Origin: Gaiellaceae bacterium | Lineage (GTDB): Bacteria > Actinomycetota > Thermoleophilia > Gaiellales > Gaiellaceae | NCBI GenBank assembly: GCA_035514135.1 | Contig: DATKBJ010000046.1 | Coordinates: 6,147 to 70,146, forward strand | Length of the DNA: 64,000 nt | Direction: 5' to 3' | Notes under the pieces: generated by a model | Told to the model about the DNA's origin: nothing | Databases searched by the model: none | Seen by the model: the letters and a program-made list of their open reading frames with translations, nothing else | Position numbers and translations under genes: made by a program | Part shown: in pieces, positions 1 through 64,000 of the stretch | How positions within the stretch are numbered: the first letter of the stretch is position 1 | How the letters are laid out: the number at the start of each line of letters is the position of its first letter

Positions 1-1
1 C

Positions 2-1762
2 GCCGGGCTGGGGCTGGCCGCGACCCGATCGCTCGCGCCGCGACGCCCGCTGCTCGTGGCGTCGGGCGCTGCCCTCTTCGTGACAGTGCTCGGCAACCTC
101 GGTGAGATCCATGTCATTCGAACCGAGCTGACGGGCTGGGTGTCGCCGGAGTGGTGGTTGTGGAATCCGACGCGGGTCATTCATCCCGGCGAAGGCGAGC
201 CTGGGCCGATCTCCGAGTTCCCCGCATTCACGTTCATCTTCGGCGACCTCCATGCGCACGCGATGGCGCTGCCGATCGCAGCGCTCGCTCTCGCGCTCGT
301 CGTCAGCATCGTCCGCGGCGGCGCGACGAGCGTCCGCCCGTTGGCTCCCGCTCTCGCCGTGCTCGCGCTCACGCTGGGAGCGCTTTCGGTGACGAACACG
401 TGGGACTTGCCGACCTACGGGCTCCTGGCATGCCTCGGTCTCGCGATCGCGATCCTCGGCGAGGGTCTTTCTAGACGGCGCGTCTCCGTGTTCCTGGGAG
501 CCTCGATGGCCCTCGCGCTCGCCGCGTACCTTGCCTTCCTGCCGTTCCGTCTCCACTACTGGTCCGTTTTCGACGGCGTCCAGCGCTGGGAGGGGCGACA
601 GACCCGCCTCTTCGACTACCTCACGATCCACGGACTCTTCCTCTTCGCGATCGTCTCCGCGCTCGTCCTCCAGGTGGCTCGCGCGGCCGACCTCGGCGCG
701 AGCGCTCGCACGGTGAGGGTCTTCGCCCGCCGCCCGCGTCGTGTAAGGGAGACGCTCGAGCGCCACCATGCGTTCGTCGCAGGTTCGCACACCCTCCTCG
801 TAACGCTCGTCGCCGTTCTCGCGATCGCCGTCGTGACGGCCGCATGCGCTCTCACCGCGCAGTGGCCGGCCGCGGTCGCCTTGCCTGTCGCGTCACTCGC
901 GGTTCTGGCATGGCCGGTCCGGGTGAGGTCGGGCGTGAGCGTGCGCGACAGGGCGATTCGACGGCTACTCGCAGTCCTGGTTCTGGTGGGACTCGGGCTG
1001 ACGCTCGGCGTCGAGTACTACGTGCTACGGAACATCGATATCGGCCGCGTGAACACCGTCTTCAAGACCTACATGCAGGTGTGGGTGCTGTTCGCGGTGG
1101 CCGCGGCGGTTTCGGCCGGGATGGTGTTCGCCCGCCTCCGACACCTCCGACGAGGGGTCGCGAACACGTGGCGAGTCGCGTTCCTCGCGCTCGTCGCAGT
1201 TGCGGCCCTCTACCCCGTCCTCGCCGCGCGCGCGAAGATCGACGACAGATTCGACCGCTCGGTCGGCCGGACGCTCGACGGCAGCGCGTTCATGGAGAAG
1301 GCGATCTTCAACGACAAGGGCGTCGACATGCGTCTGGTGCACGACCGCGACGGCATCCGCTGGATACTCGAGAATGTCGAAGGATCGCCGGTTGTCGCGG
1401 AGATCAACACCGCGCCGACGCTCTACGGATGGGAATTGCGCTACGCGATGTTCACCGGCAACCCGAGCATCGTGGGCTGGGACTTCCACCAGCGTCAGCA
1501 GCGTCCGCCGATGGCCCCGGCGGTGCAAGAGCGGGTGGCGGACGTCCAGCGCATGTACCGGACGCCGAGCGCTGCGGTGGCGTACGGCATCCTCACCACG
1601 TACGGAGCCAGCTACGTCGTCGATGGTCCGCTGGAGCGAACCTACTTCCCGCGGGGCGCGGGGAAGTGGGCGAGCGGCGAGGGGAGGTACTGGACGCTCG
1701 CGTACTCGAACCCGGGCGTGCGGATCTACCGCGTGCTCCCAGCCGAACCGGACAGTTCGTAG
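2..1762 (+). CDS. Chlor_Arch_YYY / DUF2298-family polytopic membrane protein, C-terminal part (5' end outside the window)
   Basis: The frame is open from nt 2, with no stop before the listed GTG at 56. There are many TM segments. EFPAFTFIFGDLHAHAM matches EFPYFSFLLADLHAHVL of the paralog at 1726-3906. The soluble C-terminus (GWDFHQRQQR...YGASYVVDGPLER) parallels GWSGHEVQWGH...YGVRYVFIGSLER. Confidence 0.75.
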   Translation, partial: AGLGLAATRSLAPRRPLLVASGAALFVTVLGNLGEIHVIRTELTGWVSPEWWLWNPTRVIHPGEGEPGPISEFPAFTFIFGDLHAHAMALPIAALALALVVSIVRGGATSVRPLAPALAVLALTLGALSVTNTWDLPTYGLLACLGLAIAILGEGLSRRRVSVFLGASMALALAAYLAFLPFRLHYWSVFDGVQRWEGRQTRLFDYLTIHGLFLFAIVSALVLQVARAADLGASARTVRVFARRPRRVRETLERHHAFVAGSHTLLVTLVAVLAIAVVTAACALTAQWPAAVALPVASLAVLAWPVRVRSGVSVRDRAIRRLLAVLVLVGLGLTLGVEYYVLRNIDIGRVNTVFKTYMQVWVLFAVAAAVSAGMVFARLRHLRRGVANTWRVAFLALVAVAALYPVLAARAKIDDRFDRSVGRTLDGSAFMEKAIFNDKGVDMRLVHDRDGIRWILENVEGSPVVAEINTAPTLYGWELRYAMFTGNPSIVGWDFHQRQQRPPMAPAVQERVADVQRMYRTPSAAVAYGILTTYGASYVVDGPLERTYFPRGAGKWASGEGRYWTLAYSNPGVRIYRVLPAEPDSS

Positions 1763-3906
1763 ATCACCGTGTCGCCGGATCGAAAGACCTCGGTGCCGAT
1801 CTGGGAGAACTTCGCGAGGCCGCCCTCGGCGGCGTGATCCGCTCGCTCGAGCGACCCGATGAAGACGTAGCGAACGCCGTATCCGTCCAGGAGCGTGCGC
1901 GCCTCGTCGGCGTTCGCGGTCCGGTAGATCGTCTGGATGTCCGCGGCGCGCGACCCGGGCTCGTGGCCCCATTGCACCTCGTGCCCCGACCAGCCCAGCA
2001 CGGTTGCGAGGCCCGTGAACGTCGAGACACGCGCGCGGCCCTCCGCGTCGAAGTCGTTACCGACGGTCTCGAGAACGACTGCATGGCCGGGAGCGTTCTC
2101 GCGCAGCCACTCGATCGCGGCGACGTCGTCGGCCGCCGCGCGGCGCAGCCAGGCGATGCCGTCGAGCGTGGGATCGGCCGCGAACGTCCCCGACCGCGAG
2201 TACGACCCGGCGACGGGGTACACGAGCGCGAGCGCGAGGAGGACGCCGAGTCCGGCCAGCCAGACGACCCGCAGGCGTCGCCCGAGCCAGCGCGCGCTCC
2301 AGAAGACGCCGACGGCCCCGACGATCGCGAGCAGGAACCACGCCTGGTAGCCGGTCTTGAAGACGGTGTTGAAGCGGAAGCTCGGCGATCCGTCGAACAC
2401 GTCGCGCACGTAGACGATCTCGCCCGAGACCACCAGAAGGAGGGCGACCGCGGAGAGCAGCCAGAGAACGCGCTCCGGCTGGCCTGCTGAACCGCTCGCG
2501 AACGTCATGTACACCGCCGCCGCGGCGACAACCAGCGCGAGGGTCAATCCGGACAGATTGGGCGGCGCCAGCAGAACGAGCAGGAAGAAAGACGCCGAGG
2601 CCGCCCAGACCACGTATCGCACCGGTACTCGGCGCAGCCGACCCACGAAAAGCGCGAGGAGCACCCACAGCGACAGTCCGTAGATGGAGGCGTAGTCCCG
2701 CGCGAACTCCGTGAACCGAACGCGATCACGCACGACGCCGACGCCGTCGGCCGGTGGCGAGAACGCCAACCAGAAGGGAAAGTAGAGCACGACCGCCGCA
2801 ACGAGCAGGGCACCACCCCAAGCGGCGGCGCTCTGCCAACGGCCGTCGGCTTCGAGCGACCAGAGCACGAGTGCCCCGGCGGCGATCGCCACAGCTGTTG
2901 GGAAGTCGAAGCTGTTCGTCGGGTAGAGGACTCCGAGGACGAGTGCGGCGACACCGAGCTCGGCGAGCCCACGACGCGACGGTCGGTCGCCGACCGACGC
3001 GGGAGGTCCGTGCAGCGCGAGCTGGATCGCGTAGGCGATGCAGACGAGGGTGAACGGAGTCACCAGCACGTGTGCGTGAAGGTCGGCGAGCAGGAAGCTG
3101 AAGTACGGGAACTCGTTCGCCGTCCCGTCGATCACGCGGGAGGGGGCCCACCAGTCGTAGGTGGCGAAGCGACCGGGATCCTGGAGGAACTGGACCCCGC
3201 CTTCGAGGTTGCCGAGAAGCAGGGCGAACGCCGTCCCCACCAGACCGACGACGATCGGCGAACGAGGCGGCGCATCGCCTCGCATACGGGCAGCCGCATA
3301 CAGCGTACTCGTCACGCCGAAGACTGCGACTCCGACGAGCGCGAAGAAGAGCGCGATGCCGAGGTTGAACCCGACGGCCGGATCCACGCCCGTGAGCCGC
3401 ACGACGAACGCCACGAGATAGTGCCCGTAGTAGTAGTAGTTGAGATCCTCGCCGGACTGCCACGGGTCGTGCGGCGGGAACGATTCCGACGCGTTCGTCG
3501 CGTTGACGAAGGCCATGTCCATCGGCTTCTCCGTTTGCCAGACGTCCGGGGCGTAGCTGCGCATGAGCGCCCACGCGGCAAAGAGGCCCGTGAACAGCGC
3601 CTGGCTTGCGAGCCAGGCGGTATGCGTGCCGTCGGCGCGGTCGAGCCGTCCGAGCCCGTACCGGCGACCGAGAGCCACGGCGCCGGCTGCAACGAGGGCG
3701 ACCGCCGCAAGAGCGCTCGCCCGCCCGTACGGGACGACGTGCAGGCTCGCGAGAAGCCACGCGGGGTACGCCGCGAGGAGGAGGCCGAGCGGGATCGCGA
3801 GCGTGACCCCGCGGCCGGGCAGGCGAGGGAATAGAAGCTCGGCGAACGGCAGCGCGACCAGGCCGAGCACGGCGACCAGCAGCCAGACGGAGAGCGCGTC
3901 GATCAC
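1726..3906 (-). CDS. Chlor_Arch_YYY / DUF2298-family polytopic membrane protein (726 aa)
   Basis: Very hydrophobic ORF carrying the family-defining tyrosine run (DLNYYYYGHYLVAF), a DLHAH motif and a C-terminal soluble domain. GTG start. It has a 37-nt convergent overlap with the + strand paralog. Confidence 0.8.
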   Translation of the reverse strand: MIDALSVWLLVAVLGLVALPFAELLFPRLPGRGVTLAIPLGLLLAAYPAWLLASLHVVPYGRASALAAVALVAAGAVALGRRYGLGRLDRADGTHTAWLASQALFTGLFAAWALMRSYAPDVWQTEKPMDMAFVNATNASESFPPHDPWQSGEDLNYYYYGHYLVAFVVRLTGVDPAVGFNLGIALFFALVGVAVFGVTSTLYAAARMRGDAPPRSPIVVGLVGTAFALLLGNLEGGVQFLQDPGRFATYDWWAPSRVIDGTANEFPYFSFLLADLHAHVLVTPFTLVCIAYAIQLALHGPPASVGDRPSRRGLAELGVAALVLGVLYPTNSFDFPTAVAIAAGALVLWSLEADGRWQSAAAWGGALLVAAVVLYFPFWLAFSPPADGVGVVRDRVRFTEFARDYASIYGLSLWVLLALFVGRLRRVPVRYVVWAASASFFLLVLLAPPNLSGLTLALVVAAAAVYMTFASGSAGQPERVLWLLSAVALLLVVSGEIVYVRDVFDGSPSFRFNTVFKTGYQAWFLLAIVGAVGVFWSARWLGRRLRVVWLAGLGVLLALALVYPVAGSYSRSGTFAADPTLDGIAWLRRAAADDVAAIEWLRENAPGHAVVLETVGNDFDAEGRARVSTFTGLATVLGWSGHEVQWGHEPGSRAADIQTIYRTANADEARTLLDGYGVRYVFIGSLERADHAAEGGLAKFSQIGTEVFRSGDTVIYELSGSAGSTR

Positions 3907-3928
3907 CGCAGGGAGCCTTGGCGGGCCG

Positions 3929-5284
3929 TCAGGAGGCCCAGACCTCTTCGGGCCTGTCTTCGAGCACTTGACGAGCGACGTCGATGCCCATCTTGGCCGC
4001 GTGATCCATGTTCCCGATCTCGTAGCGCCAGGAGCCGAAGCGCCCGCGCGAGTAGATCTCGTGCTGCATCAGCCAGGGCTGCACGACCTCGAGCGCACGG
4101 TCCCGGTCGCGCGTCGGTATGGGATAGGCGTACTCCACGTCGATCGTGTGCACGGACGCGATAGGGGGTTCGTCGGGGACGAGCCCGGTCGCGACGAGGG
4201 CGGACACGACGGCGTCCTCGTGTCCCTCGCGCTCGCGGGGCAGGTGGGTCGAGTACGACGTCTCGGTCATGTACGACGAGTAGCGCTCCGTGTCGGCTCC
4301 GGGGACGTTCGCGGCGGCGTACTTCGCGAAGTTGGTCGCCCGATAGAACGGCACTTCCGGATCGGCGAAGTAGAGCCACGAGCGGTCGTCTCGCAGCGGG
4401 AGCTCGAAGCCGACCCCGACCACCCACACGCCGTTGTGCACGAGCGTCGCCGCAGCCGCGCGGACGTCCGCCGGGCATTCGACCATCGCGGCGACGAGCA
4501 CGTCGATCGGCATGGTGGAGACCAGGACGTCGTATCCCTCGGTGCCCCCGTCGGCAAAGCGCAGCACCCGCGCCTCGGCGTCGACGCCGACGAGCTCGGC
4601 GTCGTAGCGGACCCGCGGCGTCAGCGTCGTGGCGAGGCGCCGGTAGATCTCCCCCGTGCCACCGGTACGCGGGAACCGGAACGTGTTGTTCGGTCCCCAG
4701 CCGGCGTCGTCGAGCTCGAGCAGTACGTTTCGCAGCGCGCGTCGGTAGTCGACCACACTGATGCGCTCTGCAATCCATGAGGCGGACATCTCCTCTGGAT
4801 GAACCGCCCAGACCTTCGTGTTGTAAGGGCGCATGAACCTTTGGGTGATCCCGTCGCCGAACGTGCGCTGCATCCAGGTCGCAAAGTCGCTTGCTCCGTC
4901 CGCGCCGGGGGCGTCGATGAGACCGAGGAGACAGTCGTATGCATCGTCGGGAGGCAGGTACCGGAGGTTGTTCTGAAATGGATACGGCACCCAGGCGTTG
5001 CCAAGCAGCACGTACGACGAGCGCTCGAGCTCGTGAACGTCGTCACCGAGCACCTCGTCGAGCAGGCGGTCGAACTCGCCGTAGTGGCTGAAGACGACGT
5101 GGCCGCCCTGATCCCAGGTGAAGCCGGCGGGATCGACGACGGATCCGGCGTGCCCGCCCGCGACTGACGAACGCTCGTAGATCGCCCAGTCCTCGTGTCC
5201 GAGCAGGGCGAGCTCGCGTCCGCACGCAAGCCCACAGGGGCCTGCGCCGACGATCGCCACGTGCGGGGCCTGTGAGCTCGGCAT
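3929..5284 (-). CDS. FAD-dependent UDP-galactopyranose mutase homolog, eukaryote-type (long form)
   Basis: N-terminal Rossmann motif VAIVGAGPCGL. It also has blocks I recognise from fungal/kinetoplastid UGMs: GGHVVFSHY, WVPYPFQNN, FMRPYNTKVWAV, GWGPNNTFRFPRTGGTG, WLYFADPEVPFYRATNF and YSRGRFGSWRYEIGNMDH. It lies 22 nt upstream of the YYY gene on the same strand. Confidence 0.75.
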   Translation of the reverse strand: MPSSQAPHVAIVGAGPCGLACGRELALLGHEDWAIYERSSVAGGHAGSVVDPAGFTWDQGGHVVFSHYGEFDRLLDEVLGDDVHELERSSYVLLGNAWVPYPFQNNLRYLPPDDAYDCLLGLIDAPGADGASDFATWMQRTFGDGITQRFMRPYNTKVWAVHPEEMSASWIAERISVVDYRRALRNVLLELDDAGWGPNNTFRFPRTGGTGEIYRRLATTLTPRVRYDAELVGVDAEARVLRFADGGTEGYDVLVSTMPIDVLVAAMVECPADVRAAAATLVHNGVWVVGVGFELPLRDDRSWLYFADPEVPFYRATNFAKYAAANVPGADTERYSSYMTETSYSTHLPREREGHEDAVVSALVATGLVPDEPPIASVHTIDVEYAYPIPTRDRDRALEVVQPWLMQHEIYSRGRFGSWRYEIGNMDHAAKMGIDVARQVLEDRPEEVWAS

Positions 5285-5394
5285 CGCCGTCGGATATTAG
5301 GGCGGAAGCACGCGGGGTCGATCCCTGCTTTTTTGCTTGACAGACGGGGCTGCGATCCGGGAGAGTACGATTCTGTTCTTCTGGGGGTAGAGGC

Positions 5395-6048
5395 ATGCGG
5401 CGCAATCTAATACTCATCGGGCTCCTGGGCGCATTGCTTAGCGTTGGCCTCGCCGTGTCCGCCACGGGAGTCGCCGCCGATCCCGCGTCGACGACCACCA
5501 CGACGACCACCACGACGAACACTCCGACGAACACTCCGACGAACACGGTGGTTCCGCCGACGAATACGCCGACGAACACTCCCACGAACACGGTGGTTCC
5601 GCCGACGAACACGCCGACAAGGACGCCGACGAACACTGCGACGCCGACGGCGACGCCCAATCCGTTCGACGGCTGCACGCCCGGCTATTGGAAGCAGGAG
5701 CAGCACCTCGATAGTTGGACCGGCTACACGCCCGGCCAGAAGATCTCGGCGGTGTTCACGGTTCCTGCCTCCTTGACTCTCAAAGGCAAGTGGCTGGGCG
5801 ACTACACGCTGCTCCAGGGCCTGAATTTCCGGGGCGGAAACAGCACGTCGGGCAAAGCGGAGATCTTGCTCCGCGCGGCAATCGCGGCGATCCTCAACGC
5901 GGCTCATCCCGACGTCGACTACCCCTTGACCGTCGACGCGATCGACGACGGCGTGAACGACGCGCTCGCGAGCTTGAACAAGATGGCCATCACGGCGCTC
6001 GCCCAGTGGCTCGACACGTACAACAACTACGGCTGCCCGTTGAACTGA
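5395..6048 (+). CDS. Secreted protein with N-terminal Thr/Pro-rich tandem repeats and a Cys-bounded C-terminal domain of unknown function
   Basis: Signal peptide MRRNLILIGLLGALLSVGLAVSA. This is followed by T9 and then (TNTP)n / TNTVVPP repeats. The domain GCTPGYWKQEQHLDSW ... YNNYGCPLN follows. An SD-like GGGGGTAGAGG sits upstream of the ATG. Confidence 0.8.
   Translation: MRRNLILIGLLGALLSVGLAVSATGVAADPASTTTTTTTTTNTPTNTPTNTVVPPTNTPTNTPTNTVVPPTNTPTRTPTNTATPTATPNPFDGCTPGYWKQEQHLDSWTGYTPGQKISAVFTVPASLTLKGKWLGDYTLLQGLNFRGGNSTSGKAEILLRAAIAAILNAAHPDVDYPLTVDAIDDGVNDALASLNKMAITALAQWLDTYNNYGCPLN
5491..5650 (+). repeat. In-frame tandem repeat: poly-Thr codon run, 12-nt ACGAACAC(T/G)CCG units and a 45-nt duplication (5533-5577 / 5578-5622)
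   Basis: Direct reading. actccgacgaacacggtggttccgccgacgaatacgccgacgaac is followed by actcccacgaacacggtggttccgccgacgaacacgccgacaagg. Confidence 0.9.
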
Positions 6049-6074
6049 CGAGGCGCCGACACACGACTCTCGAC

Positions 6075-6097
6075 GCGGGCGCCTTTCGGGCGCCCGC
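6075..6097 (+). terminator. GC-rich hairpin downstream of the repeat-protein gene
   Basis: GCGGGCGCC-tttcg-GGCGCCCGC gives a 9-bp perfect stem 27 nt after the stop. There is no U-tract. Confidence 0.4.
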
Positions 6098-6131
6098 AGT
6101 CCCTCCGGCCACGATCGCCTAGAAACCTCCG

Positions 6132-6857
6132 ATGACCGAGCTCTCCGTCGTCGTCCCGGTCTACAACGAGGAGGGTGCGATCGAGACGCTCGTGGACGAC
6201 CTCGGGAGCGTGCTCACGCCTCTCTTCGACGAGCTACAGGTGATCGTCGTCGACGACGCGTCGACCGATGAGACGCCGGCGATCCTCGAGCGGCTCGCAC
6301 ACGAGCGCCCGTGGCTCGACGTCGTGCGCGCGTCGTCGAACGCCGGGCACGGACCTTCGGTCGTGCGGGGCCTCGAGCTCGCGCGCGCCGAGTGGATCTT
6401 CCAGATCGACTCCGACGGCCAGTTCGTCGTTGCCGAGTTCCCGCGGCTCTGGGAGCGCCGCGCTAACGGCGACCTCGTGCTCGGAGTCCGCCAGAACCGG
6501 CGCGACCCGCGCCATCGGCTGCTCCTCTCGCGCTCCGTGAGGTTGGCGACGTCGCTGCTCGTGGGCGCGCGCATGCGAGACGTCAACACGCCGTTTCGTC
6601 TCGTGCGCCGATCGGTCTGGGAGGATCTCCGCCCGCTCATTGGCTCCTCGACGCTCGCTCCCAATATCTTCGTCGCGGTCGGAGCCCGAGTCCGGGGCTG
6701 GCGCGTCGTCGAGCTGCCCGCGACGCATCGGCCGCGGGTCACCGGAACGGGCAGCCTGCGCGCGCTCCGTCTGGTGCGCTTCAGCCTCCGGGCGCTCGGC
6801 CAGCTGCTCGCGTTCCGCGTGCGGCTGCGACGGCTGCCGGCACGGGAGGCGTCGTGA
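6132..6857 (+). CDS. Family 2 glycosyltransferase, polyprenyl-phosphate sugar synthase-like (DPM1/GtrB type)
   Basis: LSVVVPVYNEEGAIETLV and VVDDASTDETP motifs. Size is about 240 aa with no large TM region. Its stop overlaps the next start (ATGA-type, at 6854-6857). Confidence 0.8.
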   Translation: MTELSVVVPVYNEEGAIETLVDDLGSVLTPLFDELQVIVVDDASTDETPAILERLAHERPWLDVVRASSNAGHGPSVVRGLELARAEWIFQIDSDGQFVVAEFPRLWERRANGDLVLGVRQNRRDPRHRLLLSRSVRLATSLLVGARMRDVNTPFRLVRRSVWEDLRPLIGSSTLAPNIFVAVGARVRGWRVVELPATHRPRVTGTGSLRALRLVRFSLRALGQLLAFRVRLRRLPAREAS

Positions 6858-8527
6858 GCACGAGCGTCCCGTCGCACGTGACGTTCTCCATTCGACGCGA
6901 CGAATGGCTGGCACGCACCCGGGCATGGGTCGCCTCGTGGGGTCGCGAGGCGGTTCCGTTCGCGAGCATGGCCGCCGTCGCACTTGTCCTGCGTCTGATC
7001 GGGCTCGACGACAAGGCGATGCACCACGACGAGGCCCAGCACGCGTGGTTCGGCTGGCGCCTGGAAACCGGTGAGGGGTACAGCTACGACCCCGTCTTCC
7101 ACGGGCCCGTGCAGTTCTATCTCATCGCGCTCGCGGACTTCGTCCTGGGTGCCGGGGACTACGTCACGCGCCTCCCCGTGGCGCTCGTGGGGTCGATCGC
7201 GGTCTTCCTCCCGTTCTTCGTTCGTCGCCAGCTCGGGACCGTGGCCGCGCTGACCGCCTCGGTCGCGCTCGCCGTCGGCCCGAGCTACCTCTACGTCTCA
7301 CGGTTCCTGCGCGAGGACATCCACGTGACGACCGTGAACCTCGCCGGTCTCGTCGTCCTCATACGCTTCCTCGACAAGCCGTCGCGCTGGCATCCGATCG
7401 CGCTGCTCTCGCTCGTCGCTGTCGCGTTCGCGACCAAGGAGACGACGTACATCACCGTCTTCGTCCTCGGGCTGTTCTTCGCCGCGCTCGTCGTCAGTGA
7501 GGCGATCGGGCTCGGACGCGGCGCGCGCGGCGTCCTCGACACGAAGCTCGTCCGAGACATCCGCTCACTCGGCGTAGCCTGGGCATGGGGCGCCAGCGCG
7601 TTCTTGATCGTGTACACGCTGCTCTTCTCGACGTTTCTGACCAGCCCGGAAGGGCTCCGGGAAGGCCTGGTCGGGAGCATCGACTACTGGCTCTCTCAGC
7701 AGGACGTCAACCGTGGCGGGCAGCCGTGGTTCTACTACCTCGTCCTCATCCCCGCTTACGAGTGGCCTGTCGTCTTGCTCGGCGTGATCGGGACCGGCGT
7801 GATCGTCAGACGGCCGACGACCACCGGCGCGCTCCTGGTCTGGATGTTCGTGTTCAGCCTCGCGATCTACTCGTGGGCGTCAGAGCGGATGCCCTGGCTC
7901 GTCGTCCACCCGCTGCTGCCGCTGATCCTGCTCGCCGGCATCGGTGCGCAGAAGCTCTGGGACGAGCGCTCCCGTGGCTGGGCGCGGGTCGCGGTCGCGG
8001 CGACTGCGGTGCTCGCCGTCGGGTGGGTGTACTCGTCGGTGCAGCTTGTCTACTTCCGGTCGGCGGACGCGCGCGAGCTTCTCGTGCAGGTGCAGTCGTC
8101 CGACGACGTCCCGGTGATCCGCGACGAGCTCCTGCTCCTTCGTGAGGTCGCCGAGCAGACCTCCGGCGAGCCTCCGGTCGTCCAGGTCGACAGCTGGGGT
8201 GGCACCGGCTGGCCGTGGAGCTGGTACTTCCGGGACGCCCCGGTCGGGTACTACGACATGAGCGTGCCGGATCAGGTCGACCCCGGGGCGGTCTTGCTCG
8301 TCACCGATCCCAATCACGCGGCGATGGCGCCGAAGCTCCAAGGCTACGACGCGCGACGATTCAGGCTGCGGGTCTGGTGGGTGCCGGAGTGGGGCGCCGC
8401 GACCCCGGCCGACTGGGCGCGCTGGGCCCTCACGCGGAGAGTGTGGAGCCCGACCGCGACGATGGACGAGTGGCTCTACGTGCGAGAGGACGTCGCCGAG
8501 CTAGCCAGCGAGACCCCGCCGAAGTAG
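6854..8527 (+). CDS. TIGR03663-type polytopic membrane protein (PMT/GT-C-like, function unknown)
   Basis: Multi-TM ORF with N-terminal HHDEAQHAWFGWRL and PVFHGPVQFY. From memory, this DE dipeptide and HGP tripeptide are the invariant features of TIGR03663. It is adjacent to YYY-family genes, as described for that family. Confidence 0.7.
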   Translation: MSTSVPSHVTFSIRRDEWLARTRAWVASWGREAVPFASMAAVALVLRLIGLDDKAMHHDEAQHAWFGWRLETGEGYSYDPVFHGPVQFYLIALADFVLGAGDYVTRLPVALVGSIAVFLPFFVRRQLGTVAALTASVALAVGPSYLYVSRFLREDIHVTTVNLAGLVVLIRFLDKPSRWHPIALLSLVAVAFATKETTYITVFVLGLFFAALVVSEAIGLGRGARGVLDTKLVRDIRSLGVAWAWGASAFLIVYTLLFSTFLTSPEGLREGLVGSIDYWLSQQDVNRGGQPWFYYLVLIPAYEWPVVLLGVIGTGVIVRRPTTTGALLVWMFVFSLAIYSWASERMPWLVVHPLLPLILLAGIGAQKLWDERSRGWARVAVAATAVLAVGWVYSSVQLVYFRSADARELLVQVQSSDDVPVIRDELLLLREVAEQTSGEPPVVQVDSWGGTGWPWSWYFRDAPVGYYDMSVPDQVDPGAVLLVTDPNHAAMAPKLQGYDARRFRLRVWWVPEWGAATPADWARWALTRRVWSPTATMDEWLYVREDVAELASETPPK

Positions 8528-8535
8528 GGTCGCAG

Positions 8536-9336
8536 GTGCACCCGCGGACGCCCAAGCTCCTGCGAAAGCTGCCGTACTACGTGGCGTCGGTGTTCCAGCT
8601 GGCCCGGATCGCGCGCGCCCGAAGCGTCGCGCGCTGCATCCTCCTGCCTGATAAGCGCCTCGATCTCCGCGACGGGAGCTCGCTTCGACTGGGGACCGTT
8701 CTCGACGTGCTCGTTGTCAAGGAGACGCTCGTCGACGACGTCTACGGATTGCGCGGGGTCGCGGCGGCTGCTGACGGGGTCGTCGTGGATGTGGGTGCCG
8801 GGGTCGGTGAGTTCACACTTGCCGCGGCTCGGCGCTTTCCTGAGCTGACCGTGCTCTCCTGCGAACCGAACCCGGCCGCGTTCGCACTCCTGACGCTGAA
8901 CGCTGCGGCCTCCGGGTACACGAACGTCAAGATCATCCCGGCCGCGATCGGAACGGAACCGCAGTATGTCCTTCGCAACGCTGCGAGTGGTGCACGCGCT
9001 TCGGCTGTCGGCGCCGCCGACGCTCAGGCAGTCGTCGTCATGGGTCGGCGGCTCGATGAGATCGTGCCGTGCGGGCCGATTCGGCTCCTGAAGATCGACT
9101 GCGAGGGCCTCGAGGTCGACGTGCTCAGAAGCGCGGCCGGAGTCATCGATCGAGTCGAGAAGGTGGTCGTCGAGTTCCATCGGCACCTCCTCGCGGACGC
9201 CGACCGGGCCGTAGCCGGCCTCCTGGGCCAGTACGGCTTTCGACCTCGGACTCGCATCGACCGATACGACGACGATCTCGGCTATGTATTCGCGGTCAGG
9301 GTCGGCGACTCGGGCGAGGGCGTTTGGGCGGTTTGA
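8536..9336 (+). CDS. FkbM-family SAM-dependent methyltransferase
   Basis: VVDVGAGVGEFTLAAARRFPELTVLSCEPNPAAFALL and LLKIDCEGLEVDVL motifs. I chose the in-frame GTG at 8536, just after the upstream stop. The listed 8215 start overlaps the preceding gene in another frame. Confidence 0.8.
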   Translation: MHPRTPKLLRKLPYYVASVFQLARIARARSVARCILLPDKRLDLRDGSSLRLGTVLDVLVVKETLVDDVYGLRGVAAAADGVVVDVGAGVGEFTLAAARRFPELTVLSCEPNPAAFALLTLNAAASGYTNVKIIPAAIGTEPQYVLRNAASGARASAVGAADAQAVVVMGRRLDEIVPCGPIRLLKIDCEGLEVDVLRSAAGVIDRVEKVVVEFHRHLLADADRAVAGLLGQYGFRPRTRIDRYDDDLGYVFAVRVGDSGEGVWAV

Positions 9337-9377
9337 CGGTCAGGACGCTCAATCGTCCGTGTAGGCCCGAGGTCTGA

Positions 9378-11465
9378 GTGCTAGGGCGCAACGATCTAAT
9401 CGGAACTGGACTCGGCGTGCTTGGGGTCACTGCCTCGCTGTTCTACTTAACCCGCGAGACCAGCAACCTGTGGCTTGCCGCGGCGCTCCTTTCTCTCGGC
9501 ATTGTGGCGCTTGCCTGGGTGCTCGCGCGCCGGGATCCGGCGCTCGGGGAGTGCGAACCCCAGAATGGCGCCGATCTCAGTTCACGGGCAACGGAATCCT
9601 GGACGCCCGTGCTGCCTCTCGTCCTCGCCACCGTGGCGACCGCAATCGGCGCGGACCGGTCTTTGGGCGCCGGACGGTCGGAACCCGTCGGTTGGGACAT
9701 CGGCGTCCCGTGGTTGATCGGAATTGCGCTGTTCGCCGCCGCCGCCTGGTGGCCCACGATTCGGGCGTCGATCGATGCCGTCGGTGACGGTCCGCGACCG
9801 GCACGGCGGCCTCCTTCGGGGAGACGCTGGATGCCGTGGGCGGCGATCCTGCCGATCGCGGCGCTGCCCCGGTTGGCCTGGCTGGATCGGTTCCCCACCA
9901 TGATCGATGGCGACGAAGGTCAATACCTGCTGGCGGCGGTTGCCGCCCGCACTGGGAACATGACCAATCCCTTCACGACCGGATGGTTTGGCATCCCGAA
10001 CCTCTATCCCGCCGCGGGGGGCTGGCTGGCCCATTTGACGGGAGCCGACCTGGTCGGGCATCGCGCACTGGGCGCACTGGTCGGAACTGTCGGAGTGATC
10101 GCAACCTGGCGCTACGGGCGTCGTGTGGTTGGCCCCTGGCCAGCGATTGTGGGGGCCGGCCTGATGGCGACGTTGCCGTTCCACCTCCATTTCAGCCGGA
10201 CCGCACTGGCTCACATCATGGACCCCACGACGTTGATCTTCGCCCTGCTCTTCCTGTGGCGCGGCGTTCACGACGGTCGGCGAGGTGACGCGTTCCTGTG
10301 CGGGGTGATGGTGGGCATCGGCTGGTACGGCTATTGGGGAGCCCGGGTCTACCCGGTGATTGTCGCCCTGATCCTGGTGATAGTCGCCACGGATCGCCGG
10401 TTGGGGTTGCGCGGCGCGATCCGGCTGGGAGCCTGGTCCGCGGTGGGGTTCGTGGCGACCACGATGCCGTTGCTGATGTCGTTGGTGCGCAATCCCGGCG
10501 AGTTCCAGAACCGCCTTGCCGCCACGTCCCCGTTCAGCCTCGGCGCCTGGAGAGATGATCCGGGCGCTGTTCTCGAGCTCTATGTCACCAACCTGCGGGA
10601 TTCGCTCTTCTTCCCGTTTTTCGGAAACGAGCAAATCTTCTTCCGGAACCCGGCTCCGTTTCTGGGCTGGCCGATGGCATTGCTCGTTGCGATCGGAGTG
10701 TCGGTCTGGATTGCCGCCGCGCTACTCCGGAAGGGCGGGTGGCGGAACGGAGCCTGGCTCTTCGTGCCGTGGGTGGTGCTCACCCTTGGCGTCGCCACGA
10801 CCTACCCAGTCCAGAGTCAGCGATTCATGGCACTGACGCCGTTCTGGGCGCTCGCCGCCGGCTCGGGCCTGGTCGCCATCGCGCGCTGGGTCACGGCCGT
10901 ATACCGGCCGGCGCCGATCGCGGCCGCACGCATTGCGACGGTCGCGGCGGTCGCACTTCTGGCGCTCACCAACCTTGCCTGGATAGCTTCGGAAGATCGC
11001 CAGATCACTACCTATGGCGATGCCCGGACATTTGCTGCCTGGGACATCGGTTGGCGCCTTGCGAACGGAGACTCCGGCGAAGCGGAAGGGCCGCCGGTGC
11101 TGTTCGCGGGGTCGCCATTCATGTTTATCGGCTCCTGGGCTAACTTGCGCTTCCAGGCGCCCAACGCGAATCTTGCGGACGTCCTGGAGCCGATGCCCAA
11201 TGCGGCCAGCGTCCCGCCGTTGCTGCCCGGCACACTTCTGCTGATTGTTGGCGAGCGTACCGCCGAGCAATGCGCCGTCCTCCAGGCGTACCCCGGCGTC
11301 ACTGTTGCCGAGGTCCGATCGAGGCAGGGCCAGATGCTCTATCTCGCCTTCTACCGGGGAGCCTTGCCCGGGTGGGCGACGGCTTCGACGCCGGGAGAAA
11401 CAACGTTCACGATTGTGGAACCCTCGGCATGCGACGCAAAGGTGAGGCGAGTTGTTCCGTCATGA
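9378..11465 (+). CDS. GT-C fold membrane glycosyltransferase, family 39 / ArnT-PMT-like
   Basis: 695-aa polytopic ORF. The first extracytoplasmic loop carries DGDEGQY. The C-terminal soluble region is about 170 aa. Confidence 0.6.
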   Translation: MLGRNDLIGTGLGVLGVTASLFYLTRETSNLWLAAALLSLGIVALAWVLARRDPALGECEPQNGADLSSRATESWTPVLPLVLATVATAIGADRSLGAGRSEPVGWDIGVPWLIGIALFAAAAWWPTIRASIDAVGDGPRPARRPPSGRRWMPWAAILPIAALPRLAWLDRFPTMIDGDEGQYLLAAVAARTGNMTNPFTTGWFGIPNLYPAAGGWLAHLTGADLVGHRALGALVGTVGVIATWRYGRRVVGPWPAIVGAGLMATLPFHLHFSRTALAHIMDPTTLIFALLFLWRGVHDGRRGDAFLCGVMVGIGWYGYWGARVYPVIVALILVIVATDRRLGLRGAIRLGAWSAVGFVATTMPLLMSLVRNPGEFQNRLAATSPFSLGAWRDDPGAVLELYVTNLRDSLFFPFFGNEQIFFRNPAPFLGWPMALLVAIGVSVWIAAALLRKGGWRNGAWLFVPWVVLTLGVATTYPVQSQRFMALTPFWALAAGSGLVAIARWVTAVYRPAPIAAARIATVAAVALLALTNLAWIASEDRQITTYGDARTFAAWDIGWRLANGDSGEAEGPPVLFAGSPFMFIGSWANLRFQAPNANLADVLEPMPNAASVPPLLPGTLLLIVGERTAEQCAVLQAYPGVTVAEVRSRQGQMLYLAFYRGALPGWATASTPGETTFTIVEPSACDAKVRRVVPS

Positions 11466-11734
11466 GATGAGGGGGCCAAGGTGACAACCGTGAACCACGA
11501 TGCCGAAACCCCAGAATCCGGCTGTCGCTTGCGGCCCGCCGAGCTCGCGTTGCAGCCTGGGCGGGTTGTAGAAGGTCTCGACGTAGTCGAAGACCGCCGT
11601 CCGCGCCGTTGCCGCCGCCGCGCGCCGACCTCGCGGGCGATCTCACGGGCCGGCCGGTCGCTCGAGCGAACGAACGCGACCGCTTCAGTGCCGAACTGCT
11701 CGGGATATGGACGGCGATATGGGATCCTGGACAT
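11460..11734 (-). mobile_element. IS3-family insertion sequence relic (orfA N-terminus fused to orfB C-terminus, frameshifted)
   Basis: The minus-strand translation starts MSRIPYRRPYPEQFGTEAVAFVRSSDRPAREIAREVG, which is the IS3/IS911 OrfA HTH start. After a frame change it reads ARTAVFDYVETFYNPPRLQRELGG, which is the typical OrfB tail. The whole catalytic core is missing. Confidence 0.7.
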
Positions 11735-11794
11735 GGACACCGATCCTTCCGGCCAGGTCGGACACTGCCGACCAAGCGCTCGGGTGTCCACAAA

Positions 11795-13336
11795 ATGGTT
11801 ACCACTCCAACCGACATGAACGTGAACACGTCGACGTCGAGCAAACCAGCAGACGCGGCAGCCGTCGCCAATGTCGTCGTGGTCGGCGCCGGACCGGCCG
11901 GCCTGACGGCTGCCTACGAGCTGACGAAGCGCGACGTCACCGTCACCGTGCTCGAAGCGGACGTCGTCGTCGGGGGCCTCGCCCGGACCGTCGAACGTGA
12001 CGGCTGGCGGTTCGACATCGGCGGTCACCGCTTCTTCACGAAGGTCACTCGGGTCGAGGACCTCTGGCACGAACTGCTCCCTGACGACCTCCTCCTGCGG
12101 CCACGCATGAGCCGGATCTACTATGGCGGCAAGTTCTTCGACTACCCGCTGAAAGCCGGGAACGCGCTGCGCAACCTCGGCTTGGTGGAGGCCGCGCGGT
12201 GCGTGCTGTCCTACGTCGGAGCCTGGCTTCGACCTCCACGGGATCAGTCGACGTTCGAGGGATGGACCGCAGCGCGCTTCGGGTGGCGGCTGTACCGAGT
12301 GTTCTTCAAGACCTACACCGAGAAGGTGTGGGGCGTCCCGGCGACCGAGATCCAGGCCGACTGGGCCGCCCAGCGGATCAAGAACCTGTCCCTCGGATCG
12401 GCCATCTTCAACGCGCTCCGTCTTCGTCGCGGCGGCGGAAACCGGACCGAGATCACCAGCCTCATCGAGCAGTTTCTCTACCCCCGCCTCGGCCCAGGGA
12501 TGATGTGGGAGCGTTGTCACGAGCTCGTGGCAGCTGCGGGTGGCATCGTGGCCCTCGGCGCCCGGGTCGTGCGCATCTGCCACGTCGACGGGCGCGCCTT
12601 CGCCGTGGAGTCGACCACGGGCAGCGGGCCCGCAGCACATCAGGTGGACCACGTCATCTCGTCGATGCCGCTCCCTCACCTCGTCCTCGCCATGGACCCG
12701 CCACCACCCGACGATGTTCGCCGCGCCGCCGAAGCGATCGGGTATCGCGACTTCCTCACCGTCGCGCTCGTCGTGCCGGTCGAGGACGCCTTCCCCGATA
12801 ACTGGATCTACGTGCACGCTCCTGAAGTCCGGTTGGGCCGGGTGCAGAACTTCGGCTCCTGGTCCCCAGACATGGTGAAGCCGGGCCGGACGTGCCTCGG
12901 GCTGGAGTACTTCGTGTTCGAAGGCGACGATCTCTGGGACCTCCCCGACGACGAGCTGATCGAGTTCGGCACGAGCGAACTCATCACGCTCGGGCTGCTG
13001 CGCCCCGGGCGAGTGAAAGCCGGGTACGTGATCCGGATGCCGCTCGCTTACCCGGTCTACGATGAGGCCTACCAGCGCAACGTCGACGTGCTCCGCCGCT
13101 GGCTGCACGAGGTCGCCGCCAATGTGCATCCGGTCGGGCGCAACGGCATGCACCGCTACAACAACCAGGACCACTCGATGTACGCCGCCATGCTCACGGT
13201 GGAGAACATCTGCGACGGGGCGAGCCACGACGCGTGGACGATGAACGTAGACGAGTACCACGAGGTGATCGACGGTGCGGCCTCCGGCGGCACGGGTCGC
13301 GACGCACCCGTGCTGCCGCGTGAGAGCCGGCGTTAG
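11795..13336 (+). CDS. NAD(P)/FAD-dependent oxidoreductase of the UGM / amine-oxidase-like group common in polysaccharide loci
   Basis: VVVVGAGPAGLTAAYEL Rossmann motif, plus GGLARTVERDGWRFDIGGHRFF and FFKTYTEKVWG. The start was chosen at ATG 11795 (alternative 11816). The listed 11609 start runs through the IS relic. Confidence 0.75.
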   Translation: MVTTPTDMNVNTSTSSKPADAAAVANVVVVGAGPAGLTAAYELTKRDVTVTVLEADVVVGGLARTVERDGWRFDIGGHRFFTKVTRVEDLWHELLPDDLLLRPRMSRIYYGGKFFDYPLKAGNALRNLGLVEAARCVLSYVGAWLRPPRDQSTFEGWTAARFGWRLYRVFFKTYTEKVWGVPATEIQADWAAQRIKNLSLGSAIFNALRLRRGGGNRTEITSLIEQFLYPRLGPGMMWERCHELVAAAGGIVALGARVVRICHVDGRAFAVESTTGSGPAAHQVDHVISSMPLPHLVLAMDPPPPDDVRRAAEAIGYRDFLTVALVVPVEDAFPDNWIYVHAPEVRLGRVQNFGSWSPDMVKPGRTCLGLEYFVFEGDDLWDLPDDELIEFGTSELITLGLLRPGRVKAGYVIRMPLAYPVYDEAYQRNVDVLRRWLHEVAANVHPVGRNGMHRYNNQDHSMYAAMLTVENICDGASHDAWTMNVDEYHEVIDGAASGGTGRDAPVLPRESRR

Positions 13337-15249
13337 CAGTAGGGGGGTGCAGCCGCCGGGCACAGCACATCCCTGAACTCGACGAGCCGCAGCGAGTCGG
13401 TGCGCTTGAAGATCCGGACCGGCGGGTGGTCGTACACCCAGAAGGCTTCTTCGGCCGAGACATCGTTGAGCTGCACGCCGAGCAGACCCGGCTCGCTGGT
13501 GAACGACTCGACCTCCGCGTATCCGAGCTTCCCGGCGAAGAGGTCCGCGTAGAAACGCGTCATCAGCGGGAAGCGATCGGGCAGCCGTCCGATGGTGCGC
13601 CACGCGCGGGGTGAGCTGAGCACGTAGTAGTCGGCGTCGCGCAGGGGCTCGTACAGCTTCCGGAGCTTCGCTTCGTCGTCCGGGTCGAACACGGGAATCT
13701 GCAACCCCCGGTACCCACCGGCGGCCTTCGCTGCGGCGACCGTCTCGCCCCAGATCCCGCCGACGGGAAGCGAGTCGTCCCAGTGCTCGTTCGCGATCGT
13801 CGATCCCGGAGGGACGTTGGCCTGGATCCACCGCGTTGCCTCGATGCGCGTGTTGGGGCGGTCGTAGATCTGCACGAACGCGAGCGCGTAGATCGCCGTG
13901 AGGGCGACGAGAACGCCGGACAGCGTCAGGCGGAGACGGGCACGATCTCCGGTGAGCACGACGACGGCGAAAGCTGCGCACACGGGCAGGAGCGGCACGA
14001 GCGGCAGCAGATAGCGGCCCGTATGGACGAACGGCGTACCGAAGCGGAGGAAGACGAGCGCGACGAAGCTCACGATCATGAGCTGCCCCATCACCCGTGC
14101 CACCACATCCGCGGCGGGCCAGGCGCGAGCGCGGACGGTCGCCACAGCCGTGTGTGCGACGAAGACGGCGAGCGCGGCGAGACCGACGAATCCCGCGAAC
14201 GCGAGCGGAACCCCGAGCTGCCACAGCGCGAGGTTCCTGAGTGGGGTCCAGATCGGCTGCGACAGGAGCCACTGGTATGCGGGTGGGAAGTTCGACGGCC
14301 CCGCGATCGCATCCGCCTGGCGCTCGAGCGCGTCGCGGAACTGCGGATTCAGTGAGAGGTCGAGCCAGTTCGAGCTCTGGAACGTGTACGGGGAAGCGAG
14401 TCGGAATGCGAGGTAGGTCGTCACGACGACGAGGCCGGACTCCGCCATCAGTCGAAAGATTGCCGATCGCCCACCCGCCCACCGTGTGACGATGGTCGCC
14501 CTTCCGAGGAGTGCGATCCCCACGGGAAGAACGATCAAAGCGCCGCTCGCCTTGCATGCCACGGTGAGACCGAGCGCTGCGCCAGTCGCCAGGAGCGGCA
14601 GGGATAGTGCGGACGACCCTTCCTCCACGCCGGAGCGGAGGCTGCGGAGCGCCAGGAAGAACGTCAGCGTGCCCATCATTGCGACCCAGATGTCGGTGGT
14701 GAAGAAGTGCGCGTGCTGGATCGCGGTGACGGTGAACGCGTACAGCGCGGCAGCCAGGAGGGCTCCCACCGTTCGTCGACGCCTCTCGTAGTTCGCGAGC
14801 AGGAGCCAGCTGATCCCGAAGACCAGGAAGATCGTCACCCCGTCGACGAGCGCTGCGAGACGCCGGCCGACGAGATTGAGCTCGCCGTAGCCGTCCTGAC
14901 CGACGGCGGTCGCGACCACGCTCGTCGCGGTGAGCGGGAGCATGCCGTAGAGGTAGTTGGTGCCCTCGCTCGTGTTGTAGGGAGATAGCGGCGAACGGTC
15001 CACGTCGAAGTACTCGCGTGGGCCGGTCGGTAGCTCCGTGTTGTCCGCCACGACGCTCAGGTAGCGCTCGTCCGGGTGGAGGTGCTTGCCGTCGTCCCAG
15101 TTCGTTCCGACGAGGCGCAGCGTCAACCCGACGAACGCGATCACGACGAGTCCCAGGACGAGCGTAGAGCGTCGATCCACGCGGCTGATCGCCCCCGTCG
15201 CGGACGTGTCGCGCGCCTGTTGGGGGCGCACCAGAAGGCTCCGCGGCAC
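13333..15249 (-). CDS. GT-C fold membrane glycosyltransferase-like protein (PMT/ArnT-related)
   Basis: 638-aa polytopic ORF with HLHPDERYL in the first loop (DE motif). The soluble C-terminal domain ends in CPAAAPPYC. The start is ambiguous (15249, or GTG 15180). Confidence 0.6.
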   Translation of the reverse strand: MPRSLLVRPQQARDTSATGAISRVDRRSTLVLGLVVIAFVGLTLRLVGTNWDDGKHLHPDERYLSVVADNTELPTGPREYFDVDRSPLSPYNTSEGTNYLYGMLPLTATSVVATAVGQDGYGELNLVGRRLAALVDGVTIFLVFGISWLLLANYERRRRTVGALLAAALYAFTVTAIQHAHFFTTDIWVAMMGTLTFFLALRSLRSGVEEGSSALSLPLLATGAALGLTVACKASGALIVLPVGIALLGRATIVTRWAGGRSAIFRLMAESGLVVVTTYLAFRLASPYTFQSSNWLDLSLNPQFRDALERQADAIAGPSNFPPAYQWLLSQPIWTPLRNLALWQLGVPLAFAGFVGLAALAVFVAHTAVATVRARAWPAADVVARVMGQLMIVSFVALVFLRFGTPFVHTGRYLLPLVPLLPVCAAFAVVVLTGDRARLRLTLSGVLVALTAIYALAFVQIYDRPNTRIEATRWIQANVPPGSTIANEHWDDSLPVGGIWGETVAAAKAAGGYRGLQIPVFDPDDEAKLRKLYEPLRDADYYVLSSPRAWRTIGRLPDRFPLMTRFYADLFAGKLGYAEVESFTSEPGLLGVQLNDVSAEEAFWVYDHPPVRIFKRTDSLRLVEFRDVLCPAAAPPYC

Positions 15250-15275
15250 AGTCGTAGACTAGGGTAGATTCCGGC

Positions 15276-16430
15276 GTGCGACCTATCCGGGTACTGACCG
15301 TTCTCACGTTCTACTACCCGCATTGGACCGGCCTGACGGCACACGCGACTCGGATCGCCGAAGGGCTCGTCACCCGCGGCCACGAGGTGACCGTCATCGC
15401 CGCGCAGCACTCTCCCGAGCTTCCGCTGAAGGAGACGGTCAACGGCGTGAGCGTGGTTCGGCTGCCACCCGTTGCGCGCCTCAGTCGAGGGTGGCTGACT
15501 CCATCGCTTCCATGGCGTGTGCAACGCCTCGCCCGACGTCACCACGTCATCCACTTCCACACCCCGCTTCCCGAAGCACCTGTCGTCGCGGGTATCGGAC
15601 GTGTGCTCCGCAAGCCGATCGTGATGACGCATCAGGGCGATCTCGTGATGCCGGCAGGGTTTGCCAATCAGGCGATGGAAAGGCTGGGCACAGGGCTCCT
15701 GACCCTCGCCGGCCACATGTCGAGCGTCGTCAGCCCGCTGAACAAGGACTACGCAAGCGCGTCCACATTCCTCCAGCGATTCGACGGGAAGCTGGTGCCG
15801 ATCCTCCCCCCGGTCGAGATACCGATCCCGGATCAGAGCGAGGTCGAGCGGTGGAGATCCGAGCTCGGCCTCGAGGATCGCAAGCTGATCGGGTTTGCCG
15901 GTCGCTTCGTCGAGGAGAAGGGCTTCGACTTCCTGCTTCATGCGATTCCGGAGCTCGTGCGAACGGTTCCCGGCGCCCACCTCGTCTACGCGGGTGAGCA
16001 CCAGGTCGTCTACGAGAAGTTCTTCGAGAAGTGCGCGCCTTTCCTCGAAGCGAATCGCGACCACGTCACCTTCGTCGGTCTCATCCAGGACCCCCGGCGG
16101 CTCGCGAACTTCTATGCGATGTGCGATGTCTTCGCGCTCCCCAGCCGTACGGACTGCTTCGCGTCCGTCCAGGTCGAGGCGATGCTGTGCGGAACGCCCG
16201 TGGTCGCCGCAGACATCCCGGGAGCGCGGGTGCCCGTCCGAACCACTCGAATGGGCGTGCTCGTCGAGCCGCGAGATCCCAGCGCCCTCGCGGCCGGAAT
16301 CCGCGACGTGTTGATGAAGCCGTCCGAGTACCGGCGTACGCGAGAAGAGATCCGGACTCACTTCGATCCGGTGAAGAGCATCGACGCGTACGAGGAGTTG
16401 TTCACGCGCTTGACGTCGTCTCGCCGATGA
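15276..16430 (+). CDS. Family 4 (GT-B, Glycos_transf_1) glycosyltransferase
   Basis: RVLTVLTFYYPHWTGL N-terminus, and a GRFVEEKGFDFL ... E(x7)E-type C-terminal half (SVQVEAMLCGTPVV). Confidence 0.85.
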   Translation: MRPIRVLTVLTFYYPHWTGLTAHATRIAEGLVTRGHEVTVIAAQHSPELPLKETVNGVSVVRLPPVARLSRGWLTPSLPWRVQRLARRHHVIHFHTPLPEAPVVAGIGRVLRKPIVMTHQGDLVMPAGFANQAMERLGTGLLTLAGHMSSVVSPLNKDYASASTFLQRFDGKLVPILPPVEIPIPDQSEVERWRSELGLEDRKLIGFAGRFVEEKGFDFLLHAIPELVRTVPGAHLVYAGEHQVVYEKFFEKCAPFLEANRDHVTFVGLIQDPRRLANFYAMCDVFALPSRTDCFASVQVEAMLCGTPVVAADIPGARVPVRTTRMGVLVEPRDPSALAAGIRDVLMKPSEYRRTREEIRTHFDPVKSIDAYEELFTRLTSSRR

Positions 16431-17314
16431 CCGAAGGGACGCGATCGCTCTCCGATGGCGATCGGCTGGTGCTCGAGCGGCTTCTGACGAACGAGGCGGA
16501 CATGGCATTCAGGCGTCGCGTGCCGATCCTGCTCGATTACCTCGAGCTCACGGACGACGTGGACGTGCTCGACTGCGGCTGCGGCATGGGCTTCTACCTG
16601 ATGGCGATCAGGGAGCTCCGACCGAGTGCTCGGCTCACGGGCGTCGATCCCGACGCCGAACGCCTTCGGTTTCTCGAGGATCTCGGCGTGAGCGCACGGG
16701 CAGTCGTGGGAGATGCGCGCGCTCTCCCTTTCGAGGACGAGTCGTTCGACAGCGTCCTGATGAGCGAGGTCCTCGAGCATCTTCGCGACGACGACGCTGG
16801 TTTGCGCGAAGCGCTCCGGGTCCTCCGTCCCGGCGGCGTTCTCGCGATCTCCGTGCCGCACGCTCGATATCCGTTCTGGTGGGATCCCATCAATGCGACC
16901 TGGATAGGACTGGGCGGCCGGCCCATCCGGAGTGGCCCGATCGCCGGGATCTGGTCGAACCACGAGCGCCTTTACGAGCCCGAGCAGCTCGAGTCGCGTG
17001 TTCGAAGCGCAGGTTTCTATGTCGAGGACAGCCGCAAGGCGACGCACTACAGCGTGCCGTTCATCCACTTCCTCGTCTACGGGATCGGCAAGCCGCTGAT
17101 CGAGAAGGATCTGCTTCCCAGCGGCATGCGGTCGAGCGCGGACAGGTTCTCCGGGATGGAGAACAGCAGTTCCCCGCTCAACCCCTTCAACGCTGCGCGG
17201 TCGCTCTTTCGCGCCGTGGACCGTCTCAACGACGGGCCGCGGGCAGCCGGAAAGAGGACGTTCGTTAACGTTCTACTGAAGGCGCGAAAGCCCGGTCAGC
17301 CGACCGCGGGCTGA
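16427..17314 (+). CDS. Class I SAM-dependent methyltransferase
   Basis: VLDCGCGMGFYL motif I and LRPGGVLAISVP. The ATG at 16427 overlaps the upstream stop (ATGA). The listed 16031 start lies inside the GT4 gene in another frame. Confidence 0.8.
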   Translation: MTEGTRSLSDGDRLVLERLLTNEADMAFRRRVPILLDYLELTDDVDVLDCGCGMGFYLMAIRELRPSARLTGVDPDAERLRFLEDLGVSARAVVGDARALPFEDESFDSVLMSEVLEHLRDDDAGLREALRVLRPGGVLAISVPHARYPFWWDPINATWIGLGGRPIRSGPIAGIWSNHERLYEPEQLESRVRSAGFYVEDSRKATHYSVPFIHFLVYGIGKPLIEKDLLPSGMRSSADRFSGMENSSSPLNPFNAARSLFRAVDRLNDGPRAAGKRTFVNVLLKARKPGQPTAG

Positions 17315-17532
17315 ACTCGGCCCGTCCGCCGGAGTCGACGCGCAACCACGACGCCCGCTGCGACGAGGAACAACGGCAGAACATTCAGAAGATGGAGCAC
17401 GAACGCGTACGAGAGCGCGACGGAGCCGCCGACGTCATACGCCGTCAGCACGACGACGGTCGCTCCCTCGAATACGCCTACGGCAGCGGGCGACGAAGGG
17501 ACGATGACTGGGAGCGAGGGCGATACACGTGC
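17296..17532 (-). pseudogene. 3' fragment of a flippase-like / lysylphosphatidylglycerol-synthase-TM-region (UPF0104) family gene
   Basis: Minus-strand frame reads SLPVIVPSSPAAVGVFEGATVVVLTAYDVGGSVALSYAFVLHLLNVLPLFLVAAGVVVARRL, which matches the typical C-terminal P.GlGv.E segment of the family. The frame is closed by TAA at 17533-17535, so about 250 N-terminal codons are missing. Confidence 0.55.
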
Positions 17533-17645
17533 TTATGAGGCCGTATCCGGCTCATCCTCCGGATGCTCGCGTCCGTGTAGCGCCCGCCCCGCGGGCGTCC
17601 TCGTCGGCCTCGCGGTGGATGGCACTCGGCACAGCGGAGCACCGA

Positions 17646-18674
17646 TTAGCCCTCCGCGCTCGTGCCACTTCCTTCACGCAGTGCCGCGGCAGCCGGATAC
17701 ATCGCGGTGCCATTCGGTAGCAGCCAGAAGTCCGGGCCCGGGATCGAGTCAGGCGGATCAACGCCTGCCTCCTGAAGCACGCGCTTCGTCAAGCCGGTGA
17801 GCGAGTAGATCTCACCATCGAAACGCCACCTCATCGACCGCGCGGGTCAGAGCCCCATTCGACTCTGCGATTCCCATCTCTGGCTTCTCCTGGAGCAGGC
17901 GCTCAACGTCAGGACGCCAATGGCCATTCAGTGTGTCGAGACCCAGCCGAAGCACTGTCCCTTCTTCGATGAGCCCCGCCTCCGCCAGCACCAGCACTGA
18001 GTTCGCTCCGCGACTTCGCCGCGCCCTGACCTCCTGCTCCTGCTCGCGACGACGCCGACGCCCGACGTAGTCCTCGTGACCGGGAGCGGGAGCAGCTGCC
18101 GCGATGTGATCGCGGACTCCCCGTCAAGCAGGCGTGCCGTGACCTGGATGCATCCAATGTCGACACCGAGCCGGAGCCACAGAACGACGGACGTGACGCC
18201 GGGGCCGAAGCTCCCAGCCACCAGTCGTATACGCGTCTGCGCGATTCCGTCCTCATCGACACCCGGGGCATGCGAGAGGATCTGCGAGCGGGCCTCCTCT
18301 TCGCTCGTCCCATGAAAGCGCTCGTACTCCTCGACCACTTCGTCGACCGTCATCGTCGAGCAGAATGCCGCGTACTTCAGCGCCTGGAGGTCGGTCGTGT
18401 CGGGCGCTCGGTCGCGCTTAGCTCCGCGATCAGCAGCGCATCCGATCTATCGAGGAAGAGCACGTCAAGCCGATCCTCGACCCGCTGATCGCGAAGCTCC
18501 CACCGATCGAACTCGCTCGTGACAAGGAGCAGGTCTGGCTCGACTAGCTCCGGGTGCTCAGTCACCCAGCGTGGAGATCTCGTCGCTCCGGCAGCCAGCT
18601 TCCTGAAGCGAGGCCTCGCTGATCGTGCGGATCGAGCCTGAATGTAAGTCGACGACGAGCGCCGTCTCCGACAT
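17646..18674 (-). pseudogene. NucS/DUF91-like PD-(D/E)xK nuclease-family gene with several frameshifts
   Basis: The pieces lie in three minus-strand frames. In order they read: MSETALVVDLHSGSIRTISEASLQEAG...; VTEHPELVEPDLLLVTSEFDRWELRDQRVEDRLDVLFLDRSDALLIAEL; LKYAAFCSTMTVDEVVEEYERFHG...VAGSFGPGVTSVVLWL; LVLAEAGLIEEGTVLRLG; and WRFDGEIYSLTGLTKRVL. Confidence 0.6.
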
Positions 18675-18790
18675 GCTCGGAGCCTATCGCGGGATCCGCA
18701 CCAGCAAGCACACACCCTCAGCAGGGTCAGTGATACGGAAACGTCGACCTCGCGTACCTACGGCTTCAAAGTACGCTGAGTCGCCTTGAG

Positions 18791-18833
18791 GCAGATCGAG
18801 GGAGAGCCGCGTGCCGGCTCTCCCTCGATCTGC
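18791..18833. repeat. Perfect 19-bp inverted repeat with 5-nt spacer
   Basis: GCAGATCGAGGGAGAGCCG cgtgc CGGCTCTCCCTCGATCTGC, read directly. Confidence 0.9.
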
Positions 18834-19113
18834 GGGCTGACAGGGCTGCTCACTCAGGTCGGGTTCGCCCACCGTTTCGGCATCTCTGCGCTTATCGAGC
18901 GTTAACGACTTCCGCCTACGCGCCTGCTGTGCGGGCGTCGGTCTCGCCGTGGCCTGCGCTCCGCAGGCTACGAACTGCAAGCAGACCTGCAGGCAGACAC
19001 CGTCCACGCGCCTGCCACGGCCTTCCGCGTGGCGGAGATCGGCGCAAGCTGATTCCGCCCTGTTCCTGCGTCCGCGCGGTAGGACGTGGAACTGCGCGGA
19101 ATCTTCGGTCGCG

Positions 19114-19155
19114 TTGCCATGCAGAAGGTCGTCGGTTCGAGCCCGATCATCCGCT
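19114..19155 (+). other. tRNA-Gly(GCC)-like 3' half (anticodon loop to discriminator). Probable att-site remnant, not a functional tRNA
   Basis: The parts are: TTGCCAT (U33, GCC anticodon, A37), GCAGA, variable AGGTC, T-arm GTCGG-TTCGAGC-CCGAT, acceptor 3' strand CATCCGC, and discriminator T as in bacterial tRNA-Gly. The upstream 40 nt cannot form matching acceptor, D and anticodon 5' strands. Confidence 0.55.
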
Positions 19156-19425
19156 TCAGAAAGCCCCGGAAATCGGGGCTTTTTGTTTTCTCGATGGCAA
19201 CATGTGTCCCGGATGTGTCCCCGAATTGCGCGCGCTTGTCGGTGACCTTCCGCCCCGGTGAGTCTCGGTACTCACAGGGCCGAGCCAGTTGCGGATCGTC
19301 TTCTGCGACACCCCGACCCGCTCGGCGATCGCGCGCCCGGAGAGGGACGTCTGCTCGCGCGCCGTCTTGGACGTCCAGCCCGAGGCGTATCCTCCCGGGT
19401 GAGTTGCCACCGCAGCCAACGTCAC
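19156..19425 (-). pseudogene. Helix-turn-helix protein fragment (excisionase / transposase-N-terminal-like)
   Basis: SLSGRAIAERVGVSQKTIRNWLGP is a clear HTH. The rest of the ORF is low-complexity and runs through the terminator hairpin. Confidence 0.3.
19162..19189 (+). terminator. Intrinsic terminator
   Basis: AGCCCCG-gaaat-CGGGGCT followed by TTTTGTTTT, immediately after the tRNA-like fragment. Confidence 0.75.
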
Positions 19426-19661
19426 CGCCGCCCACGAACATCCCGTGGGGCTCGCTGTCCCCGCGGTCGCTGGCGATCGTCAGGGAGGTCGGCCTGCGCC
19501 TGACCGCGGGCTACAGCTTCACCGAGGTCGCCGCCATCCTCGACCACGAGCGCCCGGAGATTCCGGACGCCCCGATCTCCGCCCGCGGCATCACGAAGGG
19601 CTGGGTACAGACGCGGCTGCGCGAAGCAAGAACTGAGATCCGCGAGATCGCATCGAGCTAG
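19404..19661 (+). CDS. Possible small HTH protein (sigma-70 region 4 / LuxR-like)
   Basis: SLAIVREVGLRLTAGYSFTEVAAILDHE ... TRLREARTEIREIA. The only plausible start in frame is TTG at 19404. Confidence 0.3.
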   Translation: MPPQPTSPPPTNIPWGSLSPRSLAIVREVGLRLTAGYSFTEVAAILDHERPEIPDAPISARGITKGWVQTRLREARTEIREIASS

Positions 19662-19823
19662 CGCTGGGTCGGTGCTTCGTCGGCGAACGCCGTCATCGCG
19701 TAGACACCGCTCCCGCCGCGCCCAGCGTGAGGAGTAGTAACTCCTCTCTCATTACCATCCTCTCGTTGGACGGAACCCGGCGGATCCGCCGCACCGAGCG
19801 GAGCGGTTGGCTACCGTCTGCCC

Positions 19824-20123
19824 GTGGACTTCGACGAGGACATCGTCTGGATCACGACCCGCCGGATCCGTCCTGGCACGTATGACGAGTTCCGGAAGGC
19901 ATGGAGGCCGAGCGAATTCCCCGGAGGCATGCTCAGCGCGTACGAGTGCTACTCCGAAGATCGCAGCGAGGTCGTCGGCATTTCGGTATGGGACTCGCTC
20001 GAGTCGCGTGAGCGCTACCGGCTCTCGCAGGTCGAGACGGAGCGCCAGCGAGCGATGGCGCCGTTCGTCGAGGCTGTGAGCTCGGGCCTCTACGTCGGCC
20101 GCAAGCTCGAGATGCGGGCCTGA
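19824..20123 (+). CDS. ABM (antibiotic-biosynthesis-monooxygenase)-like dimeric alpha/beta-barrel protein
   Basis: 99 aa. The sequence IVWITTRRIRPGTYDEFRKAW ... VVGISVWDSLESRERY ... has typical ABM size and pattern. Confidence 0.55.
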   Translation: MDFDEDIVWITTRRIRPGTYDEFRKAWRPSEFPGGMLSAYECYSEDRSEVVGISVWDSLESRERYRLSQVETERQRAMAPFVEAVSSGLYVGRKLEMRA

Positions 20124-20125
20124 CG

Positions 20126-20300
20126 CTACAGGAAGCGAGCAGGTGGTTCGTCGATCGCCAGGCAGAGGGTCTCGCCGAGAAGACGATTACGGACGTCCGA
20201 TGGTCGCTGGGCGCGGATGGAACATGACCGAGGCGATACCCGAGCTGGGCGATCTTCCCAGAGCATCGGGTCGGGTAGCCGCAACGCAGGGAACGTAGCG
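20126..20300 (+). pseudogene. Tyrosine-recombinase N-terminal (SAM-like domain) relic
   Basis: LQEASRWFVDRQAEGLAEKTITDVRWSLG, then a stop, then IPELGDLP in another frame. Confidence 0.35.
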
Positions 20301-20991
20301 CTCGGCGGTCGGCCGATGTACCCCGCGGGCATGACACGCCGTTTCGCTCGAACATCTCACCTGGCTCCAAGTCTCAACTCCACTGGCGTCCTTTCCGATC
20401 ATGGAGTTGGTTGCGATGAGCTTCAGACGACACAAGAAGTACTTCGTATTCATCAAGGACCAAGAAGGCGGCACGCACCGCTACCTCCTGCACGCAACAA
20501 GTCGCAGGCGCGCGAGGACGGATGGGGAGGATTGGGCGGGCGAGGCTCTTGTCGGAGTCGAGCGAGCCGACGTTGCGAGGGCTAGAGGACTGCTTCCTGC
20601 GGCGGCCCGTACCTTCGCCATTGGCGGAACCGCCATCGCGGGGATGATGATCGTCGGATTGCACCTCGCAGGCGCCCTCTAAAGCCGCTCTCGCCGTCGG
20701 CTCTCAGATCCACGTCGATGCGGGCGAGGCGGTCTCCGAAGGTCGTCGCAGGTGGACGAACCGCGAACTCGGACATGTTGTGTGGTGGCCTCGCGCAGGT
20801 TAGTCCGCGTCGAACTCATCGAGGTCAAGCTTCACGGAAGGCCGGTACCAGTCCTCGTACTCATGCCCGCGGCGAGGGCAGCGACGGCGATCGTCGGCGG
20901 CGGGCTTTCTAACGCGCAACATTCGTCCCGGGTCTGCGTCTAGTTCTGGAAGACTTAGCAGGGTCAGGGGAATCGGGGAGCTGGGCCCGCA

Positions 20992-21063
20992 ATGTGGATA
21001 TTGATCGTTGGAGGCGCAATCCTCGCGACGCTCCTTATCGCGTTCGCGTGGAAGACTAAGTAG
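20992..21063 (+). CDS. Candidate 23-aa hydrophobic peptide
   Basis: MWILIVGGAILATLLIAFAWKTK. GGGGAG lies about 12 nt upstream. The local patch is AT-richer by eye. Confidence 0.2.
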   Translation: MWILIVGGAILATLLIAFAWKTK

Positions 21064-21099
21064 CCGCTCGCGCAATGTCCGTCGTGCGGCTGTGCAAGT

Positions 21100-21240
21100 A
21101 TGGCGCGTCCCATGACGCAGCTGGATCGCCGCCGCCACGCCATGGATCAAGCGCCCCGCAACTGGGGCTTGCTCCTTCTTACTGTGCTCTGTATTGAGTT
21201 CTGGATACTCGTGGCGACCACGATCGCGGACTCCGTCTAG
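21100..21240 (+). CDS. Candidate 46-aa single-TM peptide
   Basis: MARPMTQLDRRRHAMDQAPRNWGLLLLTVLCIEFWILVATTIADSV. Confidence 0.2.
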   Translation: MARPMTQLDRRRHAMDQAPRNWGLLLLTVLCIEFWILVATTIADSV

Positions 21241-21945
21241 CGACGAGTCCGGACTTGATCCGCCCTCAGTGCCCGGATCCTCGCGGGATGGGCTTCAAGG
21301 GCCTCCAGCGCCGGCTGAGCGAGCGGGACGACCCGTCGCGAGTGCTCGGTCCTCCCGTACGTGCGGAGCTCGCCGCCGAACGAGCACGCGGCGGACGTGG
21401 AGCACCTTCGCCGCCTTGTCGACGTCGCGGCGCTCAAGCGCGAGCAGCTCCGATGCCGTAGCTCCGTCAGGCAGCCCACGAGCGGAAGCGCGCGGTAGTG
21501 GTTGAGCAGCTGCCGAGACGGAGTCGACCTCGGCGAGCGTCGCAAAGGGGACGATCTCCGTCCGCTTCGGCTCCGGGTTCGGAATTGCCTTCGCCGGGTT
21601 CGTGTCGACCAGGCCGACGGCCACCGCATAGCCGAGGAGCTGCCGAAGTGCTCTGACGATGTGCCAGGTCGATCCGGTCGGCAGGGTCGCCCGCCACGCC
21701 CGAAGCGGCGACGTGCTGCGCGAGGTACTCGTCGACGAGCCTGCAGCGTCGGCATGTCCCGGCGCCTGAGGGTGGGGAGGTCCCCACGCCGAAGCGCGAG
21801 GACCTCATCCACCTTTCCGTCGAGCCATTCGCGAGCACCCGTGCGCGTCGCGAAACCACCCTGGAAGCGCCGAGCGCCCGCCTCGTCGTAGTAACGGACG
21901 CCCCACGACTTGCCACGGCGGGTGTCGAGCCGCGTCGTCTAGCTG
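21237..21945 (-). pseudogene. Phage-type tyrosine integrase, frameshifted and 3'-truncated
   Basis: Minus-strand pieces lie in three frames. They read: GKSWGVRYYDEAGARRFQGGFATRTGAREWLDGKVDEVLALRRGDLP; LVDEYLAQHVAASG; AVGLVDTNPAKAIPNPEPKRTEIVPFATLAEV; ASELLALERRDVDKAAKVLHVRR; and GELRTYGRTEHSRRVVPLAQPALEALEAH. The catalytic H-x-x-R ... Y region is absent. Confidence 0.7.
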
Positions 21946-22086
21946 GCATGAGCCAGCCCCCTCTCAGCGCAGAGGCCCCCGAGCAACGCGATCGGGCCGC
22001 GCGCCCGGGGGCGACGCGCATTTTCGCAACGTGCTCGGAAGGTGTGCGGGCCTAATCCACACGCCCCGGCGTACGTCAGGGAAAGG

Positions 22087-22566
22087 ATGGAGGCAAGACC
22101 CGCCCGCGGACTGTATGCGCTCAAGTTCGGCTTTTCGGAAGCCGATTCCAATGGAGTGGCAACGTCCAGCGCACCGTCGGAGAAGCCGCGGGGTCGACCC
22201 CGTGTGTTCTCCGAGGCGGCTCTCCGCCAGGCCACAGAGTTCTCGTACGCCCGACGGGTCAGAACCTCGAGGGGCGCGCAGGATCTCGTCTATCGGATGT
22301 TCGCCGTTGCTGCGATTGAGCTCTATCAGGAGGCGTACCCCGAAAAGGGCCAGCCGCTCAGCTGGTTGCTCGCGCCGCACCGCCGTCACACCTTGCTCTC
22401 GGAGCTCGGTCGCATTGCAAAGCCAAGGTCGGGTGTCCAGGGCAGGCTGGAGTGGAGCGAGGAGGACGTTTCGCAAATGATCTCGGCCGCGCTGGAGATC
22501 GCCGAGATCAAGCCTTCCACGAAGGCTGGAGTGGCAAGGATTCGGGCACTTCGTAGGCAGCACTAG
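22087..22566 (+). CDS. Hypothetical protein (mobile-element cargo)
   Basis: Coherent 159-aa ORF starting at the ATG that follows GGGAAAGG. No recognisable motifs. Confidence 0.45.
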   Translation: MEARPARGLYALKFGFSEADSNGVATSSAPSEKPRGRPRVFSEAALRQATEFSYARRVRTSRGAQDLVYRMFAVAAIELYQEAYPEKGQPLSWLLAPHRRHTLLSELGRIAKPRSGVQGRLEWSEEDVSQMISAALEIAEIKPSTKAGVARIRALRRQH

Positions 22567-22704
22567 ACGCAGATTGCGCGCCTCCGCTGCGATTCTCGCG
22601 GCGGCCCGACGCGATGCTCCTCAAGTCAGTCGAGCACCTCCGACTCTCGGAACCTGACGACGCGTCCGAGCTTGAAGCCGGGTCGACGGCCGGCCCGAAC
22701 CAGC

Positions 22705-22991
22705 TCACCCACTACCCCCGGCGTCGTCGCTGAGCACGTCTGGCGCCTCGACCACGGGCTCGTCTGACGTAGCGCGACGTTGGGATGTCTTCACCCGCGC
22801 GATGACGCGCTCGCGGTTCTTCGCGTAGCAGGCACGCGACTTCGCCCGCTGCTTCTCGGGTCGGCGGCGTAGCGCTTTCGGTCGCGAGCTCGGTAGCGGC
22901 AGCGGTCCGAGCAGAAGCGCCGGCTCGCTCGGCCGCGCCAGGGGTCCCACTCGATCTCACATCCGCACTCCTCGCAGAGATCCCTAGTCAT
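22705..22991 (-). pseudogene. Zinc-ribbon protein, apparently frameshifted
   Basis: MTRDLCEECGCEIEWDPWRGRASRRFCSDRCRYRARDRKRYAADP continues sensibly only after a frame change near 22860, as EKQRAKSRACYAKNRERVIARVK. The total length is not a multiple of 3. Confidence 0.4.
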
Positions 22992-23108
22992 GACGTTTCT
23001 TTCCCCGCTCGCGCTCACCGAGGGTCATCCGCCGTGGCATCGGGTGAGCCCCCACGTCGTGATGACGTTCGGCGGCTTCGCGTGCCGCCGCTCAGCCGAC
23101 CGGCAACG

Positions 23109-23270
23109 TCACGCAGCTTTCTTCGTTGCGTCCTTGCCCGTGCCCTCGCACTCCGGGCACTCGTCCACGATGCGCTCCCCGCGGATGGGGGCGGGGACGT
23201 AGCAGGATCCCTGGCACTCGGGGCACGAATCTTCCGCGAAGTCGTGCTGCCTCCTCCACGCGCTATACAC
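23109..23270 (-). CDS. 53-aa DnaJ-type zinc-finger mini-protein
   Basis: This ORF is not in the track because it is under 60 aa. The GTG start overlaps the upstream TAG. Translation: VYSAWRRQHDFAEDSCPECQGSCYVPAPIRGERIVDECPECEGTGKDATKKAA, with two CPEC(x)G motifs. Confidence 0.45.
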   Translation of the reverse strand: MYSAWRRQHDFAEDSCPECQGSCYVPAPIRGERIVDECPECEGTGKDATKKAA

Positions 23271-23475
23271 AGTGGTTCTTCTTCTCTTCCTCGAGTGGTT
23301 GCCAGCTGTCCCCGTCCGCTCCCTTGATCAAGAACGAGCTTGCAGCCGCCGTTGGCTCGGGCGTCTGGTTGTCTGCGATCACCGCGCCAATGTCACGGAT
23401 CGATCGAAAACGACCGTCGAACTCGCCGCGCTCTCCGCTCATAGTCCATTGAGCAATTAGTTTCGTCGTATTCAT
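23263..23475 (-). CDS. Hypothetical 70-aa protein
   Basis: MNTTKLIAQWTMSGERGEFDGRFRSIRDIG... lies in an AT-richer segment. Its stop overlaps the start of the next small ORF. Confidence 0.4.
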   Translation of the reverse strand: MNTTKLIAQWTMSGERGEFDGRFRSIRDIGAVIADNQTPEPTAAASSFLIKGADGDSWQPLEEEKKNHCV

Positions 23476-24165
23476 CCCAGTTGCGCCCCGCAGTGAGCGA
23501 GACGGCTTCTCCTCCCCTTGTGTCCCAGCGTGTCCATCGCACGGTATCCCCCTGGCGGGGCAGTGCAATCCCTCGAACGAGCCTTCTCAGCCGCGCGTCG
23601 TGTTCTCAGCCCACAGCGATCGGCCGACGACGAAGACTCAGCGAAGGTGACGTTCGGAGAACGTGAAGAGCCCTAGCGATCGAGTCGAGTTGCCGTCTGA
23701 GGAACTAGTGCTGGCGGCTGCTCCGCTCGAAAAGCCTGCCCGGGTTGACAGCCGCCAGCCGAATCGTGGACGTGCCGGCTGGCCACTCCGCAACCTGCTC
23801 GGCGGGCAAGCGAGCGGTCGGAGGCGGCGGAGGCCCAACGAGCTTCAATGCTGCGAACGGGCCGTTCTGATTACGAGCAGACCCACCCCACAGGGCACGG
23901 GCTGGACGGTGGTGATGGTCGCCTCACCTCCGCAGACCTGGACGCAGGAGGTGTACGTGGTCTGCGCCAACGTCGCTCCGTAAGGCGTGCTCTGGCGAAG
24001 CGCATGCACCACGCGCGTCACGCGGCCTACCGCGGGTGCAGGCTCCCCAAGTCCATAGGAGCCGGCGTGACGAGCCCCGTCACCGACACGGTGACTACCA
24101 GGGTTCAGAACTGTCGCTAAGCGGGTAAAGCCCCTCAACGCAAACATCGACGAAGGGGGTGTGTC

Positions 24166-24243
24166 ATGCCAGTGTGGGCTTGGGTACTCATCATCGTGTT
24201 GTTGGTCCTGCTGCTAACCGGCGGCGTCTACGGACGCCGATAG
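24166..24243 (+). CDS. Candidate 25-aa hydrophobic peptide
   Basis: MPVWAWVLIIVLLVLLLTGGVYGRR, preceded by GAAGGGGGTGTGTC (strong SD). Confidence 0.35.
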   Translation: MPVWAWVLIIVLLVLLLTGGVYGRR

Positions 24244-24334
24244 CCGGACCGAGCCAACGCGTTCGACGACCCGAGAACCGTTCCACGACCCAAGAACTCC
24301 GTGGTCGCGTCAAGAACAGTGAAGGAGGACGATC

Positions 24335-24754
24335 GTGCTGACCCGCTCTAGAGACACTCAGATGGACAAGGCAAAGCGAACAATGCGTGACGTTGCGAAG
24401 TACGTCCAGGAGGTCGCCCACGACGAGCGGCTTCGCTCCGATGTGGGCGCCGCCCTTGCACACGGGTCGAAGGCCGGCGACCGGCTCAAGAAGGACATCG
24501 CGGCGGGCGGCGGTATCTACTCGAGGCTGTCGTCTGACAGGAAGCTCCGAAAGAACTTCCGAGCCATGCTCGACGACCTCGACGCCGCCAGTAATCGCGT
24601 GCGGCACAAGAAGAGCCATCGCATTCGCAATCTCGTGCTGATGCTCGCAGGGGTAGTGGCAGCCGCTCTTGCATTTCCGAAGATTCGGCCGTGGCTCACG
24701 GAGCGCACGGGTAGCTTCGGAACCGGGACTACCGAGCCGGACACAGTGACATGA
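24335..24754 (+). CDS. Hypothetical protein with C-terminal TM anchor
   Basis: GTG start 5 nt after GAAGGAGGA. The N-terminal part is charged and helical, followed by the TM segment NLVLMLAGVVAAALAFPKI. Confidence 0.6.
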   Translation: MLTRSRDTQMDKAKRTMRDVAKYVQEVAHDERLRSDVGAALAHGSKAGDRLKKDIAAGGGIYSRLSSDRKLRKNFRAMLDDLDAASNRVRHKKSHRIRNLVLMLAGVVAAALAFPKIRPWLTERTGSFGTGTTEPDTVT

Positions 24755-24766
24755 GCGAAGGCGTAC

Positions 24767-24805
24767 GTCTCGGCTAGCGCGACAGCAGTCGTCGCTGGCC
24801 GAGAC
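24767..24805 (+). terminator. Imperfect long hairpin after 24335-24754
   Basis: GTCTCGGC ... GCCGAGAC outer stem, with partial inner pairing. Confidence 0.3.
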
Positions 24806-25112
24806 GCTCGGGCGGCGAGAGGGCGTCCTGGAGCGAGAGATTCGCGAGCTCAGCTGCGGGAGTAGGCCCCGAGTTCCAATCTCGGCGCCCCGACTGGGAC
24901 ACACGCGGCGCGGCGCGCGGTCGTCCGGGATGGCCACCGCCGTGAAGCTCCACGCCAGGATCACGCCGACCCCTCGGCTCGTGCCTGCAGCACGGAGCCG
25001 TAGACGACCACGAAGCTCGGCAGGAAGACCGCCAGCGCCGCAGCTGGCCAGATCATGGGACAGGCATAGGCCCGGCGTCGTAGCTCCGCGATCCCCTACA
25101 TCGGCACGGACG

Positions 25113-25143
25113 ACACCGGGGCCGCGGAGAGCGGCCCCGGTGT
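25113..25143 (-). terminator. 13-bp perfect GC-rich hairpin downstream of the protease gene
   Basis: ACACCGGGGCCGC-ggaga-GCGGCCCCGGTGT, 15 nt beyond the stop at 25158. No U-tract. Confidence 0.5.
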
Positions 25144-25157
25144 CGCGCCTTGTGAAA

Positions 25158-26987
25158 TCAGGGCTTGGCGACCGTGATCGACTTCGTCGTCGCGCCATCC
25201 GAGCTGGCCGTGAGCGTCACGGAGCCCGTTCGCTTCGGGATGCCGGTCTTCGTCACCGTGCACGGTGTCGAGCCGCATGTTCCCGAGCCCGTCGTGCCGT
25301 TGCTCCAAGCCCACGAGACGGCAGCGCCGTTGTTCGTGGTGACGGAGACGTTGGCAGTCCACGAGGAGCCGGTGCTCGAGCTCGAGCTCGACAGGGAGAT
25401 CGTCGTACCGGAGCTCGAGCTGGTCGGCGTCGCCGACGCCTCGTTCGAGTTGCCGGACTCGTTGTTCGACGCGTCGACTGCGCTGACGACGTAGTAGTAC
25501 TTCGTCCCATTCGTCACGGTCGTGTCGTTGTAGTGAGACGAGCCCACGAGCGAGCTGGTGTTGAGCTTCTCGTACCCCAACCCCGACTCCGTCGAGCGGT
25601 AGACGTTGTAGCCCACGAAATCGTCGGTGTTGTCCGCCCAGTCGAGGCTCACGGAGCCGCTGCCGGCCGTCGCGGTCAGGCTCGACGGTGCAGCAGGCGG
25701 GGTCGTGTCGCCGCCGCCCCCGCCGGATCCGGGTACGGTCGCGGGGTTGAACAGGGATGTGTTCCTGACGTCGAGCAGCGGCTCGCGCTTGCCGTCGCCG
25801 GTGTCGTTCGGCCCACCGTCGTCGACCCAGTTGAAGTTCCCTGCTTTCGTGAGGACCTCGTAGAGGTTCTGGACGTCCGTCCAGTCGGTCGTTGGAGTCG
25901 CGCCCGACGCAAGCAGCGCCAGACCGCCTGCCGCATGCGGTGAGGCCATCGACGTCCCGCTGATCGTGTTGTAGCCCCCACCGAGCCAGGTCGAGAGGAT
26001 GCAGACACCCGGTGCCGCGATCTCGATGGTCGAGCCCCAGTTCGAGAAGTCCGCAAGCGTGTCGTCCTGGTCGGTGCGGCATGTCGACGTGCCGTTGCCG
26101 CCGTCAGTCCCGTCGAAGTCCGCGAGCGCAGACACGGTCAACACCTTCTCCGCTCGCGCCGGGCTGTAGTCCTTGGCGTCGGCGTTGGAGTTGCCGGCTG
26201 CCACGGCGAGGGCGACCCCGGCACCTGCCATGTCGTTAGCAGCCTTGTCGAGCGCGTCCGACGCGCCTCCGCCGAGGCTCATGTTCGCGACCTCGATGAT
26301 GTCGGCGCGCGCGGTCACCCAGTCCATCCCGGCCACGATCCAGGACGTCCACCCGGATCCGTTGTTGTCGAGGACGCGGACGGCCCAGAGACGCGCCCCC
26401 GGCGCCACGCCGACGACACCGGTGGCGTTGTCGATCGCCGCGACGGTTCCAGCGACGTGCGTGCCATGCCCGTTGCCGTCGTCACCGCCCGATCCGCAGC
26501 TGCTCGTGAACGGGCCTCCTCCGGCGCAGTTCGTACTGCCCACGACGTTCAGATCAGGGTGATCCAGGTCGATCCCCGTGTCGATGATCGCGACGTCGAC
26601 GTCGATGCGCTCGTCGTCCGTCCCGTCGATGTCGAGGTTTCCGTTCCCCGGGGCGAAGATCCGGTCGATACCCGTCGGCACGGTCTGTTCGGAGATCGTG
26701 AACAGCTGGTCGGCCTCGACGTACGCGACCTGCGGGTTGCGCGCGATGCCAGCCGCCCCCTGCGCGGGAATCCGTACCGAGAAGCCGCGCAGAGCGTGCT
26801 CGTACACGAAGCCGACCTGGCCTCCGTGAGCCCGAGCGAGGCCGTCGGCTGTCGCTCGTACGTTCACGACGCCGGGATCGAGCACGACGATGTACGTGCC
26901 GTGCGCCGGAGCCTGTGCGGCTGCGGCAGTGGTAATTACCGCCGCCAGTAGCACGAGTGCTGCCATGGCGCGTCCGAATCGGAGCAT
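25158..26987 (-). CDS. Secreted S8 (subtilisin-like) serine protease with I9 propeptide, FN3 domain and Ser/Thr-rich C-terminal extension
   Basis: Signal peptide MLRFGRAMAALVLLAAVITTAAAAQA. Catalytic D (VAIIDTGIDLDHPDL), H (GHGTHVAGT) and S (SGTSMASPHAAG) are present. The FN3-like segment is LTATAGSGSVSLDWADN...YNVYRS...TKYYYVVSAVD. An alternative start is at 27008. Confidence 0.9.
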   Translation of the reverse strand: MLRFGRAMAALVLLAAVITTAAAAQAPAHGTYIVVLDPGVVNVRATADGLARAHGGQVGFVYEHALRGFSVRIPAQGAAGIARNPQVAYVEADQLFTISEQTVPTGIDRIFAPGNGNLDIDGTDDERIDVDVAIIDTGIDLDHPDLNVVGSTNCAGGGPFTSSCGSGGDDGNGHGTHVAGTVAAIDNATGVVGVAPGARLWAVRVLDNNGSGWTSWIVAGMDWVTARADIIEVANMSLGGGASDALDKAANDMAGAGVALAVAAGNSNADAKDYSPARAEKVLTVSALADFDGTDGGNGTSTCRTDQDDTLADFSNWGSTIEIAAPGVCILSTWLGGGYNTISGTSMASPHAAGGLALLASGATPTTDWTDVQNLYEVLTKAGNFNWVDDGGPNDTGDGKREPLLDVRNTSLFNPATVPGSGGGGGDTTPPAAPSSLTATAGSGSVSLDWADNTDDFVGYNVYRSTESGLGYEKLNTSSLVGSSHYNDTTVTNGTKYYYVVSAVDASNNESGNSNEASATPTSSSSGTTISLSSSSSSTGSSWTANVSVTTNNGAAVSWAWSNGTTGSGTCGSTPCTVTKTGIPKRTGSVTLTASSDGATTKSITVAKP

Positions 26988-27083
26988 TAAAGAGTCCACC
27001 TGTAGCATTGTACCCTCGACAGCAAGGTAGTCGATCTCGGCGCGCGTTACTACCGGACGGCAATCAGCGGCAGGAACGATGAT

Positions 27084-27896
27084 GTGAGAGTGCGACGCCG
27101 CCTCCCGCTCGCGACCTTCGTGGTCACCGCGGCCTGGACGGCGGGTGGGCTCGTCGTCGACCAGCACGTCGGGCACACGGGCCAGCTGGTGCTCGGGATC
27201 CTCACTGCCGTCGTGCTCGCAGTCCTCCTTGCGCTTCATCCTGCGGCCGTCCGCATCCAAACGCTCGCCGTGGTCGTGATCGCGACGCTGGGCGAGATCC
27301 TCGGCTCGCTCGTCTGGGGTCTCTACGCCTACAGCCTCGAGAACCTCCCGGCGTTCGTCGCACCGGGGCACGGGCTCGTGTACCTCGCAGGACTCTCGCT
27401 CGCGACGCTGCTCACGACCAGATCAACCGCGCTGCTCGTCGCGGCCGGCGCCGTGGCGGCCACATGGGGCGTCGCTGGTGTGACGGTGCTGCCTACCCCT
27501 GACGTCTCCGGCACGATCGGTTGCGCGTTCCTCATCGGAGTGCTCGTGTGGGCGCGTCGCCCCGTGTACGCGGGCGTCTTCATGGTCGTCGTCGCGCTCG
27601 AGCTCTACGGCACCGCGCTCGGAACGTGGACCTGGCAACCGAGCGTGCCGGGCCTCGGGCTCTCGCAGGGCAACCCGCCGAGCGGTGTCGCCAGCGGTTA
27701 CGTCGTCTTCGACGTCGTCGCACTGACACTCGTGGCGCGGCTCGGCCTCGCCGCGGCGGTGCTTCAGTCGAGGAGAGGCCGGAGCGAGCCGGCGTCGACG
27801 ACCGCTCCTGCGCGAACCAGCTCACGTGCGGAGTCGACCTTGCCCCACACGTCCCACAGCAGGAACCCGCGCGCCCTGCCGTCGCCGTCGACGTAG
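27084..27896 (+). CDS. Polytopic membrane protein of unknown function
   Basis: About 7 hydrophobic segments. The last approximately 44 codons overlap the convergent oxidoreductase gene. Confidence 0.55.
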   Translation: MRVRRRLPLATFVVTAAWTAGGLVVDQHVGHTGQLVLGILTAVVLAVLLALHPAAVRIQTLAVVVIATLGEILGSLVWGLYAYSLENLPAFVAPGHGLVYLAGLSLATLLTTRSTALLVAAGAVAATWGVAGVTVLPTPDVSGTIGCAFLIGVLVWARRPVYAGVFMVVVALELYGTALGTWTWQPSVPGLGLSQGNPPSGVASGYVVFDVVALTLVARLGLAAAVLQSRRGRSEPASTTAPARTSSRAESTLPHTSHSRNPRALPSPST

Positions 27897-28936
27897 GAAA
27901 CCACGCCCTTGCGGTTGGGCTCGGCCCACTCCTCGACGGTGTCGAGGCGAGAGTCCACGTCGCCGACGGCCTCGTAGCCGAGCTCGAAGAGGTCGGAGTA
28001 GAAGAACGGCAGATGCTCGTAGGGCTGCGTCGCTCCCGCCATGTTCGCGCCGACGAGCCGCCCGTGGGTGTTCGCATGATCCTCGTGCTCGACGCGGCGT
28101 GAGCCGCCGAGATCGGGCGTAGGGAAGCGCGCAACGTCTCCGGCAGCGAACACGTCGTCACGGCCGCCAGCCCGTCCGTACTCATCCACGATCACGCCGT
28201 CGTCGACGTCGAGGCCCACGCTCTCGGCGAGGTCCGTCGCAGGGACGATGCCGAGCCCTGCGACGATCGCGTCCGCGTCGACGGTCGTCCCGCTCTTCGT
28301 CGTCAGCGACCCGTCGCCGACCTTCTCCACGAGCTCCTCCGCGAGCACAACGACGCCCTTCTCCCGGTAGTAGTCGTTCACGAAGGCGGACAGGCCGGCG
28401 GGGAAGAGCCGCGCACCGATGCCCGCCTCTGGAAAGAGCATCGTGACCACGCATCCGTTCGTCGCGAGCGCGGCGGCGAGCTCGGAGCCGATGAAGCCTC
28501 CCCCGACCACGGCAACACGGACTCCGTCACTCGCCAGCTCCCGCAGGCGCCGATAGTCGTCGAGCGTGCGGAAGTAGATGACATCCTCGTCCCCGCCGCC
28601 AGGCAGCCGCCGAGGGGTGCCGCCGGTCGCCAGGAGCAGCTTCTCGTACGAATAGGTCTCCCCAGCGCTGTCAGTGGCACTGCGTGCGTCGAGATCGAGC
28701 GCGACGATGCGGCGACCGGCGTGGACGTCGACACCGAGATCGAGCGTTCCCCGGAAGATCGACGCCTCGTCCTTCCCGCTCCACAGCGCCTTCGAGAGCG
28801 GCGGCCGCACGTACGGCTCGTGCGACTCGGCACCGAAGAGCCCGATCGCACCGTCGTCGTCGTGATCTCGGATCCCCCGACAGGCGGAGTCGCCTGTCAT
28901 CCCCCCGCCGACGATCAAGTACCGGTACGCGCCCAC
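27764..28936 (-). CDS. FAD-dependent pyridine-nucleotide-disulfide oxidoreductase (ferredoxin-reductase / AIF-like)
   Basis: YLIVGGGMTGDSA and VAVVGGGFIGSELAA dinucleotide folds. The GTG at 28936 gives a 390-aa product. The listed upstream extension is Arg-rich junk. Confidence 0.85.
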   Translation of the reverse strand: MGAYRYLIVGGGMTGDSACRGIRDHDDDGAIGLFGAESHEPYVRPPLSKALWSGKDEASIFRGTLDLGVDVHAGRRIVALDLDARSATDSAGETYSYEKLLLATGGTPRRLPGGGDEDVIYFRTLDDYRRLRELASDGVRVAVVGGGFIGSELAAALATNGCVVTMLFPEAGIGARLFPAGLSAFVNDYYREKGVVVLAEELVEKVGDGSLTTKSGTTVDADAIVAGLGIVPATDLAESVGLDVDDGVIVDEYGRAGGRDDVFAAGDVARFPTPDLGGSRRVEHEDHANTHGRLVGANMAGATQPYEHLPFFYSDLFELGYEAVGDVDSRLDTVEEWAEPNRKGVVSYVDGDGRARGFLLWDVWGKVDSARELVRAGAVVDAGSLRPLLD

Positions 28937-28990
28937 CCCGTCGATCGTAGCGGCCGCGGTCAGACGCACGCTGTAGAGTCTCGCGCGGCG

Positions 28991-29983
28991 TTGACCGGAC
29001 TGCGAATACCGGCCATCATCGCGGCGGCTCTCGCTGCGGCGCTCGTCGCGCTTCCTGCGACCGGCGCCGAGCGCCCGGCGACCACCGATCGCGCCGCGAT
29101 CTTCTACTACCCGTGGTACTCGACTCCGACCAGGGACGGGCGGTGGGCGCACTGGTACGTGGAGCACGACGGCGCCGCGGTGCTGTCGACGCCGTACTAC
29201 CCCGCACGCGGGCTCTACTCGTCCTCCAACGCCAAGCTCGTGGCTTCGCAGATGCGCGAGATCGCGAGCGCGGGTGTCGGCACCGTGGTGGTCTCGTGGT
29301 GGGGATTCGACTCACCTGAGCACCAGCGACTGGCGCTCGTCGAGCAGGCGGCGACGCGCTACGGGCTAGAGGTCGCGATCCATCTGGAGCCGTATCGTTC
29401 GCGGACACCAGCGCGCACGGCGGAAGACATCGCTCGACTCAACCGCGAAGGTGGATTCACGGACTTCTATGTCTACGACGCCAGCCGTGACGCCGCGGCC
29501 GACTGGAACGCCGCACTGTCGCCGCTCTCGGGCGTCCGGATCTTCGGACACACGGCGCTGGTCGGGCGCGCGAAGGCGTCCGGGTTCGACGGCCTCTACA
29601 CCTACGACGTCGTCACCTGGAACGGCGCACTCTTCAAGCGCCTGTGCAATCAGGCACATGCTGCCGGCCTCCTGTGCGCACCGTCGGTCGGGCCAGGGTA
29701 TGACGCCAGGCTCGCCACCCGACACCAGGTCGTGCGGCCGCGAAACAACGGGAAGACGTATGACCGGATGTGGAAGACGGCACTTCGCGCCGGCGCGGAC
29801 CTCGTGACGATCACGAGCTACAACGAATGGCAGGAAGGCACGCAGATCGAGCCGGCTCGCGTCGCTGTCGGTAGACCGGATTACGACGGCGACTGGGGCA
29901 AGCGCGCGGTCTCGGCGCAGCGCGCCTACCTCACGGCGACGGCGGTGTGGACAGCGCGCCTTCGCGCGCAGCCGCGTCAGTAG
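28991..29983 (+). CDS. Secreted glycoside hydrolase family 99-like protein
   Basis: TTG start gives signal peptide LTGLRIPAIIAAALAAALVALPATGA. Then AIFYYPWYSTP...WAHW, PARGLYSS, VVVSWWG and ITSYNEWQEGTQIEP, which is the GH99-like signature pattern. Confidence 0.65.
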   Translation: MTGLRIPAIIAAALAAALVALPATGAERPATTDRAAIFYYPWYSTPTRDGRWAHWYVEHDGAAVLSTPYYPARGLYSSSNAKLVASQMREIASAGVGTVVVSWWGFDSPEHQRLALVEQAATRYGLEVAIHLEPYRSRTPARTAEDIARLNREGGFTDFYVYDASRDAAADWNAALSPLSGVRIFGHTALVGRAKASGFDGLYTYDVVTWNGALFKRLCNQAHAAGLLCAPSVGPGYDARLATRHQVVRPRNNGKTYDRMWKTALRAGADLVTITSYNEWQEGTQIEPARVAVGRPDYDGDWGKRAVSAQRAYLTATAVWTARLRAQPRQ

Positions 29984-30573
29984 AGCGCCGTCGCGAGCCG
30001 GCGACGGTAGGCGATCGTCACGGGGTCGTCGTGCCCGAGATCGTGGAAGACGGCGAGGGCGAGCTCACGGAGCCTCTCCCGGCGCTCGGGTGAGGCATCG
30101 GCGATCTCCTCGAGCACGAGGTCGAGCGCCCGCTCCGGGTCGTCGGCCTCGAGAGCCTCGCGCACCGCCGGTAGCTCGCCACTCGCTCGGAGCTCCTCGA
30201 TCACGCCGCTCACACGCGGCGGCGCGAGGAGCTCGTCGAGGAACGACGCCACCGCAGCCGGCGAGCGTGCCCCGACGAACTCCGAGACAACGTGACCGTC
30301 CTTGAACGCTTTTACGGCCGGGATGCCCTGTACCCGGAACGTCGCCGCGAGGCCTGGATTCGCATCGACGTCGACCTTTGCCAGGACGACCGAGCCTTCC
30401 AGCGCCCCGATCTGCTCCTCCAACACGGGGGTGAGTGCCCGACACGGGCCACACCAGGCGGCCCAGAAGTCGACCACGACGGGGATTTCTCGCGAGCGCG
30501 CGATCACGTCGGTCTCGAATGTCGTCTCGGTGACGTCCACGTCCCTCGAAACGAGCGGAGCGCCGCTCGTCAT
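29977..30573 (-). CDS. Thioredoxin-domain protein with YbbN/CnoX-like C-terminal helical domain
   Basis: VVDFWAAWCGPCRALTP active site. The C-terminus ...AVFHDLGHDDPVTIAYRRRLATALY is typical of YbbN-like proteins. The ATG overlaps the upstream stop (ATGA). Confidence 0.85.
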   Translation of the reverse strand: MTSGAPLVSRDVDVTETTFETDVIARSREIPVVVDFWAAWCGPCRALTPVLEEQIGALEGSVVLAKVDVDANPGLAATFRVQGIPAVKAFKDGHVVSEFVGARSPAAVASFLDELLAPPRVSGVIEELRASGELPAVREALEADDPERALDLVLEEIADASPERRERLRELALAVFHDLGHDDPVTIAYRRRLATALY

Positions 30574-31586
30574 CCCTCCGAGACGACGACGTCGGCCCCG
30601 CACCCTGCGACGAGGGCGCCCCGGACGTGCTGCTGGTCGACGCCGCGCAGAGAGCGATGCCCGAGGTCGACGGCGATGTCAGACCACTCCTCGAGCCCGA
30701 GTGAGCGCGCGCCGACCTCTCCACCGAATGCGTAGAGCTCGTCGGTCGAGAAGACACCACGCCGACCGGTCTGACGCCGTGCAATGCCCTCGAGCTCGCG
30801 GACCTCCTCGAACGGGTCGACCCGGACGTTCGAGTCGGAGCCGATGCAGAGCGGAATCCCACGCGTGCGGATGCGCTCGGCGGGCAGGAAGCCGTCGCCG
30901 AGATCGGCCTCGGTCGTAGGGCACGCACACACGATCGCGCCCGACGATGCGAGGAGATCGAGCTCCGCACCGTCGGCGTGGGTCGCGTGAACGACAGTCG
31001 CGCGCTCGGTGAGGCAGCCTGTCCGCGCGAGGAGCTCGATCGGCCGGCAGCCGTGCTCGACGAGGCACTCCTCGATCTCCTTCGGCTGCTCGTCGGCGTG
31101 CACATGGAGGGGAAGCTCGTGCTCGCTCGCGTACCGGGCGATCTCCTCGAGCCAGTCGGCCGGGCAGGCACGCACGGAGTGGGGTGCGACACCGACACGC
31201 ACACCGGCCTCGAGGAGCTGTTCCACCTGCTCGAGGTACTCGCGCACCGTCCCCTGACGGAAGCGCGAGATCCCGCCGCGGGCGTATGCCACATGAAGAA
31301 GCACGAGCTCGATCCCGGCCGCCTCCGCCGCAGCGACGGCCGCGCGCGCCTCGGGCAGACCGATGTAGTGGAACTCGCCCACAGCTGTGTACCCGGCCGC
31401 GAGCATCTCGCGATAGCCCAGCTCGTACTCCGCGCGCACGTAGTCGGGTGTCTGTCGGTCGGCCTCGGCGAGCATCACCTCGCGCCACGCCCAGAAGTCC
31501 CCTCCGGCGGCGCGGCCGCGGAGCGCGCGCTGGAACGTATGGCTGTGCGCGTTCACGAAGCCCGGGAGACGCATCGTGCCCGCCAC
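30570..31586 (-). CDS. Amidohydrolase-superfamily protein (formimidoylglutamate-deiminase / aminohydrolase-like, short form)
   Basis: GFVNAHSHTFQRALRGR metal-binding HxH start, HVHADEQ, and a late H and D (VVHATH ... GSDSN). Confidence 0.75.
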   Translation of the reverse strand: MAGTMRLPGFVNAHSHTFQRALRGRAAGGDFWAWREVMLAEADRQTPDYVRAEYELGYREMLAAGYTAVGEFHYIGLPEARAAVAAAEAAGIELVLLHVAYARGGISRFRQGTVREYLEQVEQLLEAGVRVGVAPHSVRACPADWLEEIARYASEHELPLHVHADEQPKEIEECLVEHGCRPIELLARTGCLTERATVVHATHADGAELDLLASSGAIVCACPTTEADLGDGFLPAERIRTRGIPLCIGSDSNVRVDPFEEVRELEGIARRQTGRRGVFSTDELYAFGGEVGARSLGLEEWSDIAVDLGHRSLRGVDQQHVRGALVAGCGADVVVSEG

Positions 31587-31645
31587 GCGCGCGACGCTAG
31601 CAGCGCTCAGCCCTGCGGGCTGAGCGGTAGAACGTCATAGGGTTC

Positions 31646-32224
31646 GTGCCTATGACGTGGACGGCGATCCGCCGCTCGATCCCGAATGCGCTGACGATCG
31701 CGCGCTTCGCTGCGATCCCGGTTTTCGTCTGGCTCTACCTGGAAGCCGGCGACGCAGCGGCGTGGGCGGCCGGGATCTTCTTCGCGGCCGCCGCGCTCAC
31801 CGATCAGCTCGACGGGTACCTCGCGCGGCGCTGGCACGTGGAGTCGCGTTTCGGGAAGGTCGCGGATCCGCTCGCTGACCGGCTCATGATCGGCACCGCG
31901 GCGATCCTCATGCTCGCGACCGGCAGGATCCCACTTTTCGCGGCTCTTGTCATCCTGGGACGCGACGTGATCCTCGTGCTCGGCTATCGACTCCTCGCAC
32001 CAGGCGGCTACGACCTGGAGGTCACGTTCTTGGGAAAGACCGCGACGTGGGTGCTCTACGCGTCCCTCGGCTTCGTCCTCGTGACCGACGAGGGCACGAC
32101 GTGGCCACTCGTGCTGCTCTGGATCGGCATCGCCCTCTCCCTCGCGGCAGGAGCCCAGTACGCGCTGCGCGCCTGGCGCGAGACACGCGGCGGGAGGGAC
32201 TCTCGACTCGAGCGCGAACCTTGA
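31646..32224 (+). CDS. pgsA: CDP-diacylglycerol--glycerol-3-phosphate 3-phosphatidyltransferase
   Basis: IPNALTIARF, and the CDP-alcohol phosphatidyltransferase motif DQLDGYLARRW...GKVADPLADR. Confidence 0.85.
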   Translation: MPMTWTAIRRSIPNALTIARFAAIPVFVWLYLEAGDAAAWAAGIFFAAAALTDQLDGYLARRWHVESRFGKVADPLADRLMIGTAAILMLATGRIPLFAALVILGRDVILVLGYRLLAPGGYDLEVTFLGKTATWVLYASLGFVLVTDEGTTWPLVLLWIGIALSLAAGAQYALRAWRETRGGRDSRLEREP

Positions 32225-32308
32225 GGAGGGTCTAAAGTCTCAACTTGAGGTTGACCCCTCTCCGCGACTGTTGCTTTACTCACGAAGACCCTCGAGGAAA
32301 GGCGGCCG

Positions 32309-32557
32309 GTGGAAGCACTTCCTGATCTCTCGACCCTGACCGACGACGACTTGCGCGGGATGATCCGCGAGCTCGAGACCGAGGAGGACGAGGTGTCGTT
32401 TCGGCGTCGCATCCTGCACGGTCGCATCGACATCCTCCGCGCGGAGCTCGTCGCGCGCCTGCGCGAGCAGGTCAGCGCAGGGGAGGCCCAGCTCGCCGAC
32501 GTCGGGCGCCTGAGCGAGATCCTCACCGCGAAGGCCGCTCCGACGGACGAGACGTGA
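32309..32557 (+). CDS. 82-aa coiled-coil protein with an RsiG-like E-x3-S-x2-R-x3-(Q/H)-x3-D motif
   Basis: EDEVSFRRRILHGRID (E26, S30, R33, H37, D41). Its stop overlaps the FHA gene start. Confidence 0.6.
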   Translation: MEALPDLSTLTDDDLRGMIRELETEEDEVSFRRRILHGRIDILRAELVARLREQVSAGEAQLADVGRLSEILTAKAAPTDET

Positions 32558-33015
32558 GCCACACGTACTGCCCGGAGTGCGGCTTCCAGAACCCGGAAGC
32601 GTCGAGCTACTGCTCACGCTGCGGTGCGCTGCTGGCCGTGGAGACCGGATCGGAGACGACGATGAGCTTCGACATGGCAGAAGACGGCGACGAGGTCGAC
32701 CTCCTCGAGGCCCTCGGGATCAGCGGGCCCGCTCTCGTCGTGCGGTCGGGCGGCGGCATGGCCGGCCAGTCCTTCCAGCCCGACGAAGGGAGGACGCTCA
32801 TCGGACGATCGCCCGAGTGCCAGGTCTTCCTCGACGACGTGACCGTCTCCCGGCGGCATGCCGAGCTCGCGCGGGACGGGGACACGTTCTCGATCCGCGA
32901 TCTCGGCAGCCTCAACGGAACCTATGTGAATCGCCGGCGCATCGAGTCCGTCGTCCTCGAGGACGACGACGAGGTGCAGATCGGCAAGTACCGGCTGACC
33001 TTCCTGCAGCGATGA
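32554..33015 (+). CDS. Zinc-ribbon + FHA domain protein (GarA/OdhI-neighbourhood type)
   Basis: YCPECGFQNPEASSYCSRCG, followed by an FHA core: IGRSPECQVFLDDVTVSRRHAEL ... LGSLNGTYVN. Confidence 0.85.
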   Translation: MSHTYCPECGFQNPEASSYCSRCGALLAVETGSETTMSFDMAEDGDEVDLLEALGISGPALVVRSGGGMAGQSFQPDEGRTLIGRSPECQVFLDDVTVSRRHAELARDGDTFSIRDLGSLNGTYVNRRRIESVVLEDDDEVQIGKYRLTFLQR

Positions 33016-33725
33016 GCACGGTCGCAGCACGACGGGAGCGGGGCGGGGCGGAGCCGCGGCTGCGAACGATCGGGTCGGTGTGCGAGGAGCTCCGCGAGCA
33101 GTTCCCGGACATCTCCGTCTCGAAGATCCGCTACCTCGAGGATCAGGGCCTGATCTCGCCGCGGCGCACGCGAGGCGGGTATCGGCTGTTCGCGCCGGAT
33201 GACATCGAGCGGCTCACGACGATCCTGAAGCTGCAACGCGACGAGTTCCTGCCGCTGCGCGTGATCCGCGAGGAGCTCGACGGTCCCGGCGCTTCGGCTG
33301 ACAGGACGCGCCGGCGCAGCGTCGGAGTCCTCGGGAACGAGGACGAGATCGACGAGGCCGAGCTCTGCGAACGGGCGTCGGTGCCGCCCGATCTCGTCCG
33401 CCAGCTCGAGGAGTACGGTCTGCTTCAGTCGCGCACGGAGGGCGGCGAACGCCTCTACCAAGAGAGCGAGGCCGACGTCGCCGCCGCCTGTGCACGCCTC
33501 GCACGGTTCGGTATCGACGCGCGACATCTCCGGACGTTCCTGACGGGCGCGGGGCGCCAGGCAGCGCTCGTCGAGCAGCTCGTGGCGCCCGGATTGCGTG
33601 CGCGCAATCCCCAGCGCCGCAAGGATGCCCTCGACGACCTCGAGGCCCTCTCTCGTGTCGCGCAGGAGCTGTCGCACCTCCTGCTCGTCCGCGAGCTCCG
33701 CGCGACCGTCGAAAGGACGTCATGA
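33012..33725 (+). CDS. MerR-family transcriptional regulator (FtsR / Rv1828-like)
   Basis: RTIGSVCEELREQFPDISVSKIRYLEDQGLISPRRTRGGYRLFAPDDIERL. The ATG at 33012 overlaps the FHA stop (ATGA). Confidence 0.85.
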   Translation: MSTVAARRERGGAEPRLRTIGSVCEELREQFPDISVSKIRYLEDQGLISPRRTRGGYRLFAPDDIERLTTILKLQRDEFLPLRVIREELDGPGASADRTRRRSVGVLGNEDEIDEAELCERASVPPDLVRQLEEYGLLQSRTEGGERLYQESEADVAAACARLARFGIDARHLRTFLTGAGRQAALVEQLVAPGLRARNPQRRKDALDDLEALSRVAQELSHLLLVRELRATVERTS

Positions 33726-34246
33726 CCACCCTCGACCTCCGAGACCGGATCCGCGACGTCCCGGACTTCCCGACCGAAGGTGTCGTCTTCAAGGACCTCA
33801 TGCCGCTCATCGCCGATCCCGCGTATTTTGCGGAGACGATCCGACGGCTCGCGGAGTGGGCGCACCAGCGCGAGCCGGCGCTCGTGGTCGGAGCGGAGGC
33901 GCGTGGCTTCATCTTCGGATCGGCGCTCGCCTACGCGCTCGGCGCCGGGTTCATTGCCGCGCGCAAGCCCGGCAAGCTCCCGCGCGAGACCATCGAGGCG
34001 ACATACGCGCTCGAGTACGGCACCGACATCCTCCAGGTGCATCGCGATGCCGTTTCGGTCGGCGCGCGGGTCGTCGTCGTCGACGACGTGCTCGCGACGG
34101 GTGGTACATCCAGGGCGAAATGTGAGTTGGTCGAGAGTCTCGGTGGTGTCGTCGCAGGTGTCCTGTTCGTCATCGAGCTCGACTTCCTGCACGGCCGCGA
34201 CAAGCTCGCGGGCTACGACGTGCACTCGCTGGTTCGCTACTCGTAG
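33722..34246 (+). CDS. apt: Adenine phosphoribosyltransferase
   Basis: IRDVPDFPTEGVVFKDLMPL and the PRPP loop VVVVDDVLATGGT. ATGA overlap with the merR-like gene. Confidence 0.9.
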   Translation: MTTLDLRDRIRDVPDFPTEGVVFKDLMPLIADPAYFAETIRRLAEWAHQREPALVVGAEARGFIFGSALAYALGAGFIAARKPGKLPRETIEATYALEYGTDILQVHRDAVSVGARVVVVDDVLATGGTSRAKCELVESLGGVVAGVLFVIELDFLHGRDKLAGYDVHSLVRYS

Positions 34247-34589
34247 CGCGCAAGACCGGAACCGCGGCGTGGAGCAATGGGCACGTGCTCCGTCCGGGGC
34301 TGGGACTACAACGCGAGCATGTCCCGCCACCCAAGTTCACTCCCGCCAGGGATCCCCGGATCGGGATGCACGGCCGATGCGGGTTCCATGAGTGCCGCCG
34401 TTCTTATGAAGGTCGCCCCTGCCGCCTCCCATCGGATCCTGGCTGACGCCAGCGCTCTGGTCGGGAAAGAGGGGATGCCGAAACAACCAGCGCTCGACCG
34501 CCTCGAACAGGCGATCGGCCGCGACTTCGCCGACCGGCTCGTCGCCGCCCTGAGCGACAAGTCGGGCGACACTCGGCGTTGAGCTCGCT

Positions 34590-34787
34590 CTAGCCGGTTC
34601 GAGGCGCATCGCCGCCGCGCGTGCGCACGAACAGGAAGATCGCGCCGGCGACGACGAGCGAGAGCACGAAGGCGATCCCGCCGGGAACGTCGATGGCCAG
34701 CGCCCCGAGCCACATGAAGAGGAAGAACACGAAAGACCAGACGAAGGCCTGAACGCCCTGGTCGATGCTCGGAACGCGGAGATGCAT
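34590..34787 (-). CDS. Small two-TM membrane protein
   Basis: MHLRVPSIDQGVQAFVWSFVFFLFMWLGALAIDVPGGIAFVLSLVVAGAIFLFV. Confidence 0.4.
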   Translation of the reverse strand: MHLRVPSIDQGVQAFVWSFVFFLFMWLGALAIDVPGGIAFVLSLVVAGAIFLFVRTRGGDAPRTG

Positions 34788-35045
34788 CGCGCCGGATCCT
34801 ACATTCGACACCGGACCAAGAATTCACCGAGCCGGTTGCGCTTTCGTCCACTCGACCCGCTGACCGTCCGCTTCCGCGTAGAGCCTGCGAGCTGAGCTTC
34901 AACCTAGTTGCGCTCCGTGCTCGGTGCACTCGGGAAGCTATGGGACATGGCTACCGGGGTCAAGCGGCTCGTTCACCGGTTTGCCGCAATTTGCGCGTGT
35001 TTTCTTCTCCCGGGCGGGACGGCGGCCGGAACGTAGGATCCCGCC

Positions 35046-35984
35046 GTGCGCCGCTCCGTCGTGTTCACTGTCGCGAGTGCGGCGCTCGGCCTCGCCGTCG
35101 TCCTCACGCTCGTGGGAGTGGGGGACGATCCCGACGCGCTCACGAACGGGCAGGCGCTCGTCCTGGGCATCGTCCAGGGCCTCACCGAACTTCTACCGAT
35201 CTCGTCGTCCGGCCACCTGATCCTCGTGCCGTGGGCAGCGGAGTGGACGTACCTCGAGCAGAACGCCCGCTTCAACCAGACATTCGACGTCGCGCTCCAC
35301 CTCGGCACGCTCGTTGCGGTCGTCGCGTACTTCTGGGGCGACATCGTGCGGCTCGTGCGCGCGTGGCTCGGCTCCGTCGGAAACAGAAGAATCGAGTCCG
35401 CGGACGAGAGGATCGCCTGGTTCGTGCTCGTGGCGACGATCCCGGCCGGTGTCGTGGGGGTCCTCGGCGCGGACTCCATCGCGGACAACCTCGGTGAGCC
35501 GTGGCAGATACTCATCCTGCTCGCCGCCGGTGGGCTCCTGCTGCTGTGGGCCGACCGCTCGCCGCAGACGCGCACGATCGGCGACCTGGGCTTGGGCAAC
35601 GCCCTCGTCATGGGAGTCGCGCAGTCGCTCGCGCTCGCGCCGGGCGTCTCGCGCTCGGGAATCACGATCACCGCGGGCCGGTTCCTGAAGCTCGACCGTG
35701 ACAGCGCCGCGCGCTTCTCGTTCCTCCTGCTCGTTCCGACCGTTCTCGGTGCGGTGCTCCTGAAAGGGGCACAGGACGTCGTCCTCGGCGAGCTGCCCGA
35801 CGGCTGGACGGGCCCGTTCCTCGTAGGCACGCTCGCAGCACTCGGAAGCGGCCTGCTGGCGATCCAGTGGCTCCTCGACTACGTCCGCCGCCGCACGTAC
35901 GGGATCTTCGTCGTGTACCGGCTGATCGTCGCAACTCTCGTCCTGCTTGCGATCGTCGGCGGCGTGCGCGACGCCACCTTCTAG
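35046..35984 (+). CDS. uppP: Undecaprenyl-diphosphate phosphatase
   Basis: GIVQGLTELLPISSSGHLIL and the later SRSGITI motif. Confidence 0.9.
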   Translation: MRRSVVFTVASAALGLAVVLTLVGVGDDPDALTNGQALVLGIVQGLTELLPISSSGHLILVPWAAEWTYLEQNARFNQTFDVALHLGTLVAVVAYFWGDIVRLVRAWLGSVGNRRIESADERIAWFVLVATIPAGVVGVLGADSIADNLGEPWQILILLAAGGLLLLWADRSPQTRTIGDLGLGNALVMGVAQSLALAPGVSRSGITITAGRFLKLDRDSAARFSFLLLVPTVLGAVLLKGAQDVVLGELPDGWTGPFLVGTLAALGSGLLAIQWLLDYVRRRTYGIFVVYRLIVATLVLLAIVGGVRDATF

Positions 35985-36100
35985 CTCAACGCACGAGAAT
36001 CGGCGTTATGTCAAGTTGGAGGAGAAGCACAGACTTACCGCCCCTCCCCGACGCGCTAAGGTTTGCGGGCAGCGCTCGTCTACCTGAGGGGGTGTCGGTC

Positions 36101-36187
36101 ATGCTGGCCAGGAGCGTTCGAGTGTTTCTTCTGCTCGTGACAGGTCTCGCGGTCCTAACGGTCGTTTTCCTGGTCGCGACCGCCTAA
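36101..36187 (+). CDS. Candidate 28-aa hydrophobic peptide upstream of the sigma factor gene
   Basis: MLARSVRVFLLLVTGLAVLTVVFLVATA, preceded by GAGGGGGTGTCGGTC. Confidence 0.3.
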   Translation: MLARSVRVFLLLVTGLAVLTVVFLVATA

Positions 36188-36297
36188 GACCGCCTGACCC
36201 AGTCGGGGGAAATCTTCGCTGTACCCCTAGACACGAGGCCGCGAAAGCGAGAGATTGTCAGCTACCGCACTCTTCCGCGCTCGTTCCCCGCCGCGCC

Positions 36298-37353
36298 TTG
36301 ACCCAACTCGACATCGAGCACATCCTCCTCATAGAGGAGATCCGGCAACTGCTCGAGGCCTCCGAGCAGATCGGAAGCGTGAGCGTGTCCGATCTCGCCG
36401 AGATGGCCGAGACGTACGAGCTCACGGAGCTCGAGCAGGACACGCTTCTACGAGAGCTCGACCGGCGCTCGATCGACATCGTCGAGCAGGCCCCCCACTC
36501 CGAGGCCGTCGTTGCGCTGACCGCGCCCGTGGAGACGACCACCGACGCGCTGCAGCTCTTCCTCCGCGAGGCCGGGCGCCACCAGCTCCTCACTGCTGCC
36601 CAGGAGGTGGAGCTCGCCAAGCGGATCGAACGCGGTGACCCGGACGCGAAGGAGCGGATGATCCAGTCCAACCTCCGCCTCGTCGTGTCGATCGCGAAGA
36701 ATTACCGCAATCAAGGCCTCCCGTTCCTCGACCTCATCCAGGAAGGGACGCTCGGCCTCATTCGCGCCGTCGAGAAGTTCGACTGGCGGCGCGGCTTCAA
36801 GTTCTCGACCTACGCAACCTGGTGGATCCGCCAGGCCGTCGCGCGTGCCCTCGCCGACAAGGCGCGGACGATCCGCATGCCCGTCCACATCGTCGAGCGC
36901 CTGCAGAAGATCAACCGGGCCGATCGCCAGCTGTGGACGCAGCTCGGGCGCGAGCCCTCGCTCGAGGAGATCGCCGACGAGGCCTCGCTCACCGTCCAGC
37001 AGGTGCTCGAGGTGCGTGCGGCAGCGCGGGCATCGACGAGCCTCGACGCCCCGGTCGGAGACGGCGAGGACGCGGTCTTCGGCGACTTCGTAGCCGGCGA
37101 CGAGCCGCTCCCGGAGGAAACCGTCGAGGTGAACCTGCGCAGCGAGGCCCTGCGGCATGCACTCGCAGCCCTCCCCCAGCGGGAGCGCGAGGTCGTGGTG
37201 ATGCGCTATGGCCTGACAGGAGCGGAGCCACAGACGCTCGAGGAGATCGGCAAGCGTCTGGGTCTCACGCGGGAGCGCGTCCGTCAGATCGAGCTCGAGT
37301 CGCTTCGCCGCCTCGCATCTCTGCGCGAGATGCAGGCCGTCGACGTGACGTAG
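36298..37353 (+). CDS. RNA polymerase sigma-70 factor, group 1-like (region 1.1 through 4 present)
   Basis: Acidic N-terminus. Also LFLREAGRHQLLTAAQEVELAKRI, IQSNLRLVVSIAKNY, DLIQEGTLGLIRAVEKFD, FSTYATWWIRQA, RTIRMPVH and LTRERVRQIE. Confidence 0.9.
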   Translation: MTQLDIEHILLIEEIRQLLEASEQIGSVSVSDLAEMAETYELTELEQDTLLRELDRRSIDIVEQAPHSEAVVALTAPVETTTDALQLFLREAGRHQLLTAAQEVELAKRIERGDPDAKERMIQSNLRLVVSIAKNYRNQGLPFLDLIQEGTLGLIRAVEKFDWRRGFKFSTYATWWIRQAVARALADKARTIRMPVHIVERLQKINRADRQLWTQLGREPSLEEIADEASLTVQQVLEVRAAARASTSLDAPVGDGEDAVFGDFVAGDEPLPEETVEVNLRSEALRHALAALPQREREVVVMRYGLTGAEPQTLEEIGKRLGLTRERVRQIELESLRRLASLREMQAVDVT

Positions 37354-37410
37354 TGGTCGAGTCGAAACCGGCACGCGGCCGCGAAAGCGGACGCCTTCAG
37401 GGATCTTGCG

Positions 37411-37442
37411 CGGTCAGAAGTCCGCGCTAGCGGGCTTCTGAC
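37411..37442. terminator. Shared hairpin between the two convergent sigma genes
   Basis: GGTCAGAAG-tccgcgctagcggg-CTTCTGACC, a 9-bp perfect stem with further pairing in the loop. It is centred in the 99-nt gap. Confidence 0.6.
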
Positions 37443-37452
37443 CTTGCGCCGA

Positions 37453-38382
37453 CTACGAGCGCAGATACAGCTCGAGCGCGGGCGCGATGGCGCGGAGCTC
37501 GCGAAGGGCGCGCGCCTCGAGCTGGCGGACGCGCTCTCTGGTGATCCCGAGGTTCGCTCCCACTTCCTCGAGTGTGCGAGGCCGCACGCCGTCGAGACCG
37601 AAGCGCTCGACGACAACCCTGCGCTGGCGGGGCTGAAGCTGGGCAAGGGCATCGAGGAGCTCGCTGGAGCGCGCGCGATCGGCGGTCTCGACCTCGGGCT
37701 GTTGCGCGTTGGGGTCGGGGATGAGGTCGGCCACGCTCGAGTCGCCGTCGCCGATGGGCGTCTCGAGGCTGACCGGGTCGAGCACGAGCTCGAGGAGCTC
37801 CTGCACGCGTTCCGGCGTCATGTCGATCTCGGCTGCGATCTCCTCGAGCGACGGGTCCCGATTCAGCTTTTGACCGAGTAGGCGTCGCGTCTTCGTGACC
37901 TTCCGCACCTGATCCGCCACGTGGACGGGTAGCCGGATCGTCCTCCCCTGCTCTGCCAGTGCGCGCGAGATCGCCTGCTTGATCCACCAGGTCGCATAGG
38001 TCGACAGCTTGAAGCCCAGGCGGTAGTCGAACTTCTCGACGGCGCGAATGAGCCCGAGGTTCCCTTCCTGGATCAGGTCGAGCAGCGGGACCTCAGCACG
38101 CGTGTAGTTGCGCGTGATCGACATGACGAGCCGAAGGTTCGACTCGATCAGCTTGCGTTTCGCCGTCTCGTCGCCCAGATCCTTGAGCCGCGCGAGCTCG
38201 CGCTCTTCGCCCGGCGTCAGGAGACGTCCGTCCCCGATCTGCCGGACGTAGAGCTTGAGCGGATCGTCCGCGCTCGGCCCGGTGAGTCCTGGGAGTTCAC
38301 GGGGTGTCGCCGCCTCGTCGGCAGCGACGGTAGGCTCCTCGTCCGTCGGGTCGAAGAGATGCTCGGCTGCATGGCCTTCCAC
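37453..38382 (-). CDS. RNA polymerase sigma-70 factor, group 2-like (no region 1.1)
   Basis: LKLYVRQIGDGRLLTPGEERELA, IESNLRLVMSITRNY, DLIQEGNLGLIRAVEKFD, STYATWWIKQA, RTIRLPVH and ITRERVRQLE. Confidence 0.9.
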   Translation of the reverse strand: MEGHAAEHLFDPTDEEPTVAADEAATPRELPGLTGPSADDPLKLYVRQIGDGRLLTPGEERELARLKDLGDETAKRKLIESNLRLVMSITRNYTRAEVPLLDLIQEGNLGLIRAVEKFDYRLGFKLSTYATWWIKQAISRALAEQGRTIRLPVHVADQVRKVTKTRRLLGQKLNRDPSLEEIAAEIDMTPERVQELLELVLDPVSLETPIGDGDSSVADLIPDPNAQQPEVETADRARSSELLDALAQLQPRQRRVVVERFGLDGVRPRTLEEVGANLGITRERVRQLEARALRELRAIAPALELYLRS

Positions 38383-38553
38383 GGCGCATGTATCGGCCGA
38401 GCGGTTGCCCCCCTTGAGGGATGACAGCTCCCGCGAGGGATCGGCGGGTCGAGCGAGAAGCCGATGATCTGAACGGATTCCTCACAAACATGGCGATCGT
38501 GTCGAACGTCTACGTTCAGGTGTCGTCCGATCCACGGAGTCGAATAGAGCGTC

Positions 38554-39357
38554 ATGTGCGGCATAGCGGGATTCAGCATCGAACCTGAGTCGTCCGTCGA
38601 CCGGACGCTCGCGGCGCAGGCTCTCCTCGCAGGGATCGCCGAGCGCGGCGCCGACGCGGTCGGCTACGCCCACCGCGGCGTCGGCGGCCTTGTCGGAGTC
38701 ACGAAGCTCAGGGGCGGCGCGAGTGCGCTGCTGGACGAGCTCTCCGTGCCGGTCGACGCGAGCCAGGCGTTGATCCACGTTCGCGACTTCACGAAGGGCC
38801 ATCCCGATATCGAGGCGAACAACCATCCGATCCGACACGGGGTCGTGATTGGGATCCACAACGGGATCGTCGAGAACGACGACGCGCTGCTCGCGCGGTA
38901 CGGGATCGAGCGCGCCGAGCCCCAGATGACGGTCGACTCCGAGGCGATCTTCGCCCTCATGGAGCTCCGGCGACACGATGCGCGCGCGCTCTCCGAGTTG
39001 CGCGGAGCCATGGCTGCCGCGTGGCTGGACGAGCGCGACGATGCCACCCTCTTCCTCGCGCGTGGACGACACAGGCCGCTCTGGCTCGGCACTGCCGCGG
39101 GAGGCCTGTACTTCGCGTCCACGCGCCGTGCACTCACCATCGTCGCAGCGGCCCTGCGAACGCAGCTCGACGTACGGGAAGTCCGCGAGGGACGGCTCCT
39201 CCAGGTGGTACGTGGCCGCGTGCTGCGCGAGCGGCGTTTCCGCTCCGATCGGCGCTATCGCGAGCAGGACTACCTGCCGCCGGTGCGGGCCCCGCGCGAA
39301 GCTGTCTCCTGCCTCGAACGCCTCGCGGCCATAACCTCAGTCAGCGCCGCCGCGTAG
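38554..39357 (+). CDS. Stand-alone class II (Ntn) glutamine amidotransferase domain protein
   Basis: MCGIAGF N-terminal nucleophile, HVRDFTKG, NNHP and HNGIVENDDAL. Confidence 0.75.
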   Translation: MCGIAGFSIEPESSVDRTLAAQALLAGIAERGADAVGYAHRGVGGLVGVTKLRGGASALLDELSVPVDASQALIHVRDFTKGHPDIEANNHPIRHGVVIGIHNGIVENDDALLARYGIERAEPQMTVDSEAIFALMELRRHDARALSELRGAMAAAWLDERDDATLFLARGRHRPLWLGTAAGGLYFASTRRALTIVAAALRTQLDVREVREGRLLQVVRGRVLRERRFRSDRRYREQDYLPPVRAPREAVSCLERLAAITSVSAAA

Positions 39358-40035
39358 CGAGCCGTCGGGGAGAACCTCGACTCCATCCGTGCGCAGGCGC
39401 TCGCGAACGAGGAACTGGAACGCCGTCCATGCGCCTCGCGGGACGTCGAGCATGCGGTACACCTGCCATTCGGAGAGGAGCCTCCCGTCGGCCCGGCGGG
39501 CGTCCGCCCAGTCGGCCATCTTCGGCAGACGTCCGAGGCTCACGGCCAGCACAGCGCCCTGCTCGACGGCACGCTCGAGGCGTTCCTCGCCCTGGAGCAC
39601 CTCGAAGCCCGCTTCGCGCAGCGCGTTGCCGAGCGAGCCGAACGTGTGCGCGTAGAGCGAGGCCGACGGGAACGAGCGCCTGCGCGCTCCGAGGTCGCGA
39701 GCCGTGGGGGTGCGGCCGAGCTCGGCTCCGAGAACGCGCAGCTGCTCGAGGAGCTCCTCTCGTGTGAGGAACCGTCGTGGAAAGAGACCTGCTGCGCGCT
39801 TGGCAGCGTTCCAGGTGCCGAAGTGCTCGATCACGGTCTGAGGATGGACTCGTGCCTCGGGATCCTTCGCGAACTCGCGCATCGTGGGCGAGCGTCCCGT
39901 CCGCTCGGCAGCCGCGCGCAGCTCGTCGAGGATCTCGTCGTCGGTGTATCGGCGGCGAAGACCCGCCCGAAATTCGGCGAGCTCGGCCTCGTCGATGCGG
40001 ACCGAAGCACGCTTGCCTGAGCGCGGACGCGGCAT
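39337..40035 (-). CDS. Protein made of three homing-endonuclease-associated-type repeats, with no nuclease domain
   Basis: There are three units of about 55-60 aa. Each has a G-R-x-P-T/K segment followed by FG(T/S)(W/L)(N/G)xA(K/L)RxAG(L/F): ...RTGRSPTMREF...HFGTWNAAKRAAGL; ...LGRTPTARDL...TFGSLGNALREAGF; and a degenerate third unit. Confidence 0.6.
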   Translation of the reverse strand: MPRPRSGKRASVRIDEAELAEFRAGLRRRYTDDEILDELRAAAERTGRSPTMREFAKDPEARVHPQTVIEHFGTWNAAKRAAGLFPRRFLTREELLEQLRVLGAELGRTPTARDLGARRRSFPSASLYAHTFGSLGNALREAGFEVLQGEERLERAVEQGAVLAVSLGRLPKMADWADARRADGRLLSEWQVYRMLDVPRGAWTAFQFLVRERLRTDGVEVLPDGSLRGGAD

Positions 40036-40120
40036 CTCTGCAAGGAGCTTAGAGCGTTCTGGGGAATCTGCAAGTGCTCTAGAGCAGGAGGTCCCTCCTC
40101 CCTCTCGGTACGCTCGCCGC

Positions 40121-41491
40121 ATGGGCATGCGCCTGTCGCTCGAGACGTCCGCCGCGCGTACGCTCGGCGCACTCTCGCGAGCCGTCGGCCGCGGCGGGGG
40201 CACGACGCTCCCCGGCAAGGTGCTGTGGAAGGTCGATCCCGCAGCGGTCGACGCTCTCGCTCAGCGGATTCCCGGCGGAGTCGCCGTGATGTCCGCCACG
40301 AACGGCAAGACGACGACGACTGCGATGGCGGCCGAGATTCTGGGCGACGGAAGGCGACTCGCCTGCAATCGCTCCGGCGCCAACCTCATGTCCGGGATCA
40401 CGTCGGCGCTGGTAGCGGGTCGGCGCGCGGAGCTCGGGCTGTTCGAGGTGGACGAGGGAGCGCTCCCCGAGGCTCTCACGCGGACGATGCCGCGCGTCGT
40501 GACGCTCGCGAACCTCTTCCGCGACCAGCTCGACCGCTACGGAGAGCTCGAGATCATCGCCGAGCGCTGGCGCGTGGCAGTGGCGGCGCTGCCCGCGTCC
40601 ACGACGCTCGTCGTGAACGCGGATGACTCCGTCGTCGCGGATCTCGCACGGGGGCGCGATGGAGCTGTGCGCTTCGGGCTCGACGATCCGCGGCAGGCGC
40701 GTGCCGACCTGCAGCACGCTGCGGACTCGAAGTACTGCGTCCGCTGCGGCACGCCTTACGAGTTCGCCGCCGTGTATGTGGGTCACCTCGGCGACTACCT
40801 CTGCCGCGAGTGCGGACACCAACGACCACCGCTCGACGTCGCCGCACGCGACATCGAGCTGCGCGGGCTGCACGCCTCGCGGTTCCGGCTCGTCACCCCT
40901 GCGGGCGAGACGGAGATCGAGCTTGCGCTTCCGGGGCTCTACAACGTCTACAACGCGATCGCCGCGGCGTCCCTCGGTCTCGCCGTGGGCGCGTCACTCG
41001 AGGACGTGCGGGCGGGTCTGTCTCGCTTCAGCGCGGCGTTCGGGCGCTTCGAGCGGATCCGCGCAGGCGGAAAGTCGGTCGTCCTCCTTCTCATCAAGAA
41101 CCCTGCCGGCGCGAATGAGGTGATCCGGACGCTCGAGACCGGGGTTCCGCCCGTGCTCGTCGTCGCGCTCAACGACGCGATTGCAGACGGGCAGGATGTC
41201 TCCTGGATCTGGGACGTCGACTTCGAGCCGCTGCTCGAGCACGTAGGGCTCGTCATCGCAACCGGCGACCGGGCTGCGGAGCTCGGCTTGCGGATGCGCT
41301 ACGGCGGGCTCCCGGACGAGCGGCTCGAGGTCCTTCCGTCTCTCGAGCGCGCGCTCGACCACGGGTTCGGGCTCGTCGAAGCCGGCACCGAGCTCGTCGT
41401 CCTCCCCACCTACACGGCGATGCTGGCGCTGCGGGCGATCTTCGCCAACCGTGGCGAGGTTCGTCCGTACTGGGAAGCACAGCCTCGATGA
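40121..41491 (+). CDS. murT: Lipid II isoglutaminyl synthase, Mur-ligase subunit
   Basis: MSATNGKTTTTAM P-loop, the Cys4 ribbon YCVRCG...LCRECG characteristic of MurT, and a C-terminal DUF1727-like part. Translationally coupled to gatD. Confidence 0.85.
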   Translation: MGMRLSLETSAARTLGALSRAVGRGGGTTLPGKVLWKVDPAAVDALAQRIPGGVAVMSATNGKTTTTAMAAEILGDGRRLACNRSGANLMSGITSALVAGRRAELGLFEVDEGALPEALTRTMPRVVTLANLFRDQLDRYGELEIIAERWRVAVAALPASTTLVVNADDSVVADLARGRDGAVRFGLDDPRQARADLQHAADSKYCVRCGTPYEFAAVYVGHLGDYLCRECGHQRPPLDVAARDIELRGLHASRFRLVTPAGETEIELALPGLYNVYNAIAAASLGLAVGASLEDVRAGLSRFSAAFGRFERIRAGGKSVVLLLIKNPAGANEVIRTLETGVPPVLVVALNDAIADGQDVSWIWDVDFEPLLEHVGLVIATGDRAAELGLRMRYGGLPDERLEVLPSLERALDHGFGLVEAGTELVVLPTYTAMLALRAIFANRGEVRPYWEAQPR

Positions 41492-42240
41492 GGATCCGCG
41501 TCGGCCATCTCTACCCCGAGTACCTGAACATCTATGCCGATCGCGGGAACATCGCGGTGCTCACGCGCCGCGCGGCGCTGCGCGGTCACGAGCTCACGGT
41601 CACAGCGGTCGGGATCGGCGACGAGCTCGCCGTCGGGAGCCACGACCTCCTCTACGTGGGAGGAGGGCAGGATCGTGAGCAGGCGCTCATCGCACCGGAC
41701 CTCGCGTCCAAGGGCGACGCGCTGCGTGCCGCGCAGGCTCGAGGCGCGGCGGTGCTCGCAGTGTGCGGCGGGTACCAGCTCCTCGGGCGCGGCTATCGGG
41801 GGCGCGACGGGTCGTTCATGCCAGGCGCTGCGCTCTTCGGCCACGAGACGGTCGCCGGCGAGACGCGCATGATCGGCGATGTCTTGCTCGAGTGCGAACT
41901 CGAGCCTGGCCGCCGCCGGCAGATCGCAGGCTTCGAGAACCATGCCGGCCGCACGCTCCTGGACGCCGACGCCGAGCCGCTCGGTCGCGTCGTGCACGGC
42001 TTCGGCAACGACGGCGCCTCGGGCTTCGAAGGCTGTCGATTCGGCCGCGTGATCGGCACGTACCTCCACGGGCCGCTTCTGCCACGCAATCCTTGGCTGG
42101 CCGATTGGCTGCTGTCGCAGGCGCTCGCCCACGCGACCGGCGGCGATGCACAAGAGCTCACGCCACTCGCGGACACGCTCGAAGAGGACGCGTTCCGTGT
42201 GGCAGCAGAACGCGCTCGGAAACGCGGAGGGCGTCGCTGA
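41488..42240 (+). CDS. gatD: Lipid II isoglutaminyl synthase, glutaminase subunit
   Basis: HLYPEYLNIYADRGNI, the catalytic Cys context AVCGGYQLLG, and a late H (YLHGP). Confidence 0.85.
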   Translation: MRIRVGHLYPEYLNIYADRGNIAVLTRRAALRGHELTVTAVGIGDELAVGSHDLLYVGGGQDREQALIAPDLASKGDALRAAQARGAAVLAVCGGYQLLGRGYRGRDGSFMPGAALFGHETVAGETRMIGDVLLECELEPGRRRQIAGFENHAGRTLLDADAEPLGRVVHGFGNDGASGFEGCRFGRVIGTYLHGPLLPRNPWLADWLLSQALAHATGGDAQELTPLADTLEEDAFRVAAERARKRGGRR

Positions 42241-42253
42241 GAGCGATATTCCT

Positions 42254-42292
42254 GTGGGGCACCCCGGCCCACCACCCACTGCGAGCATAGCG
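42254..42292 (+). repeat. 39-nt intergenic repeat, copy A
   Basis: GTGGGGCACCCCGGCCCACCACCCACTGCGAGCATAGCG. 33 of 39 positions are identical to copy B at 48379-48417 in the same orientation. Confidence 0.85.
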
Positions 42293-42351
42293 AGCAACTC
42301 GTGACTGAAGGTGATCGGACCGTGCTGAGAGGGTCACGATCGCTCCCCCAG

Positions 42352-42810
42352 CTACGGGAGCCACATCTCGCCGAGATACGTTGCCGGGTCGCCGGGCTGC
42401 CAGCGTTGGAGGAAGCGGTGAATCGGAGGATGAAGGGTGATCGAGTCGAGCTCACGCATGAGAAACGCACGGTGGCCGCGCACGGCGTCGTCCTGCGAAA
42501 CGACGCCTTCGAGCGACCCCGTCACGTCCGCGGCGAAGATGACATGGACGACGTGCTTGCGGTATGCCCCTGTCTGGGGGGAGATCGAGTCGACGATGGC
42601 CACGGGGCCCTCGAGCGGCACCTCCGAGCCGCCCGGAAAGAGACCCGTCTCCTCCCAGAGCTCGCGCTGAAGAGCGCTGACGAGACTCTCGCCGAGCCGC
42701 ACACCACCTCCGGGGAGGAGCCAGACCTCGGCGTCGGCCTTCTCGTGCCGGAGGAGGAGGATGCGGCCTTCCCAGCGCAGGATTGCGGAGACGCGGATCC
42801 TCGGTTCCAT
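42352..42810 (-). CDS. NUDIX hydrolase
   Basis: Nudix box GGGVRLGESLVSALQRELWEETG. The ATG at 42810 was chosen; the listed upstream extension overlaps dut. Confidence 0.8.
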   Translation of the reverse strand: MEPRIRVSAILRWEGRILLLRHEKADAEVWLLPGGGVRLGESLVSALQRELWEETGLFPGGSEVPLEGPVAIVDSISPQTGAYRKHVVHVIFAADVTGSLEGVVSQDDAVRGHRAFLMRELDSITLHPPIHRFLQRWQPGDPATYLGEMWLP

Positions 42811-42820
42811 CAGGCGCGTC

Positions 42821-43255
42821 TCAGCTCGCCGACGAGCCGAATCCCTTTGCTCCGCGCTCGCTCGCGACGAGCTCGTCGACCTCGACCAACCTGACGGCCG
42901 CAACCGGAGCGACCACCAGTTGAGCGATGCGCATCCCCGGTTCCACATCGAAGGAGGCGTGCGCGTCCGTGTTCAGGAGGACGACGCAGATCTCGCCCCG
43001 GTAGCCCGAGTCGATCAACCCGGGGGAGTTGACGATCCCGATACCGTGCCGGGCCGCGAGCCCGGAGCGAGGCTGCACGAACCCGGCGTATCCGTCCGGG
43101 ATCTCGATCGCGATACCCGTCGCGACGACGGCTCGTTCGCCGGGGCCGAGTCGCACTCCCTCGCATGCCACGAGATCGAGACCGGCATCCCCCGCATACG
43201 CCGGCTCGGGAATCAGAGCGTCGGGGCGAAGCCGCCGCACTGCGACGTCGATCAC
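42821..43255 (-). CDS. dut: dUTP diphosphatase
   Basis: AGDAGLDL, RSGLA and GLIDSGYRGEI motifs. GTGA overlap with the hflX stop. Confidence 0.9.
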   Translation of the reverse strand: MIDVAVRRLRPDALIPEPAYAGDAGLDLVACEGVRLGPGERAVVATGIAIEIPDGYAGFVQPRSGLAARHGIGIVNSPGLIDSGYRGEICVVLLNTDAHASFDVEPGMRIAQLVVAPVAAVRLVEVDELVASERGAKGFGSSAS

Positions 43256-44565
43256 GGACCGGCCGCCTCCAGCTCGTGCTCCTCGTCGTCCGCGACGAGG
43301 TAACGCGCGAAGCGGGCGGCCTCGGCGCGCGGTAGACGAGCTCTCACACGAACACCGTCCGGAGTATCGCGGCGCTCCGCGATCGGCGCACCGAGGTCGT
43401 AGAGCGCTCCCAGCGCACTCCCGTCGGCGTACGGCACGAGGAGCCGCACGTCCTCGAAGCGATCCGAGAAGAGGTCGGCGATCCGCGCCCTGAGAGCGTC
43501 GAGACCCTCGCCCGTTCGGGCCGAGACGACGAGAGCACGCGGGAACAGATGCTCCACGCGTCGCCGCGTAAGCGGATTCAGAGCATCCGCCTTGTTGAGG
43601 ACGAGCTCGACGGGAATGTCGTCGGCCCCGATGTCGACGAGCACGCTCTCGACGGCGGCAATCGTCTCCTGCAGGCGTCCCTCTGAAAGTGACGCGTCGG
43701 CGACGTGGAGAACGAGGTCGGCGACGAGTGTCTCCTCGAGTGTTGCCGCGAAGCCTTCGACCAGTTGCGTCGGCAGCCTCCGTATGAACCCGACGGTGTC
43801 CGTGACGAGGTAGCGCTTGCCATCGTGCTCGAACCCGCGTGTCGTCGGGTCGAGCGTCTCGAACAGTCGGTCGTCGACGGACGCCTCGGCGCCCGTGAGC
43901 GCGTTCAGGAGTGTCGACTTGCCGACGTTCGTGTAGCCAGCGAGCGCGATCGTCGGACTCGTCGCTCGAACGCGTTCCTTGCGGCGCGTCGCGCGCTGGC
44001 TCTCCAGCCCGCGAAGCCGCCGCTTGAGGAGAGACACACGAGTGCGCGCCAGCCGTCGGTCGGTCTCGAGCTGGCTCTCACCAGGACCGCGGGTTCCGAC
44101 GCCGCCCCCGAGTCGCTCGAGGTGCTTCCACATGCCGCGCATACGCGGGAGGTTGTACTCGAGTTGGGCCAGTTCGACCTGCAGCTTTCCCTCGGAGCTT
44201 CGAGCGTGCTGGGCGAAGATGTCGAGGATCAGCTGCGTTCGATCCACGACGCGCGCCCCGAGCTCGTCTTCGAGCGACCGCTGCTGGGTCGGCGTGAGCT
44301 CGTCGTCGGCGAGGAGAACCTCGGCCGACGCGGCCGAGTATGCGCCCTTCAGCTCGGTGAGCTTCCCCTTGCCGACGAATGTGCGCGGGTCAGGTCGGTG
44401 GCGATGCTGCACGAGGTCGCCGACCGGTGCTGCTCCCGACGTCCGCGCGAGCTCGCGGAGCTCGTCGAGCTCGTCCGGCTCGGCAGAGCCCTTCGGGTAC
44501 ACGCCGACGAGAAACGCACGTTCCGGTTCCGCCCCGGGAGCGGGATCGGGCTGGCGCGCGGTCAC
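43252..44565 (-). CDS. hflX: GTPase HflX
   Basis: ERAFLVGV ... FVGKGKLTELK N-domain, G1 GYTNVGKSTLLN, DTVGF and NKAD. GTG at 44565. The 835-aa listed ORF is an upstream artefact running antisense through dapE. Confidence 0.9.
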   Translation of the reverse strand: MTARQPDPAPGAEPERAFLVGVYPKGSAEPDELDELRELARTSGAAPVGDLVQHRHRPDPRTFVGKGKLTELKGAYSAASAEVLLADDELTPTQQRSLEDELGARVVDRTQLILDIFAQHARSSEGKLQVELAQLEYNLPRMRGMWKHLERLGGGVGTRGPGESQLETDRRLARTRVSLLKRRLRGLESQRATRRKERVRATSPTIALAGYTNVGKSTLLNALTGAEASVDDRLFETLDPTTRGFEHDGKRYLVTDTVGFIRRLPTQLVEGFAATLEETLVADLVLHVADASLSEGRLQETIAAVESVLVDIGADDIPVELVLNKADALNPLTRRRVEHLFPRALVVSARTGEGLDALRARIADLFSDRFEDVRLLVPYADGSALGALYDLGAPIAERRDTPDGVRVRARLPRAEAARFARYLVADDEEHELEAAGP

Positions 44566-44574
44566 TGCGAGATT

Positions 44575-45678
44575 ATGCCGCGGTACGCTGCGGCGGTGAC
44601 CGCGCTCGCCGAACGTCTCGCCGCGCGGACCCTCGAGCTCGTCGACATCCCGTCGCAGAGCGGGCACGAGGAGGCCATCCGCGAGCACTTGCTCGGGCTG
44701 GCGCCGCCCACTTGGGCCCTGGAGTTCGCAGGGGACGAGGCGTTCCTGCTCGCACCTCCTCGACGTCCAGAGCTGCCACTCATCGTGCTCGCAGCGCACT
44801 ACGACACCGTTCCGGCCCAGGCCAACCTCCCGGGCGTACGCACGGCCGATACGGTGCGCGGCCTCGGCGCAAGCGATATGAAGGGAGGGCTCGCGGTCGC
44901 GCTGGAGCTCGCTCGCGACGATCGCCTTCCTTCCGACACATGCGATCTCGCCCTTCTGCTCTTCGGCCGCGAGGAGCTCCCGGCGGAGCACAACCCGCTG
45001 CCGGCGCTCTTCGAACGATCCGAGCTCGTCCACGAGACGGCGCTCGCCGTCGTGCTCGAGCCGACCGATCTGACGGTTCAGGCCGGCTGCCTCGGCAACG
45101 TCGTCGCCCGGCTCGTGTTCCACGGTACGAGCGGGCATGCCGCGCGCCCCTGGCTCGCCGACAGCGCACTCGAACGGGCAGTGCGCGCGCTCGGCCCTCT
45201 CTTCGACCTCGAGCCTCGGCCGGTGCTCGTCGGAGGGCTGGAGTTCCTCGAGGTCGTGTCGGTGACGCGGCTCGATGCCGGGATTGCCGACAACGTCATC
45301 CCGGGCGAGGCTGTCGCGACAGTCAATCTCCGCTACCCGCCCGACCGCAAGCCGGCCGAGGCCGAGGCGTATCTCGAGCAGATCGCGCCGTCTGCTGCGA
45401 CTCTCGAGATCGTCAGCAACGCGCCGCCGGCGCGCGTCGTGGATTCCGCCGCTGTGCGCGCACTCCGGCGAGCGGGCGACCTCGAGCTCCAACCGAAACA
45501 GGCATGGACGAACGTGGCGGACTTCACCGAACGCGGAATCGACGCGGTCAACTTCGGGCCAGGCCAAACGGCGATGGCCCACCACCCGGACGAGCACGTG
45601 GCGATCAGCGCGCTCGTCACTGCGTACGAGGTGCTCCACCGATTCCTGTCGTCTCCGATCGGCGAGGATGAGCAGTGA
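44575..45678 (+). CDS. dapE: Succinyl-diaminopimelate desuccinylase (M20 peptidase)
   Basis: LVDIPSQSGHEEAI, AAHYDTVP, GASDMKGG and a late GHAARP. It is followed by dapD. Confidence 0.8.
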   Translation: MPRYAAAVTALAERLAARTLELVDIPSQSGHEEAIREHLLGLAPPTWALEFAGDEAFLLAPPRRPELPLIVLAAHYDTVPAQANLPGVRTADTVRGLGASDMKGGLAVALELARDDRLPSDTCDLALLLFGREELPAEHNPLPALFERSELVHETALAVVLEPTDLTVQAGCLGNVVARLVFHGTSGHAARPWLADSALERAVRALGPLFDLEPRPVLVGGLEFLEVVSVTRLDAGIADNVIPGEAVATVNLRYPPDRKPAEAEAYLEQIAPSAATLEIVSNAPPARVVDSAAVRALRRAGDLELQPKQAWTNVADFTERGIDAVNFGPGQTAMAHHPDEHVAISALVTAYEVLHRFLSSPIGEDEQ

Positions 45679-46475
45679 TGGATCTCGCCGAGCGCATCTC
45701 CGAGCTCTGGAGCTCCGGCACCGTCGACGCCGTCCCCATCGAAGAGGCGATCGCCGCACTCGACCGCGGTGACGTGCGAGTGGCGGAGCGCTCCGCGAAC
45801 GGATGGATCGTCAACGAGTGGGTGAAGAAGGCGATCCTCCTCTATTTCCGGCTCCGTAAGGTCGTGCCGATGGACGTCGGCGGGCTGCACTTCCTCGACA
45901 AGATCCCCGTCAAGGCCGACTACGCGGAGCGCGGCGTGCGCGTCGTGCCCCCCGGCGTGGCTCGCTATGGCTCGTTCCTGTCCGAAGGAGTCGTGCTGAT
46001 GCCGGGCTTCGTCAACATCGGTGCCTGGGTCGGACCGCGAACCATGGTCGACACGTGGGCGACCGTCGGATCGTGCGCGCAGATCGGGGCCGACGTGCAC
46101 CTCTCCGGAGGCGTCGGCATCGGCGGTGTCCTCGAGCCACCGCAGGCGCGACCCGTGATCGTCGAAGACGGCGCGTTCCTCGGCTCCCGCGCGGTCGTGG
46201 TCGAAGGCGTCGTCGTCGGAGAGGGGGCCGTAATCGCGCCCAACGTCGTGCTGTCCGCATCTGTTCCCGTCATCGACGTGACGGGCACGGAGCCCGTGGA
46301 GCATCGCGGTTACGTGCCGCCGCACGCGGTCGTGCTTCCGGGAACGAGACCGAAGGACTACCCGGCGGGCCGGTACGACCTCCCTTGTGCGCTCATCGTC
46401 GGCACGCGCAGCGCCTCGACAGACCTCAAGACGTCGCTGAATGATGTGCTGCGGGAGTTCGAAATAGCCACATGA
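45675..46475 (+). CDS. dapD: 2,3,4,5-tetrahydropyridine-2,6-dicarboxylate N-succinyltransferase
   Basis: NEWVKKAILLYFR and left-handed beta-helix hexapeptide repeats (IGADVHLSGGVGIGGVLEP...). Confidence 0.85.
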   Translation: MMDLAERISELWSSGTVDAVPIEEAIAALDRGDVRVAERSANGWIVNEWVKKAILLYFRLRKVVPMDVGGLHFLDKIPVKADYAERGVRVVPPGVARYGSFLSEGVVLMPGFVNIGAWVGPRTMVDTWATVGSCAQIGADVHLSGGVGIGGVLEPPQARPVIVEDGAFLGSRAVVVEGVVVGEGAVIAPNVVLSASVPVIDVTGTEPVEHRGYVPPHAVVLPGTRPKDYPAGRYDLPCALIVGTRSASTDLKTSLNDVLREFEIAT

Positions 46476-46814
46476 GAGGGATCGGTGAGATCCCCTCTTC
46501 ACGGACGACGTCGCCAGCGTCGCCGGGTTCTACCGCGACCTCGTCGGAGCGGCGCCCATGGCCGAGTGTCCCGGCGGGGCGCTCTTCGCCATCGGCGACG
46601 GCAAGCTCCTCGCGCACGAACGGGCCGCAGCCGTGGCCGACAGCGCACCGAACGAGGATCATTCGCAGTGACGGTCGCTGACGTCGATGCGACGTGTGCC
46701 GCGCTCGTGGCTGCGGGTGTCGCTCTCCTGGTGGAGCCCCGTGACTATCCGTGGGGTCGCTCGGCGTATCTTCGCGACCCTGACGAACGGCTGGTCGCGC
46801 TCACGCAGCCCTGA
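46472..46814 (+). pseudogene. VOC (glyoxalase/bleomycin-resistance) family gene with two 1-nt frameshifts
   Basis: MRGIGEIP in one frame, LFTDDVASVAGFYRDLVGAAP...NEDH in a second, and FAVTVADVDATCAALVAAGVALLVEPRDYPWGRSAYLRDPDERLV in a third. The shifts sit in a C-run (about 46494) and a T-run (about 46661). 343 nt + 2 = 115 codons. The start overlaps the dapD stop (ATGA). Confidence 0.6.
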
Positions 46815-46815
46815 C

Positions 46816-47517
46816 TCAGTCGATGCGCTCGGCCGTCCCGTAGAGCCTCGCGCGCCCGCTCTCGAGCCGTACGCGAAGATCACCTCCGGGGAAGTGGACG
46901 ATGACGTCACCCTCGCCGTGGGTTGCCGCGGCAACCGCGACCGCACTCGTTCCCGACGAGGCAGTCTCCCCCACGCCACGCTCCCACACGCGTGCCGTGA
47001 CCTCGCCGGGTGCGTCGATCCTGACGACCTGCACGTTCGTCCGGCTCGGGAAACGCTCGTGCGTCTCGAGCCGAGGCCCGACGTCCACGATGGAGTCTGG
47101 ATCACCTATCACCACTGCGTGCGGGTTGCCGACCGAGACGGCTGTCACAGCGAGGCCGTCGATGATCTCCGAGTCCTCGACGATCACCTCGCCGAGATCC
47201 TGCTCGATCACTCCACTATCGAGGATGCGTGTCGTCACCGTCCGATCGCCCACGACGACGTCGATGCGCTCAGCCCCCGAGCGAGCGGCAAGCCACGCTG
47301 CGGCGATACGCGTACCGTTTCCCGAGAGCTCCGCCTGCGATCCGTCGGGATTCCAGATCGCGACCTCGACGCGGGCGTCCGACATGTCGATGATCTCGAG
47401 CACGCCATCGGCACCGCCGACGAGTGCGAGAACCGCGCGCGCGTCCAGCCGACCTGTCTCTCCAGGCCCCGCGACGACATACGTGTTACCGAGCGCGCGC
47501 CAGGTCGAGAACGTCAT
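46816..47517 (-). CDS. dapF: Diaminopimelate epimerase
   Basis: GNTYVV, the first catalytic Cys region replaced by the SGNGTR context, VGNPHAVV, and a second half with SSGTSA. Confidence 0.8.
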   Translation of the reverse strand: MTFSTWRALGNTYVVAGPGETGRLDARAVLALVGGADGVLEIIDMSDARVEVAIWNPDGSQAELSGNGTRIAAAWLAARSGAERIDVVVGDRTVTTRILDSGVIEQDLGEVIVEDSEIIDGLAVTAVSVGNPHAVVIGDPDSIVDVGPRLETHERFPSRTNVQVVRIDAPGEVTARVWERGVGETASSGTSAVAVAAATHGEGDVIVHFPGGDLRVRLESGRARLYGTAERID

Positions 47518-48373
47518 CAGCCACCTGTCGCACGGGCCGGTCGGCGTCGATCAGCACGATTCCGGGCATCCGTCGCATCCACTTGCGCTGGTACGACGCA
47601 TAGCGTCGTGTGCGGGCGACGATCCGCTCCCGCGCCACGTCGAGAGGAAGCGTGGCGACCTCGTCGAGCCCGAGCGCTTTGCGGGCCGTCTGCGACACCG
47701 GCCGGCGGAGCGCGTCGTGAACCTCGGAGACGACCCCGCGACGGATCATCTCGTTCGTGCGGTCGGCGATCCGGCGCTCGAGCTCCGCAGTGGGCACATC
47801 GAGCCCGACGAGGAGAGTCGAACGCCGCATCTGCTCCGACCAGAGCCGCCTGGTCGTCGGCGCGAGCGTCGAGCCGACCTCCGACAGCTCGAGCGCGCGC
47901 ACGACGCGCTGGCGGTCGTTCGCATGGACGCACGCGGCCGCAGCCGGATCGAGTTCGGCGAGCCGCGCGTGCGCCTCCTCCGGGCTGGCGTCGTAGAGCA
48001 GCTCGAGTCGCGCACGTCTTTCGTCGTCGACAGCCGGCGGGATCTCGAGGTCGGCGAGCGCGGCTCGAACGTAGAGACCTGTCCCGCCGGCCACGACGGC
48101 GGCGCCGTGGGCGTCCACGAGAGCATCGATCGCCGCGTGTGCGAGCGTTGCATACTCACCGACGGACATCGTCTCCTCGAGCTCCCGGATCGCGACGAGC
48201 CTGGTCGCGTCGGCGGGCTGATTGGTCAGGATCGCAAGACCGCGATAGACCTGGAGCGCGTCGGCGGACACGACCTCCGTGCCCAGTCCGTCTGCGACAC
48301 ACTTCGCGACGGCCGACTTGCCGGACGCCGTCGGGCCGAAGATCGCGACGACTTCGTGCTGCAAATGGGTCAC
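47486..48373 (-). CDS. miaA: tRNA dimethylallyltransferase
   Basis: VVAIFGPTASGKSAVA P-loop and LQVYRGLAILTNQP. The GTG at 48373 was chosen; the listed start at 48463 adds 30 non-conserved codons. Confidence 0.88.
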   Translation of the reverse strand: MTHLQHEVVAIFGPTASGKSAVAKCVADGLGTEVVSADALQVYRGLAILTNQPADATRLVAIRELEETMSVGEYATLAHAAIDALVDAHGAAVVAGGTGLYVRAALADLEIPPAVDDERRARLELLYDASPEEAHARLAELDPAAAACVHANDRQRVVRALELSEVGSTLAPTTRRLWSEQMRRSTLLVGLDVPTAELERRIADRTNEMIRRGVVSEVHDALRRPVSQTARKALGLDEVATLPLDVARERIVARTRRYASYQRKWMRRMPGIVLIDADRPVRQVADDVLDLARAR

Positions 48374-48378
48374 GTCCG

Positions 48379-48417
48379 GTGGGGCACCCCATCCCACCAC
48401 CCGCTGCGATCGTAACG
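48379..48417 (+). repeat. 39-nt intergenic repeat, copy B
   Basis: GTGGGGCACCCCATCCCACCACCCGCTGCGATCGTAACG, located between the miaB stop and the miaA start. Confidence 0.85.
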
Positions 48418-48473
48418 CGGAATTGCGTACGTGTGTGTCACGAATCGTGTCAAGAGTGTGCAAGTCGCCTACC

Positions 48474-49799
48474 TCAGGCCGCGACGAGCGACGTAGCCCG
48501 ACCCCGCAGCGTCGTCGACGTCGAGTCTTCGATCAGCACGTCGACGAGATCTCCCGCAACGACCGCTCCCCCGTCGAAGTTGACCGTCGTGTTCCGCCGC
48601 GTGCGTCCCCGCGTGAGCGATGGATCCGTCCTGCTCGGGCCTTCGACGAGGACCTCCTCGACACGACCGACGCGCGCCGCGTTGCGTTCTGCGGCGATCC
48701 TCTGGACGCAATCGACGAGCGCCTCGAGTCGGGCGTGCTTGACGGTGTCGGGCACGGCACCGGCCAGCGTCGCCGCCTCCGTCCCTGCGCGGGGCGAGTA
48801 GATGAATGTGAATGCGCTGTCGAACCGCACCTCCTCGACGAGGGAGAGCGTCTCCTCGAACTCGGCGTCCGACTCCCCCGGGAAGCCCACGATGAGATCG
48901 GTGCCGAGCGCGACGTCGTCCACGGCGTCCCGGAGGATCTCCACAAGCCTCAGGTAGCGCGCACGGTCGTACGTCCGCCGCATCGCCTTGAGAACTCGAG
49001 ACGAGCCCGACTGCGCGGGGAGGTGGATGTGCTCGCAGACGCTCGGACACTCCGCGATCGCCGTGACCACCCCCGTCCGGAAGTCCTTCGGATGCGGACT
49101 CGTGAAGCGTATGCGCTCGATCCCGGTGACCGCGTCGCACGCGCGGAGCAACTCGCCGAACTCTGCGTCGATCTCAGGTGCCAGATCGCGGCCCCAGGAG
49201 TTCACGTTCTGTCCCAAGAGGGTGATCTCGCGGACACCCGACTCGGCGAGCCGAGTCACCTCGGAGACGATCTCGTCGGGGTGGCGGCTCTGCTCACGAC
49301 CGCGCACGGCTGGGACGATGCAGTACGCACACGCCGAGTTGCATCCCATCGACACCTGGACCCAGGCCTGGAAGCGACGCTCGCCATGCATCGGCAGGTC
49401 GGCGGCGAAGTGCTCGTGCGTGCCGAAGCGGCCCCTGTCGACCGCGAACCCACCTGCCGCGATCCAGTCGCCGAGATGCGGGATCGAGCCTGGGCCGAAG
49501 GCGACGTCCACGAACGGGTAGAGGTCGAAGATGCGCTCCCGCTGTGCCTCCGCGTAGCAGCCGCCGACAGCCACGACGACGTCGGGGCGTTCGCGCTTCA
49601 TAACGCCTGCGTTACCGAGATATGCCGCGAGCCGTGTGTCCGGCTTCTCGCGGATCGTGCACGTGTTGAAGACGACGACATCGGCCTCCTCGGGAGCGGT
49701 CGCCTCGCCCAGCCCGAGCGACTCGAGCATGCCCTTGATCCGCTCCGAGTCATGGGCGTTCATCTGGCACCCGAACGTGGTGACGTGATAGCGCCTCAT
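48474..49799 (-). CDS. miaB: tRNA-2-methylthio-N6-dimethylallyladenosine synthase (radical SAM)
   Basis: TFGCQMNAHDSE, radical-SAM CNSACAYCIVP, and a TRAM C-terminus. Confidence 0.92.
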   Translation of the reverse strand: MRRYHVTTFGCQMNAHDSERIKGMLESLGLGEATAPEEADVVVFNTCTIREKPDTRLAAYLGNAGVMKRERPDVVVAVGGCYAEAQRERIFDLYPFVDVAFGPGSIPHLGDWIAAGGFAVDRGRFGTHEHFAADLPMHGERRFQAWVQVSMGCNSACAYCIVPAVRGREQSRHPDEIVSEVTRLAESGVREITLLGQNVNSWGRDLAPEIDAEFGELLRACDAVTGIERIRFTSPHPKDFRTGVVTAIAECPSVCEHIHLPAQSGSSRVLKAMRRTYDRARYLRLVEILRDAVDDVALGTDLIVGFPGESDAEFEETLSLVEEVRFDSAFTFIYSPRAGTEAATLAGAVPDTVKHARLEALVDCVQRIAAERNAARVGRVEEVLVEGPSRTDPSLTRGRTRRNTTVNFDGGAVVAGDLVDVLIEDSTSTTLRGRATSLVAA

Positions 49800-50206
49800 C
49801 GCGGGAGAAGGGTAGCCCGTCGCACCTGTTGAGCCCAGGCCGCGAGCTCGACGCGCCCATCAGCTTCGGCCCAGACGTCGCGTTGCTCTACCACGAGCCC
49901 CTCGTCGTCGAAGTGGAGCAGCGACGTTCCGGCCAGCGACTGCGGCATGCCGTCCCTCGCCGTCACGACCGCCCACCAATCGACAGCTGCCCGTGCGCCG
50001 TCGACCACGGGCTCGCCAAAACGACACTCGGCGGCCGCCTGATCGGCGAAGGCCCAGGTGACGTACTCGGCTGGCGCCTGGCGGTCGCGAAACGGATGAG
50101 AGTAGAAGACCGCGTCATCCGCATACAGCGCGGCGATTGCGTCGACGTCCGCAGTCGGCCAGGCGCGCTCCCAGGCCGAGGCCCACCGGCGTGCAGCAGC
50201 TCGCGT
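49796..50206 (-). CDS. SnoaL/NTF2-like protein; start codon unresolved
   Basis: The frame reads TRAAARRWASAWERAWPTADVDAIAALYADDAVFYSHPFRDRQAPAEYVTWAFADQ...VDWWAVVTARDG...LLHFDDEGLVVEQRDVW. The only canonical start is an internal GTG at 50008. The stop overlaps the miaB ATG (ATGA). Confidence 0.5.
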   Translation of the reverse strand, partial: TRAAARRWASAWERAWPTADVDAIAALYADDAVFYSHPFRDRQAPAEYVTWAFADQAAAECRFGEPVVDGARAAVDWWAVVTARDGMPQSLAGTSLLHFDDEGLVVEQRDVWAEADGRVELAAWAQQVRRATLLPR

Positions 50207-50208
50207 GT

Positions 50209-51780
50209 CTACTTCGCCACCTCGATCGCGCGACTCTCGCGGATGACGATGACCTTGACCTGCCCCGGGTACTCGAGCTGATCCTCGATCTCGCGGGCGA
50301 TCTCGTGCGAGAGGAGCACAGCTCCGTCGTCGTCGACCTCCGTCGGCTCGACGATCACGCGGATCTCCCGACCCGCCTGCAGTGCGTATGCCTTTGCGAC
50401 ACCCGACTTGGCGGTCGCGATCTCCTCGAGCGACTCGAGCCGGCGGATGTAGTTCTCGAGGCTCTCGCCGCGTGCACCGGGTCGTGATGCCGAGATGGCG
50501 TCCGCGGAGATCAGCAGCACCGCCTCCACCGTCTGCGGCTGGACCTCGTGGTGATGCGCCTCGATTGCGTGTACTACTCCTTCGGACTCGCCGCAGCGAC
50601 GCGCCAGCTGCGCCGCGATGACGGCGTGTGAACCCTCGACCTCGTGGCTCACGGCCTTGCCGATGTCGTGCAAGAGAGCCGCGCGCTTCGTCGTCTTGAC
50701 TCCGGCCTTGAGCTCGGCGGCCATGATCCCGCTCAGGTGCACGACCTCGAGCGTGTGCTTGAGAACGTTCTGGCCATAGCTCGTCCGATACCGCAGCCGG
50801 CCGAGAGCGCGAACGAGCTCCTCGTGGAACTCGCCGCAGTTTGCCTCGAACACCGCCTGCTCGCCTGCCTGGAGCACGTGCTCTTCGAGCTCCGCCTTCG
50901 CCTGGTAGTACATCTCCTCGATCCGCGCCGGGTGGATCCGGCCGTCCTCGATCAGCTTGTCGAGCGTCAAGCGCGCGACTTCGCGCCGAATCGGGTCGAA
51001 GGACGAGAGCACGACGGCATGCGGGGTGTCGTCGATGATGAAGTCGACGCCGGTGAGATGCTCGAGAGAGCGAATGTTGCGCCCCTCGCGGCCGATGATC
51101 CTGCCCTTGAGATCGTCCGAAGCGAGCTCGACGACCGTGACCGTCGCCTCGGCGGTATGGCTCGCGGCAACCCGCTGCAGCGAGTCTGCGATGAGCGCTC
51201 GAGCGCGGCGTCGGGCGTCGGAGCGTGCCTCCTCCTCCATCTGCCGCACCTCCCGTGCGAGCTCGTGCCGCACGAGGTCCTTCGAGCGCTCGATGAGCTG
51301 CTGGCGCGCCTCGTGCACCGTGAGCCCAGAGATCTTCTCGAGTGAGGCAAGTGCGTCACGCTGGGCGTCGCGCAGCTCCTCCTGGAGCGCCTTGACGTGC
51401 ACTTCGCGATCGCCCAACCCTTGTTCCTTGCGCTCCAGGTCGCTCAGACGGCCGTCGACCTCGAGCTCTTTCTGCAGGAGCCGCTCCTCGATCTTCGCCG
51501 TCTCGACCCTCCTGTCCTGGAGCTCGCGCTCGACCTCACTGCGCAGAGCGACTGCCTGCTCGCGCGCATCGACCTGCGCCTCCCGCCGCACTGCTTCGGC
51601 CTCTCGTTCGGCGTCCGCGATCAGCCGCTCGCGCTCGGCCCTCGCGACGTTCACGCGCGAGCGGGACCAGGCGATCAGAGCGACGGACGCCGCGGCTGCC
51701 CCGACGATGATTCCGATGAGCGCTGCGCCGGCCGAGAGCATGGAGCCTCCGGTGGAGGATGGTGTTGACCGCGGGCTCAC
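50209..51780 (-). CDS. rny: Ribonuclease Y
   Basis: N-terminal TM segment, a long coiled coil, a KH domain (GRIIGREGRNIR) and an HD domain (HSLEV-type LKHTLEVVHLSG...LLHDIGK). Confidence 0.92.
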   Translation of the reverse strand: MSPRSTPSSTGGSMLSAGAALIGIIVGAAAASVALIAWSRSRVNVARAERERLIADAEREAEAVRREAQVDAREQAVALRSEVERELQDRRVETAKIEERLLQKELEVDGRLSDLERKEQGLGDREVHVKALQEELRDAQRDALASLEKISGLTVHEARQQLIERSKDLVRHELAREVRQMEEEARSDARRRARALIADSLQRVAASHTAEATVTVVELASDDLKGRIIGREGRNIRSLEHLTGVDFIIDDTPHAVVLSSFDPIRREVARLTLDKLIEDGRIHPARIEEMYYQAKAELEEHVLQAGEQAVFEANCGEFHEELVRALGRLRYRTSYGQNVLKHTLEVVHLSGIMAAELKAGVKTTKRAALLHDIGKAVSHEVEGSHAVIAAQLARRCGESEGVVHAIEAHHHEVQPQTVEAVLLISADAISASRPGARGESLENYIRRLESLEEIATAKSGVAKAYALQAGREIRVIVEPTEVDDDGAVLLSHEIAREIEDQLEYPGQVKVIVIRESRAIEVAK

Positions 51781-51972
51781 CCGCGGGTGCTCTCACCCGG
51801 CTGTCGACCTGCACGGTCGGGCCGGACTGTGCCGGACGCCTACGTCGGAGTGTGCGAACTCCTCTGCCGTCGGGCACGTTCGCACCGACGGGGTTCACGG
51901 ATCGAGGATACGGGGATGCTCAAGGATTCAGAAAGCGCGTGCGTGCAGGAAGAACGTCGAGTGAGAATCTCG

Positions 51973-52401
51973 TCATCCTAACGTCTCCCCCACGCCCTGC
52001 GCAACGACCGAGCGAACAACGTCCTCCGAGAACCCCTTGCCGGTGAGATACCGCGCCGTCTTCGCGCTCGAACCCCGCCGCGCCACGATGCGTTCCGCGC
52101 GCTGGCGCTCGGGCTCGAGCCCGGCGAGCGCGTGCTCGATCTCCTCGTCCGTCACTCCTGCTGTGCTCAGGTCTTGACGGATGGAGGCGTCTCCCGCGCC
52201 ACGCCCCCCGAGAGCGCAGGCCCGATTGTCTGCGTAGCGCTCGTCGTCGACGACCGCCGTCCGCGCAAGCGCCTCGAGTGCGGCGCGCCGTTCCTCCTCC
52301 CCGAAGCCGCGATCCGCGAGGTACTGCTCGAGCTGTGCGCTCGAGCGATCGCGATGGCTGAGCGCCCGCAGAGCCGACTCGAGGGCGGCGTCATATGACA
52401 T
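51973..52401 (-). CDS. recX: Recombination regulator RecX
   Basis: MSYDAALESALRALSHRDRSSAQLEQYLADRGF... has three-repeat helical architecture and lies immediately downstream of recA. Confidence 0.85.
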   Translation of the reverse strand: MSYDAALESALRALSHRDRSSAQLEQYLADRGFGEEERRAALEALARTAVVDDERYADNRACALGGRGAGDASIRQDLSTAGVTDEEIEHALAGLEPERQRAERIVARRGSSAKTARYLTGKGFSEDVVRSVVAQGVGETLG

Positions 52402-52411
52402 GTCGCCTCGA

Positions 52412-53491
52412 TCAGCTCTCGACCGCGACAGGCTCCTCGATCTCGATCTCGACCTCGATCGCGGTCTCACGGGGAGCCTGGCTCGGAAGGAGCCGTGCGG
52501 AGATGATCTGCTCCTCGTCTGCCTCAGCCTGGATCCGCGTGAGGATCTGCTGGACGAGATCGGGGTTTTCGACGAGAAAGTTCGTCGCGTTCTGTCGCCC
52601 CTGGCCGAGACGCTCGTCGCCGAAGCTGAAGTAGGACCCGGCTTTCTGGACGACCTTCTTCTCGAGCGCCACGTCGAGCACCGTGCCCTCCCACGGGATC
52701 CCGCCGCCGTAGATGATGTCGAACTCGGCCTGCTTGAACGGGGGCGCAACTTTGTTCTTCACGACCTTGACGCGCACCCGGTTGCCGAACGCCTCGGCAC
52801 CGTCTTTCAGGGTCTCGATGCGTCGAATGTCGAGCCGCACCGACGAGTAGAACTTGAGCGCGCGACCGCCCGGCGTCGTCTCGGGGTTCCCGAACATGAC
52901 GCCGATCTTCTCGCGGAGCTGGTTCGTGAAGATGCAGATCGTGTCCGTGCGGTTGAGCGTGCCAGCCAGCTTCCGCAACGCTTGGCTCATGAGCCGGGCT
53001 TGGAGACCGACATGGGAGTCCCCCATCTCGCCCTCGATCTCGGCTTTCGGGACGAGCGCGGCGACCGAGTCCACCGCGACGATGTCGAGCGCCCCCGAGC
53101 GGATGAGAAGCTCGGTGATCTCGAGCGCTTGCTCGCCTGTGTCCGGCTGTGAGACGAGCAGGCCGTCGATGTCGACGCCGATCCGCCGCGCGTAGGCCGG
53201 ATCCATCGAGTGCTCGACGTCGATGAATGCGGCGATCCCGCCGCGACGCTGGGCCTCGGCGATGACGTGGTAGACGAGCGTGGTCTTGCCCGACGCCTCC
53301 GGGCCGAAGATCTCCACGATGCGCCCGCGCGGGAGACCGCCGATGCCGAGCGCCATGTCGAGCGCGAGCGATCCGGTCGACACCGCGCCGATCGAGACCT
53401 GCGGGCGATCGCTCATCCGCATCACCGAGCCCTTTCCGAACTGCCGCTCGATCTGGCCCAGTGCGACGTCGAGCGCTTCTTCACGTTTCAT
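52412..53491 (-). CDS. recA: Recombinase RecA
   Basis: [19 protein letters not shown], Walker [11 protein letters not shown] and IDVEHSMDP. No intein. Confidence 0.97.
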
Positions 53492-53495
53492 CGTC

Positions 53496-54050
53496 TCATC
53501 CTCTCGGTCGGCCGATCACACACGACTCCAGTACCTCGTATCTGGTCCCTGATCGATGCAGGCGTGAAAGCAAAGCAGCGGCTCCGGACGGAGCGAACGG
53601 CCCGAGCCCACCGAGGGGCGGGTCGAGCCGCGGACGCTCGCGGAAGCGCGCAACCGTGACGTGCGGGAGCCACGGCCTGCGCTCGCGCTCGTACACGCCG
53701 AGTGCCTCCAAACCGCTCTGAATCCGGGCAGCGAGCGACGTCGCAGCGCCTGAGGGATCGGCGAGGACGAGCATGCCGACGGAACGTGTCTCCCGATAGC
53801 GAACGGGCTCGAGCACGAACGGGTCGGTCGCGCGAGCCTCGCGGCGCAGGACGTCGACGATGGGTTCGAGCGCCCTGCGCGGCTGAGATCCGAGGAACGC
53901 GAGCGTGACGTGGAAGGTATCGACGGCGCGTCCGTGCTCGAGGTTTCGCTCGCCCCAGCGACCGAGCTTCGCCGCGGCGTCGTCGGGGAGCTCGAGCGCG
54001 AGAAAGAGCCTGAGCCGGTCATCGCCCGCGACGGTAGCCGCTGCCGTCAC
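53496..54050 (-). CDS. thpR: RNA 2',3'-cyclic phosphodiesterase (2H family, LigT/ThpR)
   Basis: [10 protein letters not shown], and two H-x-T motifs ([17 protein letters not shown]). Confidence 0.85.
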
Positions 54051-55315
54051 GTGGCAGTGTGTCGACTCTCCAACAATCGCCGAACGAGGTGTAGAGCGGC
54101 TGCGGTCGCGCGGCCACGGATCATCTCTCGATCGCCGGGCAGCTCCGTGCGGGCGCTCTTCTCGCCGTCCGGTCCGACCGCGTGGGCGAAGACGAGCCCG
54201 ACGGGTTTCTCCGCAGAGCCTCCCCCCGGCCCGGCAACGCCCGTCACGGCGACGGCGACGTCCGCGTCGAGCGCGGACAACGCGCCTTGGGCCATGGCGC
54301 CGGCGACCTCGGCCGAAACCGATCCGTGCTCGGCCACGAGCTCAGCAGGCACGCCGAGCCTCGTTCCTTTGACCGCGTCCGCGTACGCAACGACCGAGCC
54401 GACGAAGACGTCGCTCGCGCCTGCAACCGCCGTCAGCCGAGACGCGACCAGCCCACCTGTGCACGACTCGGCGGTGGCGAGCGTGAGCCCGCGCGCTCGG
54501 CACAGATCGAGGACGATCGCCGCGATCGAGCGCTCGTCCTCGCCGAACAGGTACGGACGGAGGGTCTCACGGAGCGAGTCGGCCACCTGGGTCCCGCGAT
54601 CCTGAGCCGACGGCTCGACGAACAGGTCGACGTGGATCTCGAACTCCCGCGCGCAGATGGTCACATCGACGCCCTCGCCCTCACCGCCCGCGGCCGCGAG
54701 CGCTTCGGCGACGGCGGACTCGGGTGTCCCGAAGAAGCGCAGGACACGGTGCTCGCGCGCCGGCGCACGGGCGAGCACGCGGCGCACCGGCTCCGTCTCG
54801 AGCGCACGTGGCCAGAGCCGTTGGAGCTCTCGCGGCGGGCCTGGCAGGACCACCACGACGGTGTCATCGAGGTCGAGCACCAGTCCGGGCGCGGTTCCCG
54901 CGAGGCCGAGCGAGATCGACCCGTCGGGCCGTGTCGCCTGCTTCTGCACGCCGGTCGTGAAGTCGGAGTACGGCCGGCCGAGGCGGTCGGCGATCGTGCG
55001 GGAGATCGTGCCGATCTCCGCCTCGAGCCCGGTGTCAAGGACGAGCGAGCGACCGGCGACTCGCGCCACGAGCTCGACCGTGCGGTCGTCGTGCGTTGGG
55101 CCGAGGCCGCCCGACACGAGGACGAGGTCGGCCTCGAAGCCCTGCCGGAAGGCGCGTTCGAGATCGTCGACGCCGTCGCCCACGATCTCGATCCGCGCAG
55201 GGTCGAGCCCGAGCCGGACGACTTCGGCTGCCAGGAACGGGCCGTTTCGGTCCGCACGCTCGCCGCGTACGAGCTCCGAGCCCGTCGCCACGATCGCCGC
55301 GCGGGGGCGGCTCAA
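54047..55315 (-). CDS. cinA: CinA: MoCF-biosynthesis-like domain + nicotinamide-nucleotide amidohydrolase
   Basis: AAIVATGSELVRGERADRNGPFLA, SGGLGPTHDD and C-terminal ESCTGGLVAS. The TTG at 55315 overlaps the upstream stop. Confidence 0.85.
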   Translation of the reverse strand: MSRPRAAIVATGSELVRGERADRNGPFLAAEVVRLGLDPARIEIVGDGVDDLERAFRQGFEADLVLVSGGLGPTHDDRTVELVARVAGRSLVLDTGLEAEIGTISRTIADRLGRPYSDFTTGVQKQATRPDGSISLGLAGTAPGLVLDLDDTVVVVLPGPPRELQRLWPRALETEPVRRVLARAPAREHRVLRFFGTPESAVAEALAAAGGEGEGVDVTICAREFEIHVDLFVEPSAQDRGTQVADSLRETLRPYLFGEDERSIAAIVLDLCRARGLTLATAESCTGGLVASRLTAVAGASDVFVGSVVAYADAVKGTRLGVPAELVAEHGSVSAEVAGAMAQGALSALDADVAVAVTGVAGPGGGSAEKPVGLVFAHAVGPDGEKSARTELPGDREMIRGRATAAALHLVRRLLESRHTAT

Positions 55316-56022
55316 GACGTGGCCCGAGTGATCCTTTGAGCGGTGACGACGAAGGTCGTTCCCGCGGGAAGCTCGGCGCGGTTGCCGTTCACGCGAACGA
55401 CGACGTTGTCGGGCTCGGCGAGGGCGAGCTGGAACGCACGGCCCTGGAAGGACTTCCGCTGGCCCTGCTCGAGGGTGCCGCTGTAGAGGAGCTTCCCGGC
55501 CGGGGACGTCGCCCGCACTTCCATCCACGAGCTCCCGTTCGCCGCCCTGACGAGCAACCGCGCCGTGCCGCGCGGCGCGGAGGTCTCGACGCTCGAGCCC
55601 GATCCCGCGACCGCCAGCCCCGGCACGTTCTCGTTCTCGGGACCTCCGAACTTCCAGGCGGCGATGACGAGCGCAGTCGCGACGGCGATCGCCACAAGCG
55701 CAACCGCTGCGATCCGCGACTCACGCGGGCCACGATCGCGCCTTTGCACCGGCACGCGTCGCGCCCGGAGCGGCGCGTCGTCCTCGCCCACCGTGAAGCG
55801 CGAGTTGTACTCGTCGACGAACGGCTGGCCGTCGAGGCCGAGCGATTCGGCGTACGAGCGGAGAAAGCCTCGGACGTACGTCGGTGCCGGAAGGATGTCG
55901 AAGCGCTCGTCTTCGAGGGCACGGAGATACTTCGGGCGGATTTTCGTGCGCTCCTCGAGTTCCGGGAAGTCGAGGTCCTGTCGAAGCCGCGCCTCGCGCA
56001 AGCTGGAGCCGATGTCGAACAT
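55312..56022 (-). CDS. RodZ-like HTH + DUF4115 membrane protein
   Basis: IGSSLREARLRQDLDFPELEERTKIRPKYLRALEDERFDILP, YVRGFLRSYA, a single TM segment and a C-terminal beta-rich domain. Confidence 0.8.
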   Translation of the reverse strand: MFDIGSSLREARLRQDLDFPELEERTKIRPKYLRALEDERFDILPAPTYVRGFLRSYAESLGLDGQPFVDEYNSRFTVGEDDAPLRARRVPVQRRDRGPRESRIAAVALVAIAVATALVIAAWKFGGPENENVPGLAVAGSGSSVETSAPRGTARLLVRAANGSSWMEVRATSPAGKLLYSGTLEQGQRKSFQGRAFQLALAEPDNVVVRVNGNRAELPAGTTFVVTAQRITRATS

Positions 56023-56093
56023 TGCGCGCGGGATGATAGACGGTCGGGGTCAGACCCACGGGTCTGACGCCGACTCCGCCTCTTGGGCGCGTG

Positions 56094-56435
56094 CTACTCG
56101 CGCGAGCCGACGTACTCGAGGAGCCCGTACACGCCGAGCGCGACAACCGCGGACGCGGCCATGCATAGACCGACGACCCCGAGCACGCGCCCGGCGCTCG
56201 AGATCCTCCTTCCGTCTCGATCCGCAGCAAGGGAAACGGCCGAACGGCGGCGGGCACCCCGCGCGAGCGCGAGTGCCACGAGGCCCAACCCCGCCCCGAG
56301 CGGAATGACAAACCCCGCGTGCAACAGGTCGTAGCGGTCGCTGAAGCGCGTCAGATAGACGGCGATGGGAAGAGTCAGCACCGATCCGATGCCCGCGAGC
56401 ACCGAGCCCCAGGACGAGCGCGAGCGTCTCTCCAC
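56094..56435 (-). CDS. Small polytopic membrane protein
   Basis: Three hydrophobic segments. It is tightly packed between the ABC permease gene and the rodZ-like gene. Confidence 0.5.
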   Translation of the reverse strand: MERRSRSSWGSVLAGIGSVLTLPIAVYLTRFSDRYDLLHAGFVIPLGAGLGLVALALARGARRRSAVSLAADRDGRRISSAGRVLGVVGLCMAASAVVALGVYGLLEYVGSRE

Positions 56436-56436
56436 G

Positions 56437-57651
56437 CTACTGCTTGATGTACGGGCGGCCGACGGCTGCGGGCGGAATGGAACGGCCGATGAGCCCGGCC
56501 ACGGCGATGAGCGTCAGCACGTAGGGCACTGTCGAGATGAGGTTCTCGGAGATGCCCGCCTCGCGCTGGAGCGGGATCGCGAGCGCGAATCCGAAACCGA
56601 ACAGAAGCGTCGCGACGAACGCCCAGCCCGGGCGCCACTTGCCGAAGATCACGGCAGCGAGGGCGATGAAGCCTCGGCCACTCGTCATGTTCTCGGCGAA
56701 GTTCCCGACGAAGCCGAGCGAGAGGAAAGCGCCGCCCAGCGAGGCGAGGACCCCGGAGGTGATCACAGCGGCATAGCGTACGCCGTAGACGGAGATCCCG
56801 ACGGTGTCGGCGGCACGCGGATGCTCGCCGCAGGCGCGGATGCGGAGGCCGATCGGCGTCTTGAAGAGAACGACGAACGTGAGGACGACCGTCGCCAGCA
56901 TTCCCCACACGAGAAGGTTCAGGCTTCCGAATACGCCGTACAGGAAGTCGCCGATCAACGGGACGTCCTCGAGGAAGGCGAGCTCGACGTTCGGCACTCG
57001 CGAGATCCCGCGCGGAATACCGGAGGGATAGAGCTTCGTGAAGAGGAAGCCGGTCACGCCGAGCGCGACCAGGTTCACCGCGAATCCACTGACGATCTGA
57101 TCCGCGCGCAGGTGGATGCAGAAGAAGCCGTGGATGAGCCCCAGGAGGCCTCCGAAGAGCATCGCCATCGCCAGGCCCACGATCCAGCTCCCGCTCCAGA
57201 GCGCTCCCCAGACCGCGAAGAACGCGCCCACGAGCATCATCCCTTCGAGACCGATGTTCACGACGCCCGAGCGCTCGGAGAAGATGCCGCCCATCGCGGC
57301 GAACGCGAGCGGCGTCGCGAATCGCAGCGTGGCGGCGATGAGCCCTGCGGTGAAGATCCCCTCGAGCGTCACCGCGTCGACACCCTGGATCCAGAGACCG
57401 CCGACCACACCGAGTGCGGCTGTGGCGGCCGCCCAGGCGCCGAGCTTGCGCTCGCCGCGCGCGAGCGCGGCGATTGCGAGAGCGCCCGCGACGATGCCGA
57501 AGACGAGCGGGACGGCGAGGTTCCGCGCAGTGAACGGCGGGATCGTGACGAGGAAGGCGCCGAGCCCGCATGCGATGCCAGCAACCCCCGCGCTCTGGCC
57601 GGTGTCGAGCCGGCGCATCGCATCCCGCGCGGAGGCGGCGTACGCGCTCAC
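56437..57651 (-). CDS. ABC transporter permease, BMP/nucleoside-type (second permease)
   Basis: Polytopic. The GTG at 57651 overlaps the upstream stop (alternative ATG 57618). The 900-aa listed ORF is an artefactual upstream extension. Confidence 0.85.
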   Translation of the reverse strand: MSAYAASARDAMRRLDTGQSAGVAGIACGLGAFLVTIPPFTARNLAVPLVFGIVAGALAIAALARGERKLGAWAAATAALGVVGGLWIQGVDAVTLEGIFTAGLIAATLRFATPLAFAAMGGIFSERSGVVNIGLEGMMLVGAFFAVWGALWSGSWIVGLAMAMLFGGLLGLIHGFFCIHLRADQIVSGFAVNLVALGVTGFLFTKLYPSGIPRGISRVPNVELAFLEDVPLIGDFLYGVFGSLNLLVWGMLATVVLTFVVLFKTPIGLRIRACGEHPRAADTVGISVYGVRYAAVITSGVLASLGGAFLSLGFVGNFAENMTSGRGFIALAAVIFGKWRPGWAFVATLLFGFGFALAIPLQREAGISENLISTVPYVLTLIAVAGLIGRSIPPAAVGRPYIKQ

Positions 57652-58871
57652 GGCGTCGACTCCCGCGCTTGAGGCCGGAAGCGCACGAGCTTCCCGCGCG
57701 CACCCCAGATCGTCAGGATGAGGAGCTCGGCCCCGACGAAGAAGATGACGAGCGCCTGGATGATCGTCGCGAGGTTCTTCGCGAGCTCGGGATCGAACAC
57801 GCTCGGATCGAGCTGGCGAGACGACGTTCCGACCTGGAGCGCTGCGAACAGCATCGCCGCGAGAAAGATGCCGATCGGCTTGTTCCGCCCGAGGAGCGCG
57901 ACGGCGATCCCGGTGAAGCCGACGGTGCTGGCCGGGAGGTTGCTCACATCGACTGCGAACTTCACCCCGAGGACGTCGACCGCCCCCGCCGTCCCGGCGA
58001 ATGCGCCGGAGATCGCGAGGGCGAGGAAGTAGCTCCGCCGGACCGGAATGCCGCTGTAGCGCGCGGCCTCGGGATTGAGGCCGACCGCTCGCACCTCGAA
58101 CCCGAGCGTGGTGCGATTCAGGATGATCCAGTAGACGAGCAGGCCCAGGAACGCGACGAAGATGCCCGCATGCAGCGCCTGGATGTTCCCCCAGAGCACC
58201 CAGATGCGCGCGGCTTCCGGAACCACATCGGACCGCGGGAGCGACGGGACAGTGCCCTGCAGCGGCCCTCCGAGCTCGAACAGGTACCGACCTCCGAAGA
58301 TAGCGATCCAGTTCAACATGATGGTCGTGATGACCTCGTGAGCCCCGACCGTCGCTCGTAGCAGTCCCGCGATCCCGCCCCAGATCGCGCCGCCCACGAT
58401 TCCCGCAAGGATCCCGATGAGAACGAAGAGCGGCCGTGGGATCCCCTCGAGGTTCGTCCCGACCCAGAGCGCAGCGATGAACCCGACCCAGTACTGCCCC
58501 TGACCGCCGATGTTGAAGAGGCCGCAACGGAAGGCAAACGCGACGGCGAGGCCCGTGAGCATCAGCGGCGTCGCGAGGACGAGCGTCTGCTGAAGGTTCC
58601 GGGCGGCGCGCGATCGATCGCCGTCGCTGAGCCACGGGAAGACGTAGTTGAAGCCCGTGCCCTCGAAGATCGCGCGGTACGCGGTGAGCGGGTTCCCGCC
58701 CGTGATGACGACGACCAGGCCGCCGATCAGAAATGCGAGCAGCGTTGCCGCGACCGGCACGGCCGCACCTCCGAGCCGCTCCGTAATCCCCGAGAAGGAC
58801 GAGCCGGCTCCCTCGGTCTGCTGAACCGGCGGGGGCGTCGGCTCGGGCCGAGGGTCGTTCGGCTCGGACAT
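57648..58871 (-). CDS. ABC transporter permease, BMP/nucleoside-type (first permease)
   Basis: 407-aa polytopic ORF. Its start overlaps the ATPase stop. Confidence 0.85.
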   Translation of the reverse strand: MSEPNDPRPEPTPPPVQQTEGAGSSFSGITERLGGAAVPVAATLLAFLIGGLVVVITGGNPLTAYRAIFEGTGFNYVFPWLSDGDRSRAARNLQQTLVLATPLMLTGLAVAFAFRCGLFNIGGQGQYWVGFIAALWVGTNLEGIPRPLFVLIGILAGIVGGAIWGGIAGLLRATVGAHEVITTIMLNWIAIFGGRYLFELGGPLQGTVPSLPRSDVVPEAARIWVLWGNIQALHAGIFVAFLGLLVYWIILNRTTLGFEVRAVGLNPEAARYSGIPVRRSYFLALAISGAFAGTAGAVDVLGVKFAVDVSNLPASTVGFTGIAVALLGRNKPIGIFLAAMLFAALQVGTSSRQLDPSVFDPELAKNLATIIQALVIFFVGAELLILTIWGARGKLVRFRPQARESTP

Positions 58872-60400
58872 CAGGCCGCCTTGTCCGACGTCGCCCCGCC
58901 GAGCATCGCGATCCCGAGCTGGTCGGTGGCGACGTCGGGCCCGAACTCGGCGACCACGACGCCCTCGTAGAGCACGAGGATGCGGTCGGACAGCGACACG
59001 ATCTCCTCGAGCTCGAGCGAGATGAGGAGGATTGCGCGCCCCGAGTCTCGCTCCTCGACGAGGCGGCGATGGACGAACTCGATCGCACCGACGTCCAGGC
59101 CCCGCGTTGGTTGTGCAGCGATGAGCACCTTCGGGTCACGGTCGATCTCCCGCGCGAGGATCACCTTCTGCTGATTGCCGCCGGAGAGAGCGCCCGCGGG
59201 CGTCTCCGGCACACCTCCGCGCACATCGAACTCCGCGATCAGCCGGCGAGCGTGCTCGACGAGTTTGGATGGCCGAAGCCAGCCGAAGCGCGAGTTCGGC
59301 GCCTCGCGGAAGTCGTGGAGGCTTATGTTCTCGGCGATCGAGAAGTCGAGCACGAGGCCCCGGTGCTGGCGGTCCTGCGGGATGTGACCGACTCCGATCT
59401 CGAACTGCTCCCTCGCTCCGTGACCCGTCACATCGAGGCCCGCAACCGTCACTGTCCCCTGGGCGACCCGGGTCAGGCCGGTGATGGCATCGATGAGCTC
59501 GGACTGCCCATTCCCGTCGACGCCCGCGATCCCCACGATCTCACCCGTCCGCACCTCGAACGAGATGCCGCGCACCTTCTCGATTCCGCGCTCGTCGCGG
59601 ACGTGGAGGTCGTCGACTTTCAGCAGCGTCTCGCCAGGTGTCGCCGCGCGCTTCTCGACGCGGAGGAGCACCTCGCGGCCGACCATCAGCTGCGCGAGTT
59701 GATCCTCCGTCGCCCCGGCTGCGGGAATCGTCTCGACGGCCTTCCCCCGACGAAGCACGGTGATGCGGTCGGCGATCTCGAGCACCTCGTTGAGCTTGTG
59801 GGAGATGAAGATGATCGACATCCCCTCGTTCCTCAACGTGTTGAGGATCCCGAACAGCTCCAGAGCCTCCTGCGGCGTGAGGACGGCGGTGGGCTCGTCG
59901 AGGATGAGGATGTCCGCGCGGCGGTAGAGCGCCTTCACGATCTCGACCCGCTGCTGCTGTCCGACGGTGTTGTCCTCGATCAGCGCCTGGGGGTCGAGCG
60001 CAAACCCGAAGCTCTGCGCGAGATTCTTCGCCTCACGCTCCGCTGCGACATGGTCGAAGAGCACCTTGGCACGCCGCGGCTCCATCGCGAGCACGATGTT
60101 CTCGGCGACGCTCATGACCGGAACGAGCATGAAGTGCTGGTGCACCATCCCGATTCCGTGGTCGATGGCGTCCCGCGGGGAGTGGAGGGTCACCGGCTCG
60201 CCGCGCACCCTGATCTCGCCTTCGTCGGGCCGGTAGAGCCCGTACAGGACGTTCATCAGCGTCGACTTCCCCGCCCCGTTCTCTCCGAGGAGCGCGTGCA
60301 CCTCCCCCCTGCGCAGGTCGAAGCTCACTCCGTCGTTCGCGACGACGCCGGGGAAGCGCTTCGTGATTCCCTTTAGCTCGAGGAGAGGGGTCTCTGGCAT
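58871..60400 (-). CDS. ABC transporter ATP-binding protein with duplicated ATPase domains
   Basis: [20 protein letters not shown]-type signature and ILDEPTA, then a second domain [18 protein letters not shown] and a D-loop. ATG at 60400. Confidence 0.9.
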
Positions 60401-60462
60401 CGGGAGGTAGTGGACGGGGCGGTCGAAACCGCCCCGTCCCATCGTTCCGTGTCTCGTTCCTT

Positions 60463-61497
60463 CTACTCGAGACTCGACGGTGGGTCGAGCTCGCCGCTCT
60501 TCAGCTGCTCGATCGCCTCGTCCACGGCTTCCTGCACTCCGTCCGGGACGCTGTCCGCGAGCGGGGTCAGCAGCTCCGAGTCGGGGTACTCCTGGATGCC
60601 GTAGAACAGGTTCTGGCCGCCCTCGAGCGTGCCGTCGACCAGGTCCGAGATCACCGCGAACACGGAGGACTGGAGCGGCTTCAGGGCGCTCGTGATGACG
60701 CAGTCGCCCTGCGCGGACTGGTCGGCGTCGACGCCGATCGCCCACTTGCCACCCTCGCAGGCGCCGTCGATCGCGCCGAGGCCACAGTCACCGGCAACCT
60801 GGAACACGATGTCCGAGCCCTGCGAGATCTGGTCGAGCGCGATCTCCTTGCACTTCGCCTGGTCGACGAAGTCCTGGGAGTACGCGTTGAGGGTGTTGAC
60901 GGTCGAGTCCGTATCCGCGACGCCCTGCTGGAACCCTGCGATCCAGTTGTCGACGGGCGGGATCTTGATGCCGCCGACGGTCGAGACCGTCTTCGACTCG
61001 GTCGTCAGCGCGGCGACGATGCCGGCGAGGTAGCCGGCTTCCTCGCTCGGGTACTGCATACCGACGGCGTTCGGCTGCTCGCAGGTTCCGGCGTCCTCGC
61101 ACCCGTCGCCACCGTAGAAGTGATCGACACCGGCGAACATCGTGTCGGGGTACTCCTGCGCGACCTGGATCGTCTGCGCCACGAGCAGGAAGCCGACGCC
61201 GATCACGAGATCGTGGCCGTCCTCCGCGGCGGCGGTGAGGTTCGCGAGGTAGTCGTCCTCGACCGCCGAGACGTAGACCCGCGTGTCGACGCCGAGCTCG
61301 TCGCCCGCCTGCTCGAGGCCAGCGATCGAGAACTCGTTGAAGCCGCGGTCGTTCGGCCCGGCCGTGTCGGTCACGAGCCCGACGCTGAACTCGCTTCCAC
61401 CGGTGTCGTCGTCACCGCCGCAGCCTACGACTCCCATCCCGACGACGGCAACGGCCGCCAACGCGGTCAATCGTACGACCCATTTCTTTCCTGTCAC
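60463..61497 (-). CDS. BMP-family (PnrA/Med-like) substrate-binding lipoprotein
   Basis: The GTG at 61497 is preceded by AGAGGAGGA. The lipobox is [28 protein letters not shown] is typical of the family. Confidence 0.9.
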
Positions 61498-61616
61498 GCT
61501 ATCCTCCTCTGCCCGGTTGTACACGCCCCGATACGACGAGGGCAGCTGATACTAACCCGGTTTCGGCATCGTGCCGCAAGGAAGAGTCGTGTCGCGCGGC
61601 CGCTGCGGGTCGCCGC

Positions 61617-63818
61617 TTACCGTGCGATTGCGCGGTCGAGCTCACTCTCGGAAACGAGGACTCGGCGTGGCTTGGAGCCCTCGTAGCCGGAGATGATTCC
61701 GCGACGCTCGAGCATGTCGATGAGTCGACCCGCGCGCGTGTAGCCGACGCGTAGGCGGCGTTGCAGGAGCGAGACGGAGGCGGTCTGTGTCTGGACGACG
61801 ATCTCGATCGCCTTGTCCAGCAGTGGATCCTCGTCGGGGTCGAAGTCGCCGTCCTCGTTCGACTCCTCGTAGGCAGCTTCGGGCGTTTCGAGGAGCGACT
61901 CGTCGAGATCCTGCCCACGCTGCGAGCGGCACTGCTCGACGACGAGGGCGACCTCCTCCTCACTCACGTACGCGCCCTGCAGACGCTGCAGGCGCGAGGT
62001 TCCGAGGGGCTTGAAGAGCATGTCGCCCTGCCCGAGCAGGCTCTCTGCGCCGGCACCGTCGAGGATCACGCGCGAGTCGGTCTGGCTCGAGACGGCGAAC
62101 GCGATCCGCGAGGGGACGTTGGCCTTGATCATCCCCGTGATGACGTCCACCGAGGGCCGTTGGGTCGCGAGCACGAGGTGGATGCCGACGGCCCGCGACT
62201 TCTGCGCGAGGCGGATCACGCAGTCCTCGACCGCCTGCGGCGAGACCATCATGAGATCGGCGAGCTCGTCGATGACGACGAGGAGGTACGGGAGCGGCGC
62301 CTCTCCTCGCGCCCGGAAGGCGCGATTGGCTTCGGGCAGGCTGCGTGCGCGGACGAACGAGAGCCGCTCGTACCGCCGCTCCATCTCGGCGACGACGTTC
62401 ATGAGGACGACCGCGGCTTCCTTCGGGCTGGAGACGACGGGCGTGAGGAGGTGCGGGATCGACTCGTAGTAGCCGAGCTCGATCCGCTTCGGGTCGATGA
62501 GGATCATCCGCACCTCGTCCGGGGTCGACCGAAGCAGCGTCGACGTCAAGATCGTGTTGATGCAACCCGACTTGCCCGATCCCGTGGTGCCGGCGATGAG
62601 GAGGTGCGGCATGCGCGCGAGATCGGTCCAGATCGCATTGCCGGAGATGTCCTTGCCGAGCCAGACGGAGAGCGGGCTCGCGCTCGCCGGGAGGTCGCCG
62701 AAGATGTCCCCGAGCGTGACGAGCTTCGGTGAGAGATTCGGAACCTCGACGCCGACGGCCTGCTTGCCGGGGATCGGCGCGAGGATCCTGATCTCGGTCG
62801 TGGCCAGCGCGTACGAGAGGTCGTCCTTGAGCCCCGCGACCTTCGAGACCTTCGTCCCCGGCGCGAGCTGGAGCTCGTAGCGTGTGACGCGCGGGCCGGA
62901 GATCTGGCCCAGGACGGTCGCCTCGACGCCGAACTCGGAGAGCGTCCGGACGAGCAGGTCGGCGGTCCTTGCGCTCGTGCCGCTCTTCGCGGTGGCGGCG
63001 GCAGGTGAGGCGCGCAACAGCGAACGATCGGGGAGCCGGTACTCCGTGTGCTCGGACGACGTCTCGAACACGGACTCGAGGCTCTCGAGGTCGGGCTCGG
63101 GCTCGTTCGGAACGAGCTGTGCGGCCTCCTCGGAGCGCGCTGATACTCCGACGACGTCCGGGTACGCCTCGGCGCCGTCGAGCAGGCGGTGCTGAGTCGA
63201 TGCGACCGGAGCGCGATCGCGCGCCGCGAGATGCGCATCCTCGGCTGTCTGCGACTCGCCCGACGGCCACTCGAACGCGCGCTTCGCACCCGATCCGGCC
63301 TGCAGAACGACGTGACCGGTGCGACGAAGGATCGCCCCGGTCGACGCACCCGTCACGAGGAGGAGCCCGGCGAGCAAAAGTGCACCGCCGATGATCGCCG
63401 CCCCCGTCGTCCCGACGAGCGCGGCGAGGGCGCCGCCGATCGCCAGCCCGATCCAGCCGCCCGAGTCCTTGCCCAGCAGGGTCATGAGTCCGAGAAAGCT
63501 CACGCCCACACCCAGGCGAAACGGGCGCACCTCGAGGAGGTCGCTTCGCGCGAGCAGGAGGCCTCCGAGACCGACGAGCGCGACGGGCAACACGTAGGCG
63601 GCGTTGCCGACGATGTCGGTGAGCACGCCGGCGAGCCACGAGCCGACGGCACCGCCGTCGAGACCGACGTAGAGGATCGCAGCGAGGACGAGGCCCAGCG
63701 CGAGCAAGCCGAGGCCGAGGAGCTCGTTCTCGTGCTGCGAGCGCTGCCGTCTGGTTCGCTTCTTCACGCGCGAGGGGACGCGTGGCCGAAGCGGCCGCTT
63801 CTTCCTCTTCGCCGCCAT
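61617..63818 (-). CDS. ftsK: DNA translocase FtsK
   Basis: N-terminal TM segments, a linker, the motor domain with HLLIAGTTGSGKS and VVIDELADLMM, and a C-terminal gamma winged helix (RVGYTRAGRLIDMLE). Confidence 0.93.
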   Translation of the reverse strand: MAAKRKKRPLRPRVPSRVKKRTRRQRSQHENELLGLGLLALGLVLAAILYVGLDGGAVGSWLAGVLTDIVGNAAYVLPVALVGLGGLLLARSDLLEVRPFRLGVGVSFLGLMTLLGKDSGGWIGLAIGGALAALVGTTGAAIIGGALLLAGLLLVTGASTGAILRRTGHVVLQAGSGAKRAFEWPSGESQTAEDAHLAARDRAPVASTQHRLLDGAEAYPDVVGVSARSEEAAQLVPNEPEPDLESLESVFETSSEHTEYRLPDRSLLRASPAAATAKSGTSARTADLLVRTLSEFGVEATVLGQISGPRVTRYELQLAPGTKVSKVAGLKDDLSYALATTEIRILAPIPGKQAVGVEVPNLSPKLVTLGDIFGDLPASASPLSVWLGKDISGNAIWTDLARMPHLLIAGTTGSGKSGCINTILTSTLLRSTPDEVRMILIDPKRIELGYYESIPHLLTPVVSSPKEAAVVLMNVVAEMERRYERLSFVRARSLPEANRAFRARGEAPLPYLLVVIDELADLMMVSPQAVEDCVIRLAQKSRAVGIHLVLATQRPSVDVITGMIKANVPSRIAFAVSSQTDSRVILDGAGAESLLGQGDMLFKPLGTSRLQRLQGAYVSEEEVALVVEQCRSQRGQDLDESLLETPEAAYEESNEDGDFDPDEDPLLDKAIEIVVQTQTASVSLLQRRLRVGYTRAGRLIDMLERRGIISGYEGSKPRRVLVSESELDRAIAR

Positions 63819-63866
63819 GCTCGGGCGATTCGACGCGCTCCTGCGCGCTCCTGCGCGCAGCCGTAC

Positions 63867-64000
63867 CTAGCCGAGTCGCGCGACGCGCTCGACGAGCAGA
63901 TCGAAGAAGCCCGCGGCGTCGATCCCGACGCCGACGTGCGTGTTCGCCCGACGATCGGTGCGTCGCCAGAGGTCGACCACGGTTCGTCCGCGGCACAGCT
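63867..64000 (-). CDS. C-terminal end of a nucleoside hydrolase-like protein (partial; the rest is outside the window)
   Basis: The minus-strand frame reads GRTVVDLWRRTDRRANTHVGVGIDAAGFFDLLVERVARLG-stop. This resembles the C-terminus of IU-preferring nucleoside hydrolases (G.TVVD...N..V..D..GF..LL). Confidence 0.45.
   Translation of the reverse strand, partial: LCRGRTVVDLWRRTDRRANTHVGVGIDAAGFFDLLVERVARLG

Follow-up and report, generated by a model that had tools for sequence, protein, structure and literature searches.

A YYY/TIGR03663 gene cluster in a Gaiellaceae bacterium as a probable envelope glycosylation locus

Introduction

A 17-kb cluster from a soil actinobacterium (Gaiellaceae), at positions 2–17532 of the 64-kb stretch of DNA analysed here (the window), sets five large membrane proteins beside a suite of sugar-handling enzymes, and raises the question of what such proteins might build and on which acceptor. 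Thirteen genes could be assigned to it. A preliminary description of the sequence had proposed a glycan-assembly island with five GT-C-like membrane proteins, among them two YYY proteins (TIGR03662/DUF2298) and one TIGR03663 protein, and searches with profile HMMs agree for all five; the coordinates of the five open reading frames were confirmed, and their third-position GC (0.78–0.86) is of coding type. We consider it probable that the cluster is the local version of an envelope glycosylation locus of the Gaiellales (Actinomycetota, Thermoleophilia), in which a lipid-phosphate-sugar donor would be made, flipped and used by GT-C enzymes for transfer.

Results

The cluster itself is real, but the term island does not hold. 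Its GC content (0.65–0.71) equals that of the flanks, and a compositional island was therefore rejected in favour of a chromosomal cluster, one that is cut by the left edge of the window and extends beyond it. No further GT-C gene was found in the other 46 kb of the window, so five such genes within 15 kb are not a matter of chance.

It might still be supposed that the arrangement is a recent or accidental mosaic with no functional unit, whether a horizontally acquired island or a mis-assembly, given that the source is a metagenome-assembled genome (MAG), that next to the cluster lie 7.7 kb of degraded DNA, weak in coding signal and holding integrase-like and HTH_17-like fragments, and that three neighbouring genes (FkbM, GT39-like and a second flavoenzyme) form a local insertion rare in or absent from syntenic relatives. 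This is very improbable. In both GC and GC3 the cluster matches the housekeeping genes on its flanks (recA, RNase Y, ftsK, sigma factors, MurT/GatD), no direct repeats were found flanking it, and an independent Logan assembly contains identical junctions for YYY_A, YYY_B and the UDP-galactopyranose mutase (UGM) gene. Moreover, another Gaiellaceae locus (L072) is a mirror image of the window's gene order, with 10 of the 13 genes in the same relative order, and that order is largely kept in ∼13 other Gaiellales-type loci.

The first YYY protein, YYY_A (2..1762, forward strand; GC3 = 0.86), has its 5′ end outside the window (orthologues are 834–869 aa long) and scores 303.3 bits on TIGR03662 (cut-off 300.25) over profile positions 209–726 and 189 bits on DUF2298. 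YYY_B (1726..3906, reverse strand) is full-length at 726 aa, with 524.4 and 344.6 bits on the same two profiles. The two share 33 per cent identity over 225 aa, including a GDLHAH motif, and the Gaiellales orthologues of YYY_A are 47–62 per cent identical to it. In its AF2 model (pLDDT 92.8, pTM 0.93) YYY_B has a GT-C fold followed by an AglB-like C-terminal globular domain that matches 3vu0; every one of the first eight Foldseek matches is a GT-C enzyme (probability 1.00), the best being AglB 7e9s (4e-7), DPY19 7zli, AftA 8if8, ALG12 and ALG3, with global TM-scores to solved GT-Cs that are low (0.31–0.51). Residues E126, D130, N156-YYY-G161-H162, E265, D275, H277, H279, D502, R511 and K517 are invariant in 67 homologues. 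The invariant acidic residues of the YYY motif TEKPMD come after a transmembrane helix, where a long loop begins, as do those of HHDE in the TIGR03663 protein, and a helix map read with the positive-inside rule would put the conserved acidic residues, and the C-terminal domain with them, on the outer side of the membrane. No profile-level sequence similarity joins the YYY and TIGR03663 families, and we found no biochemical work on any YYY protein.

The TIGR03663 (Agl23-like) protein, 557 aa encoded at 6854..8527 on the forward strand, scores 253.8 bits on its own profile (cut-off 126.25) and 42 bits on PMT_2. Its AF2 model (pLDDT 88.5) is also of GT-C fold, so that this fold is predicted for two of the five proteins, and is closest in Foldseek to ArnT 5ezm (TM 0.60/0.62), with STT3, PglB, ALG9/12, Pmt4 and AftD among the best matches; H57 H58 D59 E60, H83 G84 P85, R47, R124 and R150 are invariant. 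The family had been described as of unknown function, which no longer stands: its present NCBIfam name is taken from the Haloarcula hispanica protein Agl23, which is reported to be a hexose-P-dolichol flippase, that is, a flippase for a lipid-linked sugar.

Directly upstream lies a 241-aa GT2 without a transmembrane segment (6132..6857, forward strand; Glycos_transf_2 79 bits), the stop codon of which overlaps the TIGR03663 start (GTGA at 6854–6857), so that the two genes are translationally coupled. It had been taken for a polyprenyl-phosphate sugar synthase-like enzyme, and its closest relatives are such synthases: ArnC, PgfS, PpgS and the haloarchaeal Dol-P-hexose transferase in NCBIfam, and ArnC 9hwj (8e-17), DPMS 5mlz and GtrB 5ekp in the PDB. 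All the NCBIfam matches fall below cut-off, no equivalog being passed, and thus no sugar specificity was assigned. The partnership with TIGR03663 recurs elsewhere, as fusion proteins in other genomes (P0177, P0179, P0181 and a 799-aa gene in L084) and as the order UGM–GT2–TIGR03663 on one strand in nine related loci, one of which (L002) has 4-bp overlaps in its public gene calls.

A comparison set of 82 related loci defines what is conserved. YYY and TIGR03663 genes lie within 10 kb of one another in 73, which bears out the earlier statement that the families co-occur, often as neighbours; 58 of the pairs are convergent, and in 35 of those the stop codons stand within 50 bp. These two genes and a full-length PF03706 gene (65 loci) form the conserved core. 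The claim that the window presents the pairing in a full enzymatic context is correct here, but that context is specific to Gaiellales: within 10 kb of the Solirubrobacterales triad of YYY, TIGR03663 and PF03706 there is neither a GT2 nor a UGM nor a PT-linker gene, and a donor and acceptor deduced from Gaiellales may therefore not fit the core pair. In keeping with the preliminary description, which did not recognise the locus as a known type, no arabinogalactan, LAM, S-layer or teichoic locus that has been characterised is syntenic with the cluster; the syntenic matches are uncharacterised MAG and Solirubrobacter loci.

In the window the third member of the core is a remnant. Of a PF03706 gene (LPG_synthase_TM, MprF-type flippase-like), no more than the final 78 codons are left, at 17296..17532 on the reverse strand, identified by HMM (29.8 bits, E 5e-7, profile positions 253–301 of 302) and by tblastn (64 per cent identity to residues 354–419 of the 427-residue L072 homologue, E 3e-18); tblastn found the N-terminal part nowhere in the window. 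Complete homologues reach 193 and 120 bits on the PF03706 profile. The intact gene adjoins that for TIGR03663 in 60 loci, and in most Solirubrobacterales loci is directly upstream of it on the same strand. The truncation may mean that the locus is partly defective, or it may be an artefact of MAG assembly.

These observations bear on which protein flips. It is quite conceivable, if somewhat short of an even chance, that TIGR03663 is a true GT-C transferase and PF03706 the real translocator, with TIGR03663 and YYY working on one acceptor either in turn, as two transferases, or together, as a heteromeric pair. Such an arrangement would suit the complete GT-C fold of TIGR03663, nearest to ArnT and STT3, with its invariant first-loop DE, HGP and arginine residues; the position of PF03706 beside it in relatives; and the archaea, where PF03706 is a predicted glycosylation flippase with an AglD-like GT2 and a ‘PMT/STT3-like’ protein next to it. 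With its PF03706 gene truncated in this genome, the pathway would then be impaired or dependent on a paralogue elsewhere. However, H. hispanica Agl23, when purified and placed in proteoliposomes, translocated M5GN2-PP-Dol, it also rescued yeast rft1-delta, and the GT2–TIGR03663 fusions parallel AglD, itself a GT2–PF03706 fusion, which fits a TIGR03663 protein that receives the lipid-linked product directly.

Of the remaining two GT-C proteins, one is PMT-like and one GT39-like. The first (638 aa, 13333..15249, reverse strand; PF02366 PMT 24.7 bits, cut-off 22.7) has an HPDER motif after TM1, aligns with the TIGR03663 profile in hhalign (E 1e-4), which brings the DE motifs into register (HPDE/HHDE), and has orthologues in Gaiellales loci at 46–58 per cent identity. 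The second, GTC3 (9378..11465, forward strand; PMT_2 37.6 bits, cut-off 26.1, and a weak STT3 match), which NCBI names ‘glycosyltransferase family 39 protein’, aligns similarly (E 1.6e-4, DGDEG against HHDES); only 19 close homologues were found, it is a standalone gene elsewhere, and it was found in one of the 82 loci; it is an accessory that belongs to the cluster of this genome in particular.

The proposal of two UGM-like flavoenzymes holds fully for one. The product of 3929..5260 (reverse strand; 443 aa in the public annotation, within a reading frame that reaches 5284) is a eukaryote-type UGM, matching T. cruzi UGM 4dsg in phmmer strongly and over the full length (E 1.2e-99, residues 6–447 against 9–458) and carrying the motifs GGHVxFSHY, FMRPYNxKVWAV, PFYRAT, YP(I/T)P and RGRFGxWRYExGNxDH. 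Since it is a true UGM, a galactofuranose donor is a sound deduction, in line with the furanose sugar suggested before. The other, an FAD oxidoreductase of the PRK07208.1-4 family with its ATG at 11795 (11795..13336, forward strand; NF005548, named ‘hypothetical protein’ by NCBIfam, 751 bits, cut-off 389), is only distantly UGM-like, its best PDB matches being eukaryote-type UGMs, at E 7e-16 over the full length and 4e-22 over part of it; the related loci have virtually no specific orthologue, best-match assignment leaving one weak match (L077, 25 per cent identity).

HMM searches likewise verified the GT2, the GT4, the flippase-like remnant and both methyltransferases, in keeping with the O-methylation suggested earlier. 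The FkbM-family methyltransferase (8536..9336, forward strand; TIGR01444 83.8 bits, Methyltransf_21 49 bits) begins with a GTG 9 nt past the preceding stop. The GT4, a cytoplasmic GT-B enzyme (15276..16430, forward strand; Glycos_transf_1 110 bits, Glyco_trans_4_4 56.7 bits), has no NCBIfam equivalog above cut-off, and is coupled by an ATGA overlap to the class I SAM methyltransferase (16427..17314, forward strand; Methyltransf_11 79.6 bits), orthologues of which (58–65 per cent identity) also adjoin the GT4 gene in relatives.

One further gene (5395..6048, forward strand) encodes a secreted protein with a signal peptide, a Thr/Pro-rich linker made up of T9 and (PTNT)n, and a C-terminal domain that contains Cys, without a Pfam match. 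Its Thr/Pro-rich stretch is the sole one in the window. Genes with (PTxT)n linkers lie inside the cluster in 10 related loci, mostly between UGM and YYY_B, and their C-terminal domains differ; a PT-linker protein encoded within the cluster both here and in these relatives is a candidate O-glycosylation acceptor.

Discussion

In the envelope glycosylation pathway that we favour, UGM would supply UDP-galactofuranose in the cytoplasm, and the ArnC/DPMS/GtrB-like GT2 would place a sugar on polyprenyl phosphate; Galf is a candidate for that sugar, since relatives carry UGM and GT2 in one operon. We found no paper that names lipid-linked Galf donors, which weighs against this reading, as do the truncated PF03706 gene, the low global TM-scores of YYY_B, the absence of profile-level similarity between YYY and TIGR03663, the GT2 scores below every equivalog cut-off and the gene content of the Solirubrobacterales triad. 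The coupled TIGR03663 protein would then take the lipid-linked sugar and translocate it, use it, or both, with the PF03706 flippase-like protein presumably participating in relatives, and at the outer face YYY_A, YYY_B, the PMT-like protein and the accessory GT39-like protein would draw on lipid-phosphate donors to put sugars on acceptors in the envelope. The GT4 may perform a cytoplasmic glycosyl step and the two methyltransferases O-methylation. For the PMT-like enzyme at least, we take the Thr/Pro-rich linker of secreted proteins, the cluster's own included, to be the most likely acceptor.

The acceptor might instead be a furanose-rich wall polysaccharide or lipoglycan, functionally analogous to mycobacterial arabinogalactan or LAM, with UDP-Galf and polyprenyl-P-pentofuranose donors feeding YYY GT-Cs that build or decorate a cell-wall or glycolipid-anchored glycan. 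We regard this as possible but on the doubtful side. The UGM gene is consistent with it, and in ∼10 loci, including the closest relative (YYY_B 85 per cent identical), YYY_A has on its flanks a second GT2 and a gene of the UbiA family, the latter scoring as a decaprenyl-phosphate phosphoribosyltransferase (DPPRS; NF008978 213.4 bits, cut-off 207); these two genes, however, are seen in relatives and lie outside the window. The resemblance of TIGR03663 to ArnT, a lipid-modifying GT-C, and the ability of PF03706 domains, fused in other lineages to GT-A or GT-B domains, to flip lipids would also accord with a wall glycan, for which a paper on a three-component pentofuranose system supplies the paradigm. 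Against it, the genes scanned include neither an Emb/Aft-family Pfam match nor a GlfT-like galactan polymerase, and the PT-linker and PMT-like genes are syntenic with the cluster. YYY_B itself looks both ways: its best TM-scores are to the arabinofuranosyltransferase AftA (0.44/0.51), whereas its best E-values are to the protein-modifying GT-Cs AglB and DPY19, and its C-terminal domain is AglB-like.

The envelope glycosylation pathway proposed here has precedents in three-component systems of a GT2 or PPPRS, a flippase and a GT-C, that for pentofuranose among them, in GtrB and GT-C pairs that O-glycosylate Ser/Thr-rich regions, in Agl22/Agl23, and in the predicted archaeal gene neighbourhood of a GT2, PF03706 and a PMT/STT3-like protein. 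The logic of a lipid-P-sugar synthase, a flippase and a GT-C is thus already an established paradigm.

Chromosomal setting and gene content

Because the window is uniformly GC-rich (65–71 per cent G+C throughout), real genes were picked by third-position GC. A compositional island was ruled out, as G+C in the cluster (2–17532) is the same as in its flanks, and given that the remaining window is occupied by housekeeping genes (recA, RNase Y, miaA/miaB, ftsK, two sigma-70 factors, MurT/GatD, and BacA) the cluster is regarded as chromosomal. Further envelope-lipid-carrier and wall functions are encoded close by, namely the undecaprenyl-diphosphate phosphatase BacA/UppP at 35037–35984(+) and a GatD/MurT-like pair for peptidoglycan amidation at 38548–41491(+). 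A GH99 domain (endo-alpha-mannosidase family, ∼29096–29983(+), 144.6 bits) lies 12 kb from the cluster, and a link to mannose-containing envelope glycans is possible; the N-terminal part of its ORF overlaps an opposite-strand Pyr_redox_2 gene, so that the gene must begin downstream of the point where the ORF opens.

A preliminary description had listed a glycan-assembly cluster with five GT-C-like membrane proteins, and its gene list was borne out almost item by item by Pfam and NCBIfam HMM scans, which also placed an FkbM methyltransferase, a GT4 enzyme, and a class I methyltransferase in the cluster (the GT4 stop and the methyltransferase start share bases, ATGA). Membership of the GT-C class is upheld by HMM match and predicted fold for the full-length YYY protein YYY_B (1726–3906(-)) and the TIGR03663 protein (6854–8527(+)), and by Pfam PMT/PMT_2 and hhalign for a PMT-like protein (13333–15249(-)) and a GT39-like protein (9378–11465(+)). 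The PMT-like protein carries HPDER after TM1 and scores 24.7 bits on PF02366, marginal against the cut-off of 22.7, with no match in NCBIfam or among PDB sequences; the GT39-like protein, called GT39 by NCBI, matches PMT_2 alone in Pfam. Both align to the TIGR03663 profile at E ∼1e-4 in hhalign, with their DE motifs (HPDE and DGDEG) in register.

A YYY protein resembles GT-C glycosyltransferases in fold

Both YYY proteins pass the cut-offs of their family models: YYY_B and the 5'-incomplete YYY_A (2–1762(+)) score 524.4 and 303.3 bits on TIGR03662 (cut-off 300.25) and 344.6 and 189.1 bits on PF10060 (cut-off 27.8). Members of TIGR03662 are described as strongly hydrophobic proteins of about 700–900 aa with a YYYxG motif. 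The family is large, with ∼6,800 clusters at 50 per cent identity (E ≤ 1e-10), and NCBI annotates YYY_B, in a Gaiellaceae (Actinomycetota, class Thermoleophilia) MAG record that is 100 per cent identical, as a 'DUF2298 domain-containing protein'. The literature searched contained no functional study of DUF2298, TIGR03662, or PF10060, which is a weak negative given the limited collection.

The motif was read in YYY_B, since the corresponding region of YYY_A falls beyond the window edge. Residues 155–163 are LNYYYYGHY, of which N156, Y157, Y158, Y159, G161, and H162 are invariant across 67 homologues. The same alignment shows as invariant E126 and D130 (TEKPMD), E265, D275, H277, and H279 (GDLHAH), D502, R511, and K517, along with H642, Q645, and W646 of the C-terminal domain, which fall inside a highly conserved GHEVQWGH.

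No STT3 match was found for YYY_B in Pfam or NCBIfam, and searches of PDB sequences returned nothing for YYY_B, the TIGR03663 protein, or the PMT-like protein and chance matches only for the GT39-like protein, so a comparison of folds was required. The AlphaFold model of YYY_B, built on the alignment of 67 homologues, has a pLDDT of 92.8, a pTM of 0.93, and at least 16 helices. Searched against the PDB with Foldseek, it returns GT-C enzymes in each of the first eight places at a probability of 1.00, comprising three entries of the archaeal oligosaccharyltransferase AglB (E 4e-7 to 2.5e-6), three of the C-mannosyltransferase DPY19, the arabinofuranosyltransferase AftA (TM 0.44/0.51), and ALG12; ALG3 follows at rank 11, the ranks in between being unrelated proteins at a probability of ∼0.1. 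Taken alone, the C-terminal globular domain matches that of AglB (3vu0, probability 1.00). In the model TEKPMD comes after helix 94–116 and before the short helices 127–139 and 159–172, and we infer that it starts the first long loop, the usual place of GT-C catalytic acids. HHDE of the TIGR03663 protein, with which HPDE and DGDEG are in register, would occupy the corresponding position. The helix map and the positive-inside rule likewise suggest that the invariant residues and the C-terminal domain would be extracytoplasmic.

Profile comparison detected no sequence similarity between the YYY and TIGR03663 families, which are therefore not recent paralogues. From the locus and its relatives comes the hypothesis that YYY proteins act as GT-C transferases, partnered by Agl23-like proteins and by flippase-like proteins of the MprF type.

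Giant proteins of 2,000–2,700 aa (P0242, P0245–P0247, P0249, P0250, and others) contain two to seven stretches each that match the YYY profile, some spanning almost the entire profile, an indication that one polypeptide can carry two or more YYY copies.

The TIGR03663 protein: flippase, transferase, or both

The TIGR03663 family is described as having an invariant DE dipeptide, an HGP tripeptide, and two arginines near the N-terminus, and as occurring with, and often adjoining, a TIGR03662 gene. The window protein scores 253.8 bits, about twice the cut-off of 126.25, over profile positions 6–430 of 435, and 51 homologues agree without exception in D59-E60 (within HHDE, residues 57–60), H83-G84-P85, R47, R124, R150, and R153. 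Its AlphaFold model (pLDDT 88.5) has a complete GT-C fold, and the top 34 Foldseek matches are GT-C enzymes or the GT-C-like PIG-U, the nearest being ArnT (TM 0.60/0.62), followed by STT3, PglB, ALG9/12, Pmt4, and AftD. The gene start is overlapped by the stop of the upstream GT2 gene (GTGA), an arrangement of translational coupling. In other genomes the two are also found as single polypeptides of 772–799 aa (P0177, P0179, P0181, and positions 4136–6535 of L084). Archaeal AglD proteins, which join a GT2 to PF03706, offer a parallel; in several phyla PF03706 domains occur fused to GT-A or GT-B.

The preliminary description had called this family one of unknown function, which is outdated, although the outline of its interpretation was right. 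NCBIfam now names TIGR03663 after Haloarcula hispanica Agl23, which is described as a putative hexose-P-dolichol flippase with the GT2 partner Agl22 (Lu et al. 2020, cited in PMC11182771). Purified Agl23 is reported to have moved M5GN2-PP-Dol across the membrane of liposomes, and Agl23 to have rescued yeast rft1-delta (PMC11182771). Lipid-linked sugar translocation is the activity reported for archaeal Agl23, while the fold and the invariant DE of the TIGR03663 protein would fit a transferase equally well. These two properties and the neighbouring PF03706 gene make a transferase a serious competitor to the flippase role assigned in the literature, and the protein could be a flippase, a transferase, or both.

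A conserved core of YYY, TIGR03663, and PF03706 genes

When one genome per GTDB species was scanned, 333 YYY loci emerged. The 80 that were retained represent Gaiellales, Solirubrobacterales (among them the cultured Solirubrobacter soli DSM 22325 and S. phytolaccae), and Chloroflexota, and three contigs bear the labels Alphaproteobacteria, Nitrospirota, and Paraconexibacter; window proteins were compared with the ORFs of 82 loci. The co-occurrence of the two families that had been stated in the preliminary description is evident here: 73 of 82 loci have a TIGR03663 gene no more than 10 kb from the YYY gene, as do 48 of the 53 that span at least 20 kb. The pair is convergent in 58 loci, with stop codons overlapping or no more than 50 bp apart in 35 of these. 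Full-length PF03706 genes are present in 65 of 82 loci (two that were scored gave 193 and 120 bits), and in 60 a PF03706 gene adjoins the TIGR03663 gene, usually directly upstream on the same strand. The pairing, together with the frequency of PF03706, identifies the triad of YYY, TIGR03663, and PF03706 as the conserved core.

Three Chloroflexota loci (L011, L014, and L076) have the YYY and TIGR03663 genes on one strand along with a PMT-like ORF of great length, all three overlapping, in contrast to the convergent pair of Solirubrobacterales.

The other window genes are confined to ∼14 Gaiellales-type loci. Window order is the mirror image of the Gaiellaceae locus L072, which reads PF03706, methyltransferase, GT4, PMT-like, TIGR03663, GT2, a linker-protein gene, UGM, YYY_B, YYY_A, a second GT2, and UbiA; the window differs in that FkbM, the GT39-like gene, and a second flavoenzyme gene (8536–13336) are inserted between TIGR03663 and PMT-like, and in that PF03706 is truncated. 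The GT39-like gene is rare, and since its 19 close homologues are solitary in unrelated contexts, a pairing with the second flavoenzyme gene was ruled out. UGM, GT2, and TIGR03663 follow in that order on one strand in nine related loci, with 4-bp overlaps in the public gene calls of one (L002).

The left flank beyond the window was inferred from the closest relative, L084 (YYY_B 85 per cent identical), as exact-protein look-ups upstream gave one 5.7-kb Logan contig. There YYY_A is followed by a GT2 gene and then a UbiA gene (15567–16472(-)) that scores 213.4 bits on the decaprenyl-phosphate phosphoribosyltransferase (DPPRS) model, against a cut-off of 207. A UbiA gene of this type and a second GT2 also flank YYY_A, the longer paralogue, in L002, L003, L004, L009, L013, L042, L053, L070, and L072, and by analogy both genes were probably cut off by the left edge of the window.

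The truncated PF03706 gene and the degraded DNA beside it

The remnant of a flippase-like gene in the preliminary description is real: the minus-strand stretch 17296–17532 encodes the last 78 codons of a PF03706 gene (LPG_synthase_TM, the MprF-type flippase domain), the rest of which is absent from the entire window. That this truncated gene is a core partner of the triad had been overlooked. An ORF on the opposite strand, 17269–17538(+), was rejected as the remnant, having no TM segment and no Pfam match.

The ∼7.7 kb at 17533–25150, which begin exactly at the truncation point, hold no ORF longer than ∼190 codons despite a genome of 66 per cent G+C, and their third-position GC periodicity is weak. 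By eye, the six translated frames contain frameshifted tyrosine-integrase-like pieces (no Pfam match) and a CPECEGTG zinc-finger motif, and an excisionase-type HTH_17 match is weak at 19.6 bits, under the cut-off of 27. An Rfam scan of the whole window found nothing, so this ORF-poor stretch is not an rRNA or other known RNA locus; neither convincing attachment-site repeats nor a tRNA were found around it. Its appearance is that of an integrative element in decay or of a poorly assembled region. The truncation may leave the locus of this genome impaired, or may be a MAG artefact beside degraded integrase-bearing DNA.

Putative sugar donors and acceptors

Two flavoenzymes had been described as UGM-like, and for one of them this is correct. 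The protein at 3929–5284(-) aligns with Trypanosoma cruzi UGM over 442 residues (E 1.2e-99), with the His, Arg, and Tyr motifs aligned, and by sequence is a true eukaryote-type UDP-galactopyranose mutase. The second flavoenzyme (∼11795–13336(+)) is a distant relative and was dropped as a UGM, as its match to solved UGMs is just E 7e-16; the NCBIfam family it belongs to is named 'hypothetical protein'. The GT2 (6132–6857(+)) has ArnC, PgfS, PpgS, and a haloarchaeal Dol-P-hexose transferase as its top NCBIfam matches, and ArnC, Pyrococcus DPMS, and GtrB as its nearest solved structures. With this GT2 adjacent and a DPPRS gene in relatives, the context points to polyprenyl-phosphate-linked sugars as the putative donors of the GT-C enzymes.

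Thr/Pro linkers are typical sites of O-glycosylation by GT-C enzymes that draw on lipid-phosphate sugars, as in actinobacterial Pmt substrates. For streptococci, O-glycosylation of Ser/Thr-rich regions by a lipid-P-sugar synthase and a GT-C enzyme is documented in the GtrB/PgtC2 and Pgf systems (PMC12041528). The product of 5395–6048(+) starts with a signal peptide, continues with nine threonines and (PTNT)n repeats, and closes with a small domain containing Cys; no other Thr/Pro-rich stretch occurs in the 64-kb window. Ten related loci have a (PTxT)n-linker gene within the cluster, mostly between the UGM and YYY_B genes, and the C-terminal domains of the products are non-homologous in some (L002 versus L053 and L072). 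By analogy the linker protein is a candidate O-glycosylation acceptor; the acceptor could also be a furanose-rich wall glycan or lipoglycan, with which the UGM of the cluster and the DPPRS-type genes of its relatives are in keeping.

Proposed pathway and its implications

A polyprenyl-phosphate-sugar pathway is the best-supported reading of the locus, and we consider it probable. The UGM would supply UDP-Galf and the GT2 would charge the lipid carrier, after which the coupled TIGR03663 protein, and in relatives PF03706 also, would carry the donor across to the outer face. Envelope acceptors would there be glycosylated by the GT-C enzymes (YYY, PMT-like, and GT39-like), with cytoplasmic and tailoring steps added by GT4 and the methyltransferases. 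The system would not be a new principle, but known lipid-phosphate-sugar/GT-C logic executed by an uncharacterised GT-C family, and it offers a large DUF family a clear, testable function hypothesis.

A more ambitious reading takes the triad as an unrecognised, widespread extracytoplasmic glycosylation machine, in which YYY proteins found a new GT-C family whose acceptor-binding domain is AglB-like, acting in the manner of an oligosaccharyltransferase or as a glycan transferase, and in which the Gaiellales UGM-GT2-TIGR03663 operon makes a polyprenyl-phosphate-galactofuranose donor. This reading is rather improbable. The range of the triad is Thermoleophilia and Chloroflexota in the loci examined, and by the description of the families it takes in Archaea too. 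A paper on a lipid-linked galactofuranose donor was not found in the limited collection of literature searched, a weak negative. Were this reading true, it would decide whether Agl23-family proteins are flippases, transferases, or both.

The Agl23 family is evidence in the Rft1 flippase debate of archaeal and eukaryotic glycobiology, and the present data sharpen that question because of the complete ArnT/STT3-like fold, the invariant DE, and the usual separate flippase-like neighbour gene. Thermoleophilia are deep-branching, abundant soil actinobacteria whose envelope chemistry is, to our knowledge, poorly described. The locus predicts surface glycans or glycoproteins with Galf, possibly pentofuranose, and O-methylation, and the cultured Solirubrobacter soli DSM 22325 and S. 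phytolaccae, which carry the minimal triad, are testable organisms.

Comparison with known systems

In actinobacterial Ppm1/Pmt a lipid-P-sugar synthase and a GT-C enzyme O-glycosylate Ser/Thr-rich protein regions. The window resembles this system and GtrB/PgtC2/Pgf in that GT2 and PMT-like genes stand beside the gene for a secreted protein with a (PTNT)n linker, syntenic in ten relatives. It differs in that the YYY and TIGR03663 families are no part of those systems, the linker is a putative acceptor, and the PMT match is marginal.

Three-component systems are an established paradigm: one sugar is loaded onto polyprenyl phosphate by an enzyme in the cytoplasm, exported by a flippase, and transferred by a GT-C enzyme on the outside (PMC11127046). 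The first component is a lipid-P-sugar or lipid-P-ribose synthase, as in GtrB/GtrA/Gtr*, ArnC/ArnEF/ArnT, and the PPPRS/MATE/GT136 system of Citrobacter youngae (PMC11127046). The window shares with them a GT2 nearest to ArnC/DPMS/GtrB and GT-C proteins, and its relatives a DPPRS-type UbiA. However, the cluster has five GT-C proteins in place of one, a YYY family without a characterised member in the literature searched, and, with no GtrA/SMR or MATE flippase among the Pfam and NCBIfam matches of cluster genes, candidate translocators that are an Agl23-like protein of GT-C fold and a PF03706 protein truncated in the window. The pairing of a GT2 with a TIGR03663 protein recalls H. hispanica Agl22/Agl23, where the GT2 makes hexose-P-dolichol; the host here is bacterial, so undecaprenyl or decaprenyl carriers would be expected rather than dolichol.

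In the sections of Makarova et al. 2015 that deal with PF03706, these proteins are predicted glycosylation flippases of archaea, found in neighbourhoods with AglD-like GT2 and with arCOG00563, 'distantly related to PMT/STT3' (PF03706 being arCOG00899; PMC5898192). The PF03706 genes of the related loci similarly adjoin a PMT/STT3-like membrane protein and a GT2, although the archaeal arrangement is a prediction and those sections mention no YYY/DUF2298 partner (PMC5898192).

The mycobacterial arabinogalactan/LAM system (Glf, DPPRS UbiA, and Emb/Aft) shows no synteny with the window, whose UGM is of eukaryote type and whose GT-C families are unrelated; no cluster gene matched the Emb, Aft, or GlfT families (Arabinose_trans, AftA, GlfT-type) in Pfam or NCBIfam. 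The likeness lies in the actinobacterial envelope, a UGM, extracytoplasmic GT-C enzymes, the DPPRS-family gene beside YYY_A in relatives, and the resemblance of the YYY_B fold to AftA. Compared with AglB/STT3/PglB, YYY_B is without the WWDYG and DK motifs, has its own invariants YYYxGH, GDLHAH, and GHEVQWGH, and reaches global TM-scores of just 0.3–0.4, yet like these enzymes it combines a GT-C membrane domain of many helices with a globular domain at the C-terminus, and AglB gave the best E-value overall.
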